IMG/VR virus record: IMGVR_UViG_2541047797_000007
DNA length: 40,315 bases
Reading direction: 5' to 3' (one strand)
Source: a virus
Lineage: Duplodnaviria > Heunggongvirae > Uroviricota > Caudoviricetes
Below the pieces are notes generated by a model that was not told the DNA's origin, searched no databases, and was given only the letters and a program-made list of their open reading frames with translations. Numbering within the stretch: the first letter of the stretch is position 1; each line of letters opens with the position of its first letter. Shown one piece after another: positions 1-40,315 of the stretch. The translations under genes were made by a program, and so were the position numbers.

Positions 1-516
1 ATGAAATTTAAAAAATGTCTTCTGCCTGTGGCAATGTTAGCGTCATTCACTCTGGCAGGATGCCAGTCAAATGCTGATGATCATGCCGCCGATGTTTATC
101 AAACCGATCAACTGAATACCAAACAAGAAACTAAAACCGTTAATATTATTTCCATTCTTCCCGCAAAAGTTGCCGTAGACAACGCCCAAAATAAACGGAA
201 CGCACAAGCCTTCGGCGCGCTTATTGGCGCTGTCGCTGGCGGTGTTATCGGCCACAACGTCGGGTCTGGCAGCAATTCCGGAACGACGGCAGGTGCAGTT
301 GGCGGCGGAGCTGTAGGCGCGGCAGCGGGTTCTATGGTGAATGATAAAACCTTAGTGGAAGGTGTTTCTTTAACATATAAGGAAGGCACCAAAGTGTATA
401 CCTCCACCCAAGTGGGTAAAGAGTGCCAGTTTACGACAGGTTTAGCCGTTGTTATTACCACGACGTATAACGAAACGCGTATTCAGCCAAATACCAAATG
501 TCCTGAAAAGAGCTAA
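1..516 (+). CDS. Putative outer-membrane lipoprotein with Gly-rich glycine-zipper segment; likely host flank
   Basis: Complete ORF starting ATG at 1. Signal peptide plus lipobox (LAGC) at the N-terminus, then a Gly/Ala-rich hydrophobic stretch (GALIGAVAGGVIGHNVG...GGGAVGAAAG) typical of small glycine-zipper lipoproteins. No phage-like features. Confidence 0.7.
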   Translation: MKFKKCLLPVAMLASFTLAGCQSNADDHAADVYQTDQLNTKQETKTVNIISILPAKVAVDNAQNKRNAQAFGALIGAVAGGVIGHNVGSGSNSGTTAGAVGGGAVGAAAGSMVNDKTLVEGVSLTYKEGTKVYTSTQVGKECQFTTGLAVVITTTYNETRIQPNTKCPEKS

Positions 517-531
517 TAATCAGGAGGAGTC

Positions 532-1071
532 ATGAAGAAAGTTTTTCTTTGCGCCATCTTAGCCTCCTTAAGCTATCCGGCTATCGCCTCATCATTGCAG
601 GATCAACTCTCGGCTGTCGCAGAAGCGGAACAGCAAGGTAAAAATGAAGAGCAAAGGCAGCATGACGAATGGGTCGCGGAGCGCAACAGGGAAATCCAGC
701 AAGAGAAGCAACGTCGCGCAAACGCCCAGGCCGCGGCTAATAAAAGAGCGGCAACGGCAGCAGCGAATAAGAAAGCTCGTCAGGATAAACTGGACGCCGA
801 AGCCACTGCGGACAAAAAACGCGATCAAAGTTATGAAGATGAGCTACGTAGCTTAGAGATTCAGAAACAAAAACTGGCGCTGGCGAAAGAAGAAGCCCGC
901 GTTAAGCGCGAAAACGAATTTATCGATCAGGAACTGAAGCACAAAGCTGCGCAAACCGATGTGGTGCAATCTGAAGCTGACGCAAACAGAAATATGACTG
1001 AAGGCGGTCGCGATCTGATGAAAAGCGTGGGTAAAGCAGAAGAGAATAAATCAGATAGCTGGTTTAACTAA
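532..1071 (+). CDS. Secreted charged coiled-coil protein (signal peptide), function unknown; likely host flank
   Basis: SD AGGAGG 7 nt upstream of the ATG; N-terminal signal peptide (MKKVFLCAILASLSYPAIA); remainder highly charged K/E/R/A-rich; followed by an intrinsic terminator. Confidence 0.65.
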   Translation: MKKVFLCAILASLSYPAIASSLQDQLSAVAEAEQQGKNEEQRQHDEWVAERNREIQQEKQRRANAQAAANKRAATAAANKKARQDKLDAEATADKKRDQSYEDELRSLEIQKQKLALAKEEARVKRENEFIDQELKHKAAQTDVVQSEADANRNMTEGGRDLMKSVGKAEENKSDSWFN

Positions 1072-1110
1072 ACGATGTTAGTAACTTCAAACCTATAATT
1101 CTTTAGGATA

Positions 1111-1143
1111 AAAAACCCTCTGTAGTAACAGAGGGTTTTGTTC
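1111..1143 (+). terminator. Rho-independent terminator downstream of the 532..1071 gene
   Basis: Hairpin AAACCCTCTG / CAGAGGGTTT with loop TAGTAA followed by a T-rich run; flanked by an A-run upstream so it could act in both directions. Confidence 0.65.
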
Positions 1144-1170
1144 ATTCATAGTGCAGGGTCAAATCATTCC

Positions 1171-1207
1171 CACTCAATTATTTACGGACACCATAACTAA
1201 TTGAGTG
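1171..1207. repeat. Perfect 10-bp inverted repeat (CACTCAATTA / TAATTGAGTG) with 17-bp spacer in the host-prophage junction
   Basis: Read directly from the sequence between the host terminator and the Rz stop; candidate att-arm or recombinase/IHF-binding element, function unproven. Confidence 0.35.
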
Positions 1208-1288
1208 ATAACATTTTTCCAAAGATGAATTTTTCTCGTACCGTTTTATATACCGTCACCGGAAATCAGTACCATGAAAAATGCCATG

Positions 1289-1771
1289 CTATCTGGTCAG
1301 TGTGTCGTACTGTTTTTCGCAGACTCTTCCGGCTTCGGCTGCCCGGTCAGCATACTCTGCCAGTTGTCTGTTTCTCTCGAGAGATTTGCTGAGCACGTCG
1401 GCAAGCAAAACTCCGGTGTCTGCGGCTGACGTCCCAGCGCCGACAATGGCGTTATACTGCCTGAGCTGCTCACGGATGGCAAAGAGTTGTTGCTGCAACC
1501 GGCCAGCGCGAGCGGCAGCATCAAGAGCATCATTGCGCGCCTGGTCGATCCTCTGCTGAGCTTCACGTTCATTGGCCACTTTCTCCTGTTCGTAGTACTG
1601 ACGAACTTTGTCTTCTTCGGCTTTGCGGTCTTCTTCCGCCTGCGCATACCCGGCACCGTACTGGCGACTGCCGTGTATATTCCAGGAAACCACTCCGACG
1701 ATGAACAGAGCAGCAAGCATCAACACAATAAGCATCTGTTTCCAATATGCTTTTACGAATGCCCAGATCAT
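1289..1771 (-). CDS. Rz-like i-spanin (lysis protein)
   Basis: N-terminal transmembrane segment followed by a charged coiled-coil region; 4-nt overlap (ATGA) with the upstream endolysin gene; an Rz1-like lipoprotein ORF is embedded in another frame. Confidence 0.75.
   Translation of the reverse strand: MIWAFVKAYWKQMLIVLMLAALFIVGVVSWNIHGSRQYGAGYAQAEEDRKAEEDKVRQYYEQEKVANEREAQQRIDQARNDALDAAARAGRLQQQLFAIREQLRQYNAIVGAGTSAADTGVLLADVLSKSLERNRQLAEYADRAAEAGRVCEKQYDTLTR
1297..1533 (-). CDS. Rz1-like o-spanin lipoprotein, embedded out of frame inside the Rz gene
   Basis: Internal Met of ORF 1297..1716 gives MMLLMLPLALAGCSNN... : signal peptide plus lipobox Cys, short Pro-rich mature part, wholly contained in Rz. 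Start position inferred. Confidence 0.6.
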   Translation of the reverse strand: MMLLMLPLALAGCSNNSLPSVSSSGSITPLSALGRQPQTPEFCLPTCSANLSRETDNWQSMLTGQPKPEESAKNSTTH

Positions 1772-2397
1772 ATAGCCAGCACCTTACTGGCAGTGACGTA
1801 CCGCGCGCGCCGGTCGTCGATGCCGTTCCGGCCACCATTGATAATCAGAGTTACACGTGCAATATCGCCGGTATACTTCATGCATCCTTTGCTGGCAAAG
1901 AACCACGCCGCGCTACGAGCCGCGTATTCGTCCTGCGCCAGCAGTTCAGGACTCTCCAGCAGGTCAACCTTAAGACCGTTTCCACAGTCACGATAGTTAT
2001 TCAAACCGGTAATCTGGATAAGTCCGCGACCACGGTAATTCCAGCCATCACCAGAGGCATTGTTACCCATGCGTTTGCTGTACACCAGATTTGCGATCGC
2101 GCGCTGGCGCTCGAGTGGCAATGGTGGCTCACCAGCACGGCGGCCCAGTGCGTTAGCCTGTCCCTGGGTGAGACGCCCAGCCCGAACGAAGTTAGCCAGT
2201 CCGGTGACGCTGTAGTTGAAATTTTCCTGCAACCGGTTGAAGCCACCAGACTCATGCCCGACCTGAGCAATAAACATTGCCTGATCTTCGGGTTTGCTGA
2301 TACCAAACTCTTTCATCGCAGAAGTTATATGCGAGAACCAGCGTGCGGCCAGCGCCTCGCTAATACCAGCAGCTCGCTGGAATTGTTTAATCTCCAT
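1768..2397 (-). CDS. Endolysin, glycoside hydrolase family 19 (chitinase-like lysozyme)
   Basis: Protein from MEIKQFQRAAG...: motifs FIAQVGHESGGF and NYRGRGLIQITG are typical of GH19 phage lysozymes. The ORF-track N-terminal extension (to 2628) is rejected; ATG at 2395-2397 gives 209 aa. Confidence 0.8.
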   Translation of the reverse strand: MEIKQFQRAAGISEALAARWFSHITSAMKEFGISKPEDQAMFIAQVGHESGGFNRLQENFNYSVTGLANFVRAGRLTQGQANALGRRAGEPPLPLERQRAIANLVYSKRMGNNASGDGWNYRGRGLIQITGLNNYRDCGNGLKVDLLESPELLAQDEYAARSAAWFFASKGCMKYTGDIARVTLIINGGRNGIDDRRARYVTASKVLAI

Positions 2398-2695
2398 GTT
2401 TAGACCTCGATATTTTGAAAATATGAACAACGTTACCGCGTGTTTTAATAACCGCGGCAAGCATGACAGCGTTGATAATGACCTCAGATAAATCCACAGC
2501 CATTGGCGTGCGTAACCAGATTGCATAGACGACACGAACAGGAATACTTGCCGCAGCAACAATAAGGAAATAAGCAAGCCACCCTCCCCATCTTCGATGT
2601 TGAGAGCCGTTACGCCGGAATGTGACAACGCGAATTGCTATGCCAGTACAAATAACTGCATTGGTGATAAGCAAAAAAAACTCATGCGTTACCAT
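2387..2695 (-). CDS. Small membrane protein in the lysis cassette (holin or antiholin candidate)
   Basis: 102 aa with 2-3 predicted hydrophobic helices; overlaps the endolysin start and the upstream membrane gene. Confidence 0.5.
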   Translation of the reverse strand: MVTHEFFLLITNAVICTGIAIRVVTFRRNGSQHRRWGGWLAYFLIVAAASIPVRVVYAIWLRTPMAVDLSEVIINAVMLAAVIKTRGNVVHIFKISRSKHGD

Positions 2696-3086
2696 CGTCT
2701 TTTCTCCCCGGAATTAACTCGCGTGGATTATCGGAACGGTGATAGAGCCAGATGCCAATACGCACGGCGACAATTGCTGACACGAATGCGCCTGCAGAGA
2801 AAACAATCCCTTTTTCAAAAGAGTCCTGCGTGATGGTAGGGATCAGGCTGGCTATGCCGATAAGAATTGATGCTGCTGGTTTGTAAAAGAGAAGGCCGCA
2901 AAGAAAGCTGAGCATCGACAGGAGCACCCGGCGACGGATGGGGTACTCTACTGCAGAGGTAACAAAAATTACCGCCCCAGCCAAAGCCCCTAAAGCAACC
3001 TCCGGAGGGACACCTGCAATAACCGCAGCAAGAGAACTAACACTAAGCCACTGATTTGAAGTTTCATTGGTTAGTTGGAATGACAT
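2682..3086 (-). CDS. Holin-like membrane protein
   Basis: 134 aa with several hydrophobic helices and a charged C-terminus, immediately upstream of the second membrane protein and endolysin. Confidence 0.55.
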   Translation of the reverse strand: MSFQLTNETSNQWLSVSSLAAVIAGVPPEVALGALAGAVIFVTSAVEYPIRRRVLLSMLSFLCGLLFYKPAASILIGIASLIPTITQDSFEKGIVFSAGAFVSAIVAVRIGIWLYHRSDNPRELIPGRKDDGNA

Positions 3087-3158
3087 AACGAAACCCGTTT
3101 ATTTGCAAACACCCTGCTTCAGGAAAAGTATACCGCGCAACAACACACCATTTACGGT

Positions 3159-5621
3159 TCAATTCCCTGTTAATTGCAAAACTTGCTCTTCCAGCTTTTT
3201 AACCCTGCGTCTCATCATCGCAGATTCCAGAATCAGAGCCTCTTCATAACGGATACCGTAACATTCACCAGCCTCGACGGCTTCGCGTACCAGAACCTTT
3301 GTCTGTATAAGTGGGTAAACTCCTGCAGAATGCTCTTCTTCCGTCACATCCCTGTATTCTGCCGGGGTCTCATTCCACTTGTCATAACAGATAAATGCCA
3401 GTCGTGACACATCTATGCCTTCATTCTGAAATACACTGATAACATGCTGCGCAACTGCACCAAAGTGCCATCTTGCTCCGTCTTTACCTTTCACTTCGAT
3501 CCTGTCAAGGTACTGGTATGAAACCCATTCCACTCTTTCCCATGCGTCCAGTATTTTCTCATCAATAACCTCTGGAGCAGTCTTGAAACGCGCATCGGAC
3601 AGCACCGTAAACGCTGACTGGGTAAATCCCCCCGACCATGCACGACCAGCCAACCCAAGAGAATAAGTATTCGTTGTCGATGGTGTCATGGCTGAATCAG
3701 AAAACTGTATATATTCTGAATTTCCAGTAGATATTCGAATATTTCCATTTATTAGCGACATAGTGCCTTTAGTATTATCACTATTGAATAATTTCAATTG
3801 CGAACTTATACCGCCTCCCACAGCCAGAGATACATCGCCTTCAGCAAGCATTCTGAATTTATCTGCAGAAACAAGCGTCTGGTTAGCAAGGTTAAAATAT
3901 TTAACCCACCATTCAAAACGCCCTGACATAGTCCCAACGTACTGACCAAGCGCAGGGACGTGAACAACATTGCTATTTGTAGTGCCGTCTATACTGGAAA
4001 TACCAGTCACCGCTGATGCAGAACTCAGAATATTATTTCTGTCACCCGGATGTTTAATTTCAACAAAGTTCCTGATACACCCTTCCTCGAAGGTAACCAC
4101 GCCGGAAGAACTATACATGGGGAATATTGACGCATAATTACTGCGTGCAGCATCTAAGAAACGAATGGTTGTAGATGTCTGCAGATCTCCTGATTCATTT
4201 TTCCCATCACACCCAGTCATTAGAATATTACTGGCAATATTATTATTTCCCTGAACGGTGACGCCGTGCGCCTGCTTTGCGTCCGATTCAGAGTAATCAA
4301 CCAGCACATCCGAAATCAGGTTACCAGTCCCCTTGCCAACAACTACTGCGGCGTATTTTGGGTTGTTAGCCATTACACTGCTAATGATATTATTCGTTGG
4401 GGCAGTTTCCGTCTCAGTTCCATTGTAAACAACGTGCTGACACTCTTCACCAATAACATTGCTGACAATGTTATATTTTGCTGCTGTTTTAAGTTCCACT
4501 GCACCAAACTGAGGATAATTTCTGGCTATCACACCATCAATTAGCGTATTTTGCGATGAATCAAAAAGCACACAACCTGCTTTTTTATTATTTGCGAACC
4601 CTAAATACTCTCCTCTTATATCTCTAACAATGTAACCTGACGGAATACCATTATCCGGATAAGCGATCAAGCTAAATCCTGGTCCTCGCGTATTTGTAAA
4701 TCTGATATTTTTAACCGATACATCATGGCCACCTGAAAATGACACCTGGTGTCCCTGCACACTATCATCTGATTTATTTCCCATAATTGTTAGCGTACTA
4801 AGCATGCCACCATCGGGCATGTTAAAAACCAGATGATTACCATCTCTGTCATACTGTTTTATCGTTCCCCCACCTGTTCCGTACAAGCCACAACGTGAAA
4901 GAGAAACTAAAGATGTATTGAATACCCCTTCCGGAACAAAAACACTGCTAAACGAATGTAATGATTTTGTAAAAGCATCCTTGTTATCATTTAAGATTCC
5001 ATTTTGAGCTCCAAAATCCTTAATGCTGACACCATCACGCATCTTATCCTGGAACGTTCTGTATACCGCTCCAGAACCATACTGAATAAACCAACCAAAA
5101 CCACCAATAACTCCGGCGATTGCAGCATCGACATAATTACGCATTGAGCGATTATTTACAGCGTCCTGCTCAAGTGATGGATCGGCAAGGTTAGATATTC
5201 TGTTTTGCTTTGCATCGTAATATTTTGCAAGCAAAGATGGTTTCATCAATGCACGTCTGAACCACCCAAAACATCGCTGGATCAGCATCGTCAGGTAGTC
5301 AAATGCATCCTCATGAACTTCGGGGAAAAATTTTCCCTGATTGCGAAGATCAGTCTCCTGCACCACATCAAGCACACGCTCTATCGTGATTCGCCAGCCA
5401 GCAGCAAGCGGCGACGGAAGAACCACTGCACCGCCACTATAAGTTCCCGCCCCTGTTACCGTATAACCAGCATCCAGCACTAGTTTTGTAACGTTACCGT
5501 TAAGGTCAGACACCTGAACAACCAGGTCGGATTTTTTGAAAATACGGAAGGTATACGGAAATGATGTCGTAACGCCGTTACCTGTGTATTCGTTGTGGTC
5601 AACTTCGGTTGAGACCGTCAT
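3159..5621 (-). CDS. Tailspike / tail fiber with conserved N-terminal particle-binding domain, central beta-helix-like region and C-terminal intramolecular chaperone (peptidase S74-like) domain
   Basis: N-terminus MTVSTEVDHNEYTGNGVTTSFPYTF is a conserved phage tailspike anchor motif; Gly/Asn/Ser/Thr-rich central region; C-terminal roughly 150 aa (..LSDARFKT...GARWHFGAVAQ..) resembles the auto-cleaving chaperone domain. SD GGAG upstream of the ATG at 5621. Confidence 0.85.
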   Translation of the reverse strand: MTVSTEVDHNEYTGNGVTTSFPYTFRIFKKSDLVVQVSDLNGNVTKLVLDAGYTVTGAGTYSGGAVVLPSPLAAGWRITIERVLDVVQETDLRNQGKFFPEVHEDAFDYLTMLIQRCFGWFRRALMKPSLLAKYYDAKQNRISNLADPSLEQDAVNNRSMRNYVDAAIAGVIGGFGWFIQYGSGAVYRTFQDKMRDGVSIKDFGAQNGILNDNKDAFTKSLHSFSSVFVPEGVFNTSLVSLSRCGLYGTGGGTIKQYDRDGNHLVFNMPDGGMLSTLTIMGNKSDDSVQGHQVSFSGGHDVSVKNIRFTNTRGPGFSLIAYPDNGIPSGYIVRDIRGEYLGFANNKKAGCVLFDSSQNTLIDGVIARNYPQFGAVELKTAAKYNIVSNVIGEECQHVVYNGTETETAPTNNIISSVMANNPKYAAVVVGKGTGNLISDVLVDYSESDAKQAHGVTVQGNNNIASNILMTGCDGKNESGDLQTSTTIRFLDAARSNYASIFPMYSSSGVVTFEEGCIRNFVEIKHPGDRNNILSSASAVTGISSIDGTTNSNVVHVPALGQYVGTMSGRFEWWVKYFNLANQTLVSADKFRMLAEGDVSLAVGGGISSQLKLFNSDNTKGTMSLINGNIRISTGNSEYIQFSDSAMTPSTTNTYSLGLAGRAWSGGFTQSAFTVLSDARFKTAPEVIDEKILDAWERVEWVSYQYLDRIEVKGKDGARWHFGAVAQHVISVFQNEGIDVSRLAFICYDKWNETPAEYRDVTEEEHSAGVYPLIQTKVLVREAVEAGECYGIRYEEALILESAMMRRRVKKLEEQVLQLTGN

Positions 5622-5725
5622 GTTAAATCTCCAGATAGTCGCAGCACCCGTTGCGCCGCATATCTGGTTATTCTATTACCTGAAAAACCACATATGGATA
5701 GAAAGAGTATGAATACGAATAGATA

Positions 5726-5740
5726 TTACCTTTCGGGTAA
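5726..5740. promoter_or_regulatory. Operator-like site TTACCTTTCGGGTAA (TTACC-N5-GGTAA family)
   Basis: Perfect inverted-repeat half-sites, intergenic between the tailspike start and the plus-strand moron island. Confidence 0.6.
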
Positions 5741-5817
5741 TTTGCAAAACGTGCTGGATAGCAAACAAATTATTTGATACTGTATAAATATACAGTTATT
5801 GCATGGAGAAGATTAAG

Positions 5818-6075
5818 ATGCAGCAGTATCACTATCCACTGGAAGAGGGATTTACCGAAAGGATTCACACGCCGGGAGGCGTCAGGTCACTGGTGGAGGG
5901 ATCGCACTTGATGAAATTACTCCGGGATCTCGATAAGGATGGATTTAATGTCGATGGCCCACTTGCCGAACTGACTGCACTGATTAACTACGTCACCAGC
6001 TCACAGATGTCTATGCAGGATCTGCAAACACATCTCGACTATTGTGCCGAACAATTACGAAAACAAACCAGATAA
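5818..6075 (+). CDS. Small protein homologous to the C-terminal domain of the downstream antirepressor
   Basis: Residues RIHTPGGVRSLVEGSHLMKLLRDL...ELTALINYV...QTHLDY align with Ant C-terminus [24 protein letters not shown]...ELTTMFCYI...QTHAEY. Start chosen at the second ATG (5818), which has SD GGAGAAG; the ORF track starts at 5803. Confidence 0.55.
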   Translation: MQQYHYPLEEGFTERIHTPGGVRSLVEGSHLMKLLRDLDKDGFNVDGPLAELTALINYVTSSQMSMQDLQTHLDYCAEQLRKQTR

Positions 6076-6106
6076 GGTTTGCAATTACCAAATGGAGTGC
6101 TTATAT

Positions 6107-6121
6107 TTACCTTTGCGGTAA
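6107..6121. promoter_or_regulatory. Operator-like site TTACCTTTGCGGTAA
   Basis: Perfect TTACC-N5-GGTAA, extended dyad ATTTACC...GGTAAAT, in the leader between the Ant-domain paralog and ant. Confidence 0.6.
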
Positions 6122-6210
6122 ATTTACATCGCACTCCTCTTGTGCCATAGTAATCGGGCACTGGCAAAATCCAGTGCCGGGATTGGTCTCCCGGATTACT
6201 AAGTGGCGCA

Positions 6211-6236
6211 TACCACGCCAGACGTGGTTTTTTTAT
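6211..6236 (+). terminator. Intrinsic terminator / attenuator in the ant leader
   Basis: Hairpin ACCACG-CCAGA-CGTGGT followed by TTTTTTTA; preceded by further stem-loops at 6140-6200. Confidence 0.5.
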
Positions 6237-6392
6237 GCGTATAGCACAGTCATGCCAGAATTATGGTGGGCTGAATGGGGGTCCGAAAGGACGCCGGTAC
6301 CACTTAGGCCGGTAAGACCAACTCCGTTCAGTTCACCACCATCTGATTGGTCTCAGCGGTGGTGATGTAATTCGCTAAGTGGAGACGCCATC

Positions 6393-7049
6393 ATGAACGC
6401 TCAACTCATCCCCGTATTCAACGGCACTATATCTAACGAAACAGCCCTACTTTGTAATGCCCGCGATCTGCACGCTTTTTTAGGTGTTAAAAAGGTGTTT
6501 GCAGCATGGATTACAAATCGCATATCAGAATACGAATTCATTGAAAATCAAGACTATATTTTGCTTTCCAATTTGGGAAAGCAAACATCTGGTAGAGGCG
6601 GCCACAACCGCAAAGAGTACCACCTCACCCTTGATACAGCCAAAGAGCTGGCGATGGTCGAGCGTAACGAAAAAGGTCGTCAGGTACGACGCTACTTCAT
6701 TGAATGCGAGAAACGTTTAAGACAACAAGAAACAAAAGTGGAGAAGGTCTTGTCAGGCTTCATGCCCGCCATTATGGAGGCGATCAAGCTGGAAGACAAA
6801 AAAGAATACAGTGCCCCGCTGAAGCCCGGCTACCGCAGCCTGATTCATTCGCCGTCTGGTGTTCTCGGCCTGACGGAGAACTCACTGCTGATGAATCTGC
6901 TGAACCAGTTACAGGAAGACGGGCACGACGTATCGGGCGCGGCGGCGGAACTGACCACCATGTTCTGCTACATCGTCGGTGTGAGCAAATGCCTGCGTGA
7001 TATCCAGACCCACGCGGAGTACATCAACGACAAGGCAGGGTTCTTCTGA
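6393..7049 (+). CDS. Phage antirepressor (AntA/AntB-type N-terminal domain)
   Basis: N-terminal region [36 protein letters not shown] matches the AntA antirepressor signature as I recall it; SD GGAG upstream; opposite strand to the surrounding late genes. Confidence 0.75.
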
Positions 7050-7174
7050 CAGAACGGCGGCACAGGGATGTGCCTTTAAATAATTCTGTACGATTGCAGA
7101 CAGGGGGGTGAATAGAGTACTATTACCTTACGGGTGATCCATAGCGATTAGGCACCGATACAGGAGGAGCCCAC

Positions 7175-7207
7175 ATGAGAAAATTTGACGAGTACGAAGG
7201 CGTTTAA
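7175..7207 (+). CDS. Possible 10-codon leader mini-ORF (MRKFDEYEGV) with strong SD
   Basis: AGGAGG at 7162-7167, 7 nt upstream of the ATG at 7175; lies between two operator-like sites upstream of the 211-aa gene. Speculative. Confidence 0.25.
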   Translation: MRKFDEYEGV

Positions 7208-7223
7208 CATTCGGATAGTTCAT

Positions 7224-7238
7224 TTACCCTAATGGTAA
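7224..7238. promoter_or_regulatory. Operator-like site TTACCCTAATGGTAA
   Basis: Perfect TTACC-N5-GGTAA, extended ATTTACC...GGTAAAT, 41 bp upstream of the 7279 start; a one-mismatch copy at 7124-7138. Confidence 0.6.
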
Positions 7239-7278
7239 ATCCCGCTTAAAGAAGCATCTATATATTATGAGGTGATGT

Positions 7279-7914
7279 ATGCCACAACAACTGCTGAATC
7301 CGGCAAAGGTAACTGAGGTTTTCGCTCATCTGAACGAAACTCCAGACAACCGCGCCCTGTATTCAGAGTTAGTGAACGGCAACGATGTCACATCTGATGT
7401 CAAAGGCGTTTCTCTGGCTCCTGGATACCGCGTTGTCCGTGTAGACGATCGTAAGAAAGGCGAGATTCCACAGGCGCACTTTGAACTGTCATTGATAAAT
7501 GACCTCACCGAAGAGGTAGTGTATTACAATCGTGTCATTATCCAGCCTGACAGCTATCTTAACTGCCGTCCTGTCACGCAGATATTGGTATGGAGAACCC
7601 AGAAGCCTAAGCATCGTGCTGTGCTTCATGATTTCGCCGGCATCATCTTCATGAACTACCTCTTGGAACGGTACGATATCATCGTGTCAGATCGCAACCA
7701 GACTCATGAAGGCATGTCGTTCTGGCAGGCTCGCATGTATGACGCACTGGAACTTGGCCTCCACCTCTATGGTTACGACATGATGACATGCGAGCTGATA
7801 GAGATGAATAACGAGGAAGAGCTTGAGAAAGGTGAAACCTGGTTGTGGGGTGATGCGGAAAACTTCCAAAACAGATTGGCCATAATTTCAAAGCATAAGC
7901 TGCCAATAAAATAG
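7279..7914 (+). CDS. Hypothetical protein (211 aa), moron with its own terminator
   Basis: SD GAGGTGA upstream; no motif I recognise; followed by an intrinsic terminator; embedded antisense in the late operon. Confidence 0.6.
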   Translation: MPQQLLNPAKVTEVFAHLNETPDNRALYSELVNGNDVTSDVKGVSLAPGYRVVRVDDRKKGEIPQAHFELSLINDLTEEVVYYNRVIIQPDSYLNCRPVTQILVWRTQKPKHRAVLHDFAGIIFMNYLLERYDIIVSDRNQTHEGMSFWQARMYDALELGLHLYGYDMMTCELIEMNNEEELEKGETWLWGDAENFQNRLAIISKHKLPIK

Positions 7915-7920
7915 TTCTTT

Positions 7921-7945
7921 AAGCCCGCGACGCGGGCTTTTTTGT
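7921..7945 (+). terminator. Rho-independent terminator after the 211-aa gene
   Basis: GC-rich hairpin GCCCG-CGACG-CGGGC followed by TTTTTTG. Confidence 0.75.
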
Positions 7946-7981
7946 GTCTGCGGATTCCCGCCCTGGCGGCGGTGGCATTCG

Positions 7982-8007
7982 TTAAAAACAAGGCCGCGAA
8001 AGCGGCC
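7982..8007 (-). terminator. Rho-independent terminator (minus strand) directly downstream of palindrome copy 1
   Basis: On the minus strand: GGCCGC-TTTC-GCGGCC hairpin followed by TTGTTTTTAAC; convergent with the plus-strand terminator at 7921. Confidence 0.7.
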
Positions 8008-8008
8008 T

Positions 8009-8020
8009 GTGACATGTCAC
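8009..8020. repeat. Perfect 12-bp palindrome GTGACATGTCAC, copy 1 of 3
   Basis: Exact match read from the sequence; overlaps the stop of the 8017..8313 gene and abuts the terminator hairpin. Confidence 0.9.
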
Positions 8021-8313
8021 GCTCTTTTTCTGAATGATAGCCATTCGAAAAATGATGACATTCCACCGCAGACAATAGCAAAGATGATCCCACCAAAGAA
8101 GAGAAGGCCAGCCTGCCACCACTCCCACCGCCATACATCCACAGCGCCAACCATACCAACAATCGCTCCAACAAATGGAATATAGCTCACGATGAAAGCA
8201 ATGGGGGCTGCAATTATCCAGTGCAATCCCCACCATGATTCAAGCCCAGCCATAATTGCTGCCAACTGAAAAAGACCAACGACGATATAAACAATGAATC
8301 CTATAGCTTGCAT
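8017..8313 (-). CDS. Small integral membrane protein (98 aa), possible superinfection-exclusion/immunity-type moron
   Basis: Three hydrophobic helices, Trp-rich; sits alone between the ejection-protein genes and the antirepressor island. Function is inference only. Confidence 0.55.
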   Translation of the reverse strand: MQAIGFIVYIVVGLFQLAAIMAGLESWWGLHWIIAAPIAFIVSYIPFVGAIVGMVGAVDVWRWEWWQAGLLFFGGIIFAIVCGGMSSFFEWLSFRKRA

Positions 8314-8508
8314 GTAGTCACCTATTTACCCAGTAAAAATCAGAGGCCTCCCCTCAATAAGGCTTGCAACAAGAACTATTCCCTGCACAACAAAGATGAA
8401 CCAGCAAATAGCTTGAGTCTGAGGGTTAAGAAAATATTTGTAGCGGTCAATAAATAACAACCCACCAAAAATTATCACACTCAAAATAATTAAAAACACA
8501 ACACTTCC

Positions 8509-10983
8509 TTATTGCGGAGTGACATCCTGAGGTCGCCACCAGTATGTCTGGTTAAACTCTTTCTTCGAACGTTGCTCCATTTTACGCAAATAGCCTGGTG
8601 AAAAATACTCCTGCATCTGGTTAAAAATCATGTGATCGAGAGCCGCCTTCAAGTACCAGAGATTCGCACCTGGCATCAAACCTTTCCCCAGCTTCACCAA
8701 ATCACCACCAGTCTGCTCACTCTTCCCTTCCACAGCATTTAACGGTATGCCCTGAGCAATCTTCACTACGTCATCAACCAGACCAGCTACCGGGCCAAGC
8801 ATCGACGCCAGCGCGCCGCTTCCGTACCTAGTGTGATCTGACAATAAAAAGTCACCGTAAAGGCCAAGACCACCACCTTTCAGTAGAGCACCAAGCCAAA
8901 ATTTAGCAGCATCTTCTCCTGTCATCTCGCGAGGATTACGACCAGACGCAAGGTCGTTAAGTTGCTGCGACAAAGCGCCAAGAATGGTCGTACTGGCAAT
9001 AAACGTCGCAATATATGCCGCACGCCCACCAGCAGACGGCATACCCATAGCGCGTGACCAGTGACGCATAACCACCGAGATAGGGAACGATTTAAACAGG
9101 AAAACACTTCTCGTTAATTCACCTTTCCATGTTCCACGCTGAATACCAGAACCGGTTATCAGTTGCTCACGTGCTCCCGGTGTAATAACAGCCATATCAA
9201 CTTCTTCAGTTACGGCACCGAGCAGTTTACGCATTGCCTCAAATTTCACGCGTTCAGGCTCACCAAGATGTTTAACTGCTGAATCAGGGATACGCATAAT
9301 GCTTTCCGGTGTCAGCATCGTATTATTGCCGTTCCCCCAGTCCTCCTGTTGCGCCAGCTTCCATACGCTCCAGTCTGTGTCAGTAATCCCTTTGCTTTTC
9401 AGGATACGAAAATCAGAATCATCGAGGCTACGAAGGTCTGGTGTCCGTGACACTACTTCTCCCAGGCTTCCCATCATGGTTACGCCATAGGCGCGCTTGT
9501 GCGCATCTGACCATGCTGTAAGCCCACTGGCACGCATTACCGCCGTTGCAGCCCAACGAGACACAGACGGCCCCATATTATCCATCGCCCAGCGGTTAAC
9601 GCTGCCAAGTAGAGATTCCATCGCCAGACCAGCGCGGCGCGCCCGCGCAAGTTCTGTACGGTTCGTTGGGTCCATAGCTTCAAGCTGGTTGCGGAATAAC
9701 TGGTTCATTGGAAGGTTGGTAACCTTCGCAGACAGATACATGGTTCCAAGATCAGAGAACGATGACAGCAACGCGGATCCGAGTCTGCTGGCAACCAGCC
9801 AGTTGCGGATATTGTCAGACCATCGCGCGATGTGCGGATTCGCTACAGGCTGTGTCTTTCCGGAAATAAAGTTGTACAGATTCTCTGTGTTGTTCGCCAG
9901 CCGCTCGACTTTACCGGTTTTACTCGGGTTAGCTGTTGCCGTTTCTGCCTTAACCTGATCAAGAAGGGAGCGGAAAACATGATCGGGGTTTGGACCATAT
10001 GTTTCCACCAGAGCAATATCTTTACTGATACCTTCCAGGTGACCGACCATGATTTCCCATAGAGAGCGATCGCCATAAAGTTGTTGATATTGGAGATAGG
10101 AATCAGCATCTTTGAAATGTATCTGTCGTGATGCATTACCACGGTTAGCACGTGCGCCGGAAATTCGCATTCCGGTATCAGTAAGCTTATTCAGCCCACC
10201 AGTAGCGATCGTGTTATAAGCCTCTCCAAGAAATGCAGACAACTCGGCATCGTTCATCAGTTGTCCATCGGCTCGGGTATAATATTTGCGATCCAGCTTA
10301 CCTATAACATCGTTAACCCACTTATCCTTTGATACCGCCCCAACCTTTTCCATAGAATGATGTTGAGGGATCCCCCAGTTTTCGAGATAGCCAATGTCCC
10401 CACCAGCATCATTAAACCGGCGGCGCAGCAGCTCTGTAACTTCTCTCCACGCCTTAGCACCTTTTCTTGCTTTAGCATTGCCAGTATTTTGCCCCCGCAT
10501 TTCATATACCAGGTCACGTACGCCCGCTTCATCTTCAAACAGACCAAAAAAGCGAGGATCAACTGCTTCGAATGCCTCCTGCAATTGACTCAATGCATAA
10601 TCACGGGTGGCTTTTGTTCTGGATTCAACAGAGAGGAAATTAGATTTACCGTCTGCATTAAAAGCTATAGTACGGTTAAGAGCGCCAAGTTTCCCATCAG
10701 CCCCTTGATAGCTATTGATAAATTTATCCAATCTCTGACGCGCGGCTATAGTGAGAGCCACACGACGTTTCTTTAATGCCGCTTCTCGCTGTAATTCTTC
10801 AGATGCCAATTGTGCTGCTCGATATAGCCGCTCTGATTCGGAAAGTTGTCGCCACGACATCGGGTCATCACGAGCAATGGAGCGCATATTTCGATAAATG
10901 CGGTCTTCAATGTTCTGTATTTCTCGCGCCGTTAACATGCGCTGCGCCGCCTGCTGAACCGCCTGTATACATTCCTGTCTCAT
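8509..10983 (-). CDS. Large internal virion / ejection protein (824 aa)
   Basis: Last of three large consecutive, translationally coupled genes downstream of the nozzle genes; the position resembles podovirus internal core/ejection proteins. No specific motif recognised. Confidence 0.55.
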   Translation of the reverse strand: MRQECIQAVQQAAQRMLTAREIQNIEDRIYRNMRSIARDDPMSWRQLSESERLYRAAQLASEELQREAALKKRRVALTIAARQRLDKFINSYQGADGKLGALNRTIAFNADGKSNFLSVESRTKATRDYALSQLQEAFEAVDPRFFGLFEDEAGVRDLVYEMRGQNTGNAKARKGAKAWREVTELLRRRFNDAGGDIGYLENWGIPQHHSMEKVGAVSKDKWVNDVIGKLDRKYYTRADGQLMNDAELSAFLGEAYNTIATGGLNKLTDTGMRISGARANRGNASRQIHFKDADSYLQYQQLYGDRSLWEIMVGHLEGISKDIALVETYGPNPDHVFRSLLDQVKAETATANPSKTGKVERLANNTENLYNFISGKTQPVANPHIARWSDNIRNWLVASRLGSALLSSFSDLGTMYLSAKVTNLPMNQLFRNQLEAMDPTNRTELARARRAGLAMESLLGSVNRWAMDNMGPSVSRWAATAVMRASGLTAWSDAHKRAYGVTMMGSLGEVVSRTPDLRSLDDSDFRILKSKGITDTDWSVWKLAQQEDWGNGNNTMLTPESIMRIPDSAVKHLGEPERVKFEAMRKLLGAVTEEVDMAVITPGAREQLITGSGIQRGTWKGELTRSVFLFKSFPISVVMRHWSRAMGMPSAGGRAAYIATFIASTTILGALSQQLNDLASGRNPREMTGEDAAKFWLGALLKGGGLGLYGDFLLSDHTRYGSGALASMLGPVAGLVDDVVKIAQGIPLNAVEGKSEQTGGDLVKLGKGLMPGANLWYLKAALDHMIFNQMQEYFSPGYLRKMEQRSKKEFNQTYWWRPQDVTPQ

Positions 10984-10988
10984 TTAAT

Positions 10989-12791
10989 TTAACCTCTCAA
11001 GAAACACGCCACAGCGACATCAAACAGGCTGGAATCCTGTATTGCCTGCTCACTTTCCCTGTTCGCTTCATCCAGTACTTCACGCGCACTGCGCGATTGT
11101 GGATTACCATCATCATCCAGCACGGTGATTATCATGTCAGGTGATTCAAGCAGCGAGTCTTCAGCTATACGCAGATCAATATCTCCTGCCGGATCTGCCA
11201 TCATTTTTTGTTCTGTCTGTTGCAATATCTTACCGGGCTCAAAAGGAGCTACTTCGTCTGGCGTCCTGACCTCTGCTGTTTTATAGAATGAAACAGCCTG
11301 AGCATTAAGTTCACTTTCTGCCTGCTGTCGTCGTGCCAGTTCTGCTCGAGCTTCAAAAAACTGACCGCCAGGCTCATGCGGTGCCAACGCGTTACGGGAA
11401 AATTCCAGGCGCTCTTGTGCCTGCCGGATTCGTTGGTCAATATCGCGAAGTCTGACCTGTTTATCTGATCGAGCACGAGACAAAGCTTTACCGCTACCGG
11501 TTGGCTCTTCTGCAAGAATTTGTGCGCGCTGTTCAGTGAGATTTTCAATAATTCGTTGGCTATTAGCGATTTCAGACTGGTAAACCTGTCTATCGCCACG
11601 CGGCAAAAGCTGCGCGGCCTGTTCTTCAAGCAACCGATTTTCTATAGCGCGCGCCGTTACTCCATCATCTACAGATGACAGAGCCTCATTAACTGCCTGA
11701 GACAACAGACTCTTGCGCCCAGGAATTTCACTGAAAGATGCAGACTCAACAATGCTGGCAACGTCTACAGGTCTCCCCTGGCTAACATCAGACATAGCTT
11801 TTCGCAGAGCCTGAATGTGAGAATTGCGCGAAAGCACGTTGATCGGCACGCCGGGCGCAATATCAATTTCAGCATGATGAGCGGCATTCGCCGCCAGTGC
11901 AGCATCAACATCAACTGGTGAAAAATTTGGTGCGCTTGTAGACTCGCCGCGAGAGTTCATAAATCTGCCGACACCACCAAACGCCACCCCAAGAACAGCA
12001 TCAATAGCAATTGCCTGTCGATCCAACACATCATACTGGTTAGCCATTTCGCTATAGCCACCATCACGAAGCGTTTTTGCAGTAAGCCCACGCTGTGCCA
12101 TACCGAACGCAATATTTGTACCTGCGGCATAGGCAATATCTGGCGTTGCACGTACTGCTGTTGCTGCGGCGCGTCGCACTGAACTTTCACCCGTCCGCGC
12201 AAGCTGGGCCGCCACACCTTCCGCCAGCGCACCACCAGCACGTAACCCGAGGCTCATAGGGATCAGTGTTCCGGCACCAGCAGTAATACCCTGCACTAAT
12301 CCCGCTTCCTGCGCCGTCCTGAAATCAACACCCTGTGCTGTCAGCCGTTCAAACTCAGAAAAACCCTGTAGAGAAGTTACCGCCGCAGCACCTCCGACCG
12401 GACCACCGAGCGTTGTACCGACAACAGCCTGCCCTCCCATATCGAACAACCCATAAAGGACCTGCCCGGCGGTTCCGGTTGTCGCGGCATCAGGCGTCAG
12501 CCGCTTAACCTGCTGCTCTGCTAGTTTTCTCTGCTCGGCAATGTATGAAACTGAAGTGTCATTGAGCGAGGTGTTTTCGTTAACAAACTGAGCAATCGGG
12601 GATACGATTTTATCCATCCCTGCCCATAGCAACTGATCTGGCTTTGCCACCAGCCCGGAGTACAAACCAGACAATGCCGCTCCTACAGCATTGTCGAAAA
12701 AACCAACATCGCTGTTAAAGCCAGCTGGATTTGATGCTGCTTCGTCAAGCTGCTGATTCTGGTTTACTGGATTAAGGCCAAAGTAACTCAT
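10989..12791 (-). CDS. Internal virion / ejection protein (600 aa)
   Basis: Ala/Gly-rich protein; start overlaps the stop of the upstream gene (ATGA). Confidence 0.5.
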   Translation of the reverse strand: MSYFGLNPVNQNQQLDEAASNPAGFNSDVGFFDNAVGAALSGLYSGLVAKPDQLLWAGMDKIVSPIAQFVNENTSLNDTSVSYIAEQRKLAEQQVKRLTPDAATTGTAGQVLYGLFDMGGQAVVGTTLGGPVGGAAAVTSLQGFSEFERLTAQGVDFRTAQEAGLVQGITAGAGTLIPMSLGLRAGGALAEGVAAQLARTGESSVRRAAATAVRATPDIAYAAGTNIAFGMAQRGLTAKTLRDGGYSEMANQYDVLDRQAIAIDAVLGVAFGGVGRFMNSRGESTSAPNFSPVDVDAALAANAAHHAEIDIAPGVPINVLSRNSHIQALRKAMSDVSQGRPVDVASIVESASFSEIPGRKSLLSQAVNEALSSVDDGVTARAIENRLLEEQAAQLLPRGDRQVYQSEIANSQRIIENLTEQRAQILAEEPTGSGKALSRARSDKQVRLRDIDQRIRQAQERLEFSRNALAPHEPGGQFFEARAELARRQQAESELNAQAVSFYKTAEVRTPDEVAPFEPGKILQQTEQKMMADPAGDIDLRIAEDSLLESPDMIITVLDDDGNPQSRSAREVLDEANRESEQAIQDSSLFDVAVACFLRG

Positions 12792-15301
12792 TGCGGAATA
12801 TCTCCGGAGAATCTCTGACGCTTCTGTGTCAGATTAAGAACAACGGGAGAACCATCATCTTTCAGCAGATAACCAGTACCAAGTTTCACCAGGTACTGAC
12901 TATCGCCGTAACTTTGCAAACCATACTGACCAGGCGGTGTTTTTATCCCGGAGCCGACAACTTGTTCATTCCAAGCCTGATTAACCTGCTTATCGAATTG
13001 CTCCGCAGACATTCCCCACGGCAAAAGGACATTCCCCATTCCGTTATAGTCATGCACGCCACCTGTAGCTACGTTAACAGCCTGTTTCCAGACATCATTG
13101 TCAATTTCGCCTGATACCACGCCTTTTTTCGCCATCACACCAGCGTAATAATCCTTTGCGATCTCGTATGCCATTGATGCCCCCTGAGCGTCACCAGCAA
13201 ATGCATCCTTCACCATGTCAGAAAACTCAAGGCGAAGATCAGCATCTTTAGGCATCGGAATACCTTTCGCATCATCAGTACCTTTACGAGCCGCCGCGCC
13301 AGCAAGAATTGTCTGCGCAGCGGTTTCAGGAGACACGGAAACATCCGGATTAAACCAGTTTTTTTCTGCCAAAATACCACCTGGCTTATCCATCAGTATC
13401 CCGGCAACGGCAGCAGATGGAGCGTTGGCACTGATCTGCTGTAGTGCTGACATATACACCTGCCCACCACCAGTGCTCTGCCTGATGGTATCGAGATATG
13501 CTGCCTGTTGGGAAACTGGAGCATCACGAAAGAAAACACCGATCTGATTGGCCTCGTCTTTGGAAAAGAACGTCAGTGGAGTGCCATATGACTTAGCAAG
13601 GTCACTGACCTGAGCGGCACGCAAGGCAACGCTCTGTCCAAAGTTATCCTTATTGCTCATGTCGATAGGCTTTGCCTGTCCGGCGGCAAGAGAGAACTGC
13701 ACAGGATCCGATTGCCGCTGCTTTATCACCTGATTTGCAGCCGAAACAACGTTGTCATAAAGAGCTGCGCGTGCCGCATACCCCTCCCCTGTCTCACCAG
13801 TATCCGGGCGTAATTGCTCAACATATGCTGTAATGCTGCTTGTCGGCATGTTGCGGAAAGAGCCTATATACTGTCCGGCGATTTGCGTATTTCTGAACTC
13901 GGTATATCGCAGGTTTCCTTCTCTGACTCCATAAGCTGCAATAAAATCAGCCTCACCAGGTGGGTTAGGAAATTCAACGCCACGCATATACGCAGATGTC
14001 GCATCGCGAACTTGGCTGTCAATCATCGTTTTATATTCAGCCTGCTGCTGCCGACGCAGTTGATCCGCCTGTCGCATAAAACTTGCCTGCGCCTCAGGAG
14101 ATGCCGCATCGAATGCTGCATTACCGGTATAGCGTTTGGTGTTGGTTGGAATTGTTGATAAACCAAGTGCTGCACTGACACCAGCAGTTAACTGCTGATC
14201 ACTGTATGGCTGGCTACCGTTCTCATGATGGATAATGGCTGCACAAAGCGCCTTCAGGGTATCAGGATTAGATGCATCGAGAGGCTCATCAGCAGAAACG
14301 CCAAGTTGTTCGCACACTGCTTTGATATACGACATAGTGTCATTTTTATCAGTAGGCGGTGCCCAGCGATTAATTATCTCGCTGACGGTATCGATACCCT
14401 GCCGCTGATACGACATCAGGTTACGCCCTAATGCACGAATCCCGTGCTCAGGTGTTTCGAATTTAGCAAATCGACCATCATCACCGGTCTGGCCTACCCA
14501 CGGATTAGTTTTGCTGTATTCGAGATTTCCTGGGTTATTGTTGCGTATGCCACGGGCACGCTCGGAAGAGTCATTATCTGCTACAGCACGGCGAGCTCCA
14601 GCAGCAGTATCACTTAACTCGCCATTACTTTGGATGAATGCGGTCGCATTGTTTGCCGACCACTGGGACAATGCGGCATCAGCAACCTTCTCTTTAAACT
14701 CGATTTTCTTGGCCTGTATTTGCTCGTCGCTCCAGCCATGCGCAACGCCGTAATCCTCAATTTGCTGGAAAGTTTGCTTATTAGCCAATACGTATGCGGC
14801 GTTGTCGCCATACAATGCTGCGGCATTTTTACCATTGTTCAGCAGCGTCGCCTGAAACTGGCCTTCTTCGTAGGCATTTATTTGCCCTATCTCGTGCCGC
14901 CCGGCCTGCGTAGTGAACTGAATGCGCTGCTGCTGCGCCTGCTGCATGAAAGCATTACGAGCCTGTTCATCCGGCAGCGACATAGCCAGTTGCTCGACCT
15001 GGGCATCAAACTGCTGCGTATACTCCTGACCTTTTCCAATAGCATTTTTCCCTTTCAGGTTAAGCAATCCTGTTTCAGGATTATTCAGCAGATCACTGCT
15101 TATCTGACTGAGGTTAAGAGATGCCTCCTGAGCCAGAGCGATATTGGCACGCTGTTTTGCCTGCCCCAAAACATCAATTGCCTCTGTCCCTGCCCGAACA
15201 AAAGCATCACTAATACCTGGCTGAGAAAACGTCTGCAAGCCTGCTGACTGAACTCCACGACTCTCAACCTGACGTCCGGATACTGTTGGTACGACTGGCA
15301 T
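12788..15301 (-). CDS. Large internal virion protein, possibly with a cell-wall-degrading region
   Basis: Start taken at the internal Met whose ATG overlaps the upstream stop (TAATG) rather than the track start at 15376. Contains segment RNNNPGNLEY...HGIRALGRNL; a cell-wall hydrolase role is a weak inference. Confidence 0.5.
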   Translation of the reverse strand: MPVVPTVSGRQVESRGVQSAGLQTFSQPGISDAFVRAGTEAIDVLGQAKQRANIALAQEASLNLSQISSDLLNNPETGLLNLKGKNAIGKGQEYTQQFDAQVEQLAMSLPDEQARNAFMQQAQQQRIQFTTQAGRHEIGQINAYEEGQFQATLLNNGKNAAALYGDNAAYVLANKQTFQQIEDYGVAHGWSDEQIQAKKIEFKEKVADAALSQWSANNATAFIQSNGELSDTAAGARRAVADNDSSERARGIRNNNPGNLEYSKTNPWVGQTGDDGRFAKFETPEHGIRALGRNLMSYQRQGIDTVSEIINRWAPPTDKNDTMSYIKAVCEQLGVSADEPLDASNPDTLKALCAAIIHHENGSQPYSDQQLTAGVSAALGLSTIPTNTKRYTGNAAFDAASPEAQASFMRQADQLRRQQQAEYKTMIDSQVRDATSAYMRGVEFPNPPGEADFIAAYGVREGNLRYTEFRNTQIAGQYIGSFRNMPTSSITAYVEQLRPDTGETGEGYAARAALYDNVVSAANQVIKQRQSDPVQFSLAAGQAKPIDMSNKDNFGQSVALRAAQVSDLAKSYGTPLTFFSKDEANQIGVFFRDAPVSQQAAYLDTIRQSTGGGQVYMSALQQISANAPSAAVAGILMDKPGGILAEKNWFNPDVSVSPETAAQTILAGAAARKGTDDAKGIPMPKDADLRLEFSDMVKDAFAGDAQGASMAYEIAKDYYAGVMAKKGVVSGEIDNDVWKQAVNVATGGVHDYNGMGNVLLPWGMSAEQFDKQVNQAWNEQVVGSGIKTPPGQYGLQSYGDSQYLVKLGTGYLLKDDGSPVVLNLTQKRQRFSGDIPQ

Positions 15302-15846
15302 TATAATCCTCCGGGTAATCTGGTTCCTGCTGCCGCCCCGATTGGCGCAGGGGTGCTTTGAGTAAACGGACTCCACGTCCCACCAAACATCTGGTACGCA
15401 CCGTATGCCTTCAGAGGCGCAGTGAGCAATGTTGTTGCTGCTCCCACATTCCCCTGTTTACGGGCTGAACTGGCTTCTGCTTTATAGTTGGCAGCCTGAA
15501 CCTGATAACCGTAAGCCTCGCGTTGCGCGTTATTCACCGTCGTTAGCGAATCAAGAGCGCCAAACTGAGCAGTGTCACCAAATATATCCAGCGCGTTACC
15601 TGTAGATAAATCAGCGCCGGTCGCCCCCATTGTCGCCGCCTGTGTACCAAGCCGCTGTCGGGTCTCTCTGCGCCGTTGCTCAGCTTCAGCGTTACCTCTG
15701 TTTATTGCATCATTTGCCTGAGCTGTGGCTATATCTGCGTTCGCTTCTGCAACCTTCGAGGCATACTTTCCCTGTTGGTACTGGGTGTATGCCTGAATGC
15801 CACTCATGGCGAGCATTGCGCCACCAGCAATAACCGGATCGCACAT
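15301..15846 (-). CDS. Internal virion protein (181 aa, Ala/Gly-rich)
   Basis: Coupled within the structural operon; low-complexity A/G/Q-rich sequence as seen in podovirus core proteins. Confidence 0.45.
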   Translation of the reverse strand: MCDPVIAGGAMLAMSGIQAYTQYQQGKYASKVAEANADIATAQANDAINRGNAEAEQRRRETRQRLGTQAATMGATGADLSTGNALDIFGDTAQFGALDSLTTVNNAQREAYGYQVQAANYKAEASSARKQGNVGAATTLLTAPLKAYGAYQMFGGTWSPFTQSTPAPIGAAAGTRLPGGL

Positions 15847-16310
15847 TATTTTCTCTCCATGTGAAATCTGTGGAAATTAAGACCAAGAGCACCATAAGGC
15901 GCGGCTTCTTCAAGCCTGAATCCAAGCCAGTGCAGCCATGCTTTGGCAACATGGTTTCGCTCGTCGACGTAGTTTTCCAGGCGCGGATAAACTGCCAGCA
16001 TCTGCTGCAATACAGGGCGGCAGTGGCGCAGAAATGTCTTCTGATATTTTTCAATACGGCTGGTTCCGACCAGCCAGGGCGTACCATTGCCACCGATCAT
16101 TGACGCCGGAGATACACCAAACATGGTTACCAGTTCTCCGTTCGCGAACCCTGACCAAGCCATAGTCGCAGTGCGAAGACCAACACGCAGCGCATCTTCG
16201 GTAGTCATCAGCGATACCGCATACAGTTCGTCAATATCAGCCTGACGAACATCCGGCAAAATCATCTGAAGATGCTCTTCGGTAGCGGGAATAATTTGAA
16301 CATCAATCAT
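15846..16310 (-). CDS. Structural-module hypothetical protein (154 aa)
   Basis: Translationally coupled (1-nt overlaps on both sides) between the nozzle protein and the internal proteins. Confidence 0.45.
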   Translation of the reverse strand: MIDVQIIPATEEHLQMILPDVRQADIDELYAVSLMTTEDALRVGLRTATMAWSGFANGELVTMFGVSPASMIGGNGTPWLVGTSRIEKYQKTFLRHCRPVLQQMLAVYPRLENYVDERNHVAKAWLHWLGFRLEEAAPYGALGLNFHRFHMERK

Positions 16311-18772
16311 CAGAATCCCCCAACAGTAAGGCGAGGAATAACGGCAAGAACAGACAGCGGCAACGGGTCAAGCTGACGGATTCTTACACGTCCGTTTTTG
16401 CCCCAGTTACTGTCCAGTTTCACTTCTACTTTTCCGGTAGCGTCATCAACAGGATCATCGTAGAACTCGAATTCACGCTGTGGATATTCGTACCATTTAC
16501 CGCCGGGCGTAGTCGCCCAGATGCCGCGGCTGGCATTCACAACCAGAGTAACGGATGGGATCACCTGTTTTTTGTCCAGCAGCGTTTCCTGTCCGTTAAT
16601 GTTGATATCCAGTGTTTCGAATTCAGCAGTTATTGGCAGGCCGATGTGCACTACAGCCCCCGGTGATTCCAGCGTGACGGCACCTCCGGAAACTACTTTC
16701 TGTGGTTCCACGTTCGCATCAGAGAGGATGTTTACGGTCTGACCTTCAAGATGAGACAAGCCGCCAAATGCCCGGCGCGCCATCTGCCAGTTCGTGGTGG
16801 CCACATTCCTGAGGGATGGCGGGACGTTCCTGTTAGCACGAACCACTACAGCGGTGTTGCTGGTTACAGAAATAATGTCGCAACGTAATTCTTTTGCGCC
16901 AGTATCAGGATCAGTTCCGGTATAAGGGAACTGTAGTTGCGCACCGACATCACTACTGGTGAAGTACGCACCACCAGAAATACTGATTGTATATTCCGCG
17001 CGGTAATCCCATTCGCCAGAACCACCAGTGATGGTCATCGTTCTGTCAGACGTATTTCTTCCATCATAGCTAAGGCCAGAATCAACAAAGAAAGCATCTT
17101 CATCGCTGGTAAATAAACGGCTGGACAGTCGCTCGATGTATCTCACTGTTTGCCCGTTAACGGTTCGGTTAACGACGAAATACACCGCATCTTCATTGCC
17201 TTCGCTGATACTGCATGTGCTTTCATATTTTCCGGTACTGGATTGTGGTGCCCATGCAAAAACCTGCTGATCACGCAAATAGGTCATCACCAGTAATTTA
17301 CCGTCATCACGAATGCAGAAGGCGCTGGAGTAAGGGACAATCGAGAAGCACCAGTCAACAATGCTGTGCTTCTGAAAAAGATGATTGGCAAGGATAGTCA
17401 GGTCGTTCCCCTGATAGCCGTCAACATCGAATGAGTAGGCCAGATCACGGACAACACTGCCTTTCTCCTGGACGAACAGAGCAATATTCGCTACGGCAAT
17501 TGGTGGGACATTACTCGAGCCATTTGATCCCTGAGAGCTGAATGCAAATGATGATGGGGTTAACACTTTGTTCTGGTCGCCGGTGATGACGTACTCACCT
17601 CCGGAAGTCAGCGCCACCAGAGAACCAACATCAATCAGGTGACGGATCTCATTAACCTGACGCCCGGCATAGGTGTAGATAATTCTGTCGTCATCCTGCG
17701 TAGGATTGCTTTTGCCAAAATCCTTATAATCACCGGTACGGCTGGCCCAGATAGTCTGAGGGAACGCAGTCGATGCGGCGAAGTAAAGACGTTGTTGATA
17801 ATAAACAACAGTGCCAGGATAACCATTAACACTGTTCCAGGCATATTTAGCCCATTTATAGCTGGCATTATCCTCGCCCACGACCTGCGAAGGGATATAG
17901 GAAATCACCTCGGCAGTTGCAGTAGTTCCATTTGCAGCAGTGATACGGGCAATGCCAAAACCACTGTGCAGATATTCCCACTCAATGCCAGTATCATCAT
18001 CACCGGATCCGCCCCAGCCATCCCATGATGTGCCTTCTGTATGCGAAGGGCGCAAAGTACCTGTTTTGCCTGCTGTAACGGCGCGATAGTAGTTACTGTC
18101 TGCACGGCGAATATCGCCAATCGACGTACTCTTACTGGTTTCCCATACCGGCACAGAATCCACTGCAGGCTGTTCCAGATAGAACAATTTGCCTGCCTGC
18201 TCCGCGCCAAAAATAGAGGCGCTTGCCGTTAACGTAATTGTCCCGGTGCTGGCGCTGGCATAAACCGTCACTGACTCATCAATATTGATATCTTCAAATG
18301 GCCCGTTCTTCGTTACCACATCAACCAGTTGCCAGTTGTCATGCGCATAGCGGCGCAGCTCTTTCGGCGGGTATGCCGGGTGAACCAGCGTAAGCACGTC
18401 GGCGCTTTGCGTGAATTTAATTCGGAACAGATCGGCTTCAGTATATGGCGTGGCAATTTCATAAATAACATTGCTGCTGTTCAGCACCAACGCACCATCT
18501 TTGATAACGCGCATGTACTGGTGTCCGAACTCCAGAGCATAGGTCTGAACCGTCGAGAACTGGAACGGGATCAGGCGGCATTTCCGATTTGGGTATTTGG
18601 CGGCACCAACAAAACGCGTACCAGGTCGATTCTCAACGCCGCCATACTGTCGCACGATAAAGTTATCGCACTTGCGCAATGCCACCTGATACTTCGCCAT
18701 GTCGATACGACCGTACAACGACGGTCCAATCTCACCACCGGCAAAGCTGGGCTGGATCCAACTGATAGCCAT
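16310..18772 (-). CDS. Tail tubular protein B-like (nozzle) protein, 820 aa
   Basis: A roughly 200-aa protein followed by a roughly 800-aa protein, as with T7 gp11/gp12; N-terminus MAISWIQPSFAGGEIGP. Assignment by architecture, not a measured match. Confidence 0.5.
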   Translation of the reverse strand: MAISWIQPSFAGGEIGPSLYGRIDMAKYQVALRKCDNFIVRQYGGVENRPGTRFVGAAKYPNRKCRLIPFQFSTVQTYALEFGHQYMRVIKDGALVLNSSNVIYEIATPYTEADLFRIKFTQSADVLTLVHPAYPPKELRRYAHDNWQLVDVVTKNGPFEDINIDESVTVYASASTGTITLTASASIFGAEQAGKLFYLEQPAVDSVPVWETSKSTSIGDIRRADSNYYRAVTAGKTGTLRPSHTEGTSWDGWGGSGDDDTGIEWEYLHSGFGIARITAANGTTATAEVISYIPSQVVGEDNASYKWAKYAWNSVNGYPGTVVYYQQRLYFAASTAFPQTIWASRTGDYKDFGKSNPTQDDDRIIYTYAGRQVNEIRHLIDVGSLVALTSGGEYVITGDQNKVLTPSSFAFSSQGSNGSSNVPPIAVANIALFVQEKGSVVRDLAYSFDVDGYQGNDLTILANHLFQKHSIVDWCFSIVPYSSAFCIRDDGKLLVMTYLRDQQVFAWAPQSSTGKYESTCSISEGNEDAVYFVVNRTVNGQTVRYIERLSSRLFTSDEDAFFVDSGLSYDGRNTSDRTMTITGGSGEWDYRAEYTISISGGAYFTSSDVGAQLQFPYTGTDPDTGAKELRCDIISVTSNTAVVVRANRNVPPSLRNVATTNWQMARRAFGGLSHLEGQTVNILSDANVEPQKVVSGGAVTLESPGAVVHIGLPITAEFETLDININGQETLLDKKQVIPSVTLVVNASRGIWATTPGGKWYEYPQREFEFYDDPVDDATGKVEVKLDSNWGKNGRVRIRQLDPLPLSVLAVIPRLTVGGF

Positions 18773-19380
18773 CAGGACAACCTCGCAATGGTAAACTCGT
18801 CAACCGGTGGCTGTGGTTCCTGTGATTCATTCTGGCTATGCGAGCCAGCACTAAGAATCACGCGATTGTACATATTGAGGGCAAACGTACCGAGGTCTGC
18901 ATTCCCAGTCAGCGCCATGTTAATAGCTGCCGCAAGACGCCAGGCCAACGCCTCCATAAAAATGGCATCAAACATGTTCACATCTGAAACGCGAGAGACA
19001 TACTTGAGCCATGCCTGAGGCTGGTCTGTGTAGATCAACTTTCCTGTTCCGTTGGTGTCTGCACCAACTTCGTACTGAACGCGCATTGCTGCTGTTGGAT
19101 TGCGTACACCAGGAAGCATAATTTCAGTAATGCGCAGACAATCGGACGGGTACTGGTACGCATATTCCCAGTCAGGCGGTGGATTGCTCGTATCTGCAAG
19201 CGCCACGCGTTTGGTAGCAAAGTTCCAGTCAAAATCAGAAAGAACGGCATCACGGCAGGCCTCAAAGTGCAGCGAACATTCCCCCGCTTCCTTGCTGGCT
19301 TCCGTCAGGCTGTTAATACTGCGGCTGTTGCCAATATTGGACAGCGCACGATTACAGATCTCTACTACAGAGGCCATCAC
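18772..19380 (-). CDS. Tail tubular protein A-like (adaptor/nozzle) protein, 202 aa
   Basis: Position and size immediately upstream of the 820-aa protein; coupled overlaps. Confidence 0.45.
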   Translation of the reverse strand: MMASVVEICNRALSNIGNSRSINSLTEASKEAGECSLHFEACRDAVLSDFDWNFATKRVALADTSNPPPDWEYAYQYPSDCLRITEIMLPGVRNPTAAMRVQYEVGADTNGTGKLIYTDQPQAWLKYVSRVSDVNMFDAIFMEALAWRLAAAINMALTGNADLGTFALNMYNRVILSAGSHSQNESQEPQPPVDEFTIARLS

Positions 19381-19706
19381 TCACCTCCGTTACCGTACAG
19401 AGTTTCAGCCGCTGATTTTTCTACATCCCTGGAAACAGGAGCGATCGCCATATCAGTGATCTGCAGATCGGCGCTGCGATTAACACCATCGTCAGTTTCT
19501 CTGGCAGACAGGCCTCGAATAACAGCCTTTGCAGTTATCATCACTTCTGTTCCGACGCCCTGAGGTTGCGCCTTCAGCTTATTCAATGTGTCGTTATTCA
19601 GCGTGATGCACAGCCCCCACGGGTATTCATCGCGAGTTCTGGTTTCTCCGCTCTCATCCTGGTAGCTGTCAGTGCCGGTTTTGAGGTTTACGAGTTCCAT
19701 ATACAC
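19377..19706 (-). CDS. Structural-module hypothetical protein (109 aa)
   Basis: Coupled ORF in the head-tail region. Confidence 0.45.
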   Translation of the reverse strand: MYMELVNLKTGTDSYQDESGETRTRDEYPWGLCITLNNDTLNKLKAQPQGVGTEVMITAKAVIRGLSARETDDGVNRSADLQITDMAIAPVSRDVEKSAAETLYGNGGE

Positions 19707-19750
19707 TCCTGCAATAAAGGGGCCGAAGCCCCTTGTCTCATCCGCGAGGC

Positions 19751-20095
19751 TTACACGCCCAGTTCTTTACGCTTATCTGCGATCTTCTCGCGTAGCGTTT
19801 CTGCTTTGGCGTTATGGTGTGGCTTCTCGTTAAAGAGCAATTCGTACTCTTCACGGAGCTTATCCAGTTCACCATCATCTGACACATCGTTGATGATTTT
19901 GGTGCTGGTTGCTGCCATAGACACCTTTCCTGCTACCTTTTCTTTTGCCTGTCTGGCTGCATCGTTAACAGGTTCCAGTGCGCTACCAGGCTCACCTTCG
20001 TATTCGATTTCTGCCCCCTCCGGCCACAGAGTGTTATGGATATGAGAGAGGCGCAGAACGCGGTATCTTGGTTTCTCACCTGACATAAATATCAC
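19751..20095 (-). CDS. Structural-module hypothetical protein (114 aa)
   Basis: ORF in the head module with a charged C-terminus; the true start may be an internal Met. Confidence 0.4.
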   Translation of the reverse strand: MIFMSGEKPRYRVLRLSHIHNTLWPEGAEIEYEGEPGSALEPVNDAARQAKEKVAGKVSMAATSTKIINDVSDDGELDKLREEYELLFNEKPHHNAKAETLREKIADKRKELGV

Positions 20096-20096
20096 C

Positions 20097-20534
20097 TTAA
20101 CCAGTTACTTTTGAGCGGATCGGATACGGCGTATTGGCATCAACATCAAGATTGATACCCGCAGTGAATTTGCCAGCCGTTAGTGGGCCAGTTGCGACGG
20201 AGTAGTTAACACGCAGATATCGCTGAACACCGGCAGGCACCTTTGCAGAAACAACTCGTTTACCTGCTGTCAGGGTAGCCTTTGCCAGTGCGCCACTATC
20301 ATAAATAGTGGACCATGAGCTGTTATTCTCACTCGTCTGCAACTGGATGTTTACAGTTGCCTCACCACTTGCCGTGGCGGCTTCGTTAACCAGCACCCAA
20401 AACTCAAGCGGATAACCCACGCCGATATCACGACGTTTTCCGTCAATTGGACCGAGATCGATTACGTCAGTAGAAGCCGCGGTATTCGTAACCGCCTGAG
20501 CTTCGGAGAACATCAACAGTTTGTCGGTGATCAT
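20097..20534 (-). CDS. Capsid decoration / accessory head protein candidate (145 aa)
   Basis: Immediately downstream of the major capsid gene; Ser/Thr/Ala/Gly-rich, beta-rich-looking sequence. Confidence 0.45.
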   Translation of the reverse strand: MITDKLLMFSEAQAVTNTAASTDVIDLGPIDGKRRDIGVGYPLEFWVLVNEAATASGEATVNIQLQTSENNSSWSTIYDSGALAKATLTAGKRVVSAKVPAGVQRYLRVNYSVATGPLTAGKFTAGINLDVDANTPYPIRSKVTG

Positions 20535-20585
20535 CTTCTTTCTCCATTAGTGGGTCTGTTACGACCCACAGGTTAATAACAGGCG

Positions 20586-21578
20586 TTACACCACGCGGGC
20601 TTCTGTTTCCAGAAGCGCATCAGTTTCACGGATTGGTACACCACGGAATGAAGTCCACCACTCGCCTTCTGTCTCTTTTACGCTGATCGCCAGAGATGTT
20701 TTCTCCAGAGATTGCAGATCAAGAGCCTGGCCTACAGTGCGGTTCATGTAGAACACCGGGCGACCCATGCCACGATTTGGAATGCGATGCAGTGCTTTAA
20801 CCATCAACTTCGCAATATTTGCGGCAGAGGAAGGTTCTGAAAGATTGCTGACATCGATGTTTGCAATGCGAACAACATAACGCCAGTCACGCAGAGCAAG
20901 TCCGTTGTCCCATTTGTAATGGGTACGGTAGCCTTCGTACTTGCCGCCATTCGCATCTTCCAGTGTCACCTGGCCTTTATCTTCCATCTGGATGCCAGCC
21001 TTCTGCCCTTTCGGGAAGATGCCATGCACGGTGTTTTCGCCCCACACCACTAACCAGATTGAGGTGTTATCTGTACCCGTGCCACCAGCATCAATGATGT
21101 TCTGAGCATTACCCGCAGACAGGCTGGAATAGCGGGAGGACAGTCCCATAAACTGCTGAGGGTTAACGCTGGAATCACCATAAAACAGTGTCTGCGCCAT
21201 CTGCTGATTCATCGCTTCAATAAATGCGCGGTCTTCAGACAGGCGGAATTCGGCAGTATTACCGTTCAGATCAGCCAGTGACTTATCGACTTCAGCATAG
21301 GTTTCCAGCATGCCAACGGAATCGGTTACCTGCACTGTGGTTGATTTGCTTGGCTGTACGCCATAGTTCAGCAAACGCCAGGTAGCTGAAGGTAAACCAG
21401 AACGAATGGTGGTTCGGTGTCCGGTAGGAAGGTTCCCTTCGACAAAAGGCATATCCTGAAGGATCGGGTTTGTTTGACCGAGAAGCTCGATAATCTTATC
21501 GACTTTCCCGTTTGGATCGACGCGCTTACCCCAGTCAGCCAGCGTTAGCGCAGTTAAGCCTTTAACAGCCATTGTCAT
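20586..21578 (-). CDS. Major capsid protein (330 aa)
   Basis: Follows the scaffold gene; SD AGAGAGGA upstream of the ATG at 21578; size and position fit a podovirus major capsid protein. Confidence 0.75.
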   Translation of the reverse strand: MTMAVKGLTALTLADWGKRVDPNGKVDKIIELLGQTNPILQDMPFVEGNLPTGHRTTIRSGLPSATWRLLNYGVQPSKSTTVQVTDSVGMLETYAEVDKSLADLNGNTAEFRLSEDRAFIEAMNQQMAQTLFYGDSSVNPQQFMGLSSRYSSLSAGNAQNIIDAGGTGTDNTSIWLVVWGENTVHGIFPKGQKAGIQMEDKGQVTLEDANGGKYEGYRTHYKWDNGLALRDWRYVVRIANIDVSNLSEPSSAANIAKLMVKALHRIPNRGMGRPVFYMNRTVGQALDLQSLEKTSLAISVKETEGEWWTSFRGVPIRETDALLETEARVV

Positions 21579-21586
21579 TTCCTCTC

Positions 21587-22288
21587 TTATTTGCCATAGA
21601 GCACTTCGGCCGCACTACGCTGGCCTTCATTACCACCGGTGACCATGCCATCTTCAGACATCGCCTTTCCGATTCTCACGAACGTTTTGACCAGATCAGG
21701 GTGATTACCCAGCCCGGTGGTGTTCAGATATTCTTTGAGTTCAGGTGTCCCGAACTGGTCAAGCGCACGCTGTGCGACGCTAAGGTTAGAAATCAACTTG
21801 CCGCCACCGATTTCTTTGTCAGCTTTTACATCCGCAGCCCACTGCTCGGTTGTTTTCTGCCAGGCTTCTGCCTGGCGCTGCTGAACACCTGCCAGAATCT
21901 TCGGATAAGCATCAACCAGCTTTTGCGCTTGCTCGTTGGTCAGGTTAAGTTCTCGCGCCACCGGCTCGAATTCCTTCAACGCTTCTGTATCCAGCTCTAC
22001 GCCTTCGGCAGCCTGAAACTCGTACTTCTCAGGCGCACCCTCTGGTTTATCGCCGTCCTTTTTTTCACCCTGCTTATCGTTTTCAGGCTTTTTGTCATCA
22101 GCAGGTTTATCGCCATCAGCAACAGGTTGTGGCTTATCACCTTCCGGTTGTGATGGATCACCAACTGGAGCAGGGTTATCACCTGCAGGCGCTGACGGTT
22201 CTGACGCAGCCGGAGCTGCTCCACCATCGACTGGTTGCTCATTGCAAAGACGGCGATACAGCAAACGCTCAAATAAATTCATGATCAC
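21587..22288 (-). CDS. Scaffolding protein
   Basis: Acidic, Pro/Ala/Asp/Lys-rich low-complexity N-terminal half and helical C-terminal half, located between portal and capsid genes. Confidence 0.65.
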   Translation of the reverse strand: MIMNLFERLLYRRLCNEQPVDGGAAPAASEPSAPAGDNPAPVGDPSQPEGDKPQPVADGDKPADDKKPENDKQGEKKDGDKPEGAPEKYEFQAAEGVELDTEALKEFEPVARELNLTNEQAQKLVDAYPKILAGVQQRQAEAWQKTTEQWAADVKADKEIGGGKLISNLSVAQRALDQFGTPELKEYLNTTGLGNHPDLVKTFVRIGKAMSEDGMVTGGNEGQRSAAEVLYGK

Positions 22289-22581
22289 TCCTGTTCACTG
22301 GCCTCTTTGGCCATCTTCAAATACTGTTCAGGGCAATGCGCCATAACGCGCTGAAACAGTTCCAGCGCCAGATTGCGTTGCCCCTCATTAAATGCCATTG
22401 CCATAGCGTCCATCGGTGAGATAGCGGAAAACACACGGCCTTTCTCCAGCACCGACCAGACAACGCGACGCCCCTGTTCACTGCTCATGACAAAGCGAAT
22501 GTCATCAATTTCACGCTGCGCCATGTCACGTTGCTTACGGGCGTTTTCTTCTTTCAGTTGATCGTCTTCGTAATCTGTCAT
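22285..22581 (-). CDS. Head-module hypothetical protein (98 aa)
   Basis: Coupled between portal and scaffold genes (ATGA overlaps on both sides). Confidence 0.5.
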   Translation of the reverse strand: MTDYEDDQLKEENARKQRDMAQREIDDIRFVMSSEQGRRVVWSVLEKGRVFSAISPMDAMAMAFNEGQRNLALELFQRVMAHCPEQYLKMAKEASEQE

Positions 22582-24257
22582 TGTGATTGCCCACCCTGAC
22601 CACTAACTGCATTCGCCATAGATGACAAAACACTCGGATCCGAAGTTTTAGCTTCGCTTAGCGTCTTGGCACCCTGTGCCGCCGCCATCCCCATCGCCAT
22701 CATTTGTTGCTGCTGTTGTTGCTGTGCCCGTTGCTGGCGAGCCTGCTCAACCTGTTCCTGCGGAACAATGACGGTTGGAGACACTCCGGACATATCAGCG
22801 AATGCATCGATCGCCTGATCAACGTTGAGTTTGTCGAGAGCTTCTGGTTTCGCTTGCGCAAGTTGACCAATGAAGTTAACCGTGGACGCCAGACTGGACA
22901 GGCCGATAGACTTCTGCGCCTGAGCCATGACGGAAATGTATTCGACCTTCAGGGGCATACCTTCCATCACGTCTGGCGGTGGCGGCAGCATGTTTTTACG
23001 CACCATCATCGAGAAAGCGCGGTCAATGAGAGGATTAAGACATTCGTCGTTCAGACGCTCCAGAACCGGACCCAACATCAGAAGTTTTTCTTCTTTCATT
23101 TCGATCACCGCTTCAACAGGCATCGAGCGGGTATTGATGTTCTGCAACATCATGAACAGATCGACAAAGTAGGCGCTGTTAATGATTTGACGAGTGTCCT
23201 GAATGTCTGCTACCAGATCTGCTGTACTGGGGTTAACCAGATAAGCAGGCCTGAAACCATCCTGACCAGTAATCTGATCGATATACGTGATGTCGCCAGG
23301 AAGAAGGGAGGCGCGCTGATTCTTGAGGGAAGTCGGAGCAACCATCGGCGGATTGGTGGCTTTATCAATCAACTGCGACTTGCGCTTCTGGAGAAGCTGC
23401 AATGCCTTAACAGGTCCAAGCGCCAGCATACCCGGGCATGATGATCCATAAACATCTTCGCCGTTAACTTCCCAGCGCGGAGCCATAATTGGAAACTCAT
23501 CGAATCCGGACTCACGCAACAACTTGTCGTTATCACCGCCAACCTCGTAATAAACCGATTTGAATGGCTTGTTCTTGCTATCCAGCTTCGATGTATCGCG
23601 GTCAATGTTCGGGTAAACCGAATGCATCACTTCAATCCACTTCTCGTAGGTGCCGCTTTCCCACATGCTTTTTACGGATTCGCTGACGTTATTTAGCCCG
23701 AACTCCTGAACAAGCTGACGAACAGTCATAGAGAACTTGCGAAAACAGGTGTCCACACTGCCACGAGGTGAGTTAGCCAGGTAGTAACTGCCTATCGGGA
23801 ATGGCATTGTGCGAATGATGTCCTCGTCATCCTCCAGTACCGCCATTGCACCGGTGCTGTATGTGCCGAGGCTTCCGTATAACTGCGGCAGCGACTGATA
23901 GAGATTCGACTTATTGAACATATCGTTCATGCGGTTCTGCACCGCCTCAAGCCACAACTTAACAGGGCCATAATCCATCATTTCAGGATCTGGCGTAGCC
24001 AGGCGAAACCACGGACGCGCGGGGCTTGTGATGCCTGACATCATGCCGCTGGCGAGAGTGCGCGCCGCCATAGTCCCGGTCGAATCAATAATGCGTGTAT
24101 TGCGTCGATCGTTACGGTTGACCTCAGAAGTCAGAAAGCGGGAACCACGCGGGTTGATGTAATCACTCAACTCGCGCCAGTGCGGCTCGAACGACTGACG
24201 CTCGCTTTCAAGTTGTGCGAACTGTTTGTTCAATCGCTCTTTAGTTGTTTCCGCCAT
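22578..24257 (-). CDS. Portal protein (559 aa)
   Basis: Size, position after terminase, and Q/A-rich acidic C-terminal tail; SD GGAG upstream of the ATG at 24257. Confidence 0.75.
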   Translation of the reverse strand: MAETTKERLNKQFAQLESERQSFEPHWRELSDYINPRGSRFLTSEVNRNDRRNTRIIDSTGTMAARTLASGMMSGITSPARPWFRLATPDPEMMDYGPVKLWLEAVQNRMNDMFNKSNLYQSLPQLYGSLGTYSTGAMAVLEDDEDIIRTMPFPIGSYYLANSPRGSVDTCFRKFSMTVRQLVQEFGLNNVSESVKSMWESGTYEKWIEVMHSVYPNIDRDTSKLDSKNKPFKSVYYEVGGDNDKLLRESGFDEFPIMAPRWEVNGEDVYGSSCPGMLALGPVKALQLLQKRKSQLIDKATNPPMVAPTSLKNQRASLLPGDITYIDQITGQDGFRPAYLVNPSTADLVADIQDTRQIINSAYFVDLFMMLQNINTRSMPVEAVIEMKEEKLLMLGPVLERLNDECLNPLIDRAFSMMVRKNMLPPPPDVMEGMPLKVEYISVMAQAQKSIGLSSLASTVNFIGQLAQAKPEALDKLNVDQAIDAFADMSGVSPTVIVPQEQVEQARQQRAQQQQQQQMMAMGMAAAQGAKTLSEAKTSDPSVLSSMANAVSGQGGQSQ

Positions 24258-24271
24258 TTCAATGACTCCGG

Positions 24272-24478
24272 TTACTGACCAAGCAGCGTTTTACCGCTGG
24301 TATTAGCGGTTGATGTGTCGCCCTGAGAACCGGTAAGCAGCGTAGAACTACGACCAGCAGCAGCGCGACGGCGACGTGTTTCTTCGTCGCGGGCATCAAC
24401 AACGGCGGCATCCTGCTCCTGTGGTGCTGCCTGAACTTCTGGTGTTGCAGGCACTGATGGTGAGCTACCCATGCACAT
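24272..24478 (-). CDS. Small hypothetical protein (68 aa) upstream of portal
   Basis: ATG with SD GGAG; its initiation region CGGAGTCATTGATATG is a near copy of the portal initiation region CGGAGTCATTGAAATG. Confidence 0.45.
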   Translation of the reverse strand: MCMGSSPSVPATPEVQAAPQEQDAAVVDARDEETRRRRAAAGRSSTLLTGSQGDTSTANTSGKTLLGQ

Positions 24479-24568
24479 ATCAATGACTCCGTACGCAATT
24501 AAATTATTACCAATTTAACCACATATGATTTATTTATCGTAGATAGTTGACATTTAACGCACGAATTA

Positions 24569-24583
24569 TTACCTTTCAGGTAA
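24569..24583. promoter_or_regulatory. Operator-like site TTACCTTTCAGGTAA in the terminase-portal gap
   Basis: Perfect TTACC-N5-GGTAA preceded by AATTAT as at the early promoter; a TTGACA hexamer lies at 24547-24552. Confidence 0.55.
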
Positions 24584-25052
24584 GCAAAGAGTTCATTCCG
24601 GTTATTAACCTGACTGGCTTGTCGTTAAATTGAACAGGTGGAGTGAGCTTTTATTTTGAGCAGTACGGCGTATGGCACATGCGCCGATAGCGGTCTGGAT
24701 ACGTTTAAGGGGCACCCTCACTTGCTCGAGCAAACGAACCAGGTAGCCGGAATGTGCAAGTCGAGCGGTTTTATTCCGCGCACGGGGATTCACCATCCCG
24801 GCGATTCGGTGTGACGCATCGGAAGAGACGAGGGTACAACGATGAGAGCATTTATGGAGCCGCGACAAAGTGTGGCGCCTTAACAGGCTAAGTGCTCTCA
24901 GCGTTGTGGCATTAGCTCAGTTGGACACTTATACAACATGAAGTTACAATGCCTGCATGCGGCGCTTATTCAGAATGGGCACTTCGATAAAACAAGTGCC
25001 ATCAATATTGCGGAAGCCATCAACGCTGGATTTAATGCCATTAAATAACACC

Positions 25053-25064
25053 GTGACATGTCAC
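25053..25064. repeat. Perfect 12-bp palindrome GTGACATGTCAC, copy 2 of 3
   Basis: Exact match; followed on the plus strand by the hairpin and T-run at 25069..25096, i.e. the same module as copies 1 and 3 but in the opposite orientation. Confidence 0.9.
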
Positions 25065-25068
25065 AAAC

Positions 25069-25096
25069 AGCCAGCCGATGAGCTGGCTTTGTTTTA
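25069..25096 (+). terminator. Intrinsic terminator on the plus strand (antisense to the late operon)
   Basis: Hairpin AGCCAGC-CGATGA-GCTGGCT followed by TTGTTTTAT. Confidence 0.6.
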
Positions 25097-25138
25097 TCCT
25101 CATCAGAGGATATCAACGACATTATCCCCACCAGCGGA

Positions 25139-26614
25139 TTAAGCATAGGGATCGTAATCTGTGATGGCCTTGCCTTGCTGGTTCTGCTGCCCGGGAATTC
25201 GCAGACGCTTCGACACAGGAAAAGCAAACGTCAGCAGTAGCGCATCGCCTTTACCCGGCGAACGCCCAAGCCGCTCCTTGATATCTTCCTTCGGTTCGAT
25301 AACGATTTTACCGTCCACGCGAACTTTGTACTCTGCCGCCGACAGGTCGTCTGCAGTTTCCTGGTCATCCAGCATGCCGCCCAGCCTCAGCCATGTCTTA
25401 CATGAGTTGAACATCTCCCCACGCTTGTTGAGCATCTGCGGGTCAGTAGACGCGCCACCGAACGGAACAAGTTGCCATGTACGACCCCAGCCGTCACCGA
25501 TTGACTTCAGACCAGTTCCGTAACCGAAGTCGATGAACACTGCGTCAGCCTGGTACTGGTCTTCAAAGTCAGCGATACGCTTCGCCATAATCAGATCGTC
25601 AGTGGTCTTGTTGCCAGTCCACAGCACCTTACTGTGCAGCCCCTGCCGCAGGTATATCACAGCGTCATCAACGCCTGAGTATGCCGGGTCAACGCCGATT
25701 ATCACCGGAGCATGTGCAACCTGCGCAGCGGTGACCACCCGTTTCATTGCCTCGTCAGTAAGTCCGGTAGGGATAAACTGCAATTCAGATGCATCCGGGA
25801 ATATGCCGCGCACACGGATTTTAACGAAGTCGCTGTCTTCCCCGTAGTCATCAACCCATTTCTGCAACTGCTGTTTGTTGGTGCCTTCCACCGTCCGGCT
25901 GTCAATCTGCGCAGTTTTCCAGCGGTGTTTATATTTGCGGAAACATTCGCGGAAACGTCCGGTATTACGCGTCGGGTTTCCGAACGCCACCCAGATAATC
26001 TCAGTGTCTTCGTCCGTTAGCGCACCCTCGGCAACTTCCCACACCAGATCCGCAATGTTCGACGCTTCATCGAATACCACGATGATGCGTTTGCGCTCGT
26101 TGTGTAGTCCGGCGAATGCCTCAGTGTTGTGCTCAGACCAGGGTATTGCGTCAGCTCGCCACCGCTTGTCGTGTCCAGGATCATTGCTGTACATCGCGGT
26201 AGCGGTACAGGTAAACCAGTCTTTCGTGATAGCAAGGTTCGACCACTTGATAATTTCCGGCCAGGTCTTCGTTCGTAGCTGGTTGTCGGTGTTGGCGGTC
26301 ACCACGACCTTACAATCCTCGCAAGTGGACATGCCCCAGTTGATCAGCATTGAGATGAATGCGGATTTACCAATACCGTGACCCGAAGCACGTGCCAGCA
26401 TAAGCGGCTGATAGCGCGTCTCTGGATTCTGCAGGTGATCACGTATCTCTCGGAACGCATCAGCCTGCCACTTACGTGGGCCGGTAGCATGTGCCAGTTC
26501 AGTCCCCTCTTCCCCCCACGGGAACGCATAGAGGGCATAGCCAAGCGGATCGTGAGTGAACCCTGCAATATCCTCGATCAACTGCTCTTCAGGAGATAAC
26601 GCTGTATCTGTCAC
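25139..26614 (-). CDS. Terminase large subunit
   Basis: Walker A-like motif (LARASGHGIGKSA) near the N-terminus and an acidic-residue nuclease-like C-terminal half; GTG start overlapping the terS stop. Confidence 0.85.
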   Translation of the reverse strand: MTDTALSPEEQLIEDIAGFTHDPLGYALYAFPWGEEGTELAHATGPRKWQADAFREIRDHLQNPETRYQPLMLARASGHGIGKSAFISMLINWGMSTCEDCKVVVTANTDNQLRTKTWPEIIKWSNLAITKDWFTCTATAMYSNDPGHDKRWRADAIPWSEHNTEAFAGLHNERKRIIVVFDEASNIADLVWEVAEGALTDEDTEIIWVAFGNPTRNTGRFRECFRKYKHRWKTAQIDSRTVEGTNKQQLQKWVDDYGEDSDFVKIRVRGIFPDASELQFIPTGLTDEAMKRVVTAAQVAHAPVIIGVDPAYSGVDDAVIYLRQGLHSKVLWTGNKTTDDLIMAKRIADFEDQYQADAVFIDFGYGTGLKSIGDGWGRTWQLVPFGGASTDPQMLNKRGEMFNSCKTWLRLGGMLDDQETADDLSAAEYKVRVDGKIVIEPKEDIKERLGRSPGKGDALLLTFAFPVSKRLRIPGQQNQQGKAITDYDPYA

Positions 26615-27207
26615 TGATTACCATCCTGACGTTCTTTGAGTCGCTTCCTGGCTGCTGCTATGCGATCAGCAATTGTCACATTCACATTAACATCCAGACG
26701 TTCTTTGAACGCGTTGACATCAACATGCTTACCAATCAGCTCAAGGTTCTTCACCTTGTCAGGCCATTTAATTTTTTTGAGGATTGTCTCTATCGAATCC
26801 TCGTTCATGTTCATGATGGTCGATGACAGATCAAAGCCACTAAGCGTAGTGCGCCAGATTTTCGGCCACTCACGGATTGGTTTAAGGCTCCCATCGTCGT
26901 TGAGGATGTCGATCACGTCCATCTGGTCGATCTCCACCAGGCGCATGAGAACGTAATCAGCACTGACGCGCATTCGTTTGTTGCGCTCCTCCATCAACTC
27001 GGCAATCCGTTTTTGAATGCGTTCATCGCGCATCATGACGCTGGCTTTAACTGCCGCTGTATTTGGGGAGAATCCTGCGTTAATCGCTGCCTGAGTCTGG
27101 TTTTCAGGCGTTTTGATGTATGACTGGCAATAAGCCTCCTGCATTGCTGTTAGTGGCTTAAATTGCGTTGATTTGCGTTTATAGGTTTTAGGTTCAGCAG
27201 GCATCAT
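26611..27207 (-). CDS. Terminase small subunit
   Basis: Directly upstream of and overlapping the large subunit gene. Start placed at the tandem internal ATG codons (27207) because the track N-terminal extension runs through the upstream terminator hairpin. Confidence 0.7.
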   Translation of the reverse strand: MMPAEPKTYKRKSTQFKPLTAMQEAYCQSYIKTPENQTQAAINAGFSPNTAAVKASVMMRDERIQKRIAELMEERNKRMRVSADYVLMRLVEIDQMDVIDILNDDGSLKPIREWPKIWRTTLSGFDLSSTIMNMNEDSIETILKKIKWPDKVKNLELIGKHVDVNAFKERLDVNVNVTIADRIAAARKRLKERQDGNQ

Positions 27208-27249
27208 AACCACCGTGGTAATAGTTACCGTTGTGGTAATAGTACCATG

Positions 27250-27276
27250 CAAAATAAAGCCGCCATAGTTGGCGGC
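27250..27276 (-). terminator. Intrinsic terminator immediately upstream of the packaging/late operon
   Basis: Minus strand: GCCGCC-AACTAT-GGCGGC hairpin followed by TTTATTTTG, about 40 nt upstream of the terS start. Confidence 0.65.
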
Positions 27277-27316
27277 AGTATCCAAAACCGTCAAATTCAT
27301 CATGCATAATCTACTC

Positions 27317-27328
27317 GTGACATGTCAC
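27317..27328. repeat. Perfect 12-bp palindrome GTGACATGTCAC, copy 3 of 3
   Basis: Exact match; overlaps the stop of the 27325..27672 gene and lies 40 nt upstream (minus strand) of the terminator at 27250..27276. Confidence 0.9.
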
Positions 27329-27672
27329 ACTATTAATTTCGTTTCATGCCAGCCTTTAGTCACCCAGCATTGCGAGTCACCATTACACGGGCATGAATTA
27401 ACTGGAACTCTCTCGCCGCACTTACCGCAACGTTTTCTGCTGATCGATTTTATACGCCCGCGCACACGTGCATCATCCTGGCGGATCAGCAGCGCGATGT
27501 ACTCGGCCATTTCATAGGGATCGCGACCAGGGCGCCGGGCGGCGCAGTTCCGCGCCAGCATTTCCTGCTCCTGCTTATCCAGCACCAGTTCAATTTTGCG
27601 CTCACCGGCGGCGGACTGCCGAGCGCGCTGCGCGGCTTTGCGTTCTGCGGGGGATTTAGCCACGAATCGCAC
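27325..27672 (-). CDS. Candidate late-gene regulator: basic N-terminal region plus C-terminal Cys-rich zinc-ribbon-like motif
   Basis: C-terminus CGKCGERVPVNSCPCNGDSQC; basic N-terminus (RFVAKSPAERKAAQRARQ) loosely resembles small RHH/CopB-like DNA-binding proteins. Occupies the position held by Q in lambdoid phages. GTG start; start uncertain. Confidence 0.45.
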   Translation of the reverse strand: MRFVAKSPAERKAAQRARQSAAGERKIELVLDKQEQEMLARNCAARRPGRDPYEMAEYIALLIRQDDARVRGRIKSISRKRCGKCGERVPVNSCPCNGDSQCWVTKGWHETKLIV

Positions 27673-27778
27673 TCCACGCCAGATTGATTAATGACTCCCA
27701 GGTAATATAAACCCGGATACCAGCAGCCAGGCCGAAACCAATCACCATGGCATAAAGCAGAGCGTTGCACTTGTTCAT
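27656..27778 (-). CDS. Possible 40-aa single-pass membrane peptide (MNKCNALLYAMVIGFGLAAGIRVYITWESLINLAWSAIRG)
   Basis: ATG overlaps the stop of the DUF551 gene by one nucleotide (TGATG), and a GGAGG SD sits 6 nt upstream. Not in the ORF track (below the length cutoff); translated by hand. Confidence 0.4.
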   Translation of the reverse strand: MNKCNALLYAMVIGFGLAAGIRVYITWESLINLAWSAIRG

Positions 27779-28320
27779 CACTTCACCTCCTGCTGCTGTG
27801 CTGCTGGCATTTCACGCCAGTGCGTAACTGAGTGCGGATCCGGATATTCGGTGCCATCATCCCAGCGATTGCCATTCCACATTGCAGACCACATCTCACC
27901 GTCTTCATACATGACCATTACCGGAATTAACTTATCCGGCATTCTCTCACTACAGCTTATCCAACCATCCGGAATTACCGGAGTTGGTCCATCGAATTCG
28001 GGCATGTCAGGACCTTTTCTGATAGCTTTAGCCAGCTCCAGCGGGTCATCGTAAAGCCAGTCGCCAGTTTGTGGGTGATTTGCTTCTGCAAGCTGCGCAG
28101 CCCATTCAAGACCATCTTTTTGACCTTGGAGATAATCAAGCGGCAACTCTTCATGATTACTTGCAGGTTCGGCACTATCAGCTTCGCGCCGCTTCTGTAG
28201 CTCTGCTGCCATTGCTCTCACGACTTCAACTGGTGCCCTTGCAGCAAACTCTATGTTGGTGATCAGCTCATTAAGATATTGCTCGCTGGGATACTGTTTC
28301 TTATTGGTAATAGTGGTCAT
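27778..28320 (-). CDS. DUF551-type phage protein
   Basis: C-terminal segment WISCSERMPDKLIPVMVMYEDGEMW...VTHWREMP matches the DUF551 pattern (W..SERLP...THWMPLP) as I recall it. Confidence 0.6.
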   Translation of the reverse strand: MTTITNKKQYPSEQYLNELITNIEFAARAPVEVVRAMAAELQKRREADSAEPASNHEELPLDYLQGQKDGLEWAAQLAEANHPQTGDWLYDDPLELAKAIRKGPDMPEFDGPTPVIPDGWISCSERMPDKLIPVMVMYEDGEMWSAMWNGNRWDDGTEYPDPHSVTHWREMPAAQQQEVK

Positions 28321-28330
28321 GGGTTAGTCC

Positions 28331-29341
28331 TTATTCGCAAACGCCAGCATAAACGCTGCTGCAAACTGATTTGTCATTTGACTCTGCCAGCAGGTCAAAT
28401 TGAGCACCGCCTCTGGTGGTCATGGCCCAGTCACGGTAAGACTCAATACCGTATGCATCGACAGTAACGACGTCGATTCGTTTTTCTGCTCTGCGCGGGT
28501 CGTGCGTTGACGGAAAGAACGTTGAATTTCCACGGCGTGAGCAGGCAGCGACAAATCGCTCCCACTCTGCTACCCGTTTAATTTCTTCCGGCCAGCGAGT
28601 GAAAATTTCTGCCAGTTCTGATTTTCTGGCATGGATACATGGCATGCATCCAACCCGACTACAGCCCTGCTGGTAAAGTGGATTTGGCTTAATGCCATGG
28701 CGTTTGGCCAAGGAAAATACCTCTTCGTGCGTCCATTTCAATATTGGGCGGTACACATGCAGACCAGGGGTATTATCAGCATCTTCTTCCCACTCAGGCA
28801 GGCCAGCGCGGGCTGGGGATTCTTGGGCGCGAACTCCCTGCCAAAGAATAACTTCATCGTATTTTTCTAGCGCGGGGAGAACTATCTGATCGCGTACCGG
28901 ATCGTGCTTAAGTTCCAGAGAGCAGAAACGTGCTTTTGTACTCGGGAACCTGCCCTTCCACATGCACAAATCAAGGAATGGGTTTCCTGTTGGCTTGAGG
29001 ATATTCAGCGCCTGGGTGATACGTTCTGCGGCCTCCTCGTTAGACATGCCACATTCTTCAACCAGAGATATAGGCCATTTCTCAGCAATGAATTTCCGCT
29101 TACCTTCAATCTTTCGATTAAAATCAGCCTTCACTCGGGTTACCGGGCCGAGCAAAGATTCAAGATAGTCCAGGTATTCCATTGTCTGCGGGTGCTCATG
29201 TCCGGTATCCGCGAAAACAGTTATATGAGGGACACTGTTTTCAACGGCAAGGATCCATTGAGCAAGGCTGTCTTTCCCGCCAGATACGGAAATAACGTTG
29301 ATTGTGCTGGTTGCTTTGCAGCGTTTGTCGATGTTGCTCAC
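28331..29341 (-). CDS. Phosphoadenosine phosphosulfate (PAPS) reductase-family protein (PP-loop ATP pyrophosphatase fold)
   Basis: PP-loop motif SGGKDS near the N-terminus (VISVSGGKDSLA) and Cys-rich C-terminal region (CSRVGCMPC). Confidence 0.75.
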   Translation of the reverse strand: MSNIDKRCKATSTINVISVSGGKDSLAQWILAVENSVPHITVFADTGHEHPQTMEYLDYLESLLGPVTRVKADFNRKIEGKRKFIAEKWPISLVEECGMSNEEAAERITQALNILKPTGNPFLDLCMWKGRFPSTKARFCSLELKHDPVRDQIVLPALEKYDEVILWQGVRAQESPARAGLPEWEEDADNTPGLHVYRPILKWTHEEVFSLAKRHGIKPNPLYQQGCSRVGCMPCIHARKSELAEIFTRWPEEIKRVAEWERFVAACSRRGNSTFFPSTHDPRRAEKRIDVVTVDAYGIESYRDWAMTTRGGAQFDLLAESNDKSVCSSVYAGVCE

Positions 29342-29562
29342 TCTTCATCCTCCAAGTCGGCAACGGCGTCCATCACATCAGAACCGCGAATAACCTCAAA
29401 AGCACGGCAGGCCATTTGAAATACCAGTTGCTCTTGCGGATGCGGTGATTCCCAATATTTGAATCCAGGGCGATGCTCGTACCCCATCATTGAATAAAAA
29501 TCACCAGCAAGCTTAATCGCGGCATCGACAAGCTCTCTGTTAGTCATTCTTTTTCCGCTCAC
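29338..29562 (-). CDS. Hypothetical protein (74 aa)
   Basis: Coupled (ATGA overlaps) between two early-operon genes. Confidence 0.45.
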   Translation of the reverse strand: MSGKRMTNRELVDAAIKLAGDFYSMMGYEHRPGFKYWESPHPQEQLVFQMACRAFEVIRGSDVMDAVADLEDEE

Positions 29563-30041
29563 TGGTTGCCTCCTTTGCGAAGCTGGTCGGCGAACAAACG
29601 TACACCAGACGCTTCACTGCGTAGAAACTTAACGGCATCATCAAAACCACCTCGTTCTGCGTCGTCTGCTCCGTTGTCGAGGTTATCTGCGTACATCTCT
29701 ACCCCCTGCGCCCGTACTTCAGCCAGGAAAGCATCGGTGGCTGGCATATTTCCTGTTGCCTTCATTGCCTCCAAAATAACCAGAACGCCATCTCGCCCAA
29801 TCTCCTCGCAGATAACCTCGGTGCTGTCGCCAACAACATCGCAAAATGCCTGAACTGCTTTACGAGCCAGCGCATTCTCCGCAGCCAGCGCATTAGCACG
29901 CACCAGTTGCACTTCCAGCTGCGTTGCCAAATCGCTGATCAGCTTTGCCACACTACGCATATCAACGGCACCACATTCTGCTTTCAGTTCCGAAGCCATC
30001 TCATGCCCGGCGGCAACTAACCCTTTGATATTACTTTCCAT
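29559..30041 (-). CDS. Hypothetical protein (160 aa), acidic C-terminus
   Basis: ORF in the nin-like region; no motif recognised. Confidence 0.45.
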   Translation of the reverse strand: MESNIKGLVAAGHEMASELKAECGAVDMRSVAKLISDLATQLEVQLVRANALAAENALARKAVQAFCDVVGDSTEVICEEIGRDGVLVILEAMKATGNMPATDAFLAEVRAQGVEMYADNLDNGADDAERGGFDDAVKFLRSEASGVRLFADQLRKGGNQ

Positions 30042-30102
30042 CTTTACCCTCGCTTATCCACATAACTTATTGATTACATTGATAACTAAAAAGATCGTCG
30101 CT

Positions 30103-30447
30103 TCAGAACTCTTCGATGTTCCAGCCACCACCTGCTTTCTTTGGTTTAACCGTTACCCCGATGATTCGGAACGGATACTGATCTGCGGCGACTTTGGTTT
30201 TCACCCTGGCGTCGTCGGTCCAGAAACCTTTCACTTCGTGCAGTTCCATCTCGCCGGTGGCGAGCATCACAGCAAAATCGGGCGTATAGAACGTGTTGTC
30301 AGCTAACCGCAGCTTGATACCCTCAAATCGATACCAGACGATTTCTCCTGCACGTTTACGCAGCTCAAGGTGCTGGCAATACGCAGATTCTGTTTTGTTC
30401 ATTTGGCCTGTTTTGAGTCGACCAAGAGCCTGTATCTGTTTTCTCAT
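30103..30447 (-). CDS. DUF1064-type phage protein
   Basis: Sequence pattern (YCQHLELRKRAGEI..YRFEGIKLRLA..YTPDFAV...ELHEVKG) fits the DUF1064 family common in lambdoid nin regions. Confidence 0.6.
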   Translation of the reverse strand: MRKQIQALGRLKTGQMNKTESAYCQHLELRKRAGEIVWYRFEGIKLRLADNTFYTPDFAVMLATGEMELHEVKGFWTDDARVKTKVAADQYPFRIIGVTVKPKKAGGGWNIEEF

Positions 30448-30450
30448 GAT

Positions 30451-30465
30451 TTACCCCTTAGGTAA
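30451..30465. promoter_or_regulatory. Operator-like site TTACCCCTTAGGTAA
   Basis: Perfect TTACC-N5-GGTAA, 3 nt upstream (minus strand) of the DUF1064 start codon. Confidence 0.55.
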
Positions 30466-30512
30466 TTAAAAACCACATAAGACATGAAATCAATAGAGAT
30501 TAGAACATTTTG

Positions 30513-30527
30513 TTACCCAACAGGTAA
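30513..30527. promoter_or_regulatory. Operator-like site TTACCCAACAGGTAA
   Basis: Perfect TTACC-N5-GGTAA in the same intergenic region, 62 bp from the previous site. Confidence 0.55.
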
Positions 30528-30564
30528 TCATGTAGGCGTAAAAAAATGCGCTATCGCGCTGGTA

Positions 30565-31365
30565 TTACTTGATAAATCCTGCCGCCTTTCCCCGCCTGTA
30601 TTCCTCTATCAGCCACTGCGCCGGTGTTATTCCCCCCAGGGTGGCGGCGTTAGGCATGCACCCGAAACTTCGCCCTGGTGGATGGTAAACGTCTCTCCCA
30701 GTGTCAGGAGGCGTACTCATGGGTTCTGGCTTTGCCTGTATGCTGATCACCGGATCGGGTATCTGCTGTCCGGAAGCCACCTTTTTCGCCCAATCATCGA
30801 GCAGCCTGCGCGCGTGTTTCTCAACCTCAATCTCGCTAAGCTGGCGCTGATACATTGCACGGCGGGTATCACATACGACCCAGTACATAACCGGATGTCG
30901 CCACGGGAATCTTTCGGGACCACCAGGATATAAACTTTTTTCCTTGCTGTACCGGTGAAACTCCGCCATCACATCGTCAATGGTGACGCCAAGAACCATC
31001 TTGCTGTCTTTACACCACTTGATAAATTGCCCAGGCGACGGCCAGAACGGAGATTCACTGGCGCGGGCGTGGCGCATACCAGCAGAAACCTGTTCACGGG
31101 TTCTGATCCCCCCTTCGGCAAACGCAGCAATCCACTGCTGTTTTGCAGCAACTTCCTGCTCTGGCGTCTTCAGGTTGGTTACCACTGCCGCCGGAAACAG
31201 TTGTTTCAGCTGTTTGAAAAGGGCATCAACAAGCCTCTCTGCTGACATGTTCACCACGTTGTCATTGTTGGTGTACTGATGCTCATAACCTGACATGCGA
31301 GAAAGGGCTTCTCCGTCACGGTTTTGTATCGCGGTAAAAACGTTGTTCACAAGAAATCCTCCCAT
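30565..31365 (-). CDS. Replication protein P-like (helicase loader)
   Basis: Segment WIAAFAEGGIRTREQVSAGMRHARASESPFWPSPGQFIKWC closely parallels lambda P (WVLAFRENGITTMEQVNAGMRVARRQNRPFLPSPGQFVAWC) as I recall it. Confidence 0.8.
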   Translation of the reverse strand: MGGFLVNNVFTAIQNRDGEALSRMSGYEHQYTNNDNVVNMSAERLVDALFKQLKQLFPAAVVTNLKTPEQEVAAKQQWIAAFAEGGIRTREQVSAGMRHARASESPFWPSPGQFIKWCKDSKMVLGVTIDDVMAEFHRYSKEKSLYPGGPERFPWRHPVMYWVVCDTRRAMYQRQLSEIEVEKHARRLLDDWAKKVASGQQIPDPVISIQAKPEPMSTPPDTGRDVYHPPGRSFGCMPNAATLGGITPAQWLIEEYRRGKAAGFIK

Positions 31366-32162
31366 GCTTCAGGGCTGTTCCAGTGCGGAACGTTGTTATC
31401 AGGTAATGTTGATTGCTTCTGTCTGCTAATCTGCAGCCGCCTTGCCAGCTTCTGCTCCCACTGTGCCTGATGGTATGCCTTACCCTCAGCCATCCAGTAA
31501 ATTCTGAACTCTGCAAGTTCCTGTGCCGTTGGCAGACTGTCCAGGTAGATCCCCTGCAATGAGCTTTTCCGAAGAAAGTCATCTGATGGTTGCCATTGTT
31601 CATGCATGACAAATTTGCCTAATTGCCCTGGCCCACCAGGAGGAACAAAGTTATTCATCACGGCGTTGTTTGCGCCGGGGTCATGAGGCACAGAATCCCC
31701 GGTTTTTGTCCTGCTCTCCCTCTCTTGGTTAAATGACTGGTTATATGACTGGTTCTGGATCCCGTTTTTGGGATCATTCAACATCCCGTTTTTGGGATCA
31801 TTCAACATCCCGTTTTTGGGTATATTCCCGTTTTCGGGAACATTACCGTTTTCGGGTTCATTACAGCCTTCTAGGTTGCCTTTAATGTTCCCGTTTTTGG
31901 TTATATTAAGAGAGAAAACCCGCACTCTTTTTGTCGCTCCCTTTCTCTCTCCGGTATCTGAAATAAGCCCCATTTTCATGAGCGATATAAGTCCGGCCTG
32001 CACGGTTTTTTTATTCAGGCAAGTGTCTTTAACGAGGCGTTCTATGCTGGGGTAGCAGAGGTTATATTCATCGGCTCTGTCAGCCATCGAGAGCAGTATG
32101 AGCTTTAATGACGAGCTACCTGGATCTGTCTCCCAGGCCCAATCTGTTGCATGTCTGCTCAT
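31347..32162 (-). CDS. Replication initiator O-like protein with internal iterons
   Basis: N-terminal HTH-type replication-protein domain; the central part is encoded by tandem DNA repeats (protein repeats NGNVPENGNIPKNGMLNDPKNGMLNDPKNG); overlaps the P-like gene. Confidence 0.75.
   Translation of the reverse strand: MSRHATDWAWETDPGSSSLKLILLSMADRADEYNLCYPSIERLVKDTCLNKKTVQAGLISLMKMGLISDTGERKGATKRVRVFSLNITKNGNIKGNLEGCNEPENGNVPENGNIPKNGMLNDPKNGMLNDPKNGIQNQSYNQSFNQERESRTKTGDSVPHDPGANNAVMNNFVPPGGPGQLGKFVMHEQWQPSDDFLRKSSLQGIYLDSLPTAQELAEFRIYWMAEGKAYHQAQWEQKLARRLQISRQKQSTLPDNNVPHWNSPEAWEDFL
31755..31910. other. Candidate origin of replication: about 6 iterons with core CCCGTTTTTGGGA inside the O-like gene
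   Basis: Direct repeats at about 31761, 31785, 31809, 31827, 31846 and 31890 with 18-24 bp spacing, each containing a small dyad (TCCCG..GGGA). Confidence 0.7.
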
Positions 32163-32177
32163 GATTAATCTCCGCTA

Positions 32178-32378
32178 TCAGCTTGAATGTTGTGGGGAGG
32201 AATTAATCATGATCTGCTTAATCTCTGCCCTGATGCGACGGTTTGATTCCATGGTGCACTCAACACAGTGTCCGTTGTAAACCCAGCGTTCACTGTCATG
32301 TCCGTGCTTACATGGTTTTCCGGTGTAGTAGCGTTTAAGTCCGCGCTTTGCGGCATCAATACGTGTAATGATTTCCAT
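32178..32378 (-). CDS. Small Cys/His-rich (zinc-finger-like) early protein
   Basis: Start placed at the internal ATG (MEIITRIDAAKRGL...); motif CKHGH...NGHCVEC; located between the Cro-like gene and the O-like gene. Confidence 0.45.
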   Translation of the reverse strand: MEIITRIDAAKRGLKRYYTGKPCKHGHDSERWVYNGHCVECTMESNRRIRAEIKQIMINSSPQHSS

Positions 32379-32528
32379 GGTAAGCCCTGTTATTAGTATT
32401 GGGATTACGGTTATTTTGTGCTGACACAAAAAAAAGATCAACCAGATTTGGTTTTTTATTACCTTTGAGGTGCGAATAGATATGAAAAGACCGCCGGATG
32501 GCGGTCTACAGAGGGTTGTGGCTGGATA

Positions 32529-32759
32529 TCATGAGTAGAAGAAGTATGCCAGTTCTGCTTTTGAGCGCAGCCATTGTCTTGTTTTACAGGCTTTAAAAAG
32601 CCCATTCATCAATACCTTACCTGGCATTTTGCGCTTACCTGTTAAGTGAGTCTGGATATAGTGACTCGTCGTTCCGGCTTCCTGTGCGAAGGCTTCACGC
32701 TCATCCGGAGTAAGTGCAAGCCAGTGCTTTTTGAAATCGAAATGTCCGTTATCGCTCAT
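32529..32759 (-). CDS. Cro-like small HTH regulator (first gene of the early replication operon)
   Basis: 76 aa; segment LTPDEREAFAQEAGTTSHYIQTHLTG resembles an HTH; divergent from the CI-like gene across an operator-rich region. Confidence 0.55.
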   Translation of the reverse strand: MSDNGHFDFKKHWLALTPDEREAFAQEAGTTSHYIQTHLTGKRKMPGKVLMNGLFKACKTRQWLRSKAELAYFFYS

Positions 32760-32791
32760 AGCTATTGCCTGATATTTATTTCAGATAATAA

Positions 32792-32820
32792 ATATTCACC
32801 CATAAGGTAACAAAAATCAA
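32792..32820 (-). promoter_or_regulatory. Candidate early promoter driving the Cro-like/O/P operon
   Basis: On the minus strand: TTGATT, 17-bp spacer, GAATAT. The spacer contains operator site TCACC-CATAA-GGTAA (32796..32810). Confidence 0.5.
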
Positions 32821-32858
32821 GGATAGTTACCTATGGGGTGCATTTACCTATTGGGTAA
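32796..32858. promoter_or_regulatory. Operator cluster in the immunity intergenic region (three TTACC-N5-GGTAA-type sites)
   Basis: Sites at 32796-32810 (TCACC..GGTAA), 32827-32841 (TTACC..GGTGC) and 32844-32858 (perfect), plus an AT-rich dyad ATATTTATT / AATAAATAT at 32772-32795. Confidence 0.65.
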
Positions 32859-32913
32859 TATTGCTTTAAATTGAATCATCTACTGATTCATATATGAGGC
32901 GATTTTCCAGAAA

Positions 32914-33498
32914 ATGAAAAGTATCCAGGACGTCCGCAGGCAAAATCTCAACGACTTGATCGACCGTGAATTCAATGGTGTTCAGACGCGGATGGCAGAA
33001 AAACTTGGAACTCAGGCAAATCTGGTAAACCGCTGGGCTCTTGGCAAGAAGGTTATCGGCGACCAGGTTGCGCGAAAAATTGAAGCTGCCGCCAATAAAC
33101 CCCGTAACTGGCTTGATATCGATCGCTCGCTTTCTCAGGAAGGTTTTCAGCCTGTCGGCCCAAGCGACATTGGTCAGCTGGCGGCTCACAACCTAGAACG
33201 CTGGATGAGCGAAAGCCGCGACCTTTCAACGCAGGGAAAACTTCACCGCGCATCCGGCGTCGCCCAGGTGACAATCAGCCGCCTGTTAAACAATGAGGTC
33301 AGTGTTTCCATTTCCACCCTGGAGAATGTTGCATCCGCATTCGGGCGTCACGGCTATGAATTACTGATTCACCCGCACGACCCTGCGACCATCAACTATG
33401 ACCGCTCGCGCTACGCATTGTTACCTGAAACAGAGAAGGCAAAGATCGAAAGTTACATTGAATTTGTCATCAGCCAGAACGAAAAAAACAAACAATAA
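32914..33498 (+). CDS. CI-like repressor candidate with two HTH domains and no S24 peptidase domain
   Basis: Two HTH-like segments (MAEKLGTQANLVNRWALGKK and ASGVAQVTISRLLNNEVSVSISTLENVA); divergent from the Cro-like gene; followed by an intrinsic terminator; no Ala-Gly/Ser-Lys autocleavage module visible. Confidence 0.6.
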   Translation: MKSIQDVRRQNLNDLIDREFNGVQTRMAEKLGTQANLVNRWALGKKVIGDQVARKIEAAANKPRNWLDIDRSLSQEGFQPVGPSDIGQLAAHNLERWMSESRDLSTQGKLHRASGVAQVTISRLLNNEVSVSISTLENVASAFGRHGYELLIHPHDPATINYDRSRYALLPETEKAKIESYIEFVISQNEKNKQ

Positions 33499-33518
33499 AA
33501 CCATATTTTTCAGTAAGT

Positions 33519-33545
33519 AAGCCGCCTCATGGCGGCTTTTTTATT
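33519..33545 (+). terminator. Rho-independent terminator after the CI-like gene
   Basis: Hairpin GCCGCC-TCAT-GGCGGC followed by TTTTTTATTG. Confidence 0.75.
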
Positions 33546-33555
33546 GCCTGTGCGA

Positions 33556-33570
33556 TTACCTGATGGGTAA
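33556..33570. promoter_or_regulatory. Operator-like site TTACCTGATGGGTAA upstream of the early-left promoter
   Basis: Perfect TTACC-N5-GGTAA, 20 bp upstream of the -35 hexamer. Confidence 0.6.
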
Positions 33571-33589
33571 TTTTTTTAACTCATATCTA

Positions 33590-33617
33590 TTGACATCAAA
33601 CCAGATACGCATAATTA
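33590..33617 (+). promoter_or_regulatory. Candidate sigma-70 early-left promoter
   Basis: TTGACA at 33590-33595 and TAATTA/ATAATT at 33611-33617 (15-16 bp spacer), with an operator site overlapping the -10 and start region. Confidence 0.55.
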
Positions 33618-33632
33618 TTACCTCAACGGTAA
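33618..33632. promoter_or_regulatory. Operator-like site TTACCTCAACGGTAA overlapping the early-left promoter
   Basis: Perfect TTACC-N5-GGTAA directly abutting the -10 element. Confidence 0.6.
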
Positions 33633-33651
33633 CAGACCGAGGTAACAAGTT

Positions 33652-33801
33652 ATGCAGTGGAAAATCATCAACGGTTGGTACTGCGTTACTGCATGCGGAT
33701 TCATGAGCTGGAAGTTCCGCACCTTACAGGAAGGCATTAAGTGGGCTTTCGTCAGCAAAGAAGCTCGCGATGTGGCCAACGATAACGAGATATGGGAGTA
33801 G
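33652..33801 (+). CDS. Possible small protein (49 aa), first gene of the early-left operon
   Basis: Hand-translated MQWKIINGWYCVTACGFMSWKFRTLQEGIKWAFVSKEARDVANDNEIWE; SD GAGGT upstream; below the ORF-track cutoff. Confidence 0.4.
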   Translation: MQWKIINGWYCVTACGFMSWKFRTLQEGIKWAFVSKEARDVANDNEIWE

Positions 33802-33809
33802 GTTAGCAA

Positions 33810-34844
33810 ATGAGTGAATTATCAATCATCGAAATCACACCAGATATGGCACCAAGAATTTACGTTGAAAAAGGACTGGAAAAGTTTCTCGAGCAGATCC
33901 GTGAAGGTGTTAATGAAGTGCCTGACATTAGCACAGACAAAGGCAGAAAGCGCATTGCATCTCTGGCTGCGAAGGTTTCAAGAAGTAAAACAGCGGTAGA
34001 AAAACCAGGACGTGATTATCTGAAACGCCTGAAAGAACAGCCGAAAGTAGTTGAAGCAGAGTTACGACGCTTCGTAACCGAATGCGATCGGCTTCGTGAT
34101 GAAGTACGCCGCCCACTCACCGAGTGGGAAAATGCTGAGAAATTACGCACTGAAGCACTGCAACAACGCCTGACAAATTTGCGAGCACTGGCTGACGTGA
34201 TCGATCTCTCCGGAAACTACTTGCCATCAACTGATATTCAGGAACGAATTCAAGAGGCTAAATCAGTAGCACTTGATGAGAGTTGGCAGGAGTACGCAGC
34301 AGAAGCTGGAGTAGCCAAGGATTCAACCATCCAGAAACTGGAAGAATCACTCGCAGTAGCTCAAAAACGCGAGCATGAAGCCGCTGAGCTGGAGAGACTT
34401 CGCAAAGAAGCGGAGGAAAAAGCGCGCATTGAGCGAGAAGAGAATATCCGCCGGGAAGCTGCTGAACAGGCCAGGCTCGAAGCTGAACAAAAAGCGAAAG
34501 CTGAAATTGATGCTGCGGCACGCCTAGCGGCGGAAGAGAAAGCACGTGCTGAAGTAGCAGAACGTCAGCGAATTGAAGCAGAGCAGCGTGCACGACGCGA
34601 AAAAGAAGAAGCCGTTGCCGAGGAACGCCGACGCCAAGAGGAGGCAGAAAAAGCCCGCATTGAAGAACAGAAGCGTATCGCCGACGAAGAAGCGCGCCGA
34701 GCTGCGGATAAAGAGCATCGCCGTACCGTTAACCGCAGAGTAATCGCAGATCTGATAGCCCAAGGCATTCCCGAAGAATTCGCGCAGAAAGCAATGTTGG
34801 CTATCGCTGGCGGCAAAGTGCAGGACGCGTATATCAAATATTGA
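33810..34844 (+). CDS. Hypothetical protein with long charged coiled-coil repeat region (E/A/R/K-rich)
   Basis: SD GGGAG upstream; C-terminal half consists of AEEKARxE-like heptad repeats; function unknown. Confidence 0.55.
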   Translation: MSELSIIEITPDMAPRIYVEKGLEKFLEQIREGVNEVPDISTDKGRKRIASLAAKVSRSKTAVEKPGRDYLKRLKEQPKVVEAELRRFVTECDRLRDEVRRPLTEWENAEKLRTEALQQRLTNLRALADVIDLSGNYLPSTDIQERIQEAKSVALDESWQEYAAEAGVAKDSTIQKLEESLAVAQKREHEAAELERLRKEAEEKARIEREENIRREAAEQARLEAEQKAKAEIDAAARLAAEEKARAEVAERQRIEAEQRARREKEEAVAEERRRQEEAEKARIEEQKRIADEEARRAADKEHRRTVNRRVIADLIAQGIPEEFAQKAMLAIAGGKVQDAYIKY

Positions 34845-34845
34845 G

Positions 34846-35151
34846 GTGGGTATGAACGTTAATCAGCAGAAAAATCTTCAAAAAATCATGCTGGCATTCG
34901 ACAAGGACTACCGCCTGTCAGAACAGCTATATGACCGACAAGTTGAACTGATTGAGAGTATCCGGCTTCATCAACTGGCATCAACTTTCGACGTTGTAAC
35001 AGTTAAAGGCGTTCGCCAGGAAGTACTGGAGGCCGCTAAAGACAGCCCTGAGTTCGAAGAACTAATGGATGCCTACCGGCGCGAGGCAATGGCTATTATC
35101 GCCCGCTGGGATCTGGCTGATCAGCTTGATGGGCAGAGGGACGCGGCATGA
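34846..35151 (+). CDS. Hypothetical protein (101 aa)
   Basis: Coupled ORF between the coiled-coil protein and the small HTH protein. Confidence 0.45.
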   Translation: MGMNVNQQKNLQKIMLAFDKDYRLSEQLYDRQVELIESIRLHQLASTFDVVTVKGVRQEVLEAAKDSPEFEELMDAYRREAMAIIARWDLADQLDGQRDAA

Positions 35152-35354
35152 AACCAACACTCCTCTCATTGCTGCGAGGTGGAAAACACAGCATCCGAGA
35201 TATGGCAAAGATTCTTGGTATCTCAAGATCGAAGGTTTCTTGGTTCATCGCTGAGCTTGAACGTCGCAAATGGGTAGAGGTAACCAGGAGCGCAATATAT
35301 TTCCACGATGGAACCCGTTCCAACAAGCAGAACGAATACAAGGTTAAGTTATGA
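35148..35354 (+). CDS. Small winged-helix/HTH-like DNA-binding protein
   Basis: Segment SIRDMAKILGISRSKVSWFIAELERRKWVEV resembles a winged-helix HTH; ATGA overlaps on both sides. Confidence 0.45.
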   Translation: MKPTLLSLLRGGKHSIRDMAKILGISRSKVSWFIAELERRKWVEVTRSAIYFHDGTRSNKQNEYKVKL

Positions 35355-36172
35355 ATACTGGCATCTATTTCGACATCAGCAATGAGGACTACCACGCCGG
35401 TGACGGCGTGAGTAAGTCGCAACTGGACATGGTTGCCAAGAATCCGGCGCTTCTTAAATGGGTTCAGGCAGCACCAGAAGACGAAGAGAAAAAGTCTGCA
35501 CTGGATATGGGAACCGCATTGCACTGCCTGCTTCTGGAACCTGGAGAATTCGACAAACGCTTCATCGTTTCACCGAAATTCGATCGTCGGACAAAACAAG
35601 GTAAAGCTGACGAAGAAGCATTTCTTCGTGATGTGGCGGATATGGGTATTACGGTACTTGATGTCGAGCAGTGGCGAAAACTGGAGCTGATGCGTGATAG
35701 CGCAATGGCTCATCCGGCGGCACGCTGGATGTTGGAAGCACCTGGTTACTGCGAAGCATCAATGTACTGGAACGATGAAGATACGGGTGAGTTGTGCCGA
35801 ATTCGTCCAGACAAATGGCTGAACGAGCACAACGTGATCGTCGACGTGAAAAAGGTTACAGATATGGACCGTTTTGCACGTCACATCGAGGAATTCCGCT
35901 ACCACGTGCAGGACGCAATGTACCGCGAAGGCGCAATGAGAGTTACTGGTCAGCCGCATGGTTTTTTCTTTCTTGCCGTGAGCGAAAGCATTGATTGTGG
36001 TCGGTATCCGGTACGCGTGTTCGAGCTGGATGCGCCGGATGTCGATGCCGGGCACGCTCTGTTCCGCCGGGATCTGAATACCTATCACGAATGCCGCATC
36101 AACGATGAGTGGGGCGGAGTGGAAATTATTAAACGCCCTGACTGGGCACGTAAACAGGATATGTACGTATGA
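35351..36172 (+). CDS. PD-(D/E)XK-family exonuclease (recombination exonuclease partner of the annealase)
   Basis: Immediately upstream of and overlapping the Bet-like gene; acidic/Lys motif region (..IRPDKWLNEHNVIVDVKK..) consistent with a PD-(D/E)XK nuclease. Confidence 0.6.
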   Translation: MNTGIYFDISNEDYHAGDGVSKSQLDMVAKNPALLKWVQAAPEDEEKKSALDMGTALHCLLLEPGEFDKRFIVSPKFDRRTKQGKADEEAFLRDVADMGITVLDVEQWRKLELMRDSAMAHPAARWMLEAPGYCEASMYWNDEDTGELCRIRPDKWLNEHNVIVDVKKVTDMDRFARHIEEFRYHVQDAMYREGAMRVTGQPHGFFFLAVSESIDCGRYPVRVFELDAPDVDAGHALFRRDLNTYHECRINDEWGGVEIIKRPDWARKQDMYV

Positions 36173-37050
36173 GCAATGATATCGCAATCACATCACAACC
36201 AGGCGCAACTGTAGGTACTGCTGCGGCAATCTTCAGCCCGGAGGGCATGAATCAACTGGTGCGTTTCGCGGAGTTGATGTCACAAAGCAAAGCGACTGTA
36301 CCGAAACATCTTAAAGGCGAACCTGCCGATTGTCTGGCGGTGACCATGCAGGCGGCACAGTGGGGAATGAATCCTTTCGCCGTGGCGCAGAAAACGCATG
36401 TGGTAAACGGAACGTTAGGCTACGAAGCACAGTTGGTAAACGCGGTCGTATCCTCTTCCAGCCTGCTAGCGACACGCCTGAATTATCGCTGGAGCGGTGA
36501 CTGGTCGAATGTTAACGGCAAAACAGATAAATCACCGAATCTGACGGTAACTGTGTCAGCAGTTCTTAAAGGAGAAGCAGAACCCCGTGAGCTTACCATC
36601 AGTATGGCGCAAGCCGGAGTGCGTAACTCTCCATTGTGGGAACAGGATCCGCGCCAGCAGCTTGCCTATCTTTGCACGAAACGATGGGCTCGCCTGCACG
36701 CTCCTGATGTACTTCTCGGTGTTTACACCCCTGACGAATTACAGGAAACGGCACCGCGCGTTGAGCGAGACATTACTCCGCAAACGACCACTGCTGCGGG
36801 AATGAACAGTCTGATCAACGCTAAACCAGCGAAAAAGCCTGATGAGCAAACGCGTAAAGCGGATAGCCGTGATCCAGAAGAAATGCTGATGGCCTTTACC
36901 AGCGCAGCGATGAATTACAGCACTGTCTCCGAACTGGATAAGGCTTACAAATACATTGCACAAAAACTTTCAGATGATGACGAACTGCTGGCAAAAGCAA
37001 CCGACGTTTACAGCGTTCGTCGGGAAGAATTAAACGAAACATCTATGTAA
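36169..37050 (+). CDS. Bet/Red-beta-like single-strand annealing protein
   Basis: Segment NSPLWEQDPRQQLAYLCTKRWARLHAPDVLLGVYTPDE parallels lambda Bet (TGPWQSHPKRMLRHKAMIQCARLAFGFAGIYDKDE) as I recall it. Confidence 0.7.
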   Translation: MSNDIAITSQPGATVGTAAAIFSPEGMNQLVRFAELMSQSKATVPKHLKGEPADCLAVTMQAAQWGMNPFAVAQKTHVVNGTLGYEAQLVNAVVSSSSLLATRLNYRWSGDWSNVNGKTDKSPNLTVTVSAVLKGEAEPRELTISMAQAGVRNSPLWEQDPRQQLAYLCTKRWARLHAPDVLLGVYTPDELQETAPRVERDITPQTTTAAGMNSLINAKPAKKPDEQTRKADSRDPEEMLMAFTSAAMNYSTVSELDKAYKYIAQKLSDDDELLAKATDVYSVRREELNETSM

Positions 37051-37099
37051 CCACCACCGCGGCGCCACGTGCGCCGCACTGCAACCAAGAGAGGTATTC

Positions 37100-37348
37100 A
37101 TGAAAGGTGCATTAGGTAAGAAAGAACTCCTGGCGGTGGTGCCACTGTCATGGAGCACTATCGACCGTATGGAGCGCGCAGGGGAATTTCCTAAACGCTG
37201 GTATATCACCGATAAACGCTGCGCATGGAACCGTGATGAAGTTGAGCGTTGGCTTGATGAACGTCAGGCAGCAAGCCCGGCAGAGTTCCAGGGTAAAAAG
37301 CCTCCTGTTCAGCAACGTGTATATCGTCCCGTGAGCAACGCTGCATGA
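37100..37348 (+). CDS. AlpA-family regulator / excisionase-like protein
   Basis: Pattern LLAVVPLSWSTIDRMERAGEFPK...WNRDEVERWL matches the AlpA/Xis-type MerR-like HTH family. Confidence 0.65.
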   Translation: MKGALGKKELLAVVPLSWSTIDRMERAGEFPKRWYITDKRCAWNRDEVERWLDERQAASPAEFQGKKPPVQQRVYRPVSNAA

Positions 37349-37457
37349 GTGCGCTGCTAAGGCACTGGAGCAAATGGTCAGGATGGTACTTATTCCTGGC
37401 CTCTGTTTCAGCATGGCTTTATCTGCTGGCATTAATTTTCAGAGAGGGTTGGATTAA

Positions 37458-37757
37458 GTGAGAAAGTTAAGCCGACTTGAAAAATATCACATGAATAAGG
37501 TTTCAATGCGCAGTCCGTCAAAGATTGTCGCCGTTACTCCTGCGGCGATAGAGATCGAAAAACGCGCGATTGAAAGAGAGAAAAAAGGGCAATTCCGCAT
37601 TGCCGCTCACCTTTGGCTTCAGTGTATGGATGTTGCTTCTGGTGATGTTGAACGTGCAAGGATCGCGGTTCGCAGGGGCCAATGTATCACAAAAGGTAAC
37701 GGCCTTCGCCGTGGCGACTATAGCGGCATAGGATGTTGTGTGGTGGTTTATGACTAA
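37458..37757 (+). CDS. PerC/ANR-like transcriptional regulator candidate
   Basis: Segment GQFRIAAHLWLQCMDVASGDVERARIAVRRGQC resembles the PerC family signature; GTG start in the track, true start uncertain. Confidence 0.45.
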   Translation: MRKLSRLEKYHMNKVSMRSPSKIVAVTPAAIEIEKRAIEREKKGQFRIAAHLWLQCMDVASGDVERARIAVRRGQCITKGNGLRRGDYSGIGCCVVVYD

Positions 37758-38400
37758 GAAATACACACTAATCTATGCAGATCCACCCTGGGTATACCGG
37801 GACAAAGCCGCAGATGGTAATCGCGGTGCCGGTTTTAAATATCCGGTTATGAGTGTGCTGGATATCTGCCGCCTTCCTGTGTGGGATTTGGCCGATGAAA
37901 ACTGTCTGTTGGCCATGTGGTGGGTGCCAACACAACCACTCGAAGCACTAAAAGTTGTTGAAGCCTGGGGATTCCGTCTGATGACGATGAAGGGCTTCAC
38001 GTGGATAAAATGTGGTAGTCGACAACCAGATAAACTGGTTATGGGTATGGGACACATGACTCGCGCCAATAGTGAAGATTGCCTGTTTGCGGTAAAGGGA
38101 AAACTACCTACGCGCATTAATGCAGGGATCGTTCAGTCATTTACCGCACCGCGGCTTGAGCATTCAAGAAAGCCAGATATCGTTCGTGAAAAACTTGTGC
38201 AATTATTAGGCGATGTTTCTCGCATTGAACTGTTCGCCCGCCAGACGTCTCATGGCTTCGATGTTTGGGGTAATCAGTGCGAAGACCCGGCAGTGCAACT
38301 ACACCCTGGATACGCGTTGGATATCGGCGGATTAACAAATGCATTCAGCAATGCTCCGCTGTCACCAACAGACAACCAGGGGCGGGAGCGTGCAGCATGA
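37750..38400 (+). CDS. DNA N6-adenine methyltransferase, MT-A70 family (DPPW motif)
   Basis: Motif LIYADPPW near the N-terminus; start placed at the ATG at 37750 ([14 protein letters not shown]); stop overlaps the next gene start (ATGA). Confidence 0.8.
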
Positions 38401-39056
38401 ACCTATATCAACGCATCAATGGCGCTGACTGGTGCAATATCTTCGTCGTCGGCGATCTGCATGGGTGCTACACGCTGCTGATGAACGAACTCGACAAAGT
38501 TTCATTCGACCCGGCGCGCGATTTGCTTATTTCCGTTGGTGACCTTGTTGACCGCGGCGCTGAAAACGTCGAATGCCTGGATTTGATTACTATGCCGTGG
38601 TTCCGAGCTGTTCGTGGCAACCATGAGCAGATGATGCTGGATGCACTGGTCAACGGCGGAAGTTTCGGACATTGGATGTCAAACGGCGGTGGATGGTGGC
38701 ACCAACTTGATTCTGAGCAGGATGTGCAACTCAAATACCTTCTGCCAAAGGTTACCAACCTCCCGATGATTATCGAACTGGTTACCGGCAATAAGAAGGT
38801 CGTCATCTGCCACGCAGACTACCCGCACAACGAATACGCATTCGATAAGCCAGTACCGGAAGAAATGGTGATATGGAATCGTGAGCGGGTTAGCGACGCG
38901 CAGGACGGTATTGTCTCGGAGATAACCGGTGCCGATTTGTTCATCTTCGGTCATACGCCAGCACATCACCCACTGGTGTATGCAAACCAAATGTACATCG
39001 ACACCGGCGCAGTGTTCTGCGGAAATCTGACGCTTACCAAAGTCCAGGAAGGATAG
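38397..39056 (+). CDS. Serine/threonine protein phosphatase (calcineurin-like metallophosphoesterase)
   Basis: Metallophosphatase motifs GDLHG, GDLVDRG and GNHE; start placed at the internal ATG ([12 protein letters not shown]), not at the track start. Confidence 0.8.
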
Positions 39057-39058
39057 AA

Positions 39059-40315
39059 TTATTTATTACTGTCTTCCATCCACTTCTCAAACTTCGACGG
39101 GGAGAACGGAATCAGATCCGTATGCTCCCCGTTAATCCAGGAATCAATCATATCGGCCCACTGCTGCAACATGTAGGCGCGCTGTCTGGCGTATTCCGCT
39201 TTGTTATATACGGCGCGCACACCTTTCTGCTCGTGTGCCAGAGCCTTTTCAATCCAGTCTGAAGGATAACCAGCCTCATGCAACAATGTACTGGCTGTAC
39301 GGCGCATATCATGTACAGTAAAATCCTGAATATGCTCACCATCTTCATTTATTATTTTCACCGTTCTGTCGATCAGAGAGTTCAGCGCGGCATTAGATAA
39401 TGGCTTCCGGAAATTGTAACGACCAGGAACCAGATATTCACTTCCACCAGCGCACATCTGCAACCCGACTAATATATCCTGTGCCTGTTTAGGCAGGTAA
39501 ATAACGTGCGCCCGACTTCCCTTCATGCGGTCTGAAGGAATTGTCCATGTCCATTTTTTAAAATCTATTTCATCCCACGTTGCATTGGTGAATTCTCCCT
39601 TACGAACCATGGTGATAAGCACCAGCTTTAAAGCCATTTTCATAGTGCCCATAGCACCAATGGCATCCAGCGTGCGGAAGAACAGGCCAATTTCTTCTGG
39701 TGTCAGTGTTCGCTCTCGTGGTTTAAATATGGCGATAGACGAAGGTTTAATGTCAGCCGCAGGATTAAACAAACCATGACCACGGTCATTGGCGTGACGG
39801 TATACGCTGCTGATGATCTCCCTGGCCTGTACTGCTGTTGCCCGACCACCGCGTTCGACAATCCGGTCACACAAATCACGAACCATTGATGTGGTAATTT
39901 CAGCCATCATTTTGTTGCCAAGAACCGGAAGTATGTCACGGTCGATCACCGCCTGCTTCATTGCGCGGGTACTGTCAGCCAGGATGACGTGTTTCATATA
40001 ACTGTCGGTATGTACCGCAAACGTCTCGGCACCACGAATCTTTTTAATACCGTCACGTTTAGCCGCAGCCGGTGACTGGCCTGCTTTAAGCAGCTTCTTT
40101 GCAGCAATCAGTTCTTCTCGCGCTTCTGCCAGGCTGATACCGTCACGCCCATACTGCCCGATTACCAGTGTTTCGCGGCGACCGTTGATACGGTAGTCAT
40201 AGCGAAACGAGACCGTGCCTGACGTAAGCACAGCTACATACAGCCCGTCACGATCGGAGACCTTGTACAGTTTGTCCTGCGGCTTGAGGTTTTTTAATTT
40301 TGTATCGGTAAGCAC
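39059..40315 (-). CDS. int: Tyrosine integrase (P4-type), 5' end cut by the window edge
   Basis: N-terminal LTDTKLKNLKP motif typical of P4-like integrases; C-terminal catalytic region with HDMRRT..LLHEAGY..HE..VRAVY. The window ends at or just after the first codons, so the true start and att site are not visible. Confidence 0.85.
   Translation of the reverse strand: MLTDTKLKNLKPQDKLYKVSDRDGLYVAVLTSGTVSFRYDYRINGRRETLVIGQYGRDGISLAEAREELIAAKKLLKAGQSPAAAKRDGIKKIRGAETFAVHTDSYMKHVILADSTRAMKQAVIDRDILPVLGNKMMAEITTSMVRDLCDRIVERGGRATAVQAREIISSVYRHANDRGHGLFNPAADIKPSSIAIFKPRERTLTPEEIGLFFRTLDAIGAMGTMKMALKLVLITMVRKGEFTNATWDEIDFKKWTWTIPSDRMKGSRAHVIYLPKQAQDILVGLQMCAGGSEYLVPGRYNFRKPLSNAALNSLIDRTVKIINEDGEHIQDFTVHDMRRTASTLLHEAGYPSDWIEKALAHEQKGVRAVYNKAEYARQRAYMLQQWADMIDSWINGEHTDLIPFSPSKFEKWMEDSNK

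Follow-up and report, generated by a model that had tools for sequence, protein, structure and literature searches.

K5 lyases, ElmA among them, are one of the four phage families with a chaperone domain (PMC8326128). ElmA, described as a lyase (eliminase) of heparosan, comes from a prophage of E. coli K5, and polysaccharide-degrading activity is on record for its exact sequence, UniProt P77039 (PMC12834895; PMC9595387; PMC3594737). According to PMC3594737, which cites Legoux 1996, the enzyme was first detected in a K5 strain, as a chromosomal activity. Unsulphated regions of heparan sulphate are also cut by K5 lyase, and binding to mammalian heparan sulphate is described for a related phage domain (PMC7885116).

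Among solved structures, KflA, the 632-residue K5 lyase tailspike of coliphages K5A and K1-5 (PDB 2x3h; GenBank Y10025), shares with ElmA a beta-helix, stalk and S74 chaperone (57% identity) together with the proposed catalytic residues and the cleavage dyad. At its N-terminus KflA has only a short peptide, about 30 residues long, by which it docks on an adaptor protein of a lytic SP6-like phage, whereas ElmA has a 200-residue epsilon15-type anchor, appears to belong to a temperate phage and has 17 extra residues inserted into its chaperone domain, around residues 750-775. The best PDB match by sequence is the 843-residue tail spike of T7-like Kayfunavirus-type coliphages (PDB 9vvr; E 6e-225, ElmA residues 192-814), which has the same lyase and chaperone modules, but at its N-terminus a domain of the T7 gp17 type (PF03906) where ElmA has the epsilon15-type anchor. 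The anchor is related to that of epsilon15 gp20 and phiV10 p25 (68-70% identity to these tailspike N-termini over ElmA residues 1-165), and the genome position is the same; the centres of these two spikes target O-antigens (of Salmonella group E1 and E. coli O157) and are unrelated to the centre of ElmA. The last 146 residues are homologous, with their Ser/Lys dyad, to the endoNF chaperone (3gw6), GA-1 gp12 (3gud) and the Peptidase_S74 family of MEROPS and Pfam, while the cargo differs: a beta-helix lyase in ElmA, a beta-propeller sialidase in endoNF. An endosialidase reading of ElmA was rejected, as the chaperone domain alone is common to both.

The window, by which we mean the whole analysed stretch of 40,315 nucleotides (IMG/VR record IMGVR_UViG_2541047797_000007), holds the following features.

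3159 to 5621, minus strand: elmA, complete gene for the tailspike / heparosan (K5) lyase precursor of 820 residues (open reading frame and identity to P77039)
5022 to 5621, minus strand: N-terminal virion-anchor module of the epsilon15/phiV10 type, residues 1 to about 200
3927 to 5021, minus strand: catalytic lyase domain, a right-handed parallel beta-helix of about residues 201-565 that includes F372, E376, K378, H396 and Y399
3600 to 3926, minus strand: stalk at the C-terminal end of the mature spike, region of trimerisation, about residues 566-674
3159 to 3599, minus strand: Peptidase_S74 intramolecular chaperone, residues 675-820, with predicted self-cleavage at Ser675 (partner Lys680)
1289 to 3086, minus strand: lysis cassette directly downstream of elmA, with two holin-like genes, a GH19 endolysin and a DUF2514 spanin (Pfam)
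8509 to 27303, minus strand: virion and packaging module with terminase, portal, capsid, tail and injection proteins (DNA identity, PHROG, annotation of MLI109)
39059 to 40315, minus strand: integrase at the far prophage end (Pfam Arm-DNA-bind_3 and Phage_integrase)

Judged by sequence identity, the tailspike gene of the window is that of ElmA, the E. coli lyase that acts on N-acetylheparosan (the K5 capsule). A single open reading frame on the minus strand runs from an ATG at 5621, with a Shine-Dalgarno-like GGAG 7 nt 5' of it, to a stop at 3159, and its product is identical to P77039, 'Eliminase', at 820 of 820 residues. ElmA is an already known and experimentally characterised enzyme, an ordinary protein and not a new one. 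Of 5,426 complete E. coli genomes, 68 carry the gene, with a DNA identity of 99.7-100%. A scan for promoters and terminators around elmA gave none above shuffled expectation. The identity to P77039, the homology and fold, the conserved residues, the prophage context and the co-occurrence with kfi genes were computed here; the heparosan lyase activity comes from the literature, and homology is the basis of what we say on self-cleavage, trimerisation, virion attachment and prophage inducibility.

The preliminary description of this gene had proposed a conserved N-terminal anchor and a C-terminal intramolecular chaperone around a Gly/Asn/Thr/Ser-rich centre, likely a beta-helix polysaccharide depolymerase, and all three modules were recovered. 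These four residues make up 36.8% of positions 150-650, versus 26.8% of the N-terminal part and 15.1% of the C-terminal domain. The centre is homologous to that of a characterised K5 lyase tailspike: identity to KflA is 57% over the 617 residues 201-817 of ElmA, and PDB 2x3h is matched at E 2e-184, a value that, like the one for 9vvr, lies well outside what chance would give. Lack of a beta-helix fold had been named as a finding that would speak against a depolymerase; structure prediction and a Foldseek search of the centre returned that fold. Residues 196-565 were modelled by AlphaFold as all-beta with pLDDT 80-97, and the best PDB match of the model is again 2x3h (Foldseek E 4.5e-43, target TM 0.78, 60% identity), so that the predicted fold is the single-stranded right-handed parallel beta-helix of K5 lyases. 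Pfam Beta_helix gives a weak match at residues 278-437. Up to residue 675 the stalk can be aligned with the C-terminal section of the mature chain in the KflA crystal; the low confidence of the stalk in the monomer model is expected, because its strands would intertwine in a trimer.

The catalytic residues of KflA, as reportedly proposed by Thompson et al. in 2010, are Glu206, Lys208 and Tyr229. The residue types of KflA at these positions agree with this assignment, and E376, K378 and Y399 of ElmA align with them. All 14 of the K5-lyase-type sequences compared have E376, K378, F372 and Y369, and 13 of the 14 have Y399. The proposed catalytic Glu/Lys/Tyr of KflA is conserved in ElmA, conservation being the property that was examined.

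For the chaperone, Pfam Peptidase_S74 (PF13884) matches residues 675-735 at E 1.4e-13 (51.3 bits against a cut-off of 22), and two chaperone domains of solved structure, 3gw6 and 3gud, are matched by the C-terminus, 3gud with a Foldseek TM of 0.88. S675 is invariant in 31 homologues, D676 and K680 are present in at least 90%, and K680 in 30 of the 31, which places the Ser...Lys dyad of intramolecular chaperones (CIMCD) at the domain boundary. S675 and K680 align with Ser911 of endoNF (mutated, an Ala in the 3gw6 crystal) and Lys916, and in the crystal the mature chain of KflA ends at the serine aligned with S675. By analogy, the ElmA chaperone would cleave itself off and be released after the trimer has folded.

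The N-terminal module has closer relatives than epsilon15 and phiV10: over residues 1-199 it shares 94-95% identity with tailspikes of the E. coli podophages EC.W1-9, phiv142-3, ZX5 and HEMP4, and the module is found at 80-100% identity in tailspikes with unrelated centres. It is the anchor domain shared by Uetakevirus tailspikes. PHROG 1171 is matched by residues 1-280, and the tail-fibre N-termini in PDB 28lx/8ck1 by the module at E 6e-30. In the AlphaFold monomer model the anchor has low confidence, and neither it nor the stalk gave a usable structure.

The surroundings of the gene point the same way. elmA is flanked by a moron block and the lysis cassette and takes the position of Uetakevirus tailspikes, between the virion module and the lysis cassette. 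The gene order of the cassette is that of phiV10 p27-p30, and the DNA of the virion and packaging module is 97-98% identical to phiV10, phiv142-3 and ZX5 (98% for the phiV10 virion genes); these genes were annotated with the help of MLI109, which carries an equivalent prophage. A difference from phiV10 lies just after the spike, where phiV10 has an O-acetyltransferase gene and the window has 72 nt only. The prophage is about 39 kb long, apparently complete, phiV10-like (Uetakevirus) and adjoins host yfgI; it encodes a repressor, replication genes, RecET-like genes, an integrase and the lysis cassette. No tRNA was found in the window, which ends at the integrase gene. We consider it very probable that ElmA serves as the tailspike of a temperate podovirus of the phiV10/epsilon15 kind (Uetakevirus) that has integrated next to yfgI.

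A different reading of this context is that the prophage is defunct and the host keeps ElmA as a domesticated enzyme, a capsule-trimming or -shedding lyase that controls the length or release of heparosan chains. That the activity first came to light in a K5 strain, as a chromosomal one, would agree with it, as would the result that the whole elmA gene occurs in none of the isolated phage records in the collection searched, and that in MLI109 the early region of the prophage has been replaced by IS26/Tn3/tet(A) while elmA is still identical. However, the window prophage looks complete at the size of phiV10, has its integrase, repressor, replication, packaging, virion and lysis genes, holds no insertion sequences, and shares 98% identity in its structural genes with isolated phages. 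ElmA moreover retains its virion-anchor module, without a secretion signal, and half of its carriers have no K5 capsule to trim. We therefore regard domestication as very unlikely, and return to the tailspike of a temperate phage.

As to what this spike recognises, the preliminary description left a choice between O-antigen and capsule, and of the two it is the capsule that stands: P77039 is an eliminase, the substrate is K5 heparosan and not O-antigen, and the chemistry is beta-elimination by a lyase and not hydrolysis, the activity being taken from the literature in both respects. The distribution of the gene was compared with that of the K5 capsule gene kfiC in the 5,426 complete E. coli genomes. 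The elmA centre was found in 68 of them and kfiC in 269 (301 with either), and kfiC was present in 36 of the 68 elmA-positive genomes (53%) versus 233 of the 5,358 elmA-negative ones (4.3%), as raw counts in which clonal relatedness is uncorrected. This co-occurrence fits with the K5 capsule as the putative receptor. The association with K5 hosts is a partial one: kfiC is absent from 47% of elmA carriers, so present-day hosts often appear not to be K5. Many of the carriers are ST131-like.

The carriers without kfiC could be accounted for by a shifted specificity, in which the same fold acts on a different or additional glycan, such as another capsule or those domains of host heparan sulphate that are N-acetylated and unsulphated. 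An identity to KflA of just 57% would leave room for this, and the described action of K5 lyase on unsulphated heparan sulphate is in its favour. Yet the sequence is that of the enzyme used in the literature to cut heparosan, replacement of the capsule locus after lysogeny is a simpler explanation of non-K5 carriers, and the analysis yielded no sign of another substrate, which makes a shifted specificity highly improbable. The proposal that ElmA is a beta-helix glycoside hydrolase tailspike (P22, HK620 or GH28-like) directed at O-antigen has practically no chance of being right, since the resemblance to HK620, Det7 and CBA120 tailspikes and polygalacturonases is one of fold (Foldseek E 1e-6 to 1e-4), with HK620, P22 and polygalacturonase structures at 9-15% identity versus 60% to the lyase 2x3h, the weak Pfam PF12708 match reaches 13.6 bits against a cut-off of 27 and so gives no family-level assignment to GH28-like or P22-type enzymes, the exact sequence is a characterised eliminase, the lyase-family residues are conserved, and elmA co-occurs with K5 capsule genes.

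With ElmA as a K5 heparosan lyase spike, the following course can be proposed. The protein would be made as the 820-residue precursor, whose S74 chaperone would drive trimerisation and folding of the stalk and then cut itself off at Ser675, with Lys680 as the general base. The mature trimer would join the tail via the N-terminal module of about 200 residues and cleave the capsule polymer by beta-elimination, so that the virion could tunnel through the capsule to the outer membrane. In lysogens, ElmA released on spontaneous induction may degrade the host's own heparosan. A bolder extension, which we hold to be unlikely, is that the prophage is a live K5-specific temperate podovirus whose spike, released by lysogens, acts on unsulphated domains of human heparan sulphate as a virulence or colonisation factor of ExPEC such as ST131, and that the non-K5 carriers record recent phage-driven capsule switching.

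The findings on ElmA leave the understanding of tailspikes unchanged; what the analysis does is to place elmA in an apparently intact phiV10-like prophage. ElmA is in use for sizing heparosan on the way to bio-engineered heparin, and K5-lyase spikes are in use to retarget phage particles to K5 E. coli. The present RefSeq label, only 'tail fiber domain-containing protein', masks this characterised enzyme, and the link to its known activity is gone from current annotation. With about half of its carriers among complete genomes being K5, elmA can be a useful marker for capsule-phage ecology in ExPEC. The reference for K5 region 2 was that of Nissle 1917 in CP022686, CP007799, where kpsS abuts kpsT, being unsuitable; MLI109 carries, besides an identical elmA, kfiA-D laid out as in Nissle 1917.

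The tailspike gene elmA is a minus-strand reading frame of 820 codons that opens with an ATG at 5621 and closes at 3159; ORF calling in the window returned exactly the long reading frame of the preliminary description, with a GGAG motif 7 nt 5' of the start. An exact-sequence look-up in public databases identified the product as UniProt P77039, 'Eliminase', of E. coli, the same sequence being labelled elsewhere 'phage tail protein' and 'tail fiber domain-containing protein'. 'Eliminase', the elmA product, is the N-acetylheparosan (K5 capsule) lyase that Legoux et al. 1996 reportedly cloned from E. coli K5. A review (PMC3594737) has it as 'ElmA - prophage - E. coli K5'. A passage in PMC8326128 counts K5 lyases, 'e.g., ElmA', as one of four phage protein families with an intramolecular chaperone autocleavage domain. 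Since this exact sequence is P77039 and is described in the literature, the feature is already known and our finding is a rediscovery of a characterised enzyme.

The gene is surrounded by the following features:

1-1071, window start: host genes yfgH and yfgI
about 39 kb, from the yfgI side to the integrase gene: prophage
directly downstream of elmA, minus strand: lysis genes (two holin-like genes, GH19 endolysin, DUF2514 spanin)
5803-7914, upstream of elmA, plus strand: moron block with AntA antirepressor, virion genes beyond
39059-40315, far end of the prophage: integrase gene

PHROG matches in the prophage include a repressor, O/P-like replication proteins, RecE/RecT-like proteins, and tail and injection proteins, and the 19.5 kb from 8509 to 28000 are 97-98% identical to phiV10, phiv142-3, ZX5 and O157 typing phages 9 and 10. 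Gene content and identity make the element a Uetakevirus prophage of the phiV10/epsilon15 type that shows no obvious disruption and has exchanged nothing but the receptor-binding part of its spike. In phiV10 an O-acetyltransferase gene, for receptor modification and superinfection immunity, lies between spike and holin. Here only 72 nt (3087-3158) separate the spike stop from the first holin-like gene, and they hold no receptor-modifying gene. In some carriers the prophage may be dead and elmA domesticated by the host: in E. coli MLI109, whose related prophage keeps its virion genes and an identical elmA, IS26, Tn3-family transposons, tet(A) and pemIK have taken the place of the early region (NZ_CP117008.1 1408000-1432000). 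The present window, however, does not suggest such a reading.

The region between spike and virion genes (5803-8313) holds a 90-aa ORF, the AntA antirepressor gene (6393-7049), a 211-aa ORF (7279-7914) and, on the minus strand, a 98-aa hydrophobic ORF (8017-8313); Pfam gave no match for the 211-aa and 98-aa ORFs. MLI109 has other genes at this position, a YafO-family toxin and an ORF6N protein among them. In the MLI109 prophage and the O157 typing phages a tRNA-Arg also separates terminase from portal; there is none at 24258-25138, and a tRNA search found none anywhere in the window. In the early region, a 336-aa ORF (28331-29341, minus strand) matches phage 'phosphoadenosine phosphosulfate reductase' families (phrog_424, E 8e-85).

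Of 5,426 complete E. coli genomes, 68 carry full-length elmA (99.7-100% identity), in every case chromosomally; the whole gene matched no record in the phage collection searched. We searched the same 5,426 genomes twice, with the elmA centre concatenated to kfiC (the K5 heparosan glycosyltransferase gene, taken from Nissle 1917 assembly CP022686) and with kfiC alone, and derived the overlap from the union. As kfiC was found in 269 genomes, the elmA centre in 68 and either in 301, 36 genomes carry both. Thus kfiC occurs in 53% of elmA carriers versus 4.3% (233/5,358) of the genomes without it; with clonally related genomes counted individually, the odds ratio is about 25. This association fits the K5 capsule as receptor and agrees with the expectation that the centre defines the capsule type recognised. 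MLI109 has kfiA-D arranged exactly as in Nissle 1917. In the 32 kfiC-negative carriers the capsule locus was most likely replaced after lysogeny. A shifted or extra specificity of ElmA, for example towards host heparan sulphate, could be imagined, but nothing in this analysis supports it. It should be noted that another assembly of Nissle 1917, CP007799, lacks kfi region 2, kpsS abutting a shortened kpsT (NZ_CP007799.1 3427483-3430007), while kfiA-D are present in CP022686; CP007799 is either misassembled or from an isolate without a capsule.

Sequence comparison divides ElmA into three modules with separate evolutionary histories:

residues 1 to about 200: N-terminal anchor, by similarity to epsilon15/phiV10-type tailspikes
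about residues 200-674: lyase domain and stalk, by homology to K5-lyase-type spikes
residues 675-820: chaperone domain, Peptidase_S74 (PF13884, E 1.4e-13)

The conserved anchor proposed earlier was borne out: residues 1-165 share 68-70% identity with the N-termini of the epsilon15 gp20 and phiV10 p25 tailspikes, and residues 1-199 share 94-95% with four spikes that have other centres, those of E. coli phages EC.W1-9, phiv142-3, ZX5 and HEMP4. Two solved tail fibres, 28lx and 8ck1, match the module at their N-termini as well (E 6e-30), and in a large protein database it precedes centres of various kinds, among them GH28-like, peptidase-G2 and GDSL-esterase ones. Homologues of the lyase and stalk region, by contrast, are limited to K5-lyase-type spikes. 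KflA, the K5 lyase tailspike of coliphage K5 (GenBank Y10025, 632 aa), is 57% identical over ElmA 201-817, and among PDB sequences ElmA matches the KflA crystal structure 2x3h (E 2e-184) and an 843-aa tail spike, 9vvr (E 6e-225). The lyase module was found on at least six different N-terminal adaptors (proteins of 632, 755, 778, 784, 843 and 1,012 aa), including proteins named 'K5 lyase' by their depositors. G+C content is 41-44% at 3001-5000, under the catalytic and chaperone modules, versus about 50% over most of the window and the rest of the prophage, which fits acquisition of the module from elsewhere.

The centre had been described as Gly/Asn/Thr/Ser-rich and of beta-helix type. The described composition was confirmed: these residues make up 36.8% of positions 150-650, 26.8% of 1-165 and 15.1% of 675-820. 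The structure prediction and Foldseek search proposed for the centre were carried out on an AlphaFold2 monomer model built from a 31-sequence alignment, in which residues 196-565 have pLDDT 80-97 and short beta-strands throughout. Its top PDB match is 2x3h (E 4.5e-43, target TM 0.78, 60% identity), followed by the chaperone structures 3gw6 and 3gud and, at 9-15% identity, by the beta-helix tailspikes of HK620, Det7, CBA120 and P22 and pectin-type enzymes. Model quality is poor over the first 195 residues and the stalk (566-672), a limitation to be expected where chains intertwine in a trimer and a monomer is predicted. Of the two substrates first considered, O-antigen or capsule, capsule stands: a hydrolytic O-antigen spike is ruled out by sequence and fold identity, and the interpretation, sharpened to a K5 capsule lyase, is supported.

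For KflA, Thompson et al. 2010 reportedly proposed a catalytic site of Glu206, Lys208 and Tyr229, close to Phe202. KflA does have these residue types at the four positions. Throughout the catalytic domain a KflA position becomes the ElmA position on adding 170, so the ElmA counterparts are E376, K378, Y399 and F372. All 14 lyase-type sequences compared share E376, K378 and F372, and 13 of them have Y399. In the full 31-sequence alignment S675 is the sole invariant column, with D676 and K680 nearly invariant. Their counterparts in the endosialidase endoNF are, for S675, Ser911, which is Ala in the 3gw6 mutant, and, for K680, Lys916. The crystal chain of mature KflA stops at the serine aligned with S675.

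The S74 domain would guide trimerisation of the precursor, after which Ser675 and Lys680 would cut the chain and free the chaperone. What remains would be a spike about 674 residues long, kinetically stable and attached to the podovirus tail by its N-terminal module. The beta-helix groove would then bind heparosan and, by beta-elimination, cut the alpha-GlcNAc-(1,4)-GlcA linkage. Glu, Lys and Tyr of the conserved cluster would take part and the product would have an unsaturated uronate, so that the virion would digest its way through the capsule. Lyase activity is documented in the literature on this exact sequence; self-cleavage, trimerisation, virion attachment and prophage inducibility we infer by homology.

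An 820-aa variant, P0016, has 89% overall identity to ElmA and differs mostly at residues about 200-340, where the beta-helix makes its first turns. The tailspikes of PP445227.1 (EC.W1-9) and MT261384.1 (Salmonella PAT1) are also labelled 'eliminase'; they have only the N-terminal anchor in common with ElmA, and it is apparently by way of this anchor that they took the label of P77039.

Follow-up and report, generated by a model that had tools for sequence, protein, structure and literature searches.

The palindrome TTACC-N5-GGTAA, repeated at scattered places in the prophage studied here, very probably serves as operator for Rep (32914..33498), a repressor of the epsilon15/SPC32H type that the prophage itself encodes, as judged from sequence comparison. 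The stretch of DNA analysed (the window, 40,315 nucleotides) is a Uetakevirus prophage of the epsilon15/phiV10 group that shares 97-98% identity with phages phiv142-3 and phiV10, and it contains what characterizes a Uetakevirus Rep operator set: the palindrome, syntenic site positions, an adjacent Rep with a conserved helix, and an antirepressor (Ant) under a LexA box. Because a scattered operator set is already annotated in epsilon15, the window appears to be a well-documented example and not a new kind of system. The analysis shows the sites, where they lie with respect to predicted promoters, how they are conserved, and the homologies, from which we infer Rep binding, the assignment of repression to particular promoters, and any looping. 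An earlier note on this DNA had proposed that one immunity repressor acts through operators both in the early-left and divergent rep/cro promoters and at distant loci, and homology and comparison support this.

An exact search found ten perfect copies of the motif in the window, starting at 5726, 6107, 7224, 24569, 27225, 30451, 30513, 32844, 33556 and 33618; the family as first described is real, with ten sites instead of the nine then counted, 27225 having been overlooked. Shuffling the window gave a mean of 0.03 perfect sites (maximum 1), close to the tiny chance expectation of ~0.04 given before. Among all 5-N(0-11)-5 palindromes in the window, TTACC with a gap of 5 ranks top with 10 copies, and the runner-up has 3. 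With the gene list matched to the annotation of phiv142-3 and phiV10, which gave a non-coding share of 9.2%, all ten perfect sites were located in non-coding DNA (P ~4e-11), as had been claimed, together with four of the five degenerate sites. One-mismatch sites start at 7123, 27207, 32796 and 5494, the last lying within the tail-fibre coding sequence and probably a chance occurrence, and the site at 32827 has two mismatches. Besides the perfect sites, four degenerate copies (7123, 27207, 32796, 32827) are found at conserved places. Of the one-mismatch copies listed earlier, 32796 stood, 7124 was a misreading of the true start 7123, 32827 did not belong, and 27207 was lacking. A logo of 75 sites gives the fuller motif A-TTACC-NNWNN-GGTAA-T.

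Host DNA, in which a similar motif density had been named as one way to refute the proposal, contains the motif at chance level only: 150 kb of the E. coli K-12 chromosome yielded one perfect site (inside coding sequence) and three one-mismatch sites, a density ~37-fold under that of the window. This result bears on the idea that the palindromes are sites for a host protein such as the antitoxin MqsA, or play a structural part, in packaging or as weak hairpins in RNA, to which we assign a near-negligible likelihood. The MqsA operator TAACC-N5-GGTTA does differ by one base per arm, and the terS pair is located where several phage records start; however, the motif accompanies Rep homologues in five host genera, an A/T-rich stem of only 5 bp would not sustain a working RNA hairpin, and most of the sites are distant from packaging genes.

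Precedent for repressor operators comes from epsilon15, whose RefSeq record (NC_004775.2) has seven 'protein_bind: repressor' features and is silent on whether these were predicted or found by experiment. The seven feature sequences are ATTACC-N5-GGTAAT, matching the window motif, and the annotated sites are syntenic with window sites 27225 (epsilon15 12..27), 24569 (2931..2947), 5726 (19895..19911), 33556/33618 and 30513. The likeness includes the palindrome, the genus, the genome layout and an early-left pair at 62-bp spacing. In both phages, sites are found upstream of terS, between terL and gp3, between ant and the tail-fibre gene, in the early-left pair, and beyond the replication genes. 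The two phages differ in that epsilon15 Rep is only 42% identical to window Rep, that the seven sites of the record leave out those in the rep-cro gap (where the motif scan finds sites too), and that window operators 6107, 7123 and 7224, in accessory modules, are absent from epsilon15.

A scan of related phages, suggested earlier as a check, ranked TTACC-N5-GGTAA first among palindromes in all relatives examined (Salmonella, Enterobacter, Klebsiella, Serratia, E. coli). The motif, the site positions, and the exact 62-bp promoter-bracketing pair recur in the Salmonella, Enterobacter, Klebsiella and Serratia relatives, across which Rep identity drops to 42%, and placement is syntenic (terS, terL-gp3, ant/tail-fibre, early-left, rep-cro, post-replication) in 6-10 genomes. 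In 79 loci with near-identical Rep, the arms are unchanging, the 5-bp spacer is freely variable, and degenerate operators retain their own mismatches. When 185,579 species genomes were scanned, the 62-bp pair turned up at 15 enterobacterial loci, 11 having Rep homology in the fetched stretch (9 of these also a gene in the cro position) and 4 having neither.

Two regulatory proteins are encoded divergently in the immunity region:
32914..33498, plus strand: Rep, the prophage repressor, 194 aa, matching PDB 5D50_A; N-terminal HTH DNA-binding domain, middle HTH_3-like dimerisation domain, C-terminal tetramerisation/Ant-binding domain
32529..32759, minus strand: small HTH protein in the cro position, gp39 homologue, first gene of the rightward operon

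Rep residues 1-190 match PDB 5D50_A (the crystallised SPC32H Repressor, E 4e-42), the C-terminal half aligning with the domains for dimerisation and tetramerisation in the SPC32H protein. Pfam detected HTH families only (HTH_3 at 106-147) and no S24 peptidase domain in Rep; the earlier description of a CI-like repressor must be abandoned, as the protein is without an autocleavage domain and belongs to the tetrameric SPC32H type that is inactivated by antirepressor. A helix N36-L-V-N-R40-W (N-L-V/I-N/S-R-W) is kept in 21 Rep homologues, down to 42% identity, with N36, L37, R40 and W41 invariant. The Rep of phage ZX5 is 99.5% identical to window Rep, and its overexpression abolished free phage and decreased holin and endolysin transcripts by >99.9% (PMC9782041). 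By manual alignment, the recognition helix of MqsA has an N-x3-R-aromatic-x2-G signature as in Rep, and the MqsA operator, TAACC-TTTTA-GGTTA, which occurs twice in the mqsRA promoter, shares its ACC-N5-GGT core with the window sites. In MqsA these signature residues read the bases. No overall sequence homology between MqsA and Rep was detectable, and the role of MqsA differs, being toxin-antitoxin autoregulation.

Alternatively, the cro-position protein could be the main or sole ligand of the sites, which would then serve the lytic programme, not lysogenic repression. That protein is conserved like the motif (58-84% identical across four host genera), adjoins the O_R cluster, and matches PHROG 35, annotated 'transcriptional repressor', with no match in PDB or Pfam; and because operator and Rep DNA-binding helix are both essentially invariant in all relatives, where the cro-position protein is equally conserved, covariation cannot separate it from Rep. 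Nevertheless, such exclusive use of the sites is very unlikely, given that in lambda-type switches Cro shares the repressor's operators rather than replacing the repressor, that the cro-position helix (TSHYIQTHL) is without the N-x3-R-aromatic signature of MqsA and Rep, that the epsilon15 record credits the sites to the repressor, and that lytic transcripts are shut down by overexpressed ZX5 Rep (PMC9782041). The cro-position protein and Rep may both use the operators.

The immunity-region operators and associated elements are:
32796..32810: O_R operator 1, TCACCCATAAGGTAA, with one mismatch, within the core promoter of the cro-position gene
32827..32841: O_R operator 2, TTACCTATGGGGTGC, two mismatches
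32844..32858: O_R operator 3, perfect, closest of the three to the rep start codon
33519-33538: rep terminator
33556..33570: early-left distal operator, after the rep terminator and 19 nt upstream of the -35
33590..33618, plus strand: early-left promoter TTGACA-17-AATTAT, 10/12 consensus matches
33618..33632: early-left proximal operator, beginning on the last -10 base and covering the predicted transcription start

O_R operator 1 is overlapped by a predicted minus-strand promoter, TTGTTA-17-TATTAT (32813..32785); its mismatch is identical in 79/79 related loci, and epsilon15 has an equivalent degenerate site. O_R operator 2 has a fixed offset in 79/79 related loci, and its position is a perfect site in epsilon15, SPC32H and Klebsiella phage BUCT711, which also share the layout of the three operators, spaced 31 and 17 bp. 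At the early-left promoter, the predicted -10, AATTAT (33613-33618), finishes on the first base of operator 33618, in keeping with the overlap noted before. The early-left CTATTGACA and its spacing are kept across genera and the architecture in 8 genomes, the pair being 62 bp apart in the window, phiV10, epsilon15, Tyrion, SPC32H, L088 and L089, and 63 bp in BUCT711. Looping of DNA between such invariant 62-bp pairs, also raised earlier, is plausible. The region resembles O_R-O_L of lambda and P22 in the three graded operators between divergent repressor and cro-position genes, in the second operator set at the early-left promoter overlapping -10/+1, and in palindromic operators with half-sites one helical turn apart. 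It differs in a Rep that is without the S24 peptidase/RecA-cleavage domain, with induction probably by antirepressor, in having sites beyond the immunity region (5726-7238, 24569, 27207-27239, 30451-30527), and in pairs that bracket a promoter at 62 bp rather than lying side by side.

Two antirepressor modules lie among the distant sites:
5726..5740: operator between the tail-fibre gene and ant, ~15 nt upstream of the ant promoter -35
5780..5795: perfect LexA box, CTGTATAAATATACAG, which overlaps the ant promoter -10
5803..6075, plus strand: Ant, SPC32H-type small antirepressor (PDB 5D50_E match, E 1.7e-47)
6107..6121: operator of the second module, at promoters 6079-6107 and 6123-6151
6158-6234 and 6259-6343, plus strand: isrK-like sRNA and C4 antisense RNA, leader of the AntA-type gene
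6393..7049, plus strand: AntA-family antirepressor (Pfam AntA, E 4e-26)

Of the antirepressor island described in the earlier note, the AntA-type gene proved to be the second module, and the SOS-linked antirepressor is the open reading frame behind the LexA box. Its product is 89% identical to SPC32H Ant, its true start is probably the second ATG (5818), and the LexA box before it is kept in phiV10, epsilon15, Tyrion and SPC32H. The 6107 operator, kept in phiV10 and phiv142-3, begins on the last -10 base of promoter 6079-6107 and finishes one base before the -35 of 6123-6151; centred near -44 of the isrK promoter, it could serve activation as well as repression. The isrK and C4 RNAs have Rfam scores of 67.7 and 61.2 bits, above gathering thresholds, and the pair is also found in phiV10 and Tyrion. 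In ZX5, overexpression of ORF4, annotated as a Bro-type anti-repressor, lowered lysogeny (PMC9782041).

In SPC32H (PDB 5D50/5D4Z), the Rep-Ant-LexA switch likewise has a LexA box overlapping the ant promoter and a Rep, homologous over its full length, that is without an autocleavage domain. This switch was reportedly described by Kim & Ryu in 2013 and by Kim et al. in 2016. In two further sources, SPC32H Rep is reported to be a tetramer that binds palindromic sites (PMC9638917, PMC9986798). The SPC32H and window Rep proteins are 42% identical, with divergence mostly in the linker and C-terminal half, and the window has, beyond the SPC32H system, the second antirepressor, of AntA type, preceded by isrK and C4 RNAs. 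The latter module resembles immI (c4-icd-ant) of P1/P7 in that a C4 RNA precedes the antirepressor gene and a putative repressor-controlled promoter precedes both, just as the C1 regulon of these phages resembles the window in its one repressor and many genome-scattered operators. In P1, the antirepressor operon starts at a repressor-controlled promoter (Op51), the operator is a 17-mer that lacks symmetry, and the repressor, C1, has no relation to Rep; the window sites, by contrast, are symmetric palindromes, and Rep is an XRE-type HTH tetramer.

The remaining sites follow the replication genes or lie at terminase and accessory loci:
30513..30527: post-replication distal operator, after the terminator of the replication genes
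30451..30465: post-replication proximal operator, 62 bp from the distal one, abutting the -10-like TTTAAT (30470..30465)
27225..27239: small terminase (terS) operator, between terminator 27276..27259 and the terS start
27207..27221: degenerate tandem partner, 18 bp from 27225, that overlaps the ribosome-binding site of terS (GGTGG)
24569..24583: operator in the terL-gp3/portal gap, 10 genomes compared
7123..7137: operator with one mismatch, the -10-like TACTAT finishing on its first base
7224..7238: operator upstream of accessory gene 7279..7914

At the post-replication pair, a -35 TTGATT was read from the sequence at 30493..30488, the layout is shared by 7 genomes, and the purine-rich spacer of operator 30451 also serves the DUF1064 gene (start codon 30447) as ribosome-binding site. 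Proximal operators begin on the last base of a -10 at 33618, 30465, 6107 and 7123, and distal ones lie 19 nt before the -35. A -10-like TACTAT finishes on the first base of operator 27225, and 27207 has conserved one-mismatch counterparts in phiV10, epsilon15, Tyrion, L088 and L089; the counterpart of 7123 in phiv142-3 is a perfect site. The terminase-portal gap does contain a site, as first noted, and the promoter there is a conserved TTGACA directed away from the portal gene; since this TTGACA is exactly 16 nt away on the plus strand, 24569 likely coincides with the -10 of a promoter that reads into the accessory (moron) region. Operators 5726, 24569 and 27225 are without a strong sigma-70 promoter alongside, and the role of Rep at these three is therefore uncertain.

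Several sites that precede late or accessory units without a good -35 (terS, tail fibre, gp3), and 6107, with its centre near -44, would also suit activator sites through which another conserved phage regulator switches on middle or late promoters, the conserved candidates being a gp49/p55 homologue (27325..27672) and a PerC-like activator (37458..37757). This explanation is highly improbable: the motif has repressor geometry, lying over the early-left -10 and transcription start and inside the cro promoter core, and a separate conserved palindrome, GTGACATGTCAC, is the better candidate site for a late regulator.

Under the preferred reading of Rep operators, the N-terminal helix-turn-helix of Rep would read each half-site, and Rep would assemble into tetramers. 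In the lysogen, Rep would occupy the three graded operators in the gap that separates rep from the cro-position gene, the 62-bp pair around the early-left promoter (where the proximal site lies over the -10 and transcription start), the identical pair around the second promoter, after the replication genes, the tandem pair at the small-terminase ribosome-binding region, and single operators at the terminase-portal accessory promoter, in the tail-fibre/ant gap and at accessory-module promoters downstream of ant. The early promoters, both antirepressor modules, the post-replication promoter and the starts of late and accessory units would in this way be silenced. Upon DNA damage, by analogy with the SPC32H system, LexA would leave its box at 5780-5795, Ant would be made, and its binding to the Rep C-terminal domain would release Rep from all operators together.

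A more tentative proposal, possible though on balance doubtful, is that Rep acts as a whole-genome lock and not as a lambda-style switch, with 62-bp clamps, control at unit starts, and a frozen operator and helix as its parts. Tetramers would clamp promoters via operator pairs at the invariant 62 bp, and Rep would also directly close both antirepressor modules and the starts of the units for packaging, tail-fibre/lysis and accessory functions. Operator and reading helix are frozen over five host genera, and the remainder of Rep diverges to 42% identity; if the proposal is true, all such phages share one operator specificity, and immunity differences, if any, must arise at the repressor-antirepressor interface. 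The stoperators of mycobacteriophage L5 resemble the window set in their many repressor sites, several in short gaps after terminators and before genes. The L5 sites are asymmetric and orientation-biased and act on elongation, whereas those of the window are palindromic and overlap a predicted promoter at 33618, 30451, 6107, 7123 and 32796. The ACC-N5-GGT code may extend beyond Rep to MqsA and to small XRE-type regulators encoded beside TTACC-N5-GGTAA clusters in Bacillales and Acholeplasmataceae.

The window was identified as a Uetakevirus prophage (epsilon15/phiV10 group) that opens with the lysis genes and closes, at its right end, with a truncated integrase gene; it has an immunity region 97-98% identical to those of Escherichia phages phiv142-3, PAS61 and phiV10. 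An exact search of the window for the palindrome TTACC-N5-GGTAA located ten perfect copies, at 5726, 6107, 7224, 24569, 27225, 30451, 30513, 32844, 33556 and 33618, against 0.03 in the shuffled window; the earlier note had recognized the motif but counted nine, overlooking 27225. One-mismatch copies lie at 7123, 27207, 32796 and 5494, the last, within tail-fibre coding sequence, probably by chance; among those previously listed, 32796 stands, 7124 is moved to 7123, and 32827 proved to carry two mismatches. When all 5-N(0-11)-5 palindromes were counted without bias, TTACC-N5-GGTAA ranked first with 10 copies and the runner-up had 3. The claim that the perfect sites are all intergenic was borne out, as the 9.2% non-coding share of the window (by gene calls matched to how close relatives are annotated) holds 10 of 10 perfect and four of five degenerate sites (P about 4e-11). 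Similar density in host DNA, which the earlier note had named as counting against its reading, was not found: 150 kb of the E. coli K-12 chromosome contained one perfect site (in coding sequence) and three one-mismatch copies, which is chance level. The feature is real, and its interpretation as a repressor operator was essentially right.

Complete genomes of phiV10, phiv142-3, epsilon15, SPC32H, Enterobacter phage Tyrion and Klebsiella phage BUCT711 were scanned, together with Serratia and E. coli prophage loci reached via divergent homologues of Rep, the prophage repressor encoded at 32914..33498. TTACC-N5-GGTAA is the leading palindrome in every scanned relative, with 6-11 perfect copies each, and a logo of 75 sites reads A-TTACC-NN-W-NN-GGTAA-T, the central base being A/T in 98%. 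A Rep-alignment search of IMG/VR returned only 99-100% identical Reps and so served the comparison of arms with spacer, not divergence; across these 79 loci the arms are invariant, the 5-bp spacer takes many forms, and degenerate operators retain their own mismatches, which together point to selection for the arm sequences and for graded affinity.

The geometry of operators and predicted promoters was read from the sequence. At the early-left promoter, the following elements succeed one another.

33519-33538, rep terminator, first element of the early-left array
33556, distal operator, after the rep terminator
33590, -35 TTGACA, preceded by a T-tract and 17 nt from the -10
33613-33618, -10 AATTAT of the predicted promoter
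33618, proximal operator, beginning on the last -10 base

As had been proposed, an operator thus overlaps the -10 element, and this layout with its 62-bp operator spacing is kept in eight genomes. The same arrangement is found again on the minus strand after the replication genes, as a terminator, operator 30513, 19 nt, TTGATT, 17 nt, TTTAAT and operator 30451; the DUF1064 start codon is 3 nt past operator 30451, whose purine-rich spacer is also the DUF1064 ribosome-binding site. The rep-cro gap holds operators 32796 (inside the predicted cro promoter), 32827 and 32844, at spacings of 31 and 17 bp that are the same in epsilon15.

Residues 1-190 of Rep (194 aa) align to the SPC32H repressor (PDB 5D50 chain A, E 4e-42), and Pfam found helix-turn-helix families only, with no peptidase domain in Rep. 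In the SPC32H protein the N-terminal domain binds DNA, the middle domain mediates dimerisation, and the C-terminal one serves both tetramerisation and antirepressor binding; the protein occupies palindromic DNA as a tetramer, from which tetrameric Ant, the antirepressor, frees it (PMC9986798, PMC9638917). The window Ant ORF (5803..6075), probably translated from its second ATG (5818), shares 89% identity with SPC32H Ant (PDB 5D50 chain E), versus only 42% for Rep and its counterpart. Reportedly (Kim & Ryu 2013), ant is under LexA control and Rep is uncleaved. Phage ZX5 has a Rep 99.5% identical to that of the window; overexpression of the ZX5 protein abolished free phage and lowered holin and endolysin transcripts by >99.9%, and a Bro-type antirepressor of the same phage lowered lysogeny, no operator being defined in that study (PMC9782041).

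The site is most likely read by Rep, the other candidate being the divergent protein in the cro position (32529..32759, minus strand). Rep identity falls to 42%, yet the helix N36-L-V/I-N/S-R40-W41 is kept in 21 homologues, only positions 38 (V/I) and 39 (N/S) varying, and in Serratia prophage L086 and E. coli prophages L088 and L089, which carry variants at these positions, the operator is still TTACC-N5-GGTAA. The cro-position protein is 58-84% identical among relatives. With protein and site alike fixed, covariation cannot tell which protein binds. A parallel was found in the E. coli K-12 mqsRA promoter (comparison locus L158, 3585-3625), where the palindromes TAACC-TTTTA-GGTTA and TAACC-TTTTA-GGTGC occur; the MqsA and Rep operators have a common ACC-N5-GGT core and differ by one base per arm. 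MqsA contacts bases through Asn97 and Arg101. In manual alignment, the MqsA helix GGGVNAFSRYEKG and the Rep helix GTQANLVNRWALG have in common the pattern N-x3-R-aromatic-x2-G, which the helix TSHYIQTHL of the cro-position protein lacks. The parallel is drawn from this manual helix alignment, a MAFFT alignment of Rep with MqsA being poor, and comparison of the Rep N-terminal domain with the PDB gave no significant similarity to MqsA and no DNA-bound relative; it gently favors Rep as the reader of the site.

In the antirepressor region, a perfect LexA box (CTGTATAAATATACAG, 5780-5795) overlaps the ant promoter just upstream of ant, and the box is kept before ant in phiV10, epsilon15, Tyrion and SPC32H. 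Operator 5726 precedes the -35 of this promoter by about 15 nt and on its other side faces the tail-fibre gene. Operator 6107 begins on the last base of the predicted -10 of one promoter (6079-6107) and stops one base short of the -35 in a second promoter (6123-6151); the predicted start of this second promoter agrees with the 5' terminus of an isrK-like RNA. Between this operator and the gene for a second, AntA-type antirepressor (6393..7049) sit two RNAs that are also present as a pair in phiV10 and Tyrion.

6158-6234, plus strand, isrK-like sRNA (Rfam, above gathering score)
6259-6343, plus strand, C4 antisense RNA (Rfam, above gathering score)

Sites 7123 and 7224 precede another accessory gene. 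Upstream of terS, the perfect site 27225 and the degenerate site 27207, 18 bp apart, occupy the stretch from a terminator (27276..27259) to the terS start, and a -10-like TACTAT abuts operator 27225. In the terminase-portal gap, operator 24569 is exactly 16 nt from a TTGACA that is kept in ten genomes, and the predicted promoter there is directed into a variable accessory region, away from the portal gene. That region (24640-25090, plus strand), which follows the promoter with the operator (24548-24583), is G+C-rich and ends at a terminator (25069-25088); no convincing ORF was found on this strand between those coordinates, and it may encode an uncharacterised RNA. A tRNA-like remnant lies near 24905-24950, where relatives carry tRNA-Arg.

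It is proposed that the Rep tetramer, having two DNA-binding pairs, would clamp promoters by means of 62-bp operator pairs, possibly with looping of the DNA, and would also occupy single sites, such that transcription of early, antirepressor and accessory units, and probably of late ones, would be shut off together; SOS-induced Ant would then remove Rep from all sites. Rep binding is here inferred, as is the direction of control at 5726, 24569, 27225 and 6107.

The closest systems are the repressor-site set of epsilon15 and the Rep-Ant-LexA switch of SPC32H, and all of their features testable here by sequence are present. The epsilon15 RefSeq record lists seven "protein_bind: repressor / lysogeny" features of sequence ATTACC-N5-GGTAAT, the basis of annotation being unstated in the record: one immediately before the small terminase gene, one in the large terminase-gp3 gap, one separating the small gp19 gene from the tail-fibre gene, three downstream of the repressor gene and one past the replication genes. 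Their counterparts in the window are 27225, 24569, 5726, 33556/33618 and 30513. Lambda is alike at O_R but differs in that the window Rep is without an autocleavage domain and its operators extend beyond the immunity region. P1 is alike in its scattered operators and in having C4 RNA and an antirepressor gene together behind a promoter under repressor control (the isrK/C4/AntA layout resembles immI), but its operator symmetry and repressor family differ. A roadblock like that of the L5 stoperators was considered for the post-terminator sites and rejected as a general explanation, since the window sites are not of that type, being palindromic and on promoter elements; such a role is possible for the terS pair. 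A full-text literature search with the motif returned unrelated primer matches only.

The kind is thus known already in Uetakevirus, no new class of regulation is opened, and the window is a further member whose Rep allele has 42% identity to the one already characterised; it adds operator-controlled modules and the full site map with promoter geometry. This complete 14-site predicted map applies to the phiV10 group, temperate phages that infect E. coli O157, which serve as reporter and engineering chassis and whose records are without operator annotation. The epsilon15 operator set is shown to be genus-wide, with fixed positions and exact 62-bp pair spacing, and is now linked to the solved SPC32H Rep tetramer. 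Practical uses are the engineering or curing of such prophages and the prediction of cross-immunity. The proposed promoter clamp with its invariant 62-bp spacing, a possible direct control of late units, and the question of whether one operator specificity serves all these phages are the points of note.

A scan for two sites 61-63 bp apart, with one genome per species in 185,579 species, gave 15 enterobacterial loci and about 49 non-enterobacterial matches besides. Within the fetched stretch, Rep homology was found in 11 of the 15, nine of these also having the cro-position gene, and the remaining four showed neither. Like the invariance of the arms, this result supports a function for the sites. 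Among the non-enterobacterial matches, some fall in coding sequence by coincidence or belong to direct repeats, and others form operator clusters of their own, next to small XRE-type genes in Bacillales (Planomicrobium, Sporosarcina, Viridibacillus, Lysinibacillus) and Acholeplasmataceae, with 2-5 perfect sites clustered around TTGACA promoters. A small XRE-type HTH gene adjoins the clusters in the Bacillales loci, and in those of Acholeplasmataceae a 62-63-bp site pair brackets the promoter. Use of this operator code seems to extend well beyond Uetakevirus.

Clusters in Bacillales and Acholeplasmataceae comparison loci:
L100, 5517-5866
L144, 6208-6561
L135, 2921-3021
L111, 7472-7822
L124, 82-181
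L129, 4255-4332
L131, 6180-6256

In complete phage genomes a conserved one-mismatch copy (TTACC-N5-GGTAT or its mirror) sits near attP, with the lysis genes on one side and the integrase gene on the other; in the prophage it would lie just past the right end of the window, and int could be under Rep control.

Positions of the attP-side one-mismatch copy in comparison genomes outside the window:
L002, 26870
L003, 26882
L004, 28568
L005, 12620
L001, 39129
L088, 16783
L089, 15724

Several other elements were observed. The motif ATGTGGTT is common to the regions upstream of gp3, the tail-fibre gene (5686-5693) and DUF1064 (in the promoter spacer, 30471-30478), though its three copies against 1.6 expected are not significant and a longer pattern gave nothing relevant. 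A ~60-bp block upstream of gp3 (about 24480-24545, minus strand; ATGTGGTT core, CTACG.TAAATAAATCATATGTGGTTAAATTGGTAATAATTTAATTGCGTACGGAG) is nearly invariant in all relatives including Serratia and may be a late-promoter element. A second conserved palindrome, GTGACATGTCAC, has perfect copies at 8009-8020, 25053-25064 and 27317-27328, the latter two adjoining a predicted intrinsic terminator, and 2-4 copies also in epsilon15, BUCT711, Serratia prophage L086 and E. coli prophage L088; a late regulator, e.g., the gp49 homologue at 27325..27672, may have its site there. Finally, six iteron-like direct repeats (ATCCCGTTTTTGGGA...) at 31759-31911, spaced by 24, 24, 18, 18 and 45 bp inside the DnaT-like replication gene (31347..32162), are probably the phage replication origin.

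Follow-up and report, generated by a model that had tools for sequence, protein, structure and literature searches.

What kind of device occupies the 317 nucleotides (6076-6392) in front of the antirepressor gene ant, and how might it control that gene? The window, that is, the whole 40,315-nucleotide stretch of DNA analysed here, belongs to an epsilon15/phiV10-like phage (Uetakevirus). The initial annotation had seen in this region a structured leader with an internal terminator that could serve as an attenuator, riboregulator or antisense RNA target for ant. We found that the structured stretch is an already known kind of phage immunity device and no new kind of system: the region is very probably a secondary immunity (immI-like) cassette of the P1/P7 type that controls ant. 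The nearest record labels the ant product "putative anti-repressor," and in the related phage ZX5 overexpression of the antirepressor shifts the phage towards lysis (PMC9782041). The gene just 5' of the cassette encodes 90 aa. The features of the cassette are collected in Table 1.

Table 1. Features of the ant cassette and the candidate main repressor gene, with positions in the window.
Feature	Positions	Strand	Basis or remark
Operator TTACCTTTGCGGTAA	6107-6121		Perfect inverted repeat abutting the -35 hexamer; presumed site of the main HTH repressor
Sigma-70 promoter	-35 TTTACA 6123-6128; 17-nt spacer; TG-extended -10 CATAGT 6146-6151	+	Promoter scan
IsrK-type short RNA, equivalent of the P1 a1/b1 leader	6158..6234	+	RF01394, 67.7 bits
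Hairpin 1	6158-6177 (GCACTGG 6158-6164 / CCAGTGC 6171-6177)	+	Sequence
Hairpin 2	6178-6193 (CGGG 6178-6181 / CCCG 6190-6193)	+	Loop shows a1 UUGGUCU 6183-6189
b1 CUAAGUGG	6199-6206	+	Single-stranded
Outer helix GCGCAU/AUGCGU	6206-6211 / 6235-6240	+	Encloses terminator hairpin and U-tract
Intrinsic terminator	ACCACG 6212-6217 / CGTGGT 6223-6228, then T7 6228-6234	+	Independent terminator scan
c4-type antisense RNA	6259..6343	+	RF01695, 61.2 bits; predicted mature form 6265-6341 (77 nt)
First c4 hairpin, GAAA tetraloop 6285-6288	6281-6292	+	4 bp in the window
Second c4 hairpin	6293-6313	+	Shows b' CCACUUAG at 6300-6307
a' AGACCAA	6315-6321	+	Single-stranded junction of the c4 RNA
Alternative hairpin TCACCACC / GGTGGTGA	6333-6340 / 6358-6365	+	96.5% paired, 2 compensatory pairs
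Target site a2 UUGGUCU	6347-6353	+	In loop of the alternative hairpin
Target site b2 CUAAGUGG	6375-6382	+	Overlaps ant Shine-Dalgarno GGAG 6381-6384
ant, AntA/AntB-type antirepressor, 218 aa	6393..7049	+	PF08346 AntA, E = 4e-26
Candidate main repressor, 194 aa, HTH_3	32914..33498	+	PF01381, E = 1e-9

Two Rfam families match the region in tandem on the plus strand, each over the full length of its model: isrK (RF01394) at 6158-6234 (model positions 1-77, 67.7 bits against a cut-off of 50) and the C4 antisense RNA (RF01695) at 6259-6343 (model positions 1-87, 61.2 bits against a cut-off of 45, E = 1e-9). The start of ant lies 50 nt past the c4 match. In the window, the c4-a1b1 model (RF03163) scored 39.9 bits, below its cut-off of 46.7, and no P4-specific Rfam match was returned. 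The isrK-c4 tandem lies 5' of an antirepressor-type gene in all 18 loci that we fetched, which come from very different phages. They include a P1-like Punavirus with icd-ant (L009), APSE-2, VT2-Sakai, phiP27, a Klebsiella phage and a Gifsy-1-like Salmonella phage, as well as phiV10, ZX5 and TL-2011b, which are near-identical over the cassette region. The region thus does have relatives in sequence: two families exceed their curated cut-offs, and P1-like phages share the cassette with Stx, APSE, Klebsiella and Salmonella phages. The c4 score of the window (61 bits) is the lowest among the 18 loci because its first c4 hairpin is shorter by one to two base pairs.

The predicted transcription start is G6158, downstream of a promoter that is conserved in 18 of 18 loci, with the -10 element at a fixed distance from hairpin 1 and with A and T invariant at its positions 2 and 6. 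In the Salmonella prophage Gifsy-1, hairpin 1 begins exactly at the mapped +1 (PMC4825925, S7 Fig). Because the conserved promoter puts the start at about 6158, only some 235 nt are transcribed, so that the supposed 317-nt leader stands as a structured RNA but not as leader throughout. The operator noted at 6107 is present (TTACCTTTGCGGTAA, 6107-6121) and, being DNA 5' of the transcription start, lies outside the transcribed leader. Its perfect pattern, TTACC-N5-GGTAA, occurs in 10 copies in the window, against 0.03 expected. Three sites with this motif, at 32796, 32827 and 32844 (one perfect, one with a single mismatch and one with two), are located in the divergent control region that separates a cro-like ORF from the gene at 32914..33498. 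The shared motif suggests a link between the protein encoded at 32914..33498, a candidate for the main repressor, and the operator at 6107.

The minimum free energy (MFE) of 6076-6400 is -130.7 kcal/mol, compared with -97.4 +/- 5.1 kcal/mol for shuffled sequences (z = -6.58), and none of 100 shuffles was as stable. The folding and covariation analysis that had been proposed as a check thus bears out a structured RNA, the stems being conserved with compensatory changes in the 18 loci. Over the whole structure, 19 pairs show compensatory changes and 93.9% of cells are paired; sliding the partners against each other drops this value to 35-47%, and it was reached in none of 500 shuffles, which are blind to kinship among the loci. 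In the IsrK-type part, both inverted repeats seen initially are present, GCACTGG/CCAGTGC at 6158-6164/6171-6177 (placed before at about 6151-6176) and CGGGA/TCCCG as CGGG/CCCG at 6178-6181/6190-6193 (about 6174-6190). The internal terminator, given as 6211-6236, is genuine and comprises 6212-6228 and a run of seven T residues to 6234. The window hence has the isrK architecture of two hairpins and a Rho-independent terminator, and hairpin 1 carries compensatory changes in 6 of its 7 pairs among the 18 loci. RNAalifold missed the terminator on the 18-locus alignment, in which MAFFT misaligns the variable stretch, and we folded the loci one by one instead. The outer helix (6206-6240), which is possible in read-through RNA only, is part of the predicted MFE structure in 17 of 18 loci, with pairs that vary by locus (GCACAUA/UAUGUGU, CGAUAC/GUAUCG, GGCGACAA/UUGUUGCU).

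In the c4-type part, the long stem of 17 bp is 100% paired across the 18 loci and has 4 compensatory pairs. The GAAA-tetraloop hairpin, earlier put at 6286-6297, is found at 6281-6292. Its pairing value of 48.6% is an artefact, as most rows are misregistered and the window hairpin is 2 nt shorter; the RNAalifold register shows pairing, with compensatory pairs. Both a' and b' are unpaired in the predicted mature c4 fold, and the end of the RNA is tRNA-like (5'-GGUGGG... / ...CACC-A-CCA-3', with the 5' GGU at the base of the stem). The hairpin reported near 6330-6365 was located exactly, but it is no independent element: in it, the 3' strand of the c4 long stem takes an alternative partner. A helix around the Shine-Dalgarno sequence in the RNAalifold output, GGUGGU (6358-6363) with GCCAUC (6387-6392), has compensatory changes in one pair only and was set aside.

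Two short recognition sites, each present twice, connect the c4-type RNA with the IsrK-type RNA and with ant. The b' site CCACUUAG (6300-6307) is complementary to CUAAGUGG at both 6199-6206 (b1) and 6375-6382 (b2), and the a' site AGACCAA (6315-6321) is complementary to UUGGUCU at both 6183-6189 (a1) and 6347-6353 (a2). These four complementarities of 8, 8, 7 and 7 nt occurred together in none of 100,000 shuffles. The b'-b2 duplex has an energy of -13.3 kcal/mol, and the Shine-Dalgarno sequence GGAG (6381-6384) that b2 overlaps lies 8 nt 5' of the ant ATG. On the plus strand of the 40-kb window there are no further copies of CTAAGTGG or TTGGTCT. As to additional c4 targets in the window, we dropped the candidates, since the four copies of the reverse-complemented a site on the other strand are about as many as chance would give. 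The 18 loci together show 15 different b' loops and 9 different a' sites, and 5 of 7 pairs have changed on both sides in a'-a2 (96.8% of cells paired) as well as in a1-a' (98.4%). The complement between loop and downstream site averages 7.7 nt for cognate and 4.4 nt for noncognate partners, and none of 20,000 partner permutations, which are blind to locus kinship, reached the observed cognate sum. Such conserved, covarying two-site complementarities point away from a classical attenuator, in which a choice between terminator and antiterminator is sensed in cis. What remains of the initial proposal is an RNA-level regulator of ant with antisense target sites, without the attenuator label; "antisense RNA target" alone was incomplete as well, in that the antisense RNA itself is encoded in the region, on the same strand as ant.

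Our direct observations are the membership in known families, the covarying structures, the four complementarities, which covary as well, and the overlap of b2 with the Shine-Dalgarno sequence; from work on P1 and Gifsy-1 we infer c4 processing, translational repression, activation by the short RNA and binding of the repressor to the operator. In the resulting model, transcription from about 6158 would be driven by the promoter (-35 at 6123, -10 at 6146) beside the prophage-repressor operator (6107-6121). The majority of transcripts would end at the intrinsic terminator (6212-6234) as an IsrK-type RNA of ~77 nt that carries two "decoy" sites, a1 (6183-6189) and b1 (6199-6206). The read-through transcript would hold the c4-type RNA (6259-6343), folded like a tRNA acceptor arm, from which RNase P presumably cuts out a mature RNA of about 6265-6341, by analogy with P1, whose c4 mechanism, including the rule for release by RNase P, is summarised in PMC5320573. 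The b' and a' sites of c4 would pair with b2, over the ant Shine-Dalgarno sequence, and with a2, in the same transcript or in other copies. This pairing would bar the ribosome, so that neither a lysogen nor a superinfecting phage with that specificity would yield antirepressor. Binding of the short IsrK-type RNA to c4, or to the c4 part of the long transcript, would relieve the block. The details must differ from those in P1 and Gifsy-1 because the ORF at the c4 AUG of the window has 3 codons and ant follows directly.

The c4 antisense RNA and the immI operon of P1 and P7 were reportedly characterized by Citron and Schuster in 1990 and 1992. In P1, the icd ORF between c4 and ant regulates ant by translational coupling. 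The window shares with P1 and P7 a c4 family match above cut-off, with long stem, tetraloop hairpin and second hairpin; the order of elements (a1 b1, c4, a2 b2, gene); two short recognition sites, the downstream one over a ribosome-binding site; a promoter adjoining the operator of the main repressor; and a tRNA-like ...ACCA end, as expected for an RNase P substrate. The P1-like Punavirus locus L009 aligns throughout. Unlike P1 and P7, which are plasmid-prophage myoviruses, the window is a 40-kb integrating podovirus (Uetakevirus). No icd-like or orf45-like ORF lies between c4 and ant in the window, and the targeted Shine-Dalgarno sequence is that of ant itself, which is a single AntA-domain gene instead of ant1/ant2. 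The recognition sequences also differ and would confer a different immunity specificity.

The Gifsy-1 locus of Salmonella has the order IsrK - orf45 (STnc1160) - anrP (Hershko-Shalev et al. 2016, PMC4825925; RF01394). Its short RNA shares three hairpins and a leaky terminator with that of the window; a processed RNA of ~80 nt (STnc1160), derived from the read-through transcript, matches c4, and the antirepressor gene comes next (PMC4825925). Experiments in Gifsy-1 established partial read-through into an orf45-antirepressor mRNA, its activation in trans by the short RNA, and Hfq binding (PMC4825925). When IsrK is provided in trans, translation of the antirepressor rises more than 100-fold (139-fold) and a transcriptional fusion 8-fold (PMC4825925). 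In the published sequence (PMC4825925, S7 Fig), the a1 loop contains IsrK residues G28 and G31; by our own base count their tested partners C162 and C159 fall in the a' junction of c4, which makes G28-C162 and G31-C159 the counterparts of the a1-a' pairing of the window; the count gives C158/C161 for C159/C162 with spacing and partners otherwise the same, a base having probably been lost in the PDF text. In Gifsy-1, orf45 lies between c4 and the antirepressor gene and regulates the latter by translational coupling, whereas the window lacks orf45 and has an ORF of 3 codons. The window also has no isrJ downstream (among the fetched loci isrJ occurs only in Salmonella phage SW-37), its promoter bears the operator of its own phage, and the model published for Gifsy-1 is a structural switch in cis that does not invoke c4 (PMC4825925).

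According to that model, the read-through RNA folds into a translationally silent form held by pairing between the central IsrK segment and the 3' half of c4; short IsrK opens this form in trans, and c4 is not a diffusible repressor. Native-gel, mutational and 30S-protection data have been published for it in Gifsy-1 (PMC4825925), and by inspection the a1-a' pairing of the window can be extended by four pairs on each side (6178-6181/6323-6326 and 6191-6194/6309-6312). We nevertheless consider a purely cis-acting switch unlikely. The window is without orf45, and its 3-codon ORF ends 119 nt before ant; in addition, the switch leaves unexplained the second copy of both sites, which in 18 of 18 loci is conserved and covaries directly 5' of, and across, the ribosome-binding site of the next gene. 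The Gifsy-1 double mutants G28A/C162U and G31A/C159U leave silencing unrestored (224 and 327 units versus 4; PMC4825925), a failed rescue that would follow from a need for a' to pair with a2 as well. On the other hand, a1 mutations in cis derepress anrP from 4 to 93 or 218 units (PMC4825925), an effect that decoy action alone would not lead one to expect and that suggests a role in cis for the a1-a' pairing, which may aid silencing or termination. As for the short RNA of the c4 model, it could well, though short of probably, be the equivalent of the "a1 b1" leader of P1 immI and act as a dedicated anti-antisense RNA, a c4 sponge. If so, one promoter would give rise to all three RNAs of a switch, namely decoy, antisense RNA and target. 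How much decoy is made relative to repressor would depend on how leaky the terminator is, and immunity specificity would be written in a code of two sites, for which the 18 loci show at least 15 b and 9 a variants. Gifsy-1 orf45/STnc1160 would then be a c4 RNA, with C159 and C162 within a', and the incomplete rescue of the double mutants would reflect the lost a'-a2 pairing.

In P4, the outcome of CI RNA action is premature termination of transcription of the replication genes. Like the c4-type RNA, P4 CI RNA (seqA/seqB/seqC; related to N15 CA RNA) is processed from the leader of its own operon and has complementary sites on both sides, upstream and downstream; the two differ in that P4 terminates replication-gene transcription, whereas our model for the window has the ribosome-binding site of the antirepressor gene occluded. 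Pairing of c4 with a1/b1 in nascent RNA and with a2/b2 might also act mainly through premature termination, at the IsrK terminator or, mediated by Rho, further downstream. b1 (6199-6206) directly adjoins the terminator region 6206-6234, and in P1 a block of icd translation leads to Rho-dependent termination before ant. For Gifsy-1, the authors remark on the likeness to P4 seqA/CI, and there is the 8-fold effect of trans IsrK on the transcriptional fusion (PMC4825925). We find it rather improbable that termination is the main outcome, as b2 lies over the Shine-Dalgarno sequence in the window and its relatives, which favours ribosome occlusion as the primary event, and the 139-fold effect on translation in Gifsy-1 far exceeds the 8-fold effect on transcription (PMC4825925). 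Termination as an added layer is compatible with the c4 model.

The likeness to the sar RNA of P22 that had been drawn is one of role only, an RNA-level limit on antirepressor synthesis in a temperate podovirus. sar is encoded in cis on the opposite strand, overlaps the ant start and has no similarity in sequence or structure to the RNA of the window, which is of the same-strand, trans-acting c4 type and comes from a read-through transcript. The immI region of P22 also has the Mnt and Arc proteins, for which no counterpart was found in the window. A sar-like minus-strand RNA spanning the start of ant would share the functional analogy, but it is very unlikely: both Rfam matches are on the plus strand, the conserved complementarities join segments of the same strand, and a scan found no minus-strand promoter-like or terminator-like site within 6076-6392, the sole such sites nearby being terminator-like at 6051-6034 and promoter-like at 6799-6771. 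The probability that the region works through an encoded protein we put lower still, close to nil. The ORF at 6042..6365 that had been pointed out is present and open in the window (107 aa, TTG start), and translation of orf45, whose counterpart might be sought here, was demonstrated in Gifsy-1 (PMC4825925). The TTG start of ORF 6042..6365, however, lies inside the upstream gene, and stops close its frame in the close relatives phiV10, ZX5, Tyrion and TL-2011b; the frame is also interrupted in the majority of the remaining loci. From the c4 AUG, the reading frame runs for anything between 3 and 35 codons across the loci, or fuses with the next gene, and the substitutions are compensatory within RNA stems.

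In the literature we searched, no paper links IsrK with P1 c4, and the two that name both leave them unconnected. In our analysis, the P1 c4 and Salmonella IsrK literatures describe one portable cassette, and the Rfam families isrK and c4-a1b1 are overlapping families on the same element; merging their descriptions would sharpen mechanistic models. Public records of the relatives have no RNA genes annotated at the cassette, and several have spurious CDSs over the RNAs. For the epsilon15/phiV10-like phage of the window, the cassette would explain how the antirepressor is silenced. The recognition sites differ between phages, with CUAAGUGG/UUGGUCU in the window and CUAAAAGG/UUGGCGU in phiV10, and these differences predict relatives that are heteroimmune at the level of ant, as the phage of the window and phiV10 would be.

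The leader of ant carries two adjacent RNAs of known families, an isrK-type short RNA followed by a C4-type antisense RNA. When the whole window was scanned against Rfam with curated cut-offs, exactly two matches were found, both within the gap before ant and both on the + strand: isrK (RF01394), at 67.7 bits against a cut-off of 50, and C4 antisense RNA (RF01695), at 61.2 bits against 45. An additional permissive scan gave a match to c4-a1b1 (RF03163, "a1, b1 targets of C4") that scored 39.9 bits and fell short of the cut-off (46.7). Because it overlaps the isrK match, both families describe one stretch of DNA, in the window (6145-6234) as well as in 11 of 18 homologous loci fetched for comparison. 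Since isrK lies outside the C4 clan (CL00128), the Rfam isrK and c4-a1b1 entries appear to describe one element. All testable features of the C4 and isrK families are present except the icd/orf45 ORF, which belongs to certain operons rather than to the RNA families themselves.

The window is the genome of an epsilon15/phiV10-like podovirus of the genus Uetakevirus; its nearest record, Escherichia phage phiv142-3, is 98% identical across 5640-7130 and 100% identical in the leader (6076-6400). The ant cassette is flanked by two operator-preceded ORFs, of 90 aa and 211 aa (7279-7914), neither with a significant Pfam match, and the three adjacent units are apparently repressor-controlled. The initial annotation had described a structured attenuator, riboregulator or antisense target ahead of ant, and the hairpins, inverted repeats, terminator, operator and ORF that it listed are all found in the sequence. 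RNA 6076-6400 has a minimum free energy of -130.7 kcal/mol, compared with -97.4 +/- 5.1 in dinucleotide shuffles (z = -6.6). The likeness it drew to P22 sar holds as a functional analogy only: sar is an opposite-strand RNA, unlike this + strand cassette, and promoter and terminator scans of 6076-6392 gave nothing pointing to minus-strand transcription.

Features of the ant leader and its surroundings, with related sites in the window and in fetched loci
Feature	Position	Strand	Remarks
Tail-fibre/tailspike gene	3159..5621	-	beta-helix and endosialidase-chaperone domains
90-aa ORF	5803..6075	+	
Gap between 90-aa ORF and ant	6076-6392		317 nt
Putative operator	6107-6121		TTACCTTTGCGGTAA; adjoins -35
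Promoter	6123-6128 (-35), 6146-6151 (-10)	+	TTTACA, 17-nt spacer, TG-extended CATAGT; promoter scan
c4-a1b1 match	6145-6197		
Short RNA (isrK match)	6158-6234	+	hairpin 1 6158-6177; hairpin 2 6178-6193; single-stranded stretch; terminator
a1	6183-6189	+	UUGGUCU, complement of a'; hairpin-2 loop
b1	6199-6206	+	CUAAGUGG, exact complement of b'; shortly past hairpin 2
Intrinsic terminator of short RNA	6212-6228		6-bp stem, then U7
C4 match	6259-6343	+	17-bp closing stem; GAAA-tetraloop hairpin 6281-6292; second hairpin 6293-6313; single-stranded junction between second hairpin and closing-stem 3' strand
b'	6300-6307	+	CCACUUAG; c4 hairpin-2 loop
a'	6315-6321	+	AGACCAA; c4 junction
a2	6347-6353	+	UUGGUCU, complement of a'
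b2	6375-6382	+	CUAAGUGG, exact complement of b'; overlaps ant Shine-Dalgarno GGAG (6381-6384)
ant	6393..7049	+	218 aa; ATG at 6393; AntA/AntB antirepressor domain, PF08346, E = 4e-26
Perfect palindromes	5726-5740, 6107-6121, 7224-7238, 24569-24583, 27225-27239, 30451-30465, 30513-30527, 32844-32858, 33556-33570, 33618-33632		TTACC-N5-GGTAA
Imperfect palindromes	7123, 27207, 32796, 32827		
ZX5 "ash family protein"	L004:897-1010		CDS over isrK/c4 RNAs
VT2-Sakai orf34	L008:963-1136		CDS over isrK/c4 RNAs
PhiR12_2 hypothetical protein	L013:825-998		CDS over isrK/c4 RNAs
phiP27 L16, N-terminally extended	L010:831-1490		CDS over isrK/c4 RNAs

The recognition segments are named by function, following P1, where b' lies over the ribosome-binding site and a' pairs further upstream. 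The four matches arose jointly in 0 of 100000 flank shuffles (singly 0.0035, 0.0037, 0.027 and 0.028), and neither target word has a further copy on the + strand of the window. Between loci the a and b sites vary yet change together: AGACCAA/UUGGUCU and CCACUUAG/CUAAGUGG in the window correspond to ACGCCAA/UUGGCGU and CCUUUUAG/CUAAAAGG in phiV10, AGGUCAA/UUGACCU and CCUUGUUAG/CUAACAAGG in APSE-2, and GUUCCAA/UUGGAAC and CCUUGAGCG/GCUCAAGGA in phiP27. In the alignment of the 18 loci both sides have changed in five of seven pairs of a'-a2 (96.8% of cells paired) and likewise of a1-a' (98.4%); sliding the partners by 1-3 columns lowered whole-structure pairing to 28-49%. Because MAFFT misaligns the b sites, these were measured by longest perfect complement, which was 7.7 nt for cognate versus 4.4 nt for non-cognate partners downstream, and 6.4 versus 3.9 nt upstream; no partner permutation in 20000 reached the observed sums, in a control that ignores kinship among loci. 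The co-variation controls as a whole ignore relatedness and phiV10, ZX5 and TL-2011b are nearly the same, but independent specificities are still numerous, the 18 loci having 15 different b' loops and 9 different a' sites. In the window, though not in phiV10, GUCUC (6350-6354), which belongs to a2, could pair with GAGAC (6382-6386) in the Shine-Dalgarno region, so here the target leader might on its own hide the ant ribosome-binding site as well.

Hairpin 1 of the short RNA shows compensatory changes in six of seven pairs. The c4 end is tRNA-like, 5'-GGUGGG... pairing with ...UUCACC followed by A-CCA, and P1 c4 is cut by RNase P at GGU (PMC5320573). If cut in the same way, the product here would be 6265-6341 (77 nt), whose predicted fold (-40.7 kcal/mol) leaves both recognition segments free of pairing. 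The closing-stem 3' strand UCACCACC (6333-6340) can alternatively pair with GGUGGUGA (6358-6365), which is the fourth inverted repeat already noticed by the initial annotation; it is 96.5% paired across loci, with compensatory changes in two pairs, among them a switch from A-U to G-C in the P1-like locus, and would show a2 in its loop as hairpin 2 shows a1. Having two partners for this strand, the unprocessed transcript is predicted to have two mutually exclusive folds, in which either c4 or the a2-presenting hairpin can form. A conserved outer helix, GCGCAU (6206-6211) with AUGCGU (6235-6240), pairs the 6 nt ahead of the terminator stem with the 6 nt past the U-tract and is possible only in read-through RNA. 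It is predicted at the same position in 17 of 18 loci, with complementary sequences that differ and co-vary between loci, and may serve in RNA processing or stability.

The distance from the -10 element to hairpin 1 is fixed in all 18 loci, which also show no variation at the two most conserved -10 positions. The start mapped in Gifsy-1 coincides with the first base of hairpin 1 (S7 Fig, PMC4825925), which by homology would place the start here at about G6158. The window has 10 perfect copies of TTACC-N5-GGTAA where 0.03 would be expected, dispersed genome-wide and mainly in control regions between genes. One perfect and two imperfect copies separate a cro-like ORF (32529..32759, - strand) from the gene of an HTH_3 protein (32914..33498, + strand), and the putative operator at 6107-6121 is therefore most likely one of the main repressor. 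The P1 immI promoter is likewise controlled by the main repressor, C1, of which this dispersed one-repressor operator set is reminiscent. A GGAGTGC/GCACTCC inverted repeat (6094-6100 with 6131-6137) encloses the operator, and in phiV10 (L001, about 1955-1995) the whole segment forms an almost perfect palindrome whose arms are 18 bp long; this could be an extended operator or a transcript-ending hairpin for the 90-aa gene.

With the leader as blastn query, 251 phage records were matched. The 18 loci fetched include the Uetakeviruses phiV10, Tyrion, ZX5, EC.W1-9 and TL-2011b, a Klebsiella prophage, APSE-2 of Hamiltonella, VT2-Sakai and other Stx phages, phiP27, a P1-like Punavirus with icd and ant, and the Gifsy-1-like Salmonella phage SW-37. 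In all 18, isrK is followed by C4 after 18-26 nt, on the same strand as a downstream antirepressor-type gene. That gene varies (AntA in the window, Bro-N in phiV10 and ZX5, an icd-like small ORF in the P1-like locus and several Stx phages) while the RNA pair is kept, and the RNA part of the locus is therefore a portable cassette. The TL-2011b cassette is phiV10-like apart from about 1.1 kb (L018 957-2045) inserted between the 90-aa gene and isrK-c4 and annotated with a minus-strand "similar to hypothetical protein" feature. Four public records lay protein-coding annotations over these RNAs; the ORF from the c4 AUG ranges from 3 to 35 codons or is fused to the next gene, so these CDSs are probably spurious. 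Annotation in the phiV10 record is limited to a terminator and a "similar to SF0880" feature. Both RNAs have been reported in APSE phages; the ZX5 study analysed the repressor and antirepressor proteins and did not mention an sRNA (PMC9782041), and we found no description of the cassette in Uetakeviruses in the searchable literature. The locus is thus an unannotated instance of a well-known kind of cassette, in a phage group from which it had not been noted before.

These observations agree with the P1/P7 immI scheme. In such a scheme c4 would be co-transcribed with its target and released from the transcript, and its a' and b' segments would pair with a2 and b2, occluding the ant ribosome-binding site in trans. 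Since the short RNA carries a1 and b1, it would bind the same two c4 segments and thereby activate ant. In Gifsy-1, short IsrK supplied in trans raised translation of the antirepressor 114- to 171-fold and its transcription 8-fold, and was inactivated by G28A and G31A (PMC4825925). In the printed sequence both bases are Gs in the a1 loop UUGGCGU; their tested partners C162 and C159 were counted to lie in the c4 junction ACGCCAA, with an offset of one base, which is probably a text-extraction loss. The Gifsy-1 read-through transcript also yields a processed RNA of ~80 nt, STnc1160 (PMC4825925). The authors of that study modelled the locus as a cis structural switch acting through orf45 and translational coupling, remarking only on a resemblance to P4 seqA/CI and never citing P1 c4 (PMC4825925). 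In the window, however, the ORF at the c4 AUG stops after 3 codons, 119 nt short of ant, and b2 sits directly on the ant Shine-Dalgarno sequence; for these reasons the P1-type reading fits better here than the Gifsy-1 model. A P4-like layer of transcription termination is possible in addition, because b1 abuts the terminator. We raise, as a tentative suggestion that may well prove wrong, that the P1 a1/b1 leader and IsrK represent a single anti-antisense decoy; if so, two separately described systems would be unified.

Follow-up and report, generated by a model that had tools for sequence, protein, structure and literature searches.

Temperate phages carry accessory genes in several arrangements that resemble the locus described here. 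Morons such as bor and lom of lambda, as well as the cargo of the old/tin hot spot of P2, are self-contained units that have their own terminator and vary among near-identical phages; a classical moron is active even while its prophage is repressed. In the immI regions of P22 and P1 (c4-icd-ant), accessory genes lie alongside ant in a region between ejection-type and tailspike genes, and in P22 the analogous position holds sieA. Uetakeviruses, for their part, are known for O-antigen conversion. Some single soluble proteins of phages that have the GNAT (acyl-CoA N-acyltransferase) fold serve host or immune conflict: AcrVA5 is a GNAT anti-CRISPR that acetylates Cas12a. Mom of Mu modifies DNA as an anti-restriction function, and Rac of phiKMV inactivates the alpha subunit of RNA polymerase (PMC7261163, PMC7552054).

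The window, i.e., the whole stretch of 40,315 nucleotides that was analysed, is a Uetakevirus (epsilon15/phiV10-like) prophage whose host is E. coli. An earlier note on this DNA, made from the sequence alone, had placed an accessory island between the tailspike and the ejection proteins, and this position is confirmed, since the tailspike gene (3159-5621, - strand) lies on one side and large internal/ejection-type genes (8509-15376, - strand) on the other. The 211-aa gene of this island is the cargo of a slot that directly follows the antirepressor gene ant in an immI-like region. As in P22 and P1, a C4 antisense RNA and an isrK-like RNA lie upstream of ant. The region differs from immI in that neither Mnt nor Arc was found among the ORFs examined here, control appears to be exerted through the operator of the main repressor and a LexA-boxed Tum-like small antirepressor, and the cargo has its own candidate operator-fused promoter. 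The features of the locus, together with the repressor gene, are the following:

7094-7123, + strand: candidate sigma-70 promoter of the cargo slot (-35 TTGCAG at 7094-7099, 18-nt spacer, -10 TACTAT at 7118-7123)
7123-7137, no strand: operator O1, TTACCTTACGGGTGA, with one mismatch
7138-7220, + strand: leader segment with the SD AGGAGG (7162-7167) and a 10-codon mini-ORF
7175-7207, + strand: mini-ORF MRKFDEYEGV, from ATG 7175 to TAA 7207, served by the same AGGAGG
7224-7238, no strand: operator O2, a perfect site (TTACCCTAATGGTAA) on the 5' border of the swapped cassette
7279-7914, + strand: gene of the 211-aa protein (phrog_1349, WP_001136300.1), start ATG, SD GAGGTGA at 7269-7275
7921-7945, + strand: intrinsic terminator of the cargo transcript, AAGCCCGCGACGCGGGCTT plus a T-run (hairpin 7921-7939)
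7947-7985, + strand: relic, the last 12 codons and stop of the gene of a 53-aa secreted/membrane peptide (WP_000708858.1, phrog_14503)
7991-8008, - strand: terminator of the convergent late-strand genes, 8008-7991 plus a T-run
8017-8313, - strand: gene of a 98-aa protein with about 3 TM-like segments (phrog_3075, WP_001147903.1)
32914-33498: gene of the 194-aa repressor

All the slot variants keep the stop codon of ant, a hairpin and TACTAT plus the operator, and then diverge. The swapped part corresponds to about 7221-7918. The leader is common only to the GNAT-like and DUF4760 slot variants, and its homology stops at 7220 in all 52 genomes. Downstream, the cargo terminator is conserved in the DUF4760 variant and the late-strand terminator in all variants, and the gene from which the relic derives is complete in other slot variants according to the sequence comparison. 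Elsewhere among E. coli prophages, the same slot is occupied by a DUF4760 protein or by groups of small uncharacterised proteins; these alternative cargos are all of unknown function, and no shared theme was found among them. The 211-aa cassette is present in 13 of the 5426 complete E. coli genomes and the flank in about 534, a 30%-identical paralogue occupies the same slot in a related phage, and the same-slot alleles of the family are deeply divergent. The gene had been described as an accessory gene without known function, and the slot indeed behaves as a hot spot with alternative cargos. The cassette is a horizontally exchanged and self-contained unit made of one gene and a terminator, often with an operator-fused promoter. 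It shares with morons a (candidate) promoter and a terminator of its own, and its presence or absence among close relatives. Compared with morons and defence hot spots, no compositional anomaly was found at the cassette, whose GC (0.45-0.50) is near that of the flanks, and a recent transfer judged from composition was dropped for this reason.

The mini-ORF with a strong SD and the two facing terminators that the earlier note had described are all present. The notion that the island has its own leader and terminator holds as far as both exist, but the mini-ORF and the upstream operator are parts of the backbone slot and not of the cassette, and so is the terminator, to judge from one other variant. 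There is no functional sign that the mini-ORF acts as a leader: it is invariant in 52/52 genomes carrying it, and the folding energy of the leader RNA (7128-7290) was no better than that of its shuffles (z 0.68), so that a riboswitch or attenuator in this segment was rejected. An alignment of the mini-ORF with the start of the Phi05/LLS-type allele, considered as a possible vestige, was unconvincing.

The operator sites that had been claimed upstream of the gene, O1 and O2, belong to an enriched pattern, TTACC-N5-GGTAA, which occurs at 14 sites in the window versus 0.62 expected, and 0/100 shuffles reached 14. These sites cluster at the immunity region, between a cro-like gene and an HTH_3 repressor gene, where two of them flank a TTGACA-17-CATAAT promoter, and the palindrome also recurs at candidate early-promoter regions. 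The half-site TCACC/GGTGA of O1 is used at the immunity region too, and O1 is perfect in other slot variants (TTACCTTAAAGGTAA, TTACCCCAAAGGTAA). The palindrome is thus the putative operator of the prophage repressor. The repressor of ZX5/phiV10, whose overexpression blocks lytic transcription, has been described with a C-terminal HTH (PMC9782041), and the 194-aa protein encoded here also has a C-terminal HTH, a likeness by description.

The slot promoter was assigned by its position and read directly from the sequence; it matches only 7 of the 12 consensus positions, and for this reason the promoter scan missed it. Nevertheless, TACTAT fused to TTACC is kept in every slot variant, in phage LLS and in Photorhabdus. 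The scan did detect the ant promoter (TTGCAA-17-TATATT/TTACC, 6079-6121), which has the same layout. O1 abuts the candidate -10 of the slot, as another copy of the palindrome does at the ant promoter, and this would allow expression only without the repressor, which suggests that the 211-aa gene is probably kept off in the lysogen and turned on upon infection or induction, the opposite of a classical moron as far as can be judged from the sequence. O2 is probably the remnant of the promoter-operator element of the cassette itself; in homologous cassettes the palindrome precedes the start codon by 35-100 nt. The proposal that the island provides lysogenic conversion or protects the lysogen was not borne out, since it needs expression in the lysogen, yet the candidate promoter abuts the putative repressor operator.

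The 211-aa gene encodes a soluble, acidic protein of 24.6 kDa (pI 5.3). The ORF reported in the earlier note is a genuine gene, having 94 close homologues, at least 923 cluster representatives (the clusters of its family being defined at 50% identity) and a confident AF2 model. Searches of Pfam and NCBIfam with the protein gave zero matches, as did Pfam with 113 family members, and the PDB sequence and profile searches with the protein or its family were empty. None of the 211-aa, 98-aa and 57-aa proteins or the DUF4760 cargo matched the PADLOC-DB 2.0 HMMs of PADLOC. The sole assignment among the libraries searched (Pfam, NCBIfam, PADLOC and PHROGs) is phrog_1349, a PHROG family of unknown function, and no literature was found on this family, its accession, DUF4760 or prophage GNAT defence, the most relevant prophage-defence screen being outside the coverage. 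Across the very divergent family the conserved residues include D138, Y82, Y164, R106, Q101 and N24, and an aligned Met-Pro start is kept in about 78% of the members. The family is concentrated in Photorhabdus and Xenorhabdus, whose genomes often carry several copies; both genera are known as producers of natural products.

The claim that the protein has no recognizable motif therefore stands at the sequence level, where no profile matched, but not at the fold level. The AF2 model (pLDDT 86, pTM 0.82) confidently predicts a GNAT-like fold, in which the core beta1-alpha1-alpha2-beta2-4-alpha3-beta5-alpha4-beta6-7 is present, so that of the checks that had been suggested, remote homology was null and structure prediction informative. 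The closest structures are the C-terminal acetyl-CoA-binding domain of ICL2/Rv1916, NatD/Naa40 and HAT1, the top match being a non-catalytic acetyl-CoA sensor domain. Small-molecule GNATs are also found among the structural neighbours, i.e., AAC(2')-Ia, MccE, the streptothricin, phosphinothricin and arsinothricin acetyltransferases, GNA1 and PseH, and structural relatives exist in the large phages Atu_ph07 of Agrobacterium and BCSR5 of Burkholderia. Compared with the GNAT superfamily, the protein lacks detectable sequence or profile similarity, and its model has an extra segment of two helices at the N-terminus and an extra strand-helix-strand at the C-terminus. The canonical CoA-binding Q/R-x-x-G-x-G/A (motif A, beta4-alpha3) is unrecognisable in its sequence, and the beta4-alpha3 loop reads W105-R-T-Q-K-P-K-H-R without a Gly pair, both in a provisional register. 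Between beta5 and alpha4 there is, instead, a conserved D138-x-x-Q-T-x-x-G145-x-x-F-W149. The link to GNAT enzymes, including the binding of acyl-CoA and acyl transfer, may be taken as a candidate one, drawn from the model. Like Mom, Rac and AcrVA5, the protein is single, soluble and phage-carried, with a GNAT fold that is here predicted. The likeness to Rac and AcrVA5 is by description only, and a Mom-like DNA-modifying GNAT was rejected because homology is absent (hhalign of the family profile with Mu Mom null, probability 0.2%; TM-score of the Mom match in the BFVD structure search only 0.32). The hhalign comparison with the version of the RimI sequence used here was also null.

Homologues occur in several other contexts. 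One lies in the P2 cos-proximal hot spot defined by Rousset et al., 2022 (PMC9122126), beside a PARIS-like AAA_15/DUF4435 pair. Others adjoin orphan Dam methylases in P2-like phages, and further ones adjoin an integrase or follow Rz/Rz1. The P2 hot spot and the last two settings are typical places for accessory genes. The cassette of the lambdoid phage LLS is in this last position, a classical lysogen-expressed one, without a cognate operator network. TACTAT-TTACC-N5-GGTAA precedes the family members of LLS and Dickeya, the same element with a spacing of N4 precedes those of 13 Photorhabdus chromosomes, and a TA..ATTACC-N5-GGT.A core is found upstream of the homologues of Dickeya, L035, L045, Phi05_2388 B and LLS. 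Terminators analogous to that of the cargo follow the homologues of LLS, Dickeya and Phi05_2388 B. A second palindrome, TTGAAC-N5-GTTCAA, was observed once per locus before the prophage-type copies of Xenorhabdus and Photorhabdus and before some chromosomal ones. No conserved partner was found across the Uetakevirus slot, P2-like hot spot, integrase-adjacent, tail-cluster and chromosomal contexts, and no small upstream gene is conserved in the other contexts, the ORFs upstream of distant homologues being unrelated and of low complexity. In 13 Photorhabdus species, and also in several Xenorhabdus species, a solitary copy lies between housekeeping genes. The chromosomal copies of Photorhabdus show strong purifying selection (median dN/dS 0.117, dS up to 0.9), which suggests a benefit for the host and no evident toxicity.

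We tentatively propose, with somewhat less than even confidence, that the locus is an operator-gated accessory cassette encoding an acyl-transfer enzyme of conflict, i.e., of exclusion, defence or perhaps counter-defence. The repressor would shut off the 211-aa gene in the quiescent lysogen through the palindrome operator, and the gene would be transcribed together with ant once the repressor is absent, either on entry into a naive cell or on induction. The product would transfer an acyl group from acyl-CoA to a protein or small-molecule target. Its preferred role, the weakest step of this scheme, would be to block competing phages or mobile elements, which could be useful to the lytic phage as well as to a bacterium that expresses it constitutively. 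Such a conflict function would explain the recurrence of the cassette in accessory and defence hot spots and the intact solitary chromosomal copies of Photorhabdus. Being silent in the lysogen, the gene could not protect it, and thus exclusion would require action in the lytic phase, or leaky or trigger-dependent expression.

An early, repressor-controlled acyltransferase might instead modify a host protein, either an immune effector or part of the transcription machinery, and so serve counter-defence or host takeover. The operator-fused promoter beside ant predicts just such early or derepressed expression, and the predicted GNAT-like fold, the divergence of the same-slot alleles, the vicinity of orphan Dam methylases (counter-defence genes) in P2-like phages and the structural relatives in Atu_ph07 and BCSR5 point the same way; moreover, phage GNATs with such roles are already known (PMC7552054). 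We nevertheless consider this unlikely, although worth serious attention, because the solitary housekeeping-locus copies under purifying selection are hard to explain if the protein is useful only to an infecting phage, and because the LLS cassette sits where a lysogen would express it. The many small-molecule GNATs among the structural neighbours would rather suit an enzyme that N-acylates and inactivates a toxic metabolite, such as an antibiotic or a compound of the peptide-nucleotide or aminoglycoside type, or one that N-acylates a nucleotide-sugar precursor of a surface polysaccharide, the carrier gaining resistance or an altered surface. The multicopy concentration of the family in Photorhabdus and Xenorhabdus, the purifying selection on the chromosomal copies and the O-antigen conversion of Uetakeviruses are in agreement with this role, which still appears to us quite improbable. 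As its top structural match is non-catalytic, the protein may bind a ligand without catalysis, and like the C-terminal domain of ICL2 it could be a GNAT-like sensor or binder of acyl-CoA, another ligand or a partner, acting by sequestration or allostery. The conserved residues listed above, however, resemble an active site more than a binding surface, and the protein lacks a fused or conserved partner that it could regulate, so that we give this reading little credence.

A GNAT-type toxin (TacT/AtaT-like) or abortive-infection killer, silenced transcriptionally and released to arrest the cell, would fit even less well. No antitoxin is present, the sole upstream ORF being the 10-codon backbone mini-ORF, which is absent from other contexts, and the upstream regions share no conserved RHH or DUF1778 gene; a type II GNAT toxin-antitoxin system (TacAT/AtaRT/KacAT) was rejected because the co-transcribed RHH/DUF1778 antitoxin is absent. 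In addition, the copies of LLS and Photorhabdus, with an altered operator or without a cognate repressor, are intact and under purifying selection, suggesting that the protein is non-toxic when expressed, and a killer is very improbable. The same convergent arrangement that the earlier note had reported, with the 98-aa membrane-protein gene present as described, could suggest a two-gene accessory system active in the lysogen, given that the terminators of these two neighbouring genes face each other and that sieA occupies the analogous position of P22. This is the reading that we find hardest to credit. The two genes assort independently: the 98-aa gene is encoded on the late strand behind an 824-aa gene, it also accompanies the DUF4760 cargo, and the flank is far more frequent than the cassette. 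In IAI39 the 211-aa gene lies beside a different membrane gene, and in all other contexts it is alone. The 98-aa gene belongs to the backbone in its own right and adjoins the cassette without being its partner.

Returning to the conflict enzyme, a broader proposal, which we hold as rather doubtful, is that it belongs to a new and widespread phage-borne acyltransferase family (at least 923 clusters) that settles phage-phage or phage-host conflict through covalent acylation of a target, travels with a portable operator-fused promoter, is deployed in the absence of the repressor, and has been repeatedly domesticated as a constitutive gene in Photorhabdus and Xenorhabdus. Should the 211-aa protein prove to be an active acyltransferase that serves in conflict, a single-gene enzymatic mechanism would join the short list of phage GNATs formed by Mom, Rac and AcrVA5, and roughly a thousand 50%-identity clusters, left without annotation by Pfam, NCBIfam, PADLOC and PHROG, would gain a function. 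The domesticated copies of Photorhabdus and Xenorhabdus would offer a tractable genetic system for finding its target. The slot itself, which in hundreds of E. coli prophages frames interchangeable cargo without known function between a promoter-operator element that is conserved and a terminator close by, could be a well-defined site in which to look for accessory functions that are expressed on derepression and not in lysogeny.

DNA and protein comparisons place the window among the E. coli prophages of the Uetakevirus group (epsilon15/phiV10/phiv142-3-like). The 211-aa gene lies here in a plus-strand island, an immI-like region of control elements and cargo in which operators mark three units (a, b and c). 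The main features are the following:

3159-5621, minus strand, tailspike gene
~5700-7945, plus strand, island between the tailspike block and the internal/ejection-type block
5726, operator, and 5778-5796, perfect LexA box TACTGTATAAATATACAGT, upstream of the 90-aa gene 5803-6075 (unit a)
6079-6121, plus strand, ant promoter TTGCAA-17-TATATT, found by promoter scan (unit b)
6158-6234, isrK Hfq-binding RNA (Rfam 67.7 bits, above gathering score)
6259-6343, C4 antisense RNA (Rfam 61.2 bits, above gathering score)
6393-7049, plus strand, ant (AntA, phrog_377)
7094-7123, plus strand, candidate promoter TTGCAG-18-TACTAT, downstream of a small hairpin that follows the ant stop (unit c)
7123-7137 and 7224-7238, 15-bp palindromes
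7175-7207, plus strand, mini-ORF of 10 codons behind AGGAGG
7279-7914, plus strand, 211-aa ORF with a good SD
7921-7939, plus strand, cargo terminator, facing the terminator 8008-7991 (minus strand)
7947-7985, relic (last 12 codons and stop) of a 53-aa signal-peptide-like gene (WP_000708858.1, phrog_14503 'membrane associated protein')
8017-8313, minus strand, 98-aa protein with about three TM-like segments, convergent with the 211-aa gene
8326-8499, minus strand, 57-aa ORF (candidate gene) with two hydrophobic segments, between the 824-aa and 98-aa genes
8509-15376, minus strand, very large internal/ejection-type proteins, beyond the region of interest
32529-32759, minus strand, cro-like gene
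32914-33498, plus strand, 194-aa protein with a C-terminal HTH_3 domain, presumed prophage repressor
Lysis genes, minus strand (no coordinates given)
Operator sites: 5726, 6107, 7123, 7224, 24569, 27207/27225, 30451/30513, 32796/32844, 33556/33618

A Dickeya counterpart of the internal/ejection-type proteins contains an SLT domain.

With one mismatch permitted, the palindrome TTACC-N5-GGTAA occurs 14 times in the whole window versus 0.62 expected, a count that 0 of 100 shuffles reached. Outside the cargo slot most sites form pairs, often spaced by 18-62 bp, and lie between genes or where genes begin. The interval between the cro-like gene and the 194-aa protein gene contains two or three of them, and two flank a TTGACA-17-CATAAT promoter just downstream of the latter gene. 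The ZX5 repressor, identical to that of phiV10, has been described with a C-terminal HTH, and its overexpression decreased lysis-gene transcripts by >99.9% (PMC9782041); the 194-aa protein likewise has a C-terminal HTH. Based on the site excess, the immunity-region placement and the description of the ZX5 repressor, we presume that the palindromes are the operator set of the 194-aa repressor. The small-terminase ORF has one operator pair at its 5' end, which may bring the late operon under direct repressor control.

In unit (a), a perfect LexA box, of which none is expected by chance, precedes a gene whose 90-aa product shares 42% identity with the C-terminal part of Ant (residues 128-210), suggesting a small antirepressor of the Tum type under SOS control. 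A Dickeya relative (L008, about 6520-6560) repeats this arrangement and has a LexA-like box. In unit (b), the final T of TATATT is base 1 of the operator at 6107, and the isrK-like and C4 RNAs are placed between this operator-overlapped promoter and ant, an RNA control layer like that of P1 immI. Other E. coli prophages have a second variable slot between the 90-aa gene and ant, with minus-strand cargo (L002 1074-2073, L014 1184-1912 and L015 682-1410, in the DNA of three relatives) that encodes either a YafO-family toxin plus its partner of 167 aa or a protein of 242 aa whose C-terminal matches, endonuclease VII/Lar-like, are weak. The equivalent stretch of the window (~6075-6393) carries no protein-coding cargo.

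The promoter of unit (c) is a candidate proposed from its position and conservation; it matches 7 of 12 consensus positions and was missed by the promoter scan, and the final T of TACTAT is base 1 of the operator 7123-7137. In an alignment of four E. coli prophages, identity extends from the ant stop as far as 7220 and resumes at 7919; in the interval a DUF4760 gene substitutes for the 211-aa gene. What further variants have in common with these is limited to the ant stop, the hairpin, TACTAT and an operator, which is perfect there (TTACCTTAAAGGTAA or TTACCCCAAAGGTAA); different cargo (55 + 146 + 53 aa or 72 + 125 + 53 aa) follows directly. The candidate promoter with its operator is thus the conserved backbone element of the slot. 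No function is assigned to any of these alternative cargos. The mini-ORF is part of a sub-element, 7138-7220, common only to the DUF4760 variants and those with the 211-aa gene; this sub-element is invariant in 52 genomes, the homology ends at 7220 every time, and the swapped cassette has the operator at 7224 at its 5' edge. On the right-hand side, other slot variants (L013 3322-3483, L062 3204-3365) have a complete copy of the 53-aa gene that is a relic here; the arrival of the cassette or a later deletion took away the rest of it.

The features listed in the earlier note (the 211-aa ORF and its SD, the palindromes, the mini-ORF, the facing terminators and the membrane-protein gene) are all present, and the uncharacterised accessory gene is real and reasonably promising, being an exchangeable cassette. 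Of 5426 complete E. coli genomes, 13 carry it; the flank to its right, which includes the 98-aa gene, occurs in about 534. The leader and upstream operator that had been ascribed to the gene belong to the phage cargo slot. The proposed two-gene system with the membrane protein reduces to one gene, since an identical 98-aa protein (WP_001147903.1) is found with either cargo, 211-aa or DUF4760, the membrane gene that goes with the 211-aa gene is a different one in strain IAI39, and elsewhere the 211-aa family always occurs without the 98-aa gene. The 98-aa gene follows the 824-aa gene on the late strand; this placement and the independent assortment of the two genes led us to reject it as a partner. 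The neighbouring 57-aa ORF is unannotated in RefSeq relatives and contains a terminator-like hairpin (8363-8346) within its 3' end.

The 211-aa protein (24.6 kDa, pI 5.3) lacks TM segments and belongs to phrog_1349, whose function is unassigned. A word-index search found 94 close relatives, from Enterobacterales where the source is named, and an exhaustive profile search (E <= 1e-3) yielded 923 cluster representatives, almost all of them single-domain proteins of ~200 aa. The earlier note could place no motif in the protein. It has no match in Pfam, NCBIfam or PADLOC, and a Pfam scan of 113 family members gave a meaningful match in none, but a fold can be predicted. The AlphaFold2 model, built from a 33-sequence alignment (pLDDT 86, pTM 0.82), and the structural search that the note had proposed point to a GNAT-like (acyl-CoA N-acyltransferase) fold: the top Foldseek matches in BFVD are uncharacterised phage proteins of 185-200 aa (TM-scores about 0.6-0.8), including one of the Agrobacterium jumbo phage Atu_ph07, and annotated viral acetyltransferases rank next. 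The connection to GNAT enzymes is one of predicted structure only; the 211-aa protein has no recognisable canonical motif A, and the structure that it matches best is that of a sensor domain without catalytic activity. We give an acyl-CoA-dependent transferase somewhat better than even chances. Among the 113 members, at about 25-30% identity, N24, Y82, Q101, W105, R106, D138, G145, W149, Y164 and W190 are 84-99% conserved. Met-Pro at the aligned start (positions 1-2 of the family alignment) is kept in about 78% of members, with synonymous variation of the Pro codon among homologues, and an N-terminal proline could be functional; this is uncertain because the Phi05_2388 B and LLS alleles have an in-frame upstream ATG with a strong SD that may be the true start.

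The promoter-operator arrangement recurs in other phages. Family members are preceded, at a distance of 35-100 nt, by a core TA..ATTACC-N5-GGT.A in Dickeya Uetakevirus-like prophages (TTGCAT-17-TAGGAT/TTACCCATAAGGTAA), in the IMG/VR contigs L035 (TTTGCA-17-TAGAAT/TTACCAATAAGGTAA) and L045, in Uetakevirus Phi05_2388 B and in the lambdoid phage LLS, and this core is the sole invariant block of a six-context alignment. The LLS homologue, gp57, lies after Rz/Rz1 where the genome ends, and the site before it is the only perfect one in 42.9 kb. The corresponding slot of Phi05_2388 B holds a paralogue at only 30% identity to the window protein (hhalign probability against the family 100%, after one frameshift in the unverified record was corrected by hand). 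A terminator or hairpin of its own follows the gene in every context examined (LLS, Dickeya, Phi05_2388 B, Photorhabdus). In P2-like prophages, homologues (41-45% identity) adjoin the portal gene in the cos-proximal locus, a defence hot spot as defined by Rousset et al. (PMC9122126); three adjoin an orphan D12 Dam methylase, and in one P2-like prophage of a GC-rich host (L047) a PARIS-like AAA_15/AAA_21 ATPase + DUF4435 pair (1-1889) lies 2.5 kb upstream of the homologue. Further homologues adjoin integrases, precede a tape-measure gene or directly follow an ORF6N antirepressor gene.

The family has also settled in chromosomes. Thirteen Photorhabdus species have a solitary copy at or near one locus, adjoining a CxxCxxCC gene, with the FAA-hydrolase / CxxCxxCC / gene / 206-aa arrangement complete in 10 of them. 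These copies show a median pairwise dN/dS of 0.117 (dS up to 0.9), and a candidate promoter TTGATT-17-TACTAT is fused to TTACC-N4-GGTAA, with a spacer one base shorter. Several Xenorhabdus species have a solitary copy between flavodoxin/DUF3461 genes and dapD, and several genomes hold two family copies. Together with the other contexts, these data show a single-gene function that bacteria keep even without the phage, and the protein is presumably non-toxic when expressed. Another perfect palindrome, TTGAAC-N5-GTTCAA, is found once per locus about 85-230 nt upstream of Xenorhabdus/Photorhabdus homologues, in both prophage and chromosomal settings, and overlaps the likely -35 where the sequence was read (relatives L004-L007, L036, L037, L039, L042, L043, L064, L068, L070, L073, L074, L092, L094, L096, L102, L103, L108 and L112).

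It is well supported that the feature is exchangeable cargo: a cassette in a slot that is promoter-operator-bracketed and belongs to an immI-like region. From the operators we consider it likely that the lysogen keeps the gene off and that absence of the repressor turns it on, and this apparent wiring argues against the lysogen-expressed conversion or immunity function suggested earlier, at least in this phage. Counter-defence or host modification would agree with such expression timing and is at odds with the domesticated copies, while small-molecule detoxification would suit the Photorhabdus/Xenorhabdus bias and is at odds with repressor gating. We favour a conflict function, given that the family recurs in accessory and defence hot spots, that its alleles diverge deeply in one slot and that bacteria have domesticated it; such a function would serve both the phage in lytic growth and the bacterium, the exclusion of competing phages or mobile elements being the role that would fit best. 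The gene represents a divergent family with a predicted GNAT fold, in a moron-like cassette that is apparently gated by the prophage repressor.

Follow-up and report, generated by a model that had tools for sequence, protein, structure and literature searches.

The repeated palindrome of this prophage belongs to a conserved unit which, as judged from its occurrence across phage lineages, is a gene plus a site and not a palindrome plus a terminator. We hold with moderate confidence that its three copies are double-stranded DNA operators of the phage's own regulator (the product of 27325..27672), which sit at transcription-unit ends and may act there as roadblocks or insulators. The window, by which we mean the whole 40,315-nucleotide stretch analysed, is on its sequence an epsilon15/phiV10-like (Uetakevirus) prophage. 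A search of the whole window for GTGACATGTCAC, an exact 12-bp palindrome, found three copies (8009-8020, 25053-25064 and 27317-27328), the expectation from dinucleotide shuffles being 0.01 copies and none of 100 shuffles reaching three or more; allowing two mismatches added a single match in the window, which is chance level. The copies (P1 to P3), the terminators beside them (T1 to T3) and the neighbouring genes are:

P1 (copy 1), 8009..8020, no strand: 3' end of the late structural operon; the last late gene ends in it (TGA at 8019-8017, minus strand)
P2 (copy 2), 25053..25064, no strand: convergent junction of terL (minus strand, end 25139) and the plus-strand cargo-gene remnant
P3 (copy 3), 27317..27328, no strand: the gp49-family gene 27325..27672 ends in it (TGA at 27327-27325, minus strand)
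T1, 7981..8008, minus strand: intrinsic terminator, hairpin AGGCCGCTTTCGCGGCCT at 8008-7991, then TGTTTTTAAC; abuts P1; dG -13.3
T2, 25069..25098, plus strand: intrinsic terminator, hairpin AGCCAGCCGATGAGCTGGCT (site 25069-25088), then TTGTTTTATC; 4 nt after P2; dG -11.6
T3, 27249..27276, minus strand: intrinsic terminator, hairpin GCCGCCAACTATGGCGGC at 27276-27259, then TTTATTTTGC; 40 nt downstream of P3, upstream of terS; dG -13.8
Last late-operon gene, 8017..8313, minus strand: 98-aa membrane protein, phrog_3075; stop inside P1
36-aa ORF, 24938..25048, plus strand: C-terminal remnant of a phrog_4846 cargo gene; TAA 4 nt before P2
terS, 26611..27204, minus strand: first gene downstream of P3 and T3; probable start by comparison with epsilon15
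Two ATTACC...GGTAA(C/T)-type repeats, 27217..27246, minus strand: between T3 and terS; like the prophage-repressor binding sites annotated in epsilon15
Regulator candidate gene, 27325..27672, minus strand: 115 aa by ORF call; homologue of epsilon15 gp49 / N15 gp46, phrog_536

The stops of 8017..8313(-) and 27325..27672(-) are both the TGA within G-TGA-CATGTCAC, and P2 begins 4 nt past the TAA of the 36-aa plus-strand ORF (24938-25048), so that the order stop codon, palindrome, terminator is valid at all three copies. The preliminary description had placed the palindrome at these three positions, had copies 1 and 3 overlapping the stop of the upstream gene, regarded the module at copy 2 as inverted, and put an intrinsic terminator 1, 4 and 40 nt from the respective copies; the window search and shuffles, the two stops (8019-8017 and 27327-27325), the TAA of ORF 24938-25048, which makes the orientation consistent, and the hairpins with their tails bear this out. 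Hairpin dG runs from -11.6 to -13.8 kcal/mol and the tails are rich in U; all three rank within the top six terminator-like sites of the window, and each is predicted to be an intrinsic (Rho-independent) terminator, closing a transcription unit with a G+C-rich hairpin and a U-run. The T1 stem, GGCCGC/GCGGCC, is kept with differing loops in epsilon15, SPN1S, phiV10 and BUCT711, the T2 stem shows compensatory changes among relatives (CAGC/GCTG versus CGCG/CGCG), and T3 has an annotated counterpart in epsilon15 (39646-39672). T2 would end the plus-strand cargo transcript, and towards terL its T-run is weak; a promoter-like site lies by the 36-aa ORF, at 24922-24950. The true start of terS is probably 27204(-), as in epsilon15, which places T3 upstream of terS and not inside it. 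The repeats at 27217..27246 are unlike the palindrome in sequence, and their likeness to repressor sites is a similarity to the epsilon15 annotation.

Homologues of the regulator candidate, which measure 112 aa in most relatives versus 115 aa by the ORF call here, form a family of more than 1000 clusters in phages and prophages of Enterobacterales, Vibrio and Aeromonas (including epsilon15, phiV10, SPN1S, N15 and phiKO2), and we found them in N15, phiKO2, Yersinia P2/186-like, Vibrio and Aeromonas phages. The sequence GTGAC-NN-GTCAC was present in all homologue-bearing phages examined, with the exception of the Aeromonas phage, which has a one-mismatch variant. Among 100 loci retrieved through the protein alone, i.e. 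selected by the gene, it occurred in 160 copies against 1.7 expected, and it was linked to the gene in 93 of them: in 90 the first base of a copy lies exactly 1 nt ahead of the homologue's stop, despite C-terminal tails of unequal length, and in three more it lies within 300 nt. The linkage holds in five phage lineages. Away from the P3 and P2 positions there were only nine matches in 1.79 Mb. Across ten homologue-encoding genomes the 2-nt spacer was found 23 times (0.39 expected), every other length from 0 to 7 nt stayed at background level, and lambda has no 2-nt-spacer site. The gene-site link is correlative, the loci being homologue-selected. The motif is an element under selection and in repeated use, almost certainly as the site of a dimeric DNA-binding factor; GTGAC-NN-GTCAC is a short dyad-symmetric site that co-occurs with a gene, as an operator would. 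Comparative genomics in this way supports two earlier proposals, that the palindrome is the site of a dimeric factor and, strongly, that the 27325..27672 product is the candidate to bind it, gene and site co-occurring across unrelated phage lineages with the site usually overlapping the gene's stop.

In epsilon15, SPN1S and phiV10 the motif lies at the same three places as in the window; epsilon15 (~80% DNA identity to the window) and SPN1S have the exact 12-mer at all three homologous positions, whereas in phiV10 two of the three are exact and the third is off by one base. Homologues of P1 are at 19517 in epsilon15, 19662 in SPN1S, 19493 in phiV10 and 18526 in BUCT711, those of P2 at 2142 in epsilon15, 2174 in SPN1S and 2262 in phiV10. 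P2 is unchanged in ~45 distinct relatives, both its flanks are variable, and many different opposite-strand genes terminate 4-5 nt from it. The terminators do not follow the motif in this way: relatives of types b and c lack T3 after P3 and have another ORF or a LexA-box promoter instead. The reusable palindrome-plus-terminator module of the preliminary description finds no support in these close relatives, nor in N15, phiKO2, Vibrio and Aeromonas phages and BUCT711, where sites lie near ribosome-binding sites, upstream of promoters or within genes, and the control of read-through into late genes suggested there is a hypothesis; conservation in relatives, which had been put forward as a check, held for the motif and failed, in types b and c, for the adjacent terminator after P3.

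The candidate regulator itself looks like a DNA-binding dimer. An AlphaFold2 model (pLDDT 84) has a helix at 8-21, an extended segment at 22-32, two further helices and a Cys-rich ribbon. We read these as a Cys4 zinc ribbon at the C-terminus, preceded by a basic helix and a probable ribbon-helix-helix; structures of the ribbon-helix-helix class matched the model best. Profile matches were weak, to RepB-RCR_reg and to the 'LexA regulated protein' model, which we take to be a CopG-type ribbon-helix-helix protein. The motif's arms are invariant across lineages, whilst its central two bases are lineage-specific and uniform within a genome, and a conserved dyad with a free centre suggests that the helix, not the ribbon, reads the arms. 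Three arginines of the basic helix (Arg11, Arg16 and Arg18) scarcely vary, if at all, and the putative strand varies by lineage in parallel with the central dinucleotide, in a comparison of ~5 independent lineages that is confounded by phylogeny. The Aeromonas phage has both the most divergent homologue and an altered, asymmetric site, GTGACCGGACAC, three times, one copy being just upstream of its own gene. The protein is predicted to resemble the ribbon-helix-helix repressors (P22 Arc and Mnt, CopG, ParD-/TacA-type antitoxins), likewise small dimeric binders of short dyad-symmetric operators. In P22, arc and mnt lie next to the antirepressor module, and the regulator gene similarly adjoins antirepressor modules in several lineages. 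It differs from these repressors in its extra basic N-terminal helix and C-terminal zinc ribbon, in the lack of a family-level sequence match, and in operators that are mostly away from promoters.

Each site in this prophage lies at a transcription unit's 3' end, one closing the early-right operon, whose last gene is the regulator, one at the cargo/terL junction and one closing the late structural operon. If they are operators of the phage's own regulator, a dimer bound there would be a symmetric roadblock or insulator reinforcing the adjacent terminators, and early, late and convergent accessory transcription (the C4 RNA-ant operon and the cargo gene) would be kept apart. With P3 on the regulator's own stop, negative autoregulation is also conceivable, transcripts being truncated ahead of the stop; this would be an autoregulatory roadblock precisely on a gene's own stop codon, yielding stop-less transcripts. 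The gene for LacI carries a LacI site, O3, at its 3' end, and the bound repressor truncates transcripts before the stop codon. The placement is the same, as are the proposed truncated transcript and blocked read-through, but the protein families are unrelated and truncation here is by analogy only. Several observations sit uneasily with a roadblock: site positions are heterogeneous across lineages, in the lysogen the regulator's operon should be switched off, there is little apparent need for a roadblock when a strong terminator follows directly, and the -1 offset to the stop could reflect simple inheritance.

The preliminary description recognised no known control motif, and the site resembles the host matS, being the E. 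coli consensus GTGACATTGTCAC less one central base, with arms identical to those of matS, GTGACRNYGTCAC. On our preferred own-regulator reading, the arms being matS half-sites, recognition is probably MatP-like, on a 12-bp rather than a 13-bp frame; MatP enters the major groove with its helix alpha4 and its strand beta1. MatP-matS is the Ter macrodomain organiser of enterobacteria and vibrios, and the sites could be matS mimics bound by host MatP, which would exclude MukBEF, position or condense the DNA, or let it blend into the chromosome, with the neighbouring gene incidental or a modulator; we consider this unlikely. The sites within genes would suit such a structural role. The pair-carrying phages infect Escherichia, Salmonella, Klebsiella, Yersinia, Pantoea, Vibrio and Aeromonas, presumably all groups possessing MatP, and this coincidence of host range counts against the own-regulator reading in that it fits host MatP too. 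However, the phage spacing is always 12 bp and the 13-bp form, with a 3-nt spacer, is at background (1 versus 0.39 expected in the ten genomes, 0 versus 1.7 in the 100 loci). In the literature the matS of E. coli and that of Photorhabdus measure 13 bp, and 500 prophages of Escherichia and Salmonella are reported to lack and to avoid the 13-bp site. Further against host MatP, the motif is tied to the stop of one phage gene in 90 of 100 loci, and the Aeromonas variant is asymmetric and paired with a divergent phage protein.

A related reading, to which we give the same low probability, makes the phage protein a minimal MatP analogue with a 'private' matS, in which it would read the host organiser's GTGAC half-sites in a 12-bp arrangement, perhaps unusable by host MatP, and the phage would organise its own chromosome with it. 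Homology of the product to MatP was not detected (hhalign probability 0.08%, pairwise score not above shuffles), and the product does not have the MatP architecture of a Pfam PF06303 N-terminal bundle and a PF17414 ribbon-helix-helix with coiled coil: MatP's N-terminal four-helix bundle and C-terminal coiled coil are missing, with a zinc ribbon instead. The system differs from MatP-matS also in that the protein is phage-encoded and the sites, strictly 12 bp, lie at gene or operon boundaries, one of them over the gene's own stop codon. If this reading were true, P1, P2 and P3 might be bridged into loops matching the terminase and structural transcription units, or these units might be insulated, SMC-type complexes such as MukBEF might be kept off phage DNA, and the protein might rival MatP at host matS during infection.

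A conventional activator or repressor of nearby promoters (late terS, ant, LexA-controlled), for which placement at operon ends would be a by-product of compact intergenic regions, is rather improbable. N15 and phiKO2 have one site 24 nt upstream of the -35-like hexamer that precedes the anti-immunity (ant) genes, P3 lies ahead of a LexA-box promoter in type c relatives and Yersinia prophages, and two of the Aeromonas GTGACCGGACAC copies follow good sigma-70-like promoters, at about +11 to +22, a classical repressor position. Yet no promoter-like sequence was seen in a sensible position at P1 or P2 in this window, site-promoter distances vary between lineages, and the settings across lineages are mixed (by ribosome-binding sites, upstream of promoters, within repA, within late genes), those within repA and late genes fitting this reading poorly.

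We see little prospect for a late-gene antitermination switch, in which the regulator would be loaded onto RNA polymerase at the palindrome (compare lambda Q, or RfaH at ops) and give read-through of the adjacent terminators into terS and beyond. The window does share the order of lambda Q/qut/tR', with a small zinc-containing regulator gene, a putative site, a terminator and the first late gene; lambda Q too has a zinc-binding module, and a weak promoter-like match, GTGACA-18-CATGAT (9/12), begins in P3. There is no homology, however, searches of Pfam, PHROGs and NCBIfam having linked the product to no antiterminator family, and the conserved promoter and terminator of a lambda-type Q site are not found: the -10 is not kept in Salmonella-type or epsilon15-type sequences and T3 is lost in types b and c. 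Two of the three sites, P1 and P2, are at operon ends with nothing late downstream, and N15 and phiKO2 retain the gene-site pair despite having a Q-like protein of their own.

It is very unlikely that the 12-mer has no dedicated binder and is a conserved linker or microhomology promoting module exchange; mosaic breakpoints do fall at the right edge of P3 and P2 and in the P1/T1 region, but breakpoints are expected beside a selected site anyway, and a linker explains neither the invariant arms with free centre, the strict 2-nt spacing and the intragenic copies, nor why phage types with nothing else in common keep the pair. Least credible is an RNA element (a small 3' untranslated hairpin for processing, stability or an RNA-binding protein), an earlier alternative recommended by the transcription of all three window copies just before a terminator and disfavoured by a hairpin of 4 bp and -1.2 kcal/mol, by central bases that are self-complementary in this phage, needless for a loop, by non-palindromic centres that in N15, phiKO2 and VPHZ6 face either way with respect to transcription, unlike the stable hairpin of fixed orientation in a nut/boxB-type site, and by the absence of an Rfam match.

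Operators of a phage-encoded regulator remain our preferred reading, one that offers a concrete, testable function for a widespread 'hypothetical' phage protein family and defines the family's regulon in each genome. Operator placement at operon ends by terminators, and in the regulator's own stop codon, is unusual, and if the reading is true the system would be an accessible model of roadblock or insulator control in phage transcription. Although prophages are reported to avoid matS, the ones described here carry several conserved look-alikes one base shorter, so that cross-talk with the host MatP system, or insulation from it, comes into question.

The window is an enterobacterial prophage of the epsilon15/phiV10 type (Uetakevirus), whose late genes run on the minus strand. 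A search of the whole window recovered exact copies of the palindrome GTGACATGTCAC starting at 8009, 25053 and 27317 only (referred to here as P1, P2 and P3, with T1, T2 and T3 for the adjacent terminators), where 0.01 copies were expected and none of 100 dinucleotide-preserving shuffles reached three. Allowing two mismatches added one further match to the 12-mer, which is chance level. A strong terminator-like site adjoins each copy, with hairpins folding at -11.6 to -13.8 kcal/mol followed by U-rich tracts. The TGA within G-TGA-CATGTCAC is the stop codon of both ORF 8017..8313(-) and ORF 27325..27672(-), and P2 begins 4 nt beyond the TAA of a plus-strand 36-aa ORF. The three-copy arrangement of the preliminary description, inverted copy 2 included, was accurate, as the positions, terminators and stop-codon overlaps were all recovered. 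In the direction of late transcription the features are:

27325..27672, minus strand: last gene of the early-right operon, followed by P3 (27317-27328)
27276-27259, minus strand: T3 hairpin, 40 nt past P3
After T3, minus strand: two repeats resembling epsilon15 sites annotated as repressor-binding
Probable start 27204, minus strand: terS, then terL, after the repeats
25053-25064: P2, after terL, here facing a convergent cargo remnant
25069-25088, plus strand: T2 hairpin, 4 nt past P2
After P2 and T2, minus strand: portal through virion proteins, the last a 98-aa membrane protein, followed by P1 (8009-8020)
8008-7991, minus strand: T1 hairpin, abutting P1
Beyond P1 and T1, plus strand: convergent operon with isrK-like and C4 antisense RNAs and an antirepressor gene

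Because of this minus-strand gene order, P1, P2 and P3 mark the 3′ ends of transcription units. Within 24922-25048, the 36-aa ORF beside P2 is a cargo-gene remnant, as its only match is to the final 36 of the 140 positions of phrog_4846; a promoter-like site (10/12) lies immediately upstream of it. At 24909-24924, GCATTAGCTCAGTTGG resembles the 5′ part of a tRNA; ARAGORN found no tRNA in the window, and related O157 typing phages have an annotated tRNA-Arg within the homologous 4.5-kb stretch (24000-28500). Rfam matches place an isrK-like RNA at 6158-6234 and a C4 antisense RNA at 6259-6343, directly upstream of the antirepressor gene ant (6393-7049), a region which we take to be a phage P1/N15-type anti-immunity module inside a Uetakevirus prophage. 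This module converges on P1, and in N15 and phiKO2 one motif copy lies just upstream of the corresponding module. Three neighbouring tandem-repeat arrays (31726-31864; periods 12, 24 and 18 bp, the 24-bp unit 100% identical across 2.6 copies) fall within ORF 31347..32162(-) and are probably replication-origin iterons within the initiator gene. The palindrome was rejected as a prophage-repressor operator, as the annotated epsilon15 repressor sites are of an unlike, ATTACC-N5-GGTAAT type.

Epsilon15, whose DNA is ~80% identical to the window, carries the unaltered 12-mer at all three corresponding places (2142, 19517 and 39612). SPN1S likewise has it at three homologous positions; in phiV10 two copies are exact and the remaining one differs by a single base. 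That the phiV10 record begins midway through copy 3 reflects only where the record was cut, behind the stop codon of the last gene, and a physical genome end, cos or pac was discarded as an explanation. The motif is annotated in no record examined; some of the terminators next to it do carry annotations in the phiV10 and epsilon15 records. A degenerate copy at the end of the Rz-like spanin gene of epsilon15 (26618-26629) and SPN1S (26722-26733) (GTGACATGGCAT and GTGACATGTCAT; the epsilon15 copy overlaps the spanin stop codon) marks a fourth operon end in these two phages, with no counterpart in the window. Klebsiella phage BUCT711 has P3 and P1, lacks P2 after terL and carries two intragenic copies (23066 and 26462, both within late structural genes); given these extra copies and the missing P2, the sites vary in position even among members of the genus. 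P2 is invariant in ~45 distinct sequences from IMG/VR and GTDB-genome loci with both flanks variable, the hairpin beside it shows compensatory changes among relatives, and its right flank in these is occupied by a wide variety of cargo genes on the opposite strand, each with its end 4-5 nt from P2.

The sequence past P3 is mosaic among relatives: in type a, as in the window, the terminator, operator-like repeats and terS follow, in type b another ORF comes directly after P3, and in type c there is a LexA-box promoter and a umuD′-like gene. The palindrome with its terminator thus characterises P1 and P2 in the genus, and P3 in some members; to that extent the reusable palindrome-plus-terminator module proposed earlier holds, but types b and c show that it is not the unit which evolution keeps. 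Five of the compared loci, BUCT711 among them, have within 6 nt of P3 a TTGACT, a LexA box (TACTGT-N8-ACAGTA) and a umuD′-like gene (MGFPSPAADYVEQ...), and Yersinia P2/186-like prophages have a LexA-box promoter ~130-190 nt past the site.

Homologues of the 27325..27672 product were found by tblastn in N15 (gp46), phiKO2, P2/186-like Yersinia phages, and Vibrio and Aeromonas phages, and GTGAC-NN-GTCAC, expected ~0.04 times per genome, was found in the homologue-bearing genomes, in variant form in the Aeromonas phage. N15 and phiKO2 have three homologous copies each, at the gp46 stop codon, inside repA and upstream of the anti-immunity genes, this third copy lying 24 nt upstream of a -35-like hexamer preceding those genes; the annotated 18-bp partition sites of both phages are located elsewhere, and that identification was dropped. 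In the Yersinia phage the single copy lies at the stop codon of the homologue; there are three copies with the 2-nt spacer in Vibrio phage K233 and two in VPHZ6, of which one is 2 nt past the stop codon. The 100 loci that were retrieved with the protein as sole query contain 160 motif copies, where 1.7 were expected. This co-occurrence test is one-sided, the loci having been retrieved through the gene, and its only controls are lambda and the loci's own flanking DNA. In 90 of the 100 a copy has its first base exactly 1 nt ahead of the stop codon of the homologue, differences in C-terminal tail length notwithstanding, and the P2 copy is present in 58 of the 92 loci that extend at least 3 kb downstream; beyond these two positions there are only nine matches in 1.79 Mb. 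Among spacers of 0-7 nt only the 2-nt spacer is enriched, and the lambda control has zero such sites. Lambda has two GTGAC-N1-GTCAC sites, at 9747 and 19010 (GTGACCGTCAC, GTGACAGTCAC), vs ~0.05 expected. A contig of Limoniibacter endophyticus, outside the Enterobacterales/Vibrionales, carries an N15/phiKO2-like gene and site with near-identical flanks, which may be contamination or a recent transfer. On sequence comparison, the conserved partner of the palindrome is the gene, not the terminator, and this linkage, at the stop codon in 90 of the 100 loci and across phage lineages, supports the 27325..27672 product as the binding factor for which it had been a positional candidate.

This protein, a homologue of epsilon15 gp49 (phrog_536), is called "hypothetical" throughout, has no Pfam or NCBIfam family, returned nothing significant from Foldseek against the PDB, and its gene is not treated in the SPC32H and ZX5 papers. 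An AlphaFold2 model from a 40-sequence alignment (mean pLDDT 84) has a basic helix (8-21), an extended segment (22-32), helices at 33-45 and 55-77, and a Cys-rich C-terminal ribbon; the fold assignment is probable, and segment 22-32 would form the strand of a putative intertwined dimer. Little or no variation is seen at the Cys ligands or at Arg11, Arg16 and Arg18 of the basic helix.

The host Ter-macrodomain protein MatP recognises its target matS, GTGACRNYGTCAC (E. coli consensus GTGACATTGTCAC), through helix alpha4 and strand beta1, which enter the major groove. The phage site has identical arms and a centre one base shorter, and the modelled phage protein has its elements in the same order as the DNA-reading elements of MatP. 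Neither the arms nor the basic-helix arginines vary, the two central bases are AT, TG, GC, AC or AG by lineage (most genomes have one centre in all copies, the exception being K233, with two AC and one GC), and the putative strand differs between the same lineages as the centre does, with phylogeny as a confounder; this pattern fits a MatP-like division of labour between helix and strand. No sequence homology to MatP was detected (hhalign probability 0.08%, pairwise score no better than shuffles) in a comparison whose MatP side had no deep profile, the search with E. coli MatP giving only near-identical MatPs, and the phage protein contains no MatP Pfam domains. It may work like MatP at DNA; membership of the MatP family is not supported. 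Binding by host MatP itself would account for the identical arms and the host range, but with the strict 12-bp frame and the gene linkage we consider it unlikely. A published survey reported no 13-bp matS in 500 prophages of Escherichia and Salmonella and concluded that the site is avoided; such a search would have missed the 12-bp form. K233 has one canonical 13-bp matS-consensus site (GTGACACCGTCAC, 19491-19503) besides its three 12-bp sites. In the literature searched there was no relevant paper or phage-context mention for the 12-mer and its lineage variants, nor any paper on matS-like sites or a MatP-like protein or system in phages.

The most divergent homologue, in Aeromonas phage 14AhydR10PP, accompanies a changed, asymmetric site, GTGACCGGACAC, which also agrees with a MatP-like division of labour. 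This site is found three times (251, 3032 and 29428), with a ribosome-binding site and ATG of similar sequence directly 3′ of each copy (GAGAGGTTAAAT.. / GAAGGGTTAAAT..); one copy precedes the homologue's own gene, and two lie ~+11 to +22 from good promoter-like sequences. This context is close to that of N15, GTGACTGGTCAC-GGAGGGTTAAAA-ATG. Conventional promoter control fits N15, Yersinia and Aeromonas better than it fits the window, and is quite improbable as an explanation of the sites. GTGACA as a -35 element was rejected, its partner -10 not being conserved. The gene order in the window would suit Q- or ops-like antitermination loading, but P1, P2 and the relatives do not, which makes it very doubtful, and the read-through control first suggested is only partly supported. 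As RNA the palindrome folds at only -1.2 kcal/mol, the non-palindromic centres of N15, phiKO2 and VPHZ6 face either way with respect to transcription, a conserved copy is embedded in the repA coding sequence, and no Rfam family matches at the sites; the palindrome is better understood as a dyad-symmetric DNA site for a dimer. A mere recombination linker is highly improbable and an RNA element the least probable of all, these two being the poorest fit to the evidence.

The 12-bp dyad is selected, linked to one gene and spacing-specific, and in the genus it lies at transcription-unit ends beside functional-looking terminators. We infer, with somewhat better than even confidence, that the 27325..27672 product binds these sites with a role at transcription boundaries. 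Bound at operon ends, it would be a symmetric roadblock or insulator supplementing the terminators, serving the convergent junctions of the late operon with the C4-ant operon and of terL with cargo, and likewise the early-to-terS junction. At the site in its own stop codon, the protein could autoregulate by cutting its transcript short ahead of that codon, in the manner known for LacI at O3, a site likewise at its own gene's 3′ end. The operator-after-promoter context in Aeromonas and the site-RBS-ATG contexts (N15, Vibrio, type b) fit a protein that blocks RNA polymerase. The roadblock detail is tentative, at roughly half the probability of the boundary role: site positions are heterogeneous across lineages, with copies inside genes, a roadblock beside a strong terminator looks redundant, and the lysogen probably does not produce the regulator. 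Small phage DNA-binding regulators with dyad operators are well known as a kind; new here are the protein family together with its architecture, a matS-like site whose frame is shorter, the way this site is embedded in the stop codon of its partner gene in at least four phage lineages, and its placement at operon ends beside terminators.

Follow-up and report, generated by a model that had tools for sequence, protein, structure and literature searches.

Comparative evidence for a conserved structured RNA in a probable remnant cassette between the gp3-like and terminase genes of an epsilon15/phiV10-like prophage

Gene Organization of the Gap

The analyzed window, a 40,315-nucleotide stretch of viral DNA (Caudoviricetes; IMG/VR record IMGVR_UViG_2541047797_000007), was an epsilon15/phiV10-like prophage. 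Its late operon was encoded on the minus strand and included TerS, the large terminase subunit (TerL), a gp3-like protein, the portal, and further genes from the portal down to ~8509. A gap of 660 bp (24479–25138) separated the TerL gene from the gp3-like gene; according to the ORF list, all remaining junctions of the operon overlapped or did not exceed 51 nt. A preliminary description of this DNA had reported a non-coding gap between terminase and portal in a tight operon. The gap is real, but it adjoins the 68-aa gp3-like gene, the portal being the next gene beyond. The following features were recognized within the gap and at its borders:

22578–24257, minus strand: portal gene
24272–24478, minus strand: gp3-like 68-aa late gene, left border (ORF list; phrog_831, E = 2.4e-36; annotated homologues in phiV10, epsilon15, and CE10)
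24547–24583, plus strand: putative repressor-controlled promoter (−35 TTGACA, 24547–24552; 17-nt spacer; −10 TACCTT, 24570–24575)
24569–24583, plus strand: operator TTACCTTTCAGGTAA, a perfect TTACC-N5-GGTAA covering the −10 and the start site
24584–24659, plus strand: leader from the putative start site to the conserved RNA (99% identical to phiV10 and CE10)
24660–24835, plus strand: 5′ domain of the RNA, ~175 nt (covariance model R1, RNAalifold consensus, compensatory changes, nhmmer match)
24666–24686; 24691–24697/24740–24749; 24785–24799; 24817–24833, plus strand: helices P1, P2, P4, and P5 of the 5′ domain, respectively
24835–24908, plus strand: long 3′ hairpin P6, with a conserved covarying base (24835–24852/24891–24908)
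24906–24927, plus strand: stub of tRNA-Arg(UCU), nt 1–22, i.e., the acceptor 5′ arm and most of the D arm (alignment to CE10/phiV10)
24925–24927, no strand: deletion junction with the 3-nt microhomology ACA, 547 bp missing
24926–25048, plus strand: 3′ remnant of a cargo gene, last 40 codons and stop
25052–25065, no strand: 14-bp palindrome CGTGACATGTCACA
25069–25097, plus strand: intrinsic terminator T3, stem 25069–25088 followed by the T tail TTGTTTTAT; also present in CE10
25139–26614, minus strand: TerL gene, right border (ORF list; annotated homologues in phiV10 and epsilon15)
26611–27303, minus strand: TerS gene

With Escherichia phage phiV10, its Uetakevirus relatives, and E. coli prophages from hundreds of genomes, the region shared 96–99% identity, and with Salmonella phage epsilon15 ~80%; positions 24200–24927 were 99.7% identical to phiV10. 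Several elements noticed earlier in the gap were recovered. The palindrome CGTGACATGTCACA had three perfect copies in the window (at 8008, 25052, and 27316) versus 0.28 expected, and the plus-strand terminator was T3, annotated in phiV10 on the other strand.

Intact Cassette in Related Phages and the Deletion

In every close relative, the matching stretch was ~550 bp longer (~1.2 kb in total) and contained a plus-strand cassette consisting of an operator-overlapped promoter, a structured RNA of ~250 nt, tRNA-Arg(UCU), the strong terminator T1, terminator T2, a small variable cargo gene with its RBS, and T3. In epsilon15/phiV10-like phages, this cassette occupied the slot between terL and gp3 and pointed against the late operon. 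In E. coli CE10 (locus L001), tRNA-Arg and a gene of 139 aa were located between gp3 and TerL, opposite to the late genes. The slot of phiV10 contained tRNA-Arg with the anticodon UCU (ARAGORN), a PF13876 (Phage_gp49_66) gene, and an annotated terminator. In the epsilon15 spacer, the depositors annotated sites for a repressor, for IHF, and for RNase III. In intact Uetakevirus copies, the tRNA was followed by T1 (GGCGGTG...CACCGCC-CTTTTTAC, ~−22 kcal/mol in the ViennaRNA scan) and then by T2 (GCCCGGGTCGCCGGGC-ATTTTTTT), directly behind which the cargo gene began with its RBS and ATG.

Alignment placed positions 24200–24927 of the window at 1501–2228 of the CE10 locus and positions 24925–25400 at 2776–3251, so that 2229–2775 of that locus were absent from the window. 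The deletion took nt 23–77 of the tRNA, T1, T2, and codons 1–99 of the cargo gene, and fused what remained of both, namely 22 nt of tRNA 5′ sequence and the 40 C-terminal codons of the cargo gene. A complete tRNA cloverleaf, present in CE10 and phiV10, was not found in the window by ARAGORN. No joined junction was detected among 5426 complete E. coli genomes or in any of 50,697 phage records; the halves of an 80-nt junction probe matched separately in 492 of these genomes and 20 of these records. Because the probe never matched in the joined form, the deletion appears to be private to the window sequence or else an assembly error.

The preliminary description had dismissed all candidate ORFs of the gap as junk. 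This does not hold for 24926–25048, which is the in-frame C-terminus of the cargo gene, 39/40 identical to CE10_RS15115 (phrog_4846); these 40 codons were all that was left in the window of the full-length ORF of ~139 aa. The intact CE10-type protein (139 aa) matched phrog_4846 at E = 5e-89 and had no match among Pfam or PADLOC models. The cargo proteins of phiV10 and epsilon15 belonged to PF13876 (E = 6e-35 and 4e-37, respectively), and no match to this family was obtained for the CE10-type protein ancestral to the remnant in the window. Predicted membrane/coiled-coil proteins of ~200–300 aa were encoded as cargo in other relatives. We also considered the cargo proteins as known defence genes and rejected this assignment, as no convincing PADLOC match was found.

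The gap is thus very probably the remnant of an accessory transcription unit, and it looks non-coding because it is composed of an RNA gene and gene stumps. An earlier suggestion of a decayed gene was correct for the right-hand third of the gap, where relatives have the intact tRNA-Arg and the 139-aa gene; an intact protein-coding gene was found in relatives for that part only. The promoter, leader, and RNA of the window remained intact except for a single change, A24818. For genome scanning, this means that a spacer appearing empty within a tight operon may be a scarred accessory slot; the comparison with relatives explains the gap completely and separates the debris from the part still under constraint.

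A Conserved Structured RNA Predicted on the Plus Strand

For structural analysis, sequences gathered by conserved-motif fishing were aligned as 23 versions, mutually differing by at least 1.5%, with the hypervariable insert replaced by GAAA. The RNAalifold consensus contained 41 pairs in six helices, and 15 of the pairs had changes on both sides. Paired cells made up 98.3%, as compared with 91.9% in shuffles and 30–43% in slid-partner controls; as this alignment also provided the consensus structure, the paired percentage is inflated, and the double changes are not. The covariation score was 0.288 versus 0.03–0.07, and none of 500 shuffles reached 0.288. Conserved helices with compensatory changes on one strand, as expected of a new RNA family, were thus observed. 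Many pairs alternated between G-C and G-U, which is compatible with the plus strand only. Covariance model R1 gave 185.6 bits over 24660–24909 on the plus strand, the window sequence being one of its training rows, and 13.6 bits on the minus strand, for a palindromic piece. The plus strand is favoured by these G-U pairs and by the score of the covariance model. Judged by covariation and conservation, 24660–24909 very probably encodes a conserved structured RNA on the plus strand.

The 5′ domain contained two invariant joining blocks, GGTAGCCGGAATGTGCAAGTC and GGCGATTCGGTGTGAC. The sequences were fished with conserved motifs, so that the invariance of the blocks used as motifs is there by design. 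The 5′ domain can occur without P6. The base of P6 covaried, for example from CAACGATGAGAGCA/TGCTCTCAGCGTTG to GTAGTGAAGAGAGCA/TGCTCTCTTCACTAC, and enclosed a 38-nt insert (24853–24890), instead of which unrelated sequences of 37–66 nt were found in other copies. Two of the hairpins pointed out previously belonged to this fold: GGGAT-TCACC-ATCCC is helix P4, and GAGAGCA...TGCTCTC is the base of P6, both with compensatory changes in relatives. The change A24818 was specific to the window and broke one pair of P5. Single-sequence folding energy was uninformative (z of ~−2.4 to −2.5 on both strands).

A hidden small protein was rejected: no reading frame was open through all copies, the 9-codon ORF of the insert was not conserved, and indels among the copies were not multiples of three. 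A guide or antisense function of the P6 insert was likewise rejected, as BLAST of 23 distinct inserts against ~1.6 Mb of related phage DNA and the window yielded only chance-level matches of 13–19 nt. A boxA/nut reading was suggested by the 3′ arm of P6 and by one further locus (L138), both of which resemble boxA; it was discarded because the motif was neither consistent nor enriched.

No family of Rfam 15 reached its gathering threshold over the RNA, and the Rfam scan proposed earlier for the gap gave no family within 24660–24909; in the whole window only isrK and C4 were identified, both at 6158–6343. At E ≤ 10, three chance-level matches were obtained over 24400–25200, and none of them was within the RNA. 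No description of the RNA was found in the literature covered, which was mainly freely accessible. The RNA, which has no counterpart in Rfam 15, is a strong candidate for a family entry of its own.

Distribution and Genomic Contexts

In a distant BLAST of 24479–24927 against phages, positions 24665–24909 were ~82% identical to unannotated DNA of unrelated lambdoid siphoviruses, with matches in mEp460, cdtI, Ayreon, 2H10, Stx2c phages, and ECOR prophages. The RNA was carried by over 150 IMG/VR contigs, which were fished by two conserved motifs. Genomes of Enterobacterales species contained 18 genuine matches, and four matches outside the order failed the profile test; the family is so far confined to Enterobacterales. 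By distant BLAST, the 5′ domain was located at 2464 places, including 554 on plasmids, in a total of 1833 among 5426 complete E. coli genomes; every match listed from this comparison was free of annotated features. A covarying multi-helix fold is present, unannotated, in about one third of complete E. coli genomes: among the matches listed from 88 phage and 2112 E. coli replicon records, the annotation under the RNA was either nothing or a doubtful small ORF. Neither the window nor mEp460 contained a second copy, and E. coli K-12 CPS-53 and phage LLS had no copy at all. Only a stump of ~60 nt was left of the RNA in epsilon15 (nhmmer and covariance model).

Three kinds of unrelated temperate elements carried the RNA: Uetakeviruses, lambdoid phages, and phage-plasmids. 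In Uetakeviruses, it was located between gp3/portal and tRNA-Arg. In lambdoid phages, it was found just downstream of cI on the same strand, past the cI terminator and a palindrome-overlapped promoter, and headed the early-left operon (DUF2303/YfdQ, RdgC, and similar genes); at 78 of 145 loci, cI was directly upstream on the same strand. In phage-plasmids of ~90–105 kb, the order was an SPFH gene, tRNA(CAU), the 5′ domain, and, ~100 nt further, dnaB. The 3′ end of tRNA(CAU) was 3–4 nt from the conserved 5′ flank of the RNA in more than 20 phage-plasmid loci, and tRNA-Arg began exactly at the RNA end in 34 of 164 loci. With tRNA-Arg following the RNA in these 34 loci only, a tRNA was rejected as a constant partner. 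A constant protein partner (reverse transcriptase, recombinase, or nuclease) was rejected as well, the neighbours varying among cI, SieB, DUF2303, RdgC, SPFH, DnaB, and portal; since no protein neighbour was constant, readings like retron, bridge RNA, or omega RNA are disfavoured.

It is very improbable that nothing functional is left in the gap, i.e., that it is only decayed coding sequence or a DNA-level site (pac, origin, or attachment site). The right-hand third is indeed gene debris, and the deletion shows that the region is dispensable to the prophage of the window. Against this, 24660–24909 was 97–99% identical in hundreds of genomes, with compensatory pairs and with G-U pairs on one strand only, no frame was conserved, and the element occurred beside cI or dnaB in phages whose packaging modules are unrelated. 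The last point also speaks against a packaging recognition region, which the preliminary description had offered as one reading.

Promoter, Operator, and Terminators

The operator-like site with TTGACA reported earlier was confirmed. The motif TTACC-N5-GGTAA had 10 perfect copies in the window (14 with no more than one mismatch), as compared with 0.62 expected, and the copies were grouped at the regulatory regions of the window. The site at 24569–24583 is thus a 15-bp inverted repeat recurring at regulatory regions, as is characteristic of a Uetakevirus repressor operator, and repressor binding is predicted there. In the epsilon15 record, a repressor site is placed at the homologous position (a prediction of the depositors). 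A parallel arrangement, TTGACA ... AATTAT-TTACC, was present at 33590–33632 of the window. The promoter scan made no call at 24547–24583, and the −10 hexamer TACCTT is weak; from the arrangement of its elements, we infer a promoter at 24547–24583. The leader behind it (24584–24659) showed partial conservation, limited to copies of the Uetakevirus type. In mEp460, Ayreon, and Stx2c phages, whose repressors differ, the promoter of the RNA was also overlapped by operator-like palindromes, which varied with the repressor. The promoters of the RNA would accordingly be shut by the resident repressor, and the RNA would be silent in the lysogen and belong to the earliest transcripts upon induction.

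The preliminary description had proposed a repressor-controlled antisense or regulatory RNA of roughly 500 nt made in the lysogen. A conserved plus-strand RNA with a putative operator-overlapped promoter, antisense to the late operon, was indeed identified; with the operator over the −10 and +1, however, it is predicted to be repressed in the lysogen and not made there. As to its size, a transcript of ~515 nt is expected in the window as an accident of the deletion, while the conserved RNA is ~250 nt. The longer transcript is expected only in the deleted copy because the tRNA processing site, T1, and T2 are missing from it.

An antisense action on the late-operon mRNA in the Uetakevirus terL–gp3 spacer, whether through convergent transcription, through cleavage by RNase III, or by uncoupling terminase and portal expression, is improbable. 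The unit is convergent with the late operon, the epsilon15 spacer is annotated with RNase III and IHF sites, and T3 could work in both directions. Yet lambdoid phages and phage-plasmids retain both sequence and fold without such opposite-strand transcription, and in them the same RNA is antisense to nothing; covariation keeps intramolecular helices rather than a duplex with a target, and most of the RNA is lost in epsilon15.

T1 and its flanks were homologous between Uetakevirus and lambdoid copies. In lambdoid copies, T1 and a weaker terminator preceded the first early-left ORF; no ORF was located before T1 or the second terminator, and no promoter was called by the scan between the terminators and the first ORF. 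In the phage-plasmids and at loci L136 and L138, the 5′ domain was directly before an ORF or dnaB, or lacked P6 and T1, and no strong terminator was present. No N gene was annotated in mEp460.

Possible Function of the RNA

Taken as a whole, we tentatively explain the gap as a scarred cassette with a cis-acting RNA leader and give this explanation slightly less than an even chance. As for the mechanism, the RNA may be a leader that allows polymerase in cis through the downstream terminators, by put-like logic and with no homology to put; from the arrangement of the loci this is plausible, with somewhat more to be said against it than for it. After inactivation of the repressor, the promoter of the RNA would fire, and the nascent RNA would fold and influence, in cis, the complex transcribing it or the transcript itself. 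Transcription would then proceed past T1/T2 into the genes behind, and in Uetakevirus copies tRNA processing would trim the 3′ end of the RNA. In the window, the RNA is probably still made, from ~24583 to T3 at ~25097, and would have nothing functional left to control.

Cis-acting readthrough was ranked first because the layout is that of HK022 putL, with genes behind terminators and the sole operator-controlled promoter upstream of the conserved RNA. It is supported by the position of cI upstream of the RNA at more than half of the loci, by the homology of T1, and by the lack of an annotated N in mEp460. Further support comes from the terminators preceding the first ORF with no promoter called in between, and from the 5′ domain running elsewhere straight into an ORF or dnaB with no strong terminator. 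The single copy of the RNA per phage, with none on the PR side, unlike put, counts against it. In epsilon15 the RNA is dispensable, since a viable phage keeps only the stump and the cargo gene is still behind a terminator. Other observations also weigh against a cis-acting leader: in Uetakeviruses, a terminator-resistant polymerase would pass T3 into terL in the antisense direction; the unit from promoter to T1 resembles a self-contained RNA gene, and the −10 of the window is weak; and a tRNA abuts the RNA end in two contexts, as for a stable RNA cut from a precursor.

The resemblance to a self-contained RNA gene and the abutting tRNAs fit a different function, namely a stand-alone, trans-acting stable RNA of ~250 nt that would bind a protein or RNA of the host or phage early in the lytic cycle, for example as a decoy, an anti-defence RNA, or part of an RNP. 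In Uetakeviruses, RNase P would release its 3′ end, and in phage-plasmids its 5′ end would be freed by 3′ trimming of the tRNA; the downstream genes would carry their own expression signals. The conserved module spans the unit from the promoter to the homologous T1; tRNA-Arg starts exactly at the RNA end in the 34 loci mentioned, and tRNA(CAU) ends 3–4 nt before the 5′ flank in the phage-plasmids. Several helices and the invariance of the nucleotides joining them point to a tertiary fold, the module moves among unrelated phages, and the distal part of P6 is exchanged for unrelated sequences like a specificity module. Nevertheless, in the phage-plasmids and at L136 and L138 the 5′ domain is placed directly before an ORF or occurs without P6 and T1, no constant protein neighbour is available as a possible partner, and the variable inserts have no above-chance matches in ~1.6 Mb of related phage DNA. 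On balance, we consider a trans-acting RNA rather unlikely, though only slightly less likely than the cis-acting leader.

A riboswitch-like 5′ domain, which as an aptamer would sense a tRNA or a metabolite of the host and gate early phage genes via variable expression platforms, would account for a conserved domain of ~170 nt whose 3′ continuation differs widely (a long hairpin, terminators, or an RBS directly), for the invariant unpaired junction nucleotides, and for the 5′-UTR location. It nonetheless seems unlikely. The strong terminator is ~230 nt past the domain, with tRNA or other sequence between, while in known transcriptional riboswitches the two are adjacent or overlapping; the downstream genes have no common metabolic theme, and no Rfam riboswitch family matched.

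Comparison with Known Phage RNAs and Accessory Loci

GOLLD and ROOL are structured RNAs of phages and prophages of unknown function, often located near tRNA genes and, for GOLLD, expressed in the lytic phase; they are ~600–800 nt long and occur mainly in Firmicutes and other phyla. The RNA of the gap differs from them in its length of ~250 nt and its occurrence, so far, in Enterobacterales, and their Rfam models do not match the region.

The C4 RNA of P1/P7 and the CI RNA of P4 are phage regulatory RNAs cut from a longer precursor by tRNA-processing enzymes (RNase P). A similar processing by RNase P may be proposed for the RNA of the gap from the abutting tRNA. C4 and P4 CI are antisense immunity RNAs of 70–80 nt made in the lysogen, whereas the RNA of the gap is larger, is not matched by the C4 model, and is predicted to be off in the lysogen. 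A C4 homologue is encoded elsewhere in the window, at 6158–6343.

The terL–gp3 slot of epsilon15 and phiV10 (PhiV10p03, ABK13674, tRNA-Arg) is the same locus as that of the window, with the same orientation, promoter/operator region, and terminator. The cargo differs, being PF13876 in phiV10 and epsilon15 and phrog_4846 in the ancestor of the window, as in CE10; the 547-bp deletion distinguishes the window from both phages. The structured RNA was not annotated in any of the records examined.

The put RNAs cause terminator readthrough in cis, which depends on the zinc-binding domain of the β′ subunit of RNA polymerase. Those of HK022 and HK639 are ~70 nt long and form two stems (PMC9378689). 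The RNA of the gap, with ~250 nt and at least six helices, is present in one copy per phage instead of two and was also found outside PL leaders. Homology to put was considered and rejected: neither the nhmmer profile nor covariance model R1 matched the early region of HK022 or HK639 including its annotated putL-like RNA. Many lambdoid phages have neither an N protein nor a recognisable put RNA. For one of them, the N-less phage LLS, a put-like mechanism was only suggested in a 2025 paper (PMC12315714).

By analogy with put, the nascent RNA of the gap is proposed to act in cis on RNA polymerase. It may even represent a new class of RNA-only processive antiterminators with an unrelated fold larger than that of put, which we regard as possible and rather doubtful. 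If true, such an antiterminator, a functional analogue of put, would serve N-less lambdoid phages, epsilon15-like podoviruses, and phage-plasmids of ~100 kb in early transcription past built-in terminators. Like HK022 putL, the lambdoid copies (mEp460, Ayreon, and Stx2c phages) are the first element after the operator-controlled early-left promoter of N-less phages, with terminators beyond (PMC9378689); a PR-side copy was not found, and the Uetakevirus and phage-plasmid copies are placed differently. With the RNA as the first product of this repressor-controlled promoter and terminators behind it, the question of antitermination in N-less phages becomes directly testable.

Deletion and apparent gene exchange in the terL–gp3 slot

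In epsilon15, the structured RNA was reduced to its first ~60 nt, comprising helix P1 and the start of P2 (L003 3042–3102), and tRNA-Arg was absent. Epsilon15, on which the genus is typed, has therefore lost sequence by deletion at the terL–gp3 slot as well. The Uetakevirus gene located behind terminators T1 and T2 differed between phages (cargo slots of L001 and L002; downstream ORFs of L007, L021, and L059), as listed below.

Cargo genes behind T1/T2 in Uetakevirus
phiV10 and epsilon15: PF13876
E. coli CE10 and the ancestor of the window: phrog_4846
other Uetakevirus copies: ~200–300-aa predicted membrane/coiled-coil proteins

In this respect, the slot acts as a site at which cargo genes can be exchanged.

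One gene annotated in this part of phiV10 runs antisense over tRNA-Arg and terminator T1:

2213–2464 of phiV10 (L002), minus strand, PhiV10p04, 83 aa, phrog_4647

PhiV10p04 is probably a spurious gene call that has spread into a PHROG family.

Additional copies of the structured RNA

The structured RNA was found in up to four places per genome in E. coli, and Phytobacter ursingii ATCC 27989 carried one copy on each of three separate contigs (L180, L197, and L198). A lambdoid IMG/VR contig (L015) contained two copies of the 5′ domain, ~800 nt apart:

4807–4962, minus strand of the locus, 5′-domain copy
4000–4157, minus strand of the locus, 5′-domain copy

The superinfection exclusion gene sieB was encoded between them in the opposite orientation, downstream of cI. 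A full-scoring copy was also detected on a 1753-bp contig of a Bacillota-labelled MAG (L196); the presence of this Enterobacterales phage RNA in such a MAG is probably a binning error.

Phage LLS shares with the lambdoid phage mEp460 the layout of the region following cI: a gene-free spacer of ~630 nt (L201 31731–32358) precedes yfdP-like and DUF2303 genes. The structured-RNA model gave no match in this LLS spacer, which may therefore contain a different, uncharacterised leader at the position equivalent to that of the structured RNA in mEp460.

Putative regulatory sites of the prophage

The 14-bp palindrome CGTGACATGTCACA was present in the window in three perfect copies versus 0.28 expected:

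8008–8021, palindrome, just beyond the last late gene
25052–25065, palindrome, just beyond the end of terL
27316–27329, palindrome, upstream of terS and 13 nt from its start

The location of the three copies suggests that CGTGACATGTCACA is the binding site of a late-gene regulator or marks the boundaries of the late operon. A pair of putative repressor operators was identified inside terS:

27207–27239, one perfect operator and one with a single mismatch, both in the initial ~100 nt of the terS reading frame

Through these sites, the repressor might directly block late transcription.

Two adjacent Rfam matches of gathering level were found on the plus strand (6158–6343), inside an operator-rich stretch (5494–7238):

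6158–6234, plus strand, isrK, 67.7 bits
6259–6343, plus strand, C4 antisense RNA, 61.2 bits

The window motif count placed five copies of the TTACC-N5-GGTAA operator around this pair. By its sequence features, the region resembles an immI-like antirepressor control region of the P1/P7 type, here in an epsilon15-like prophage.
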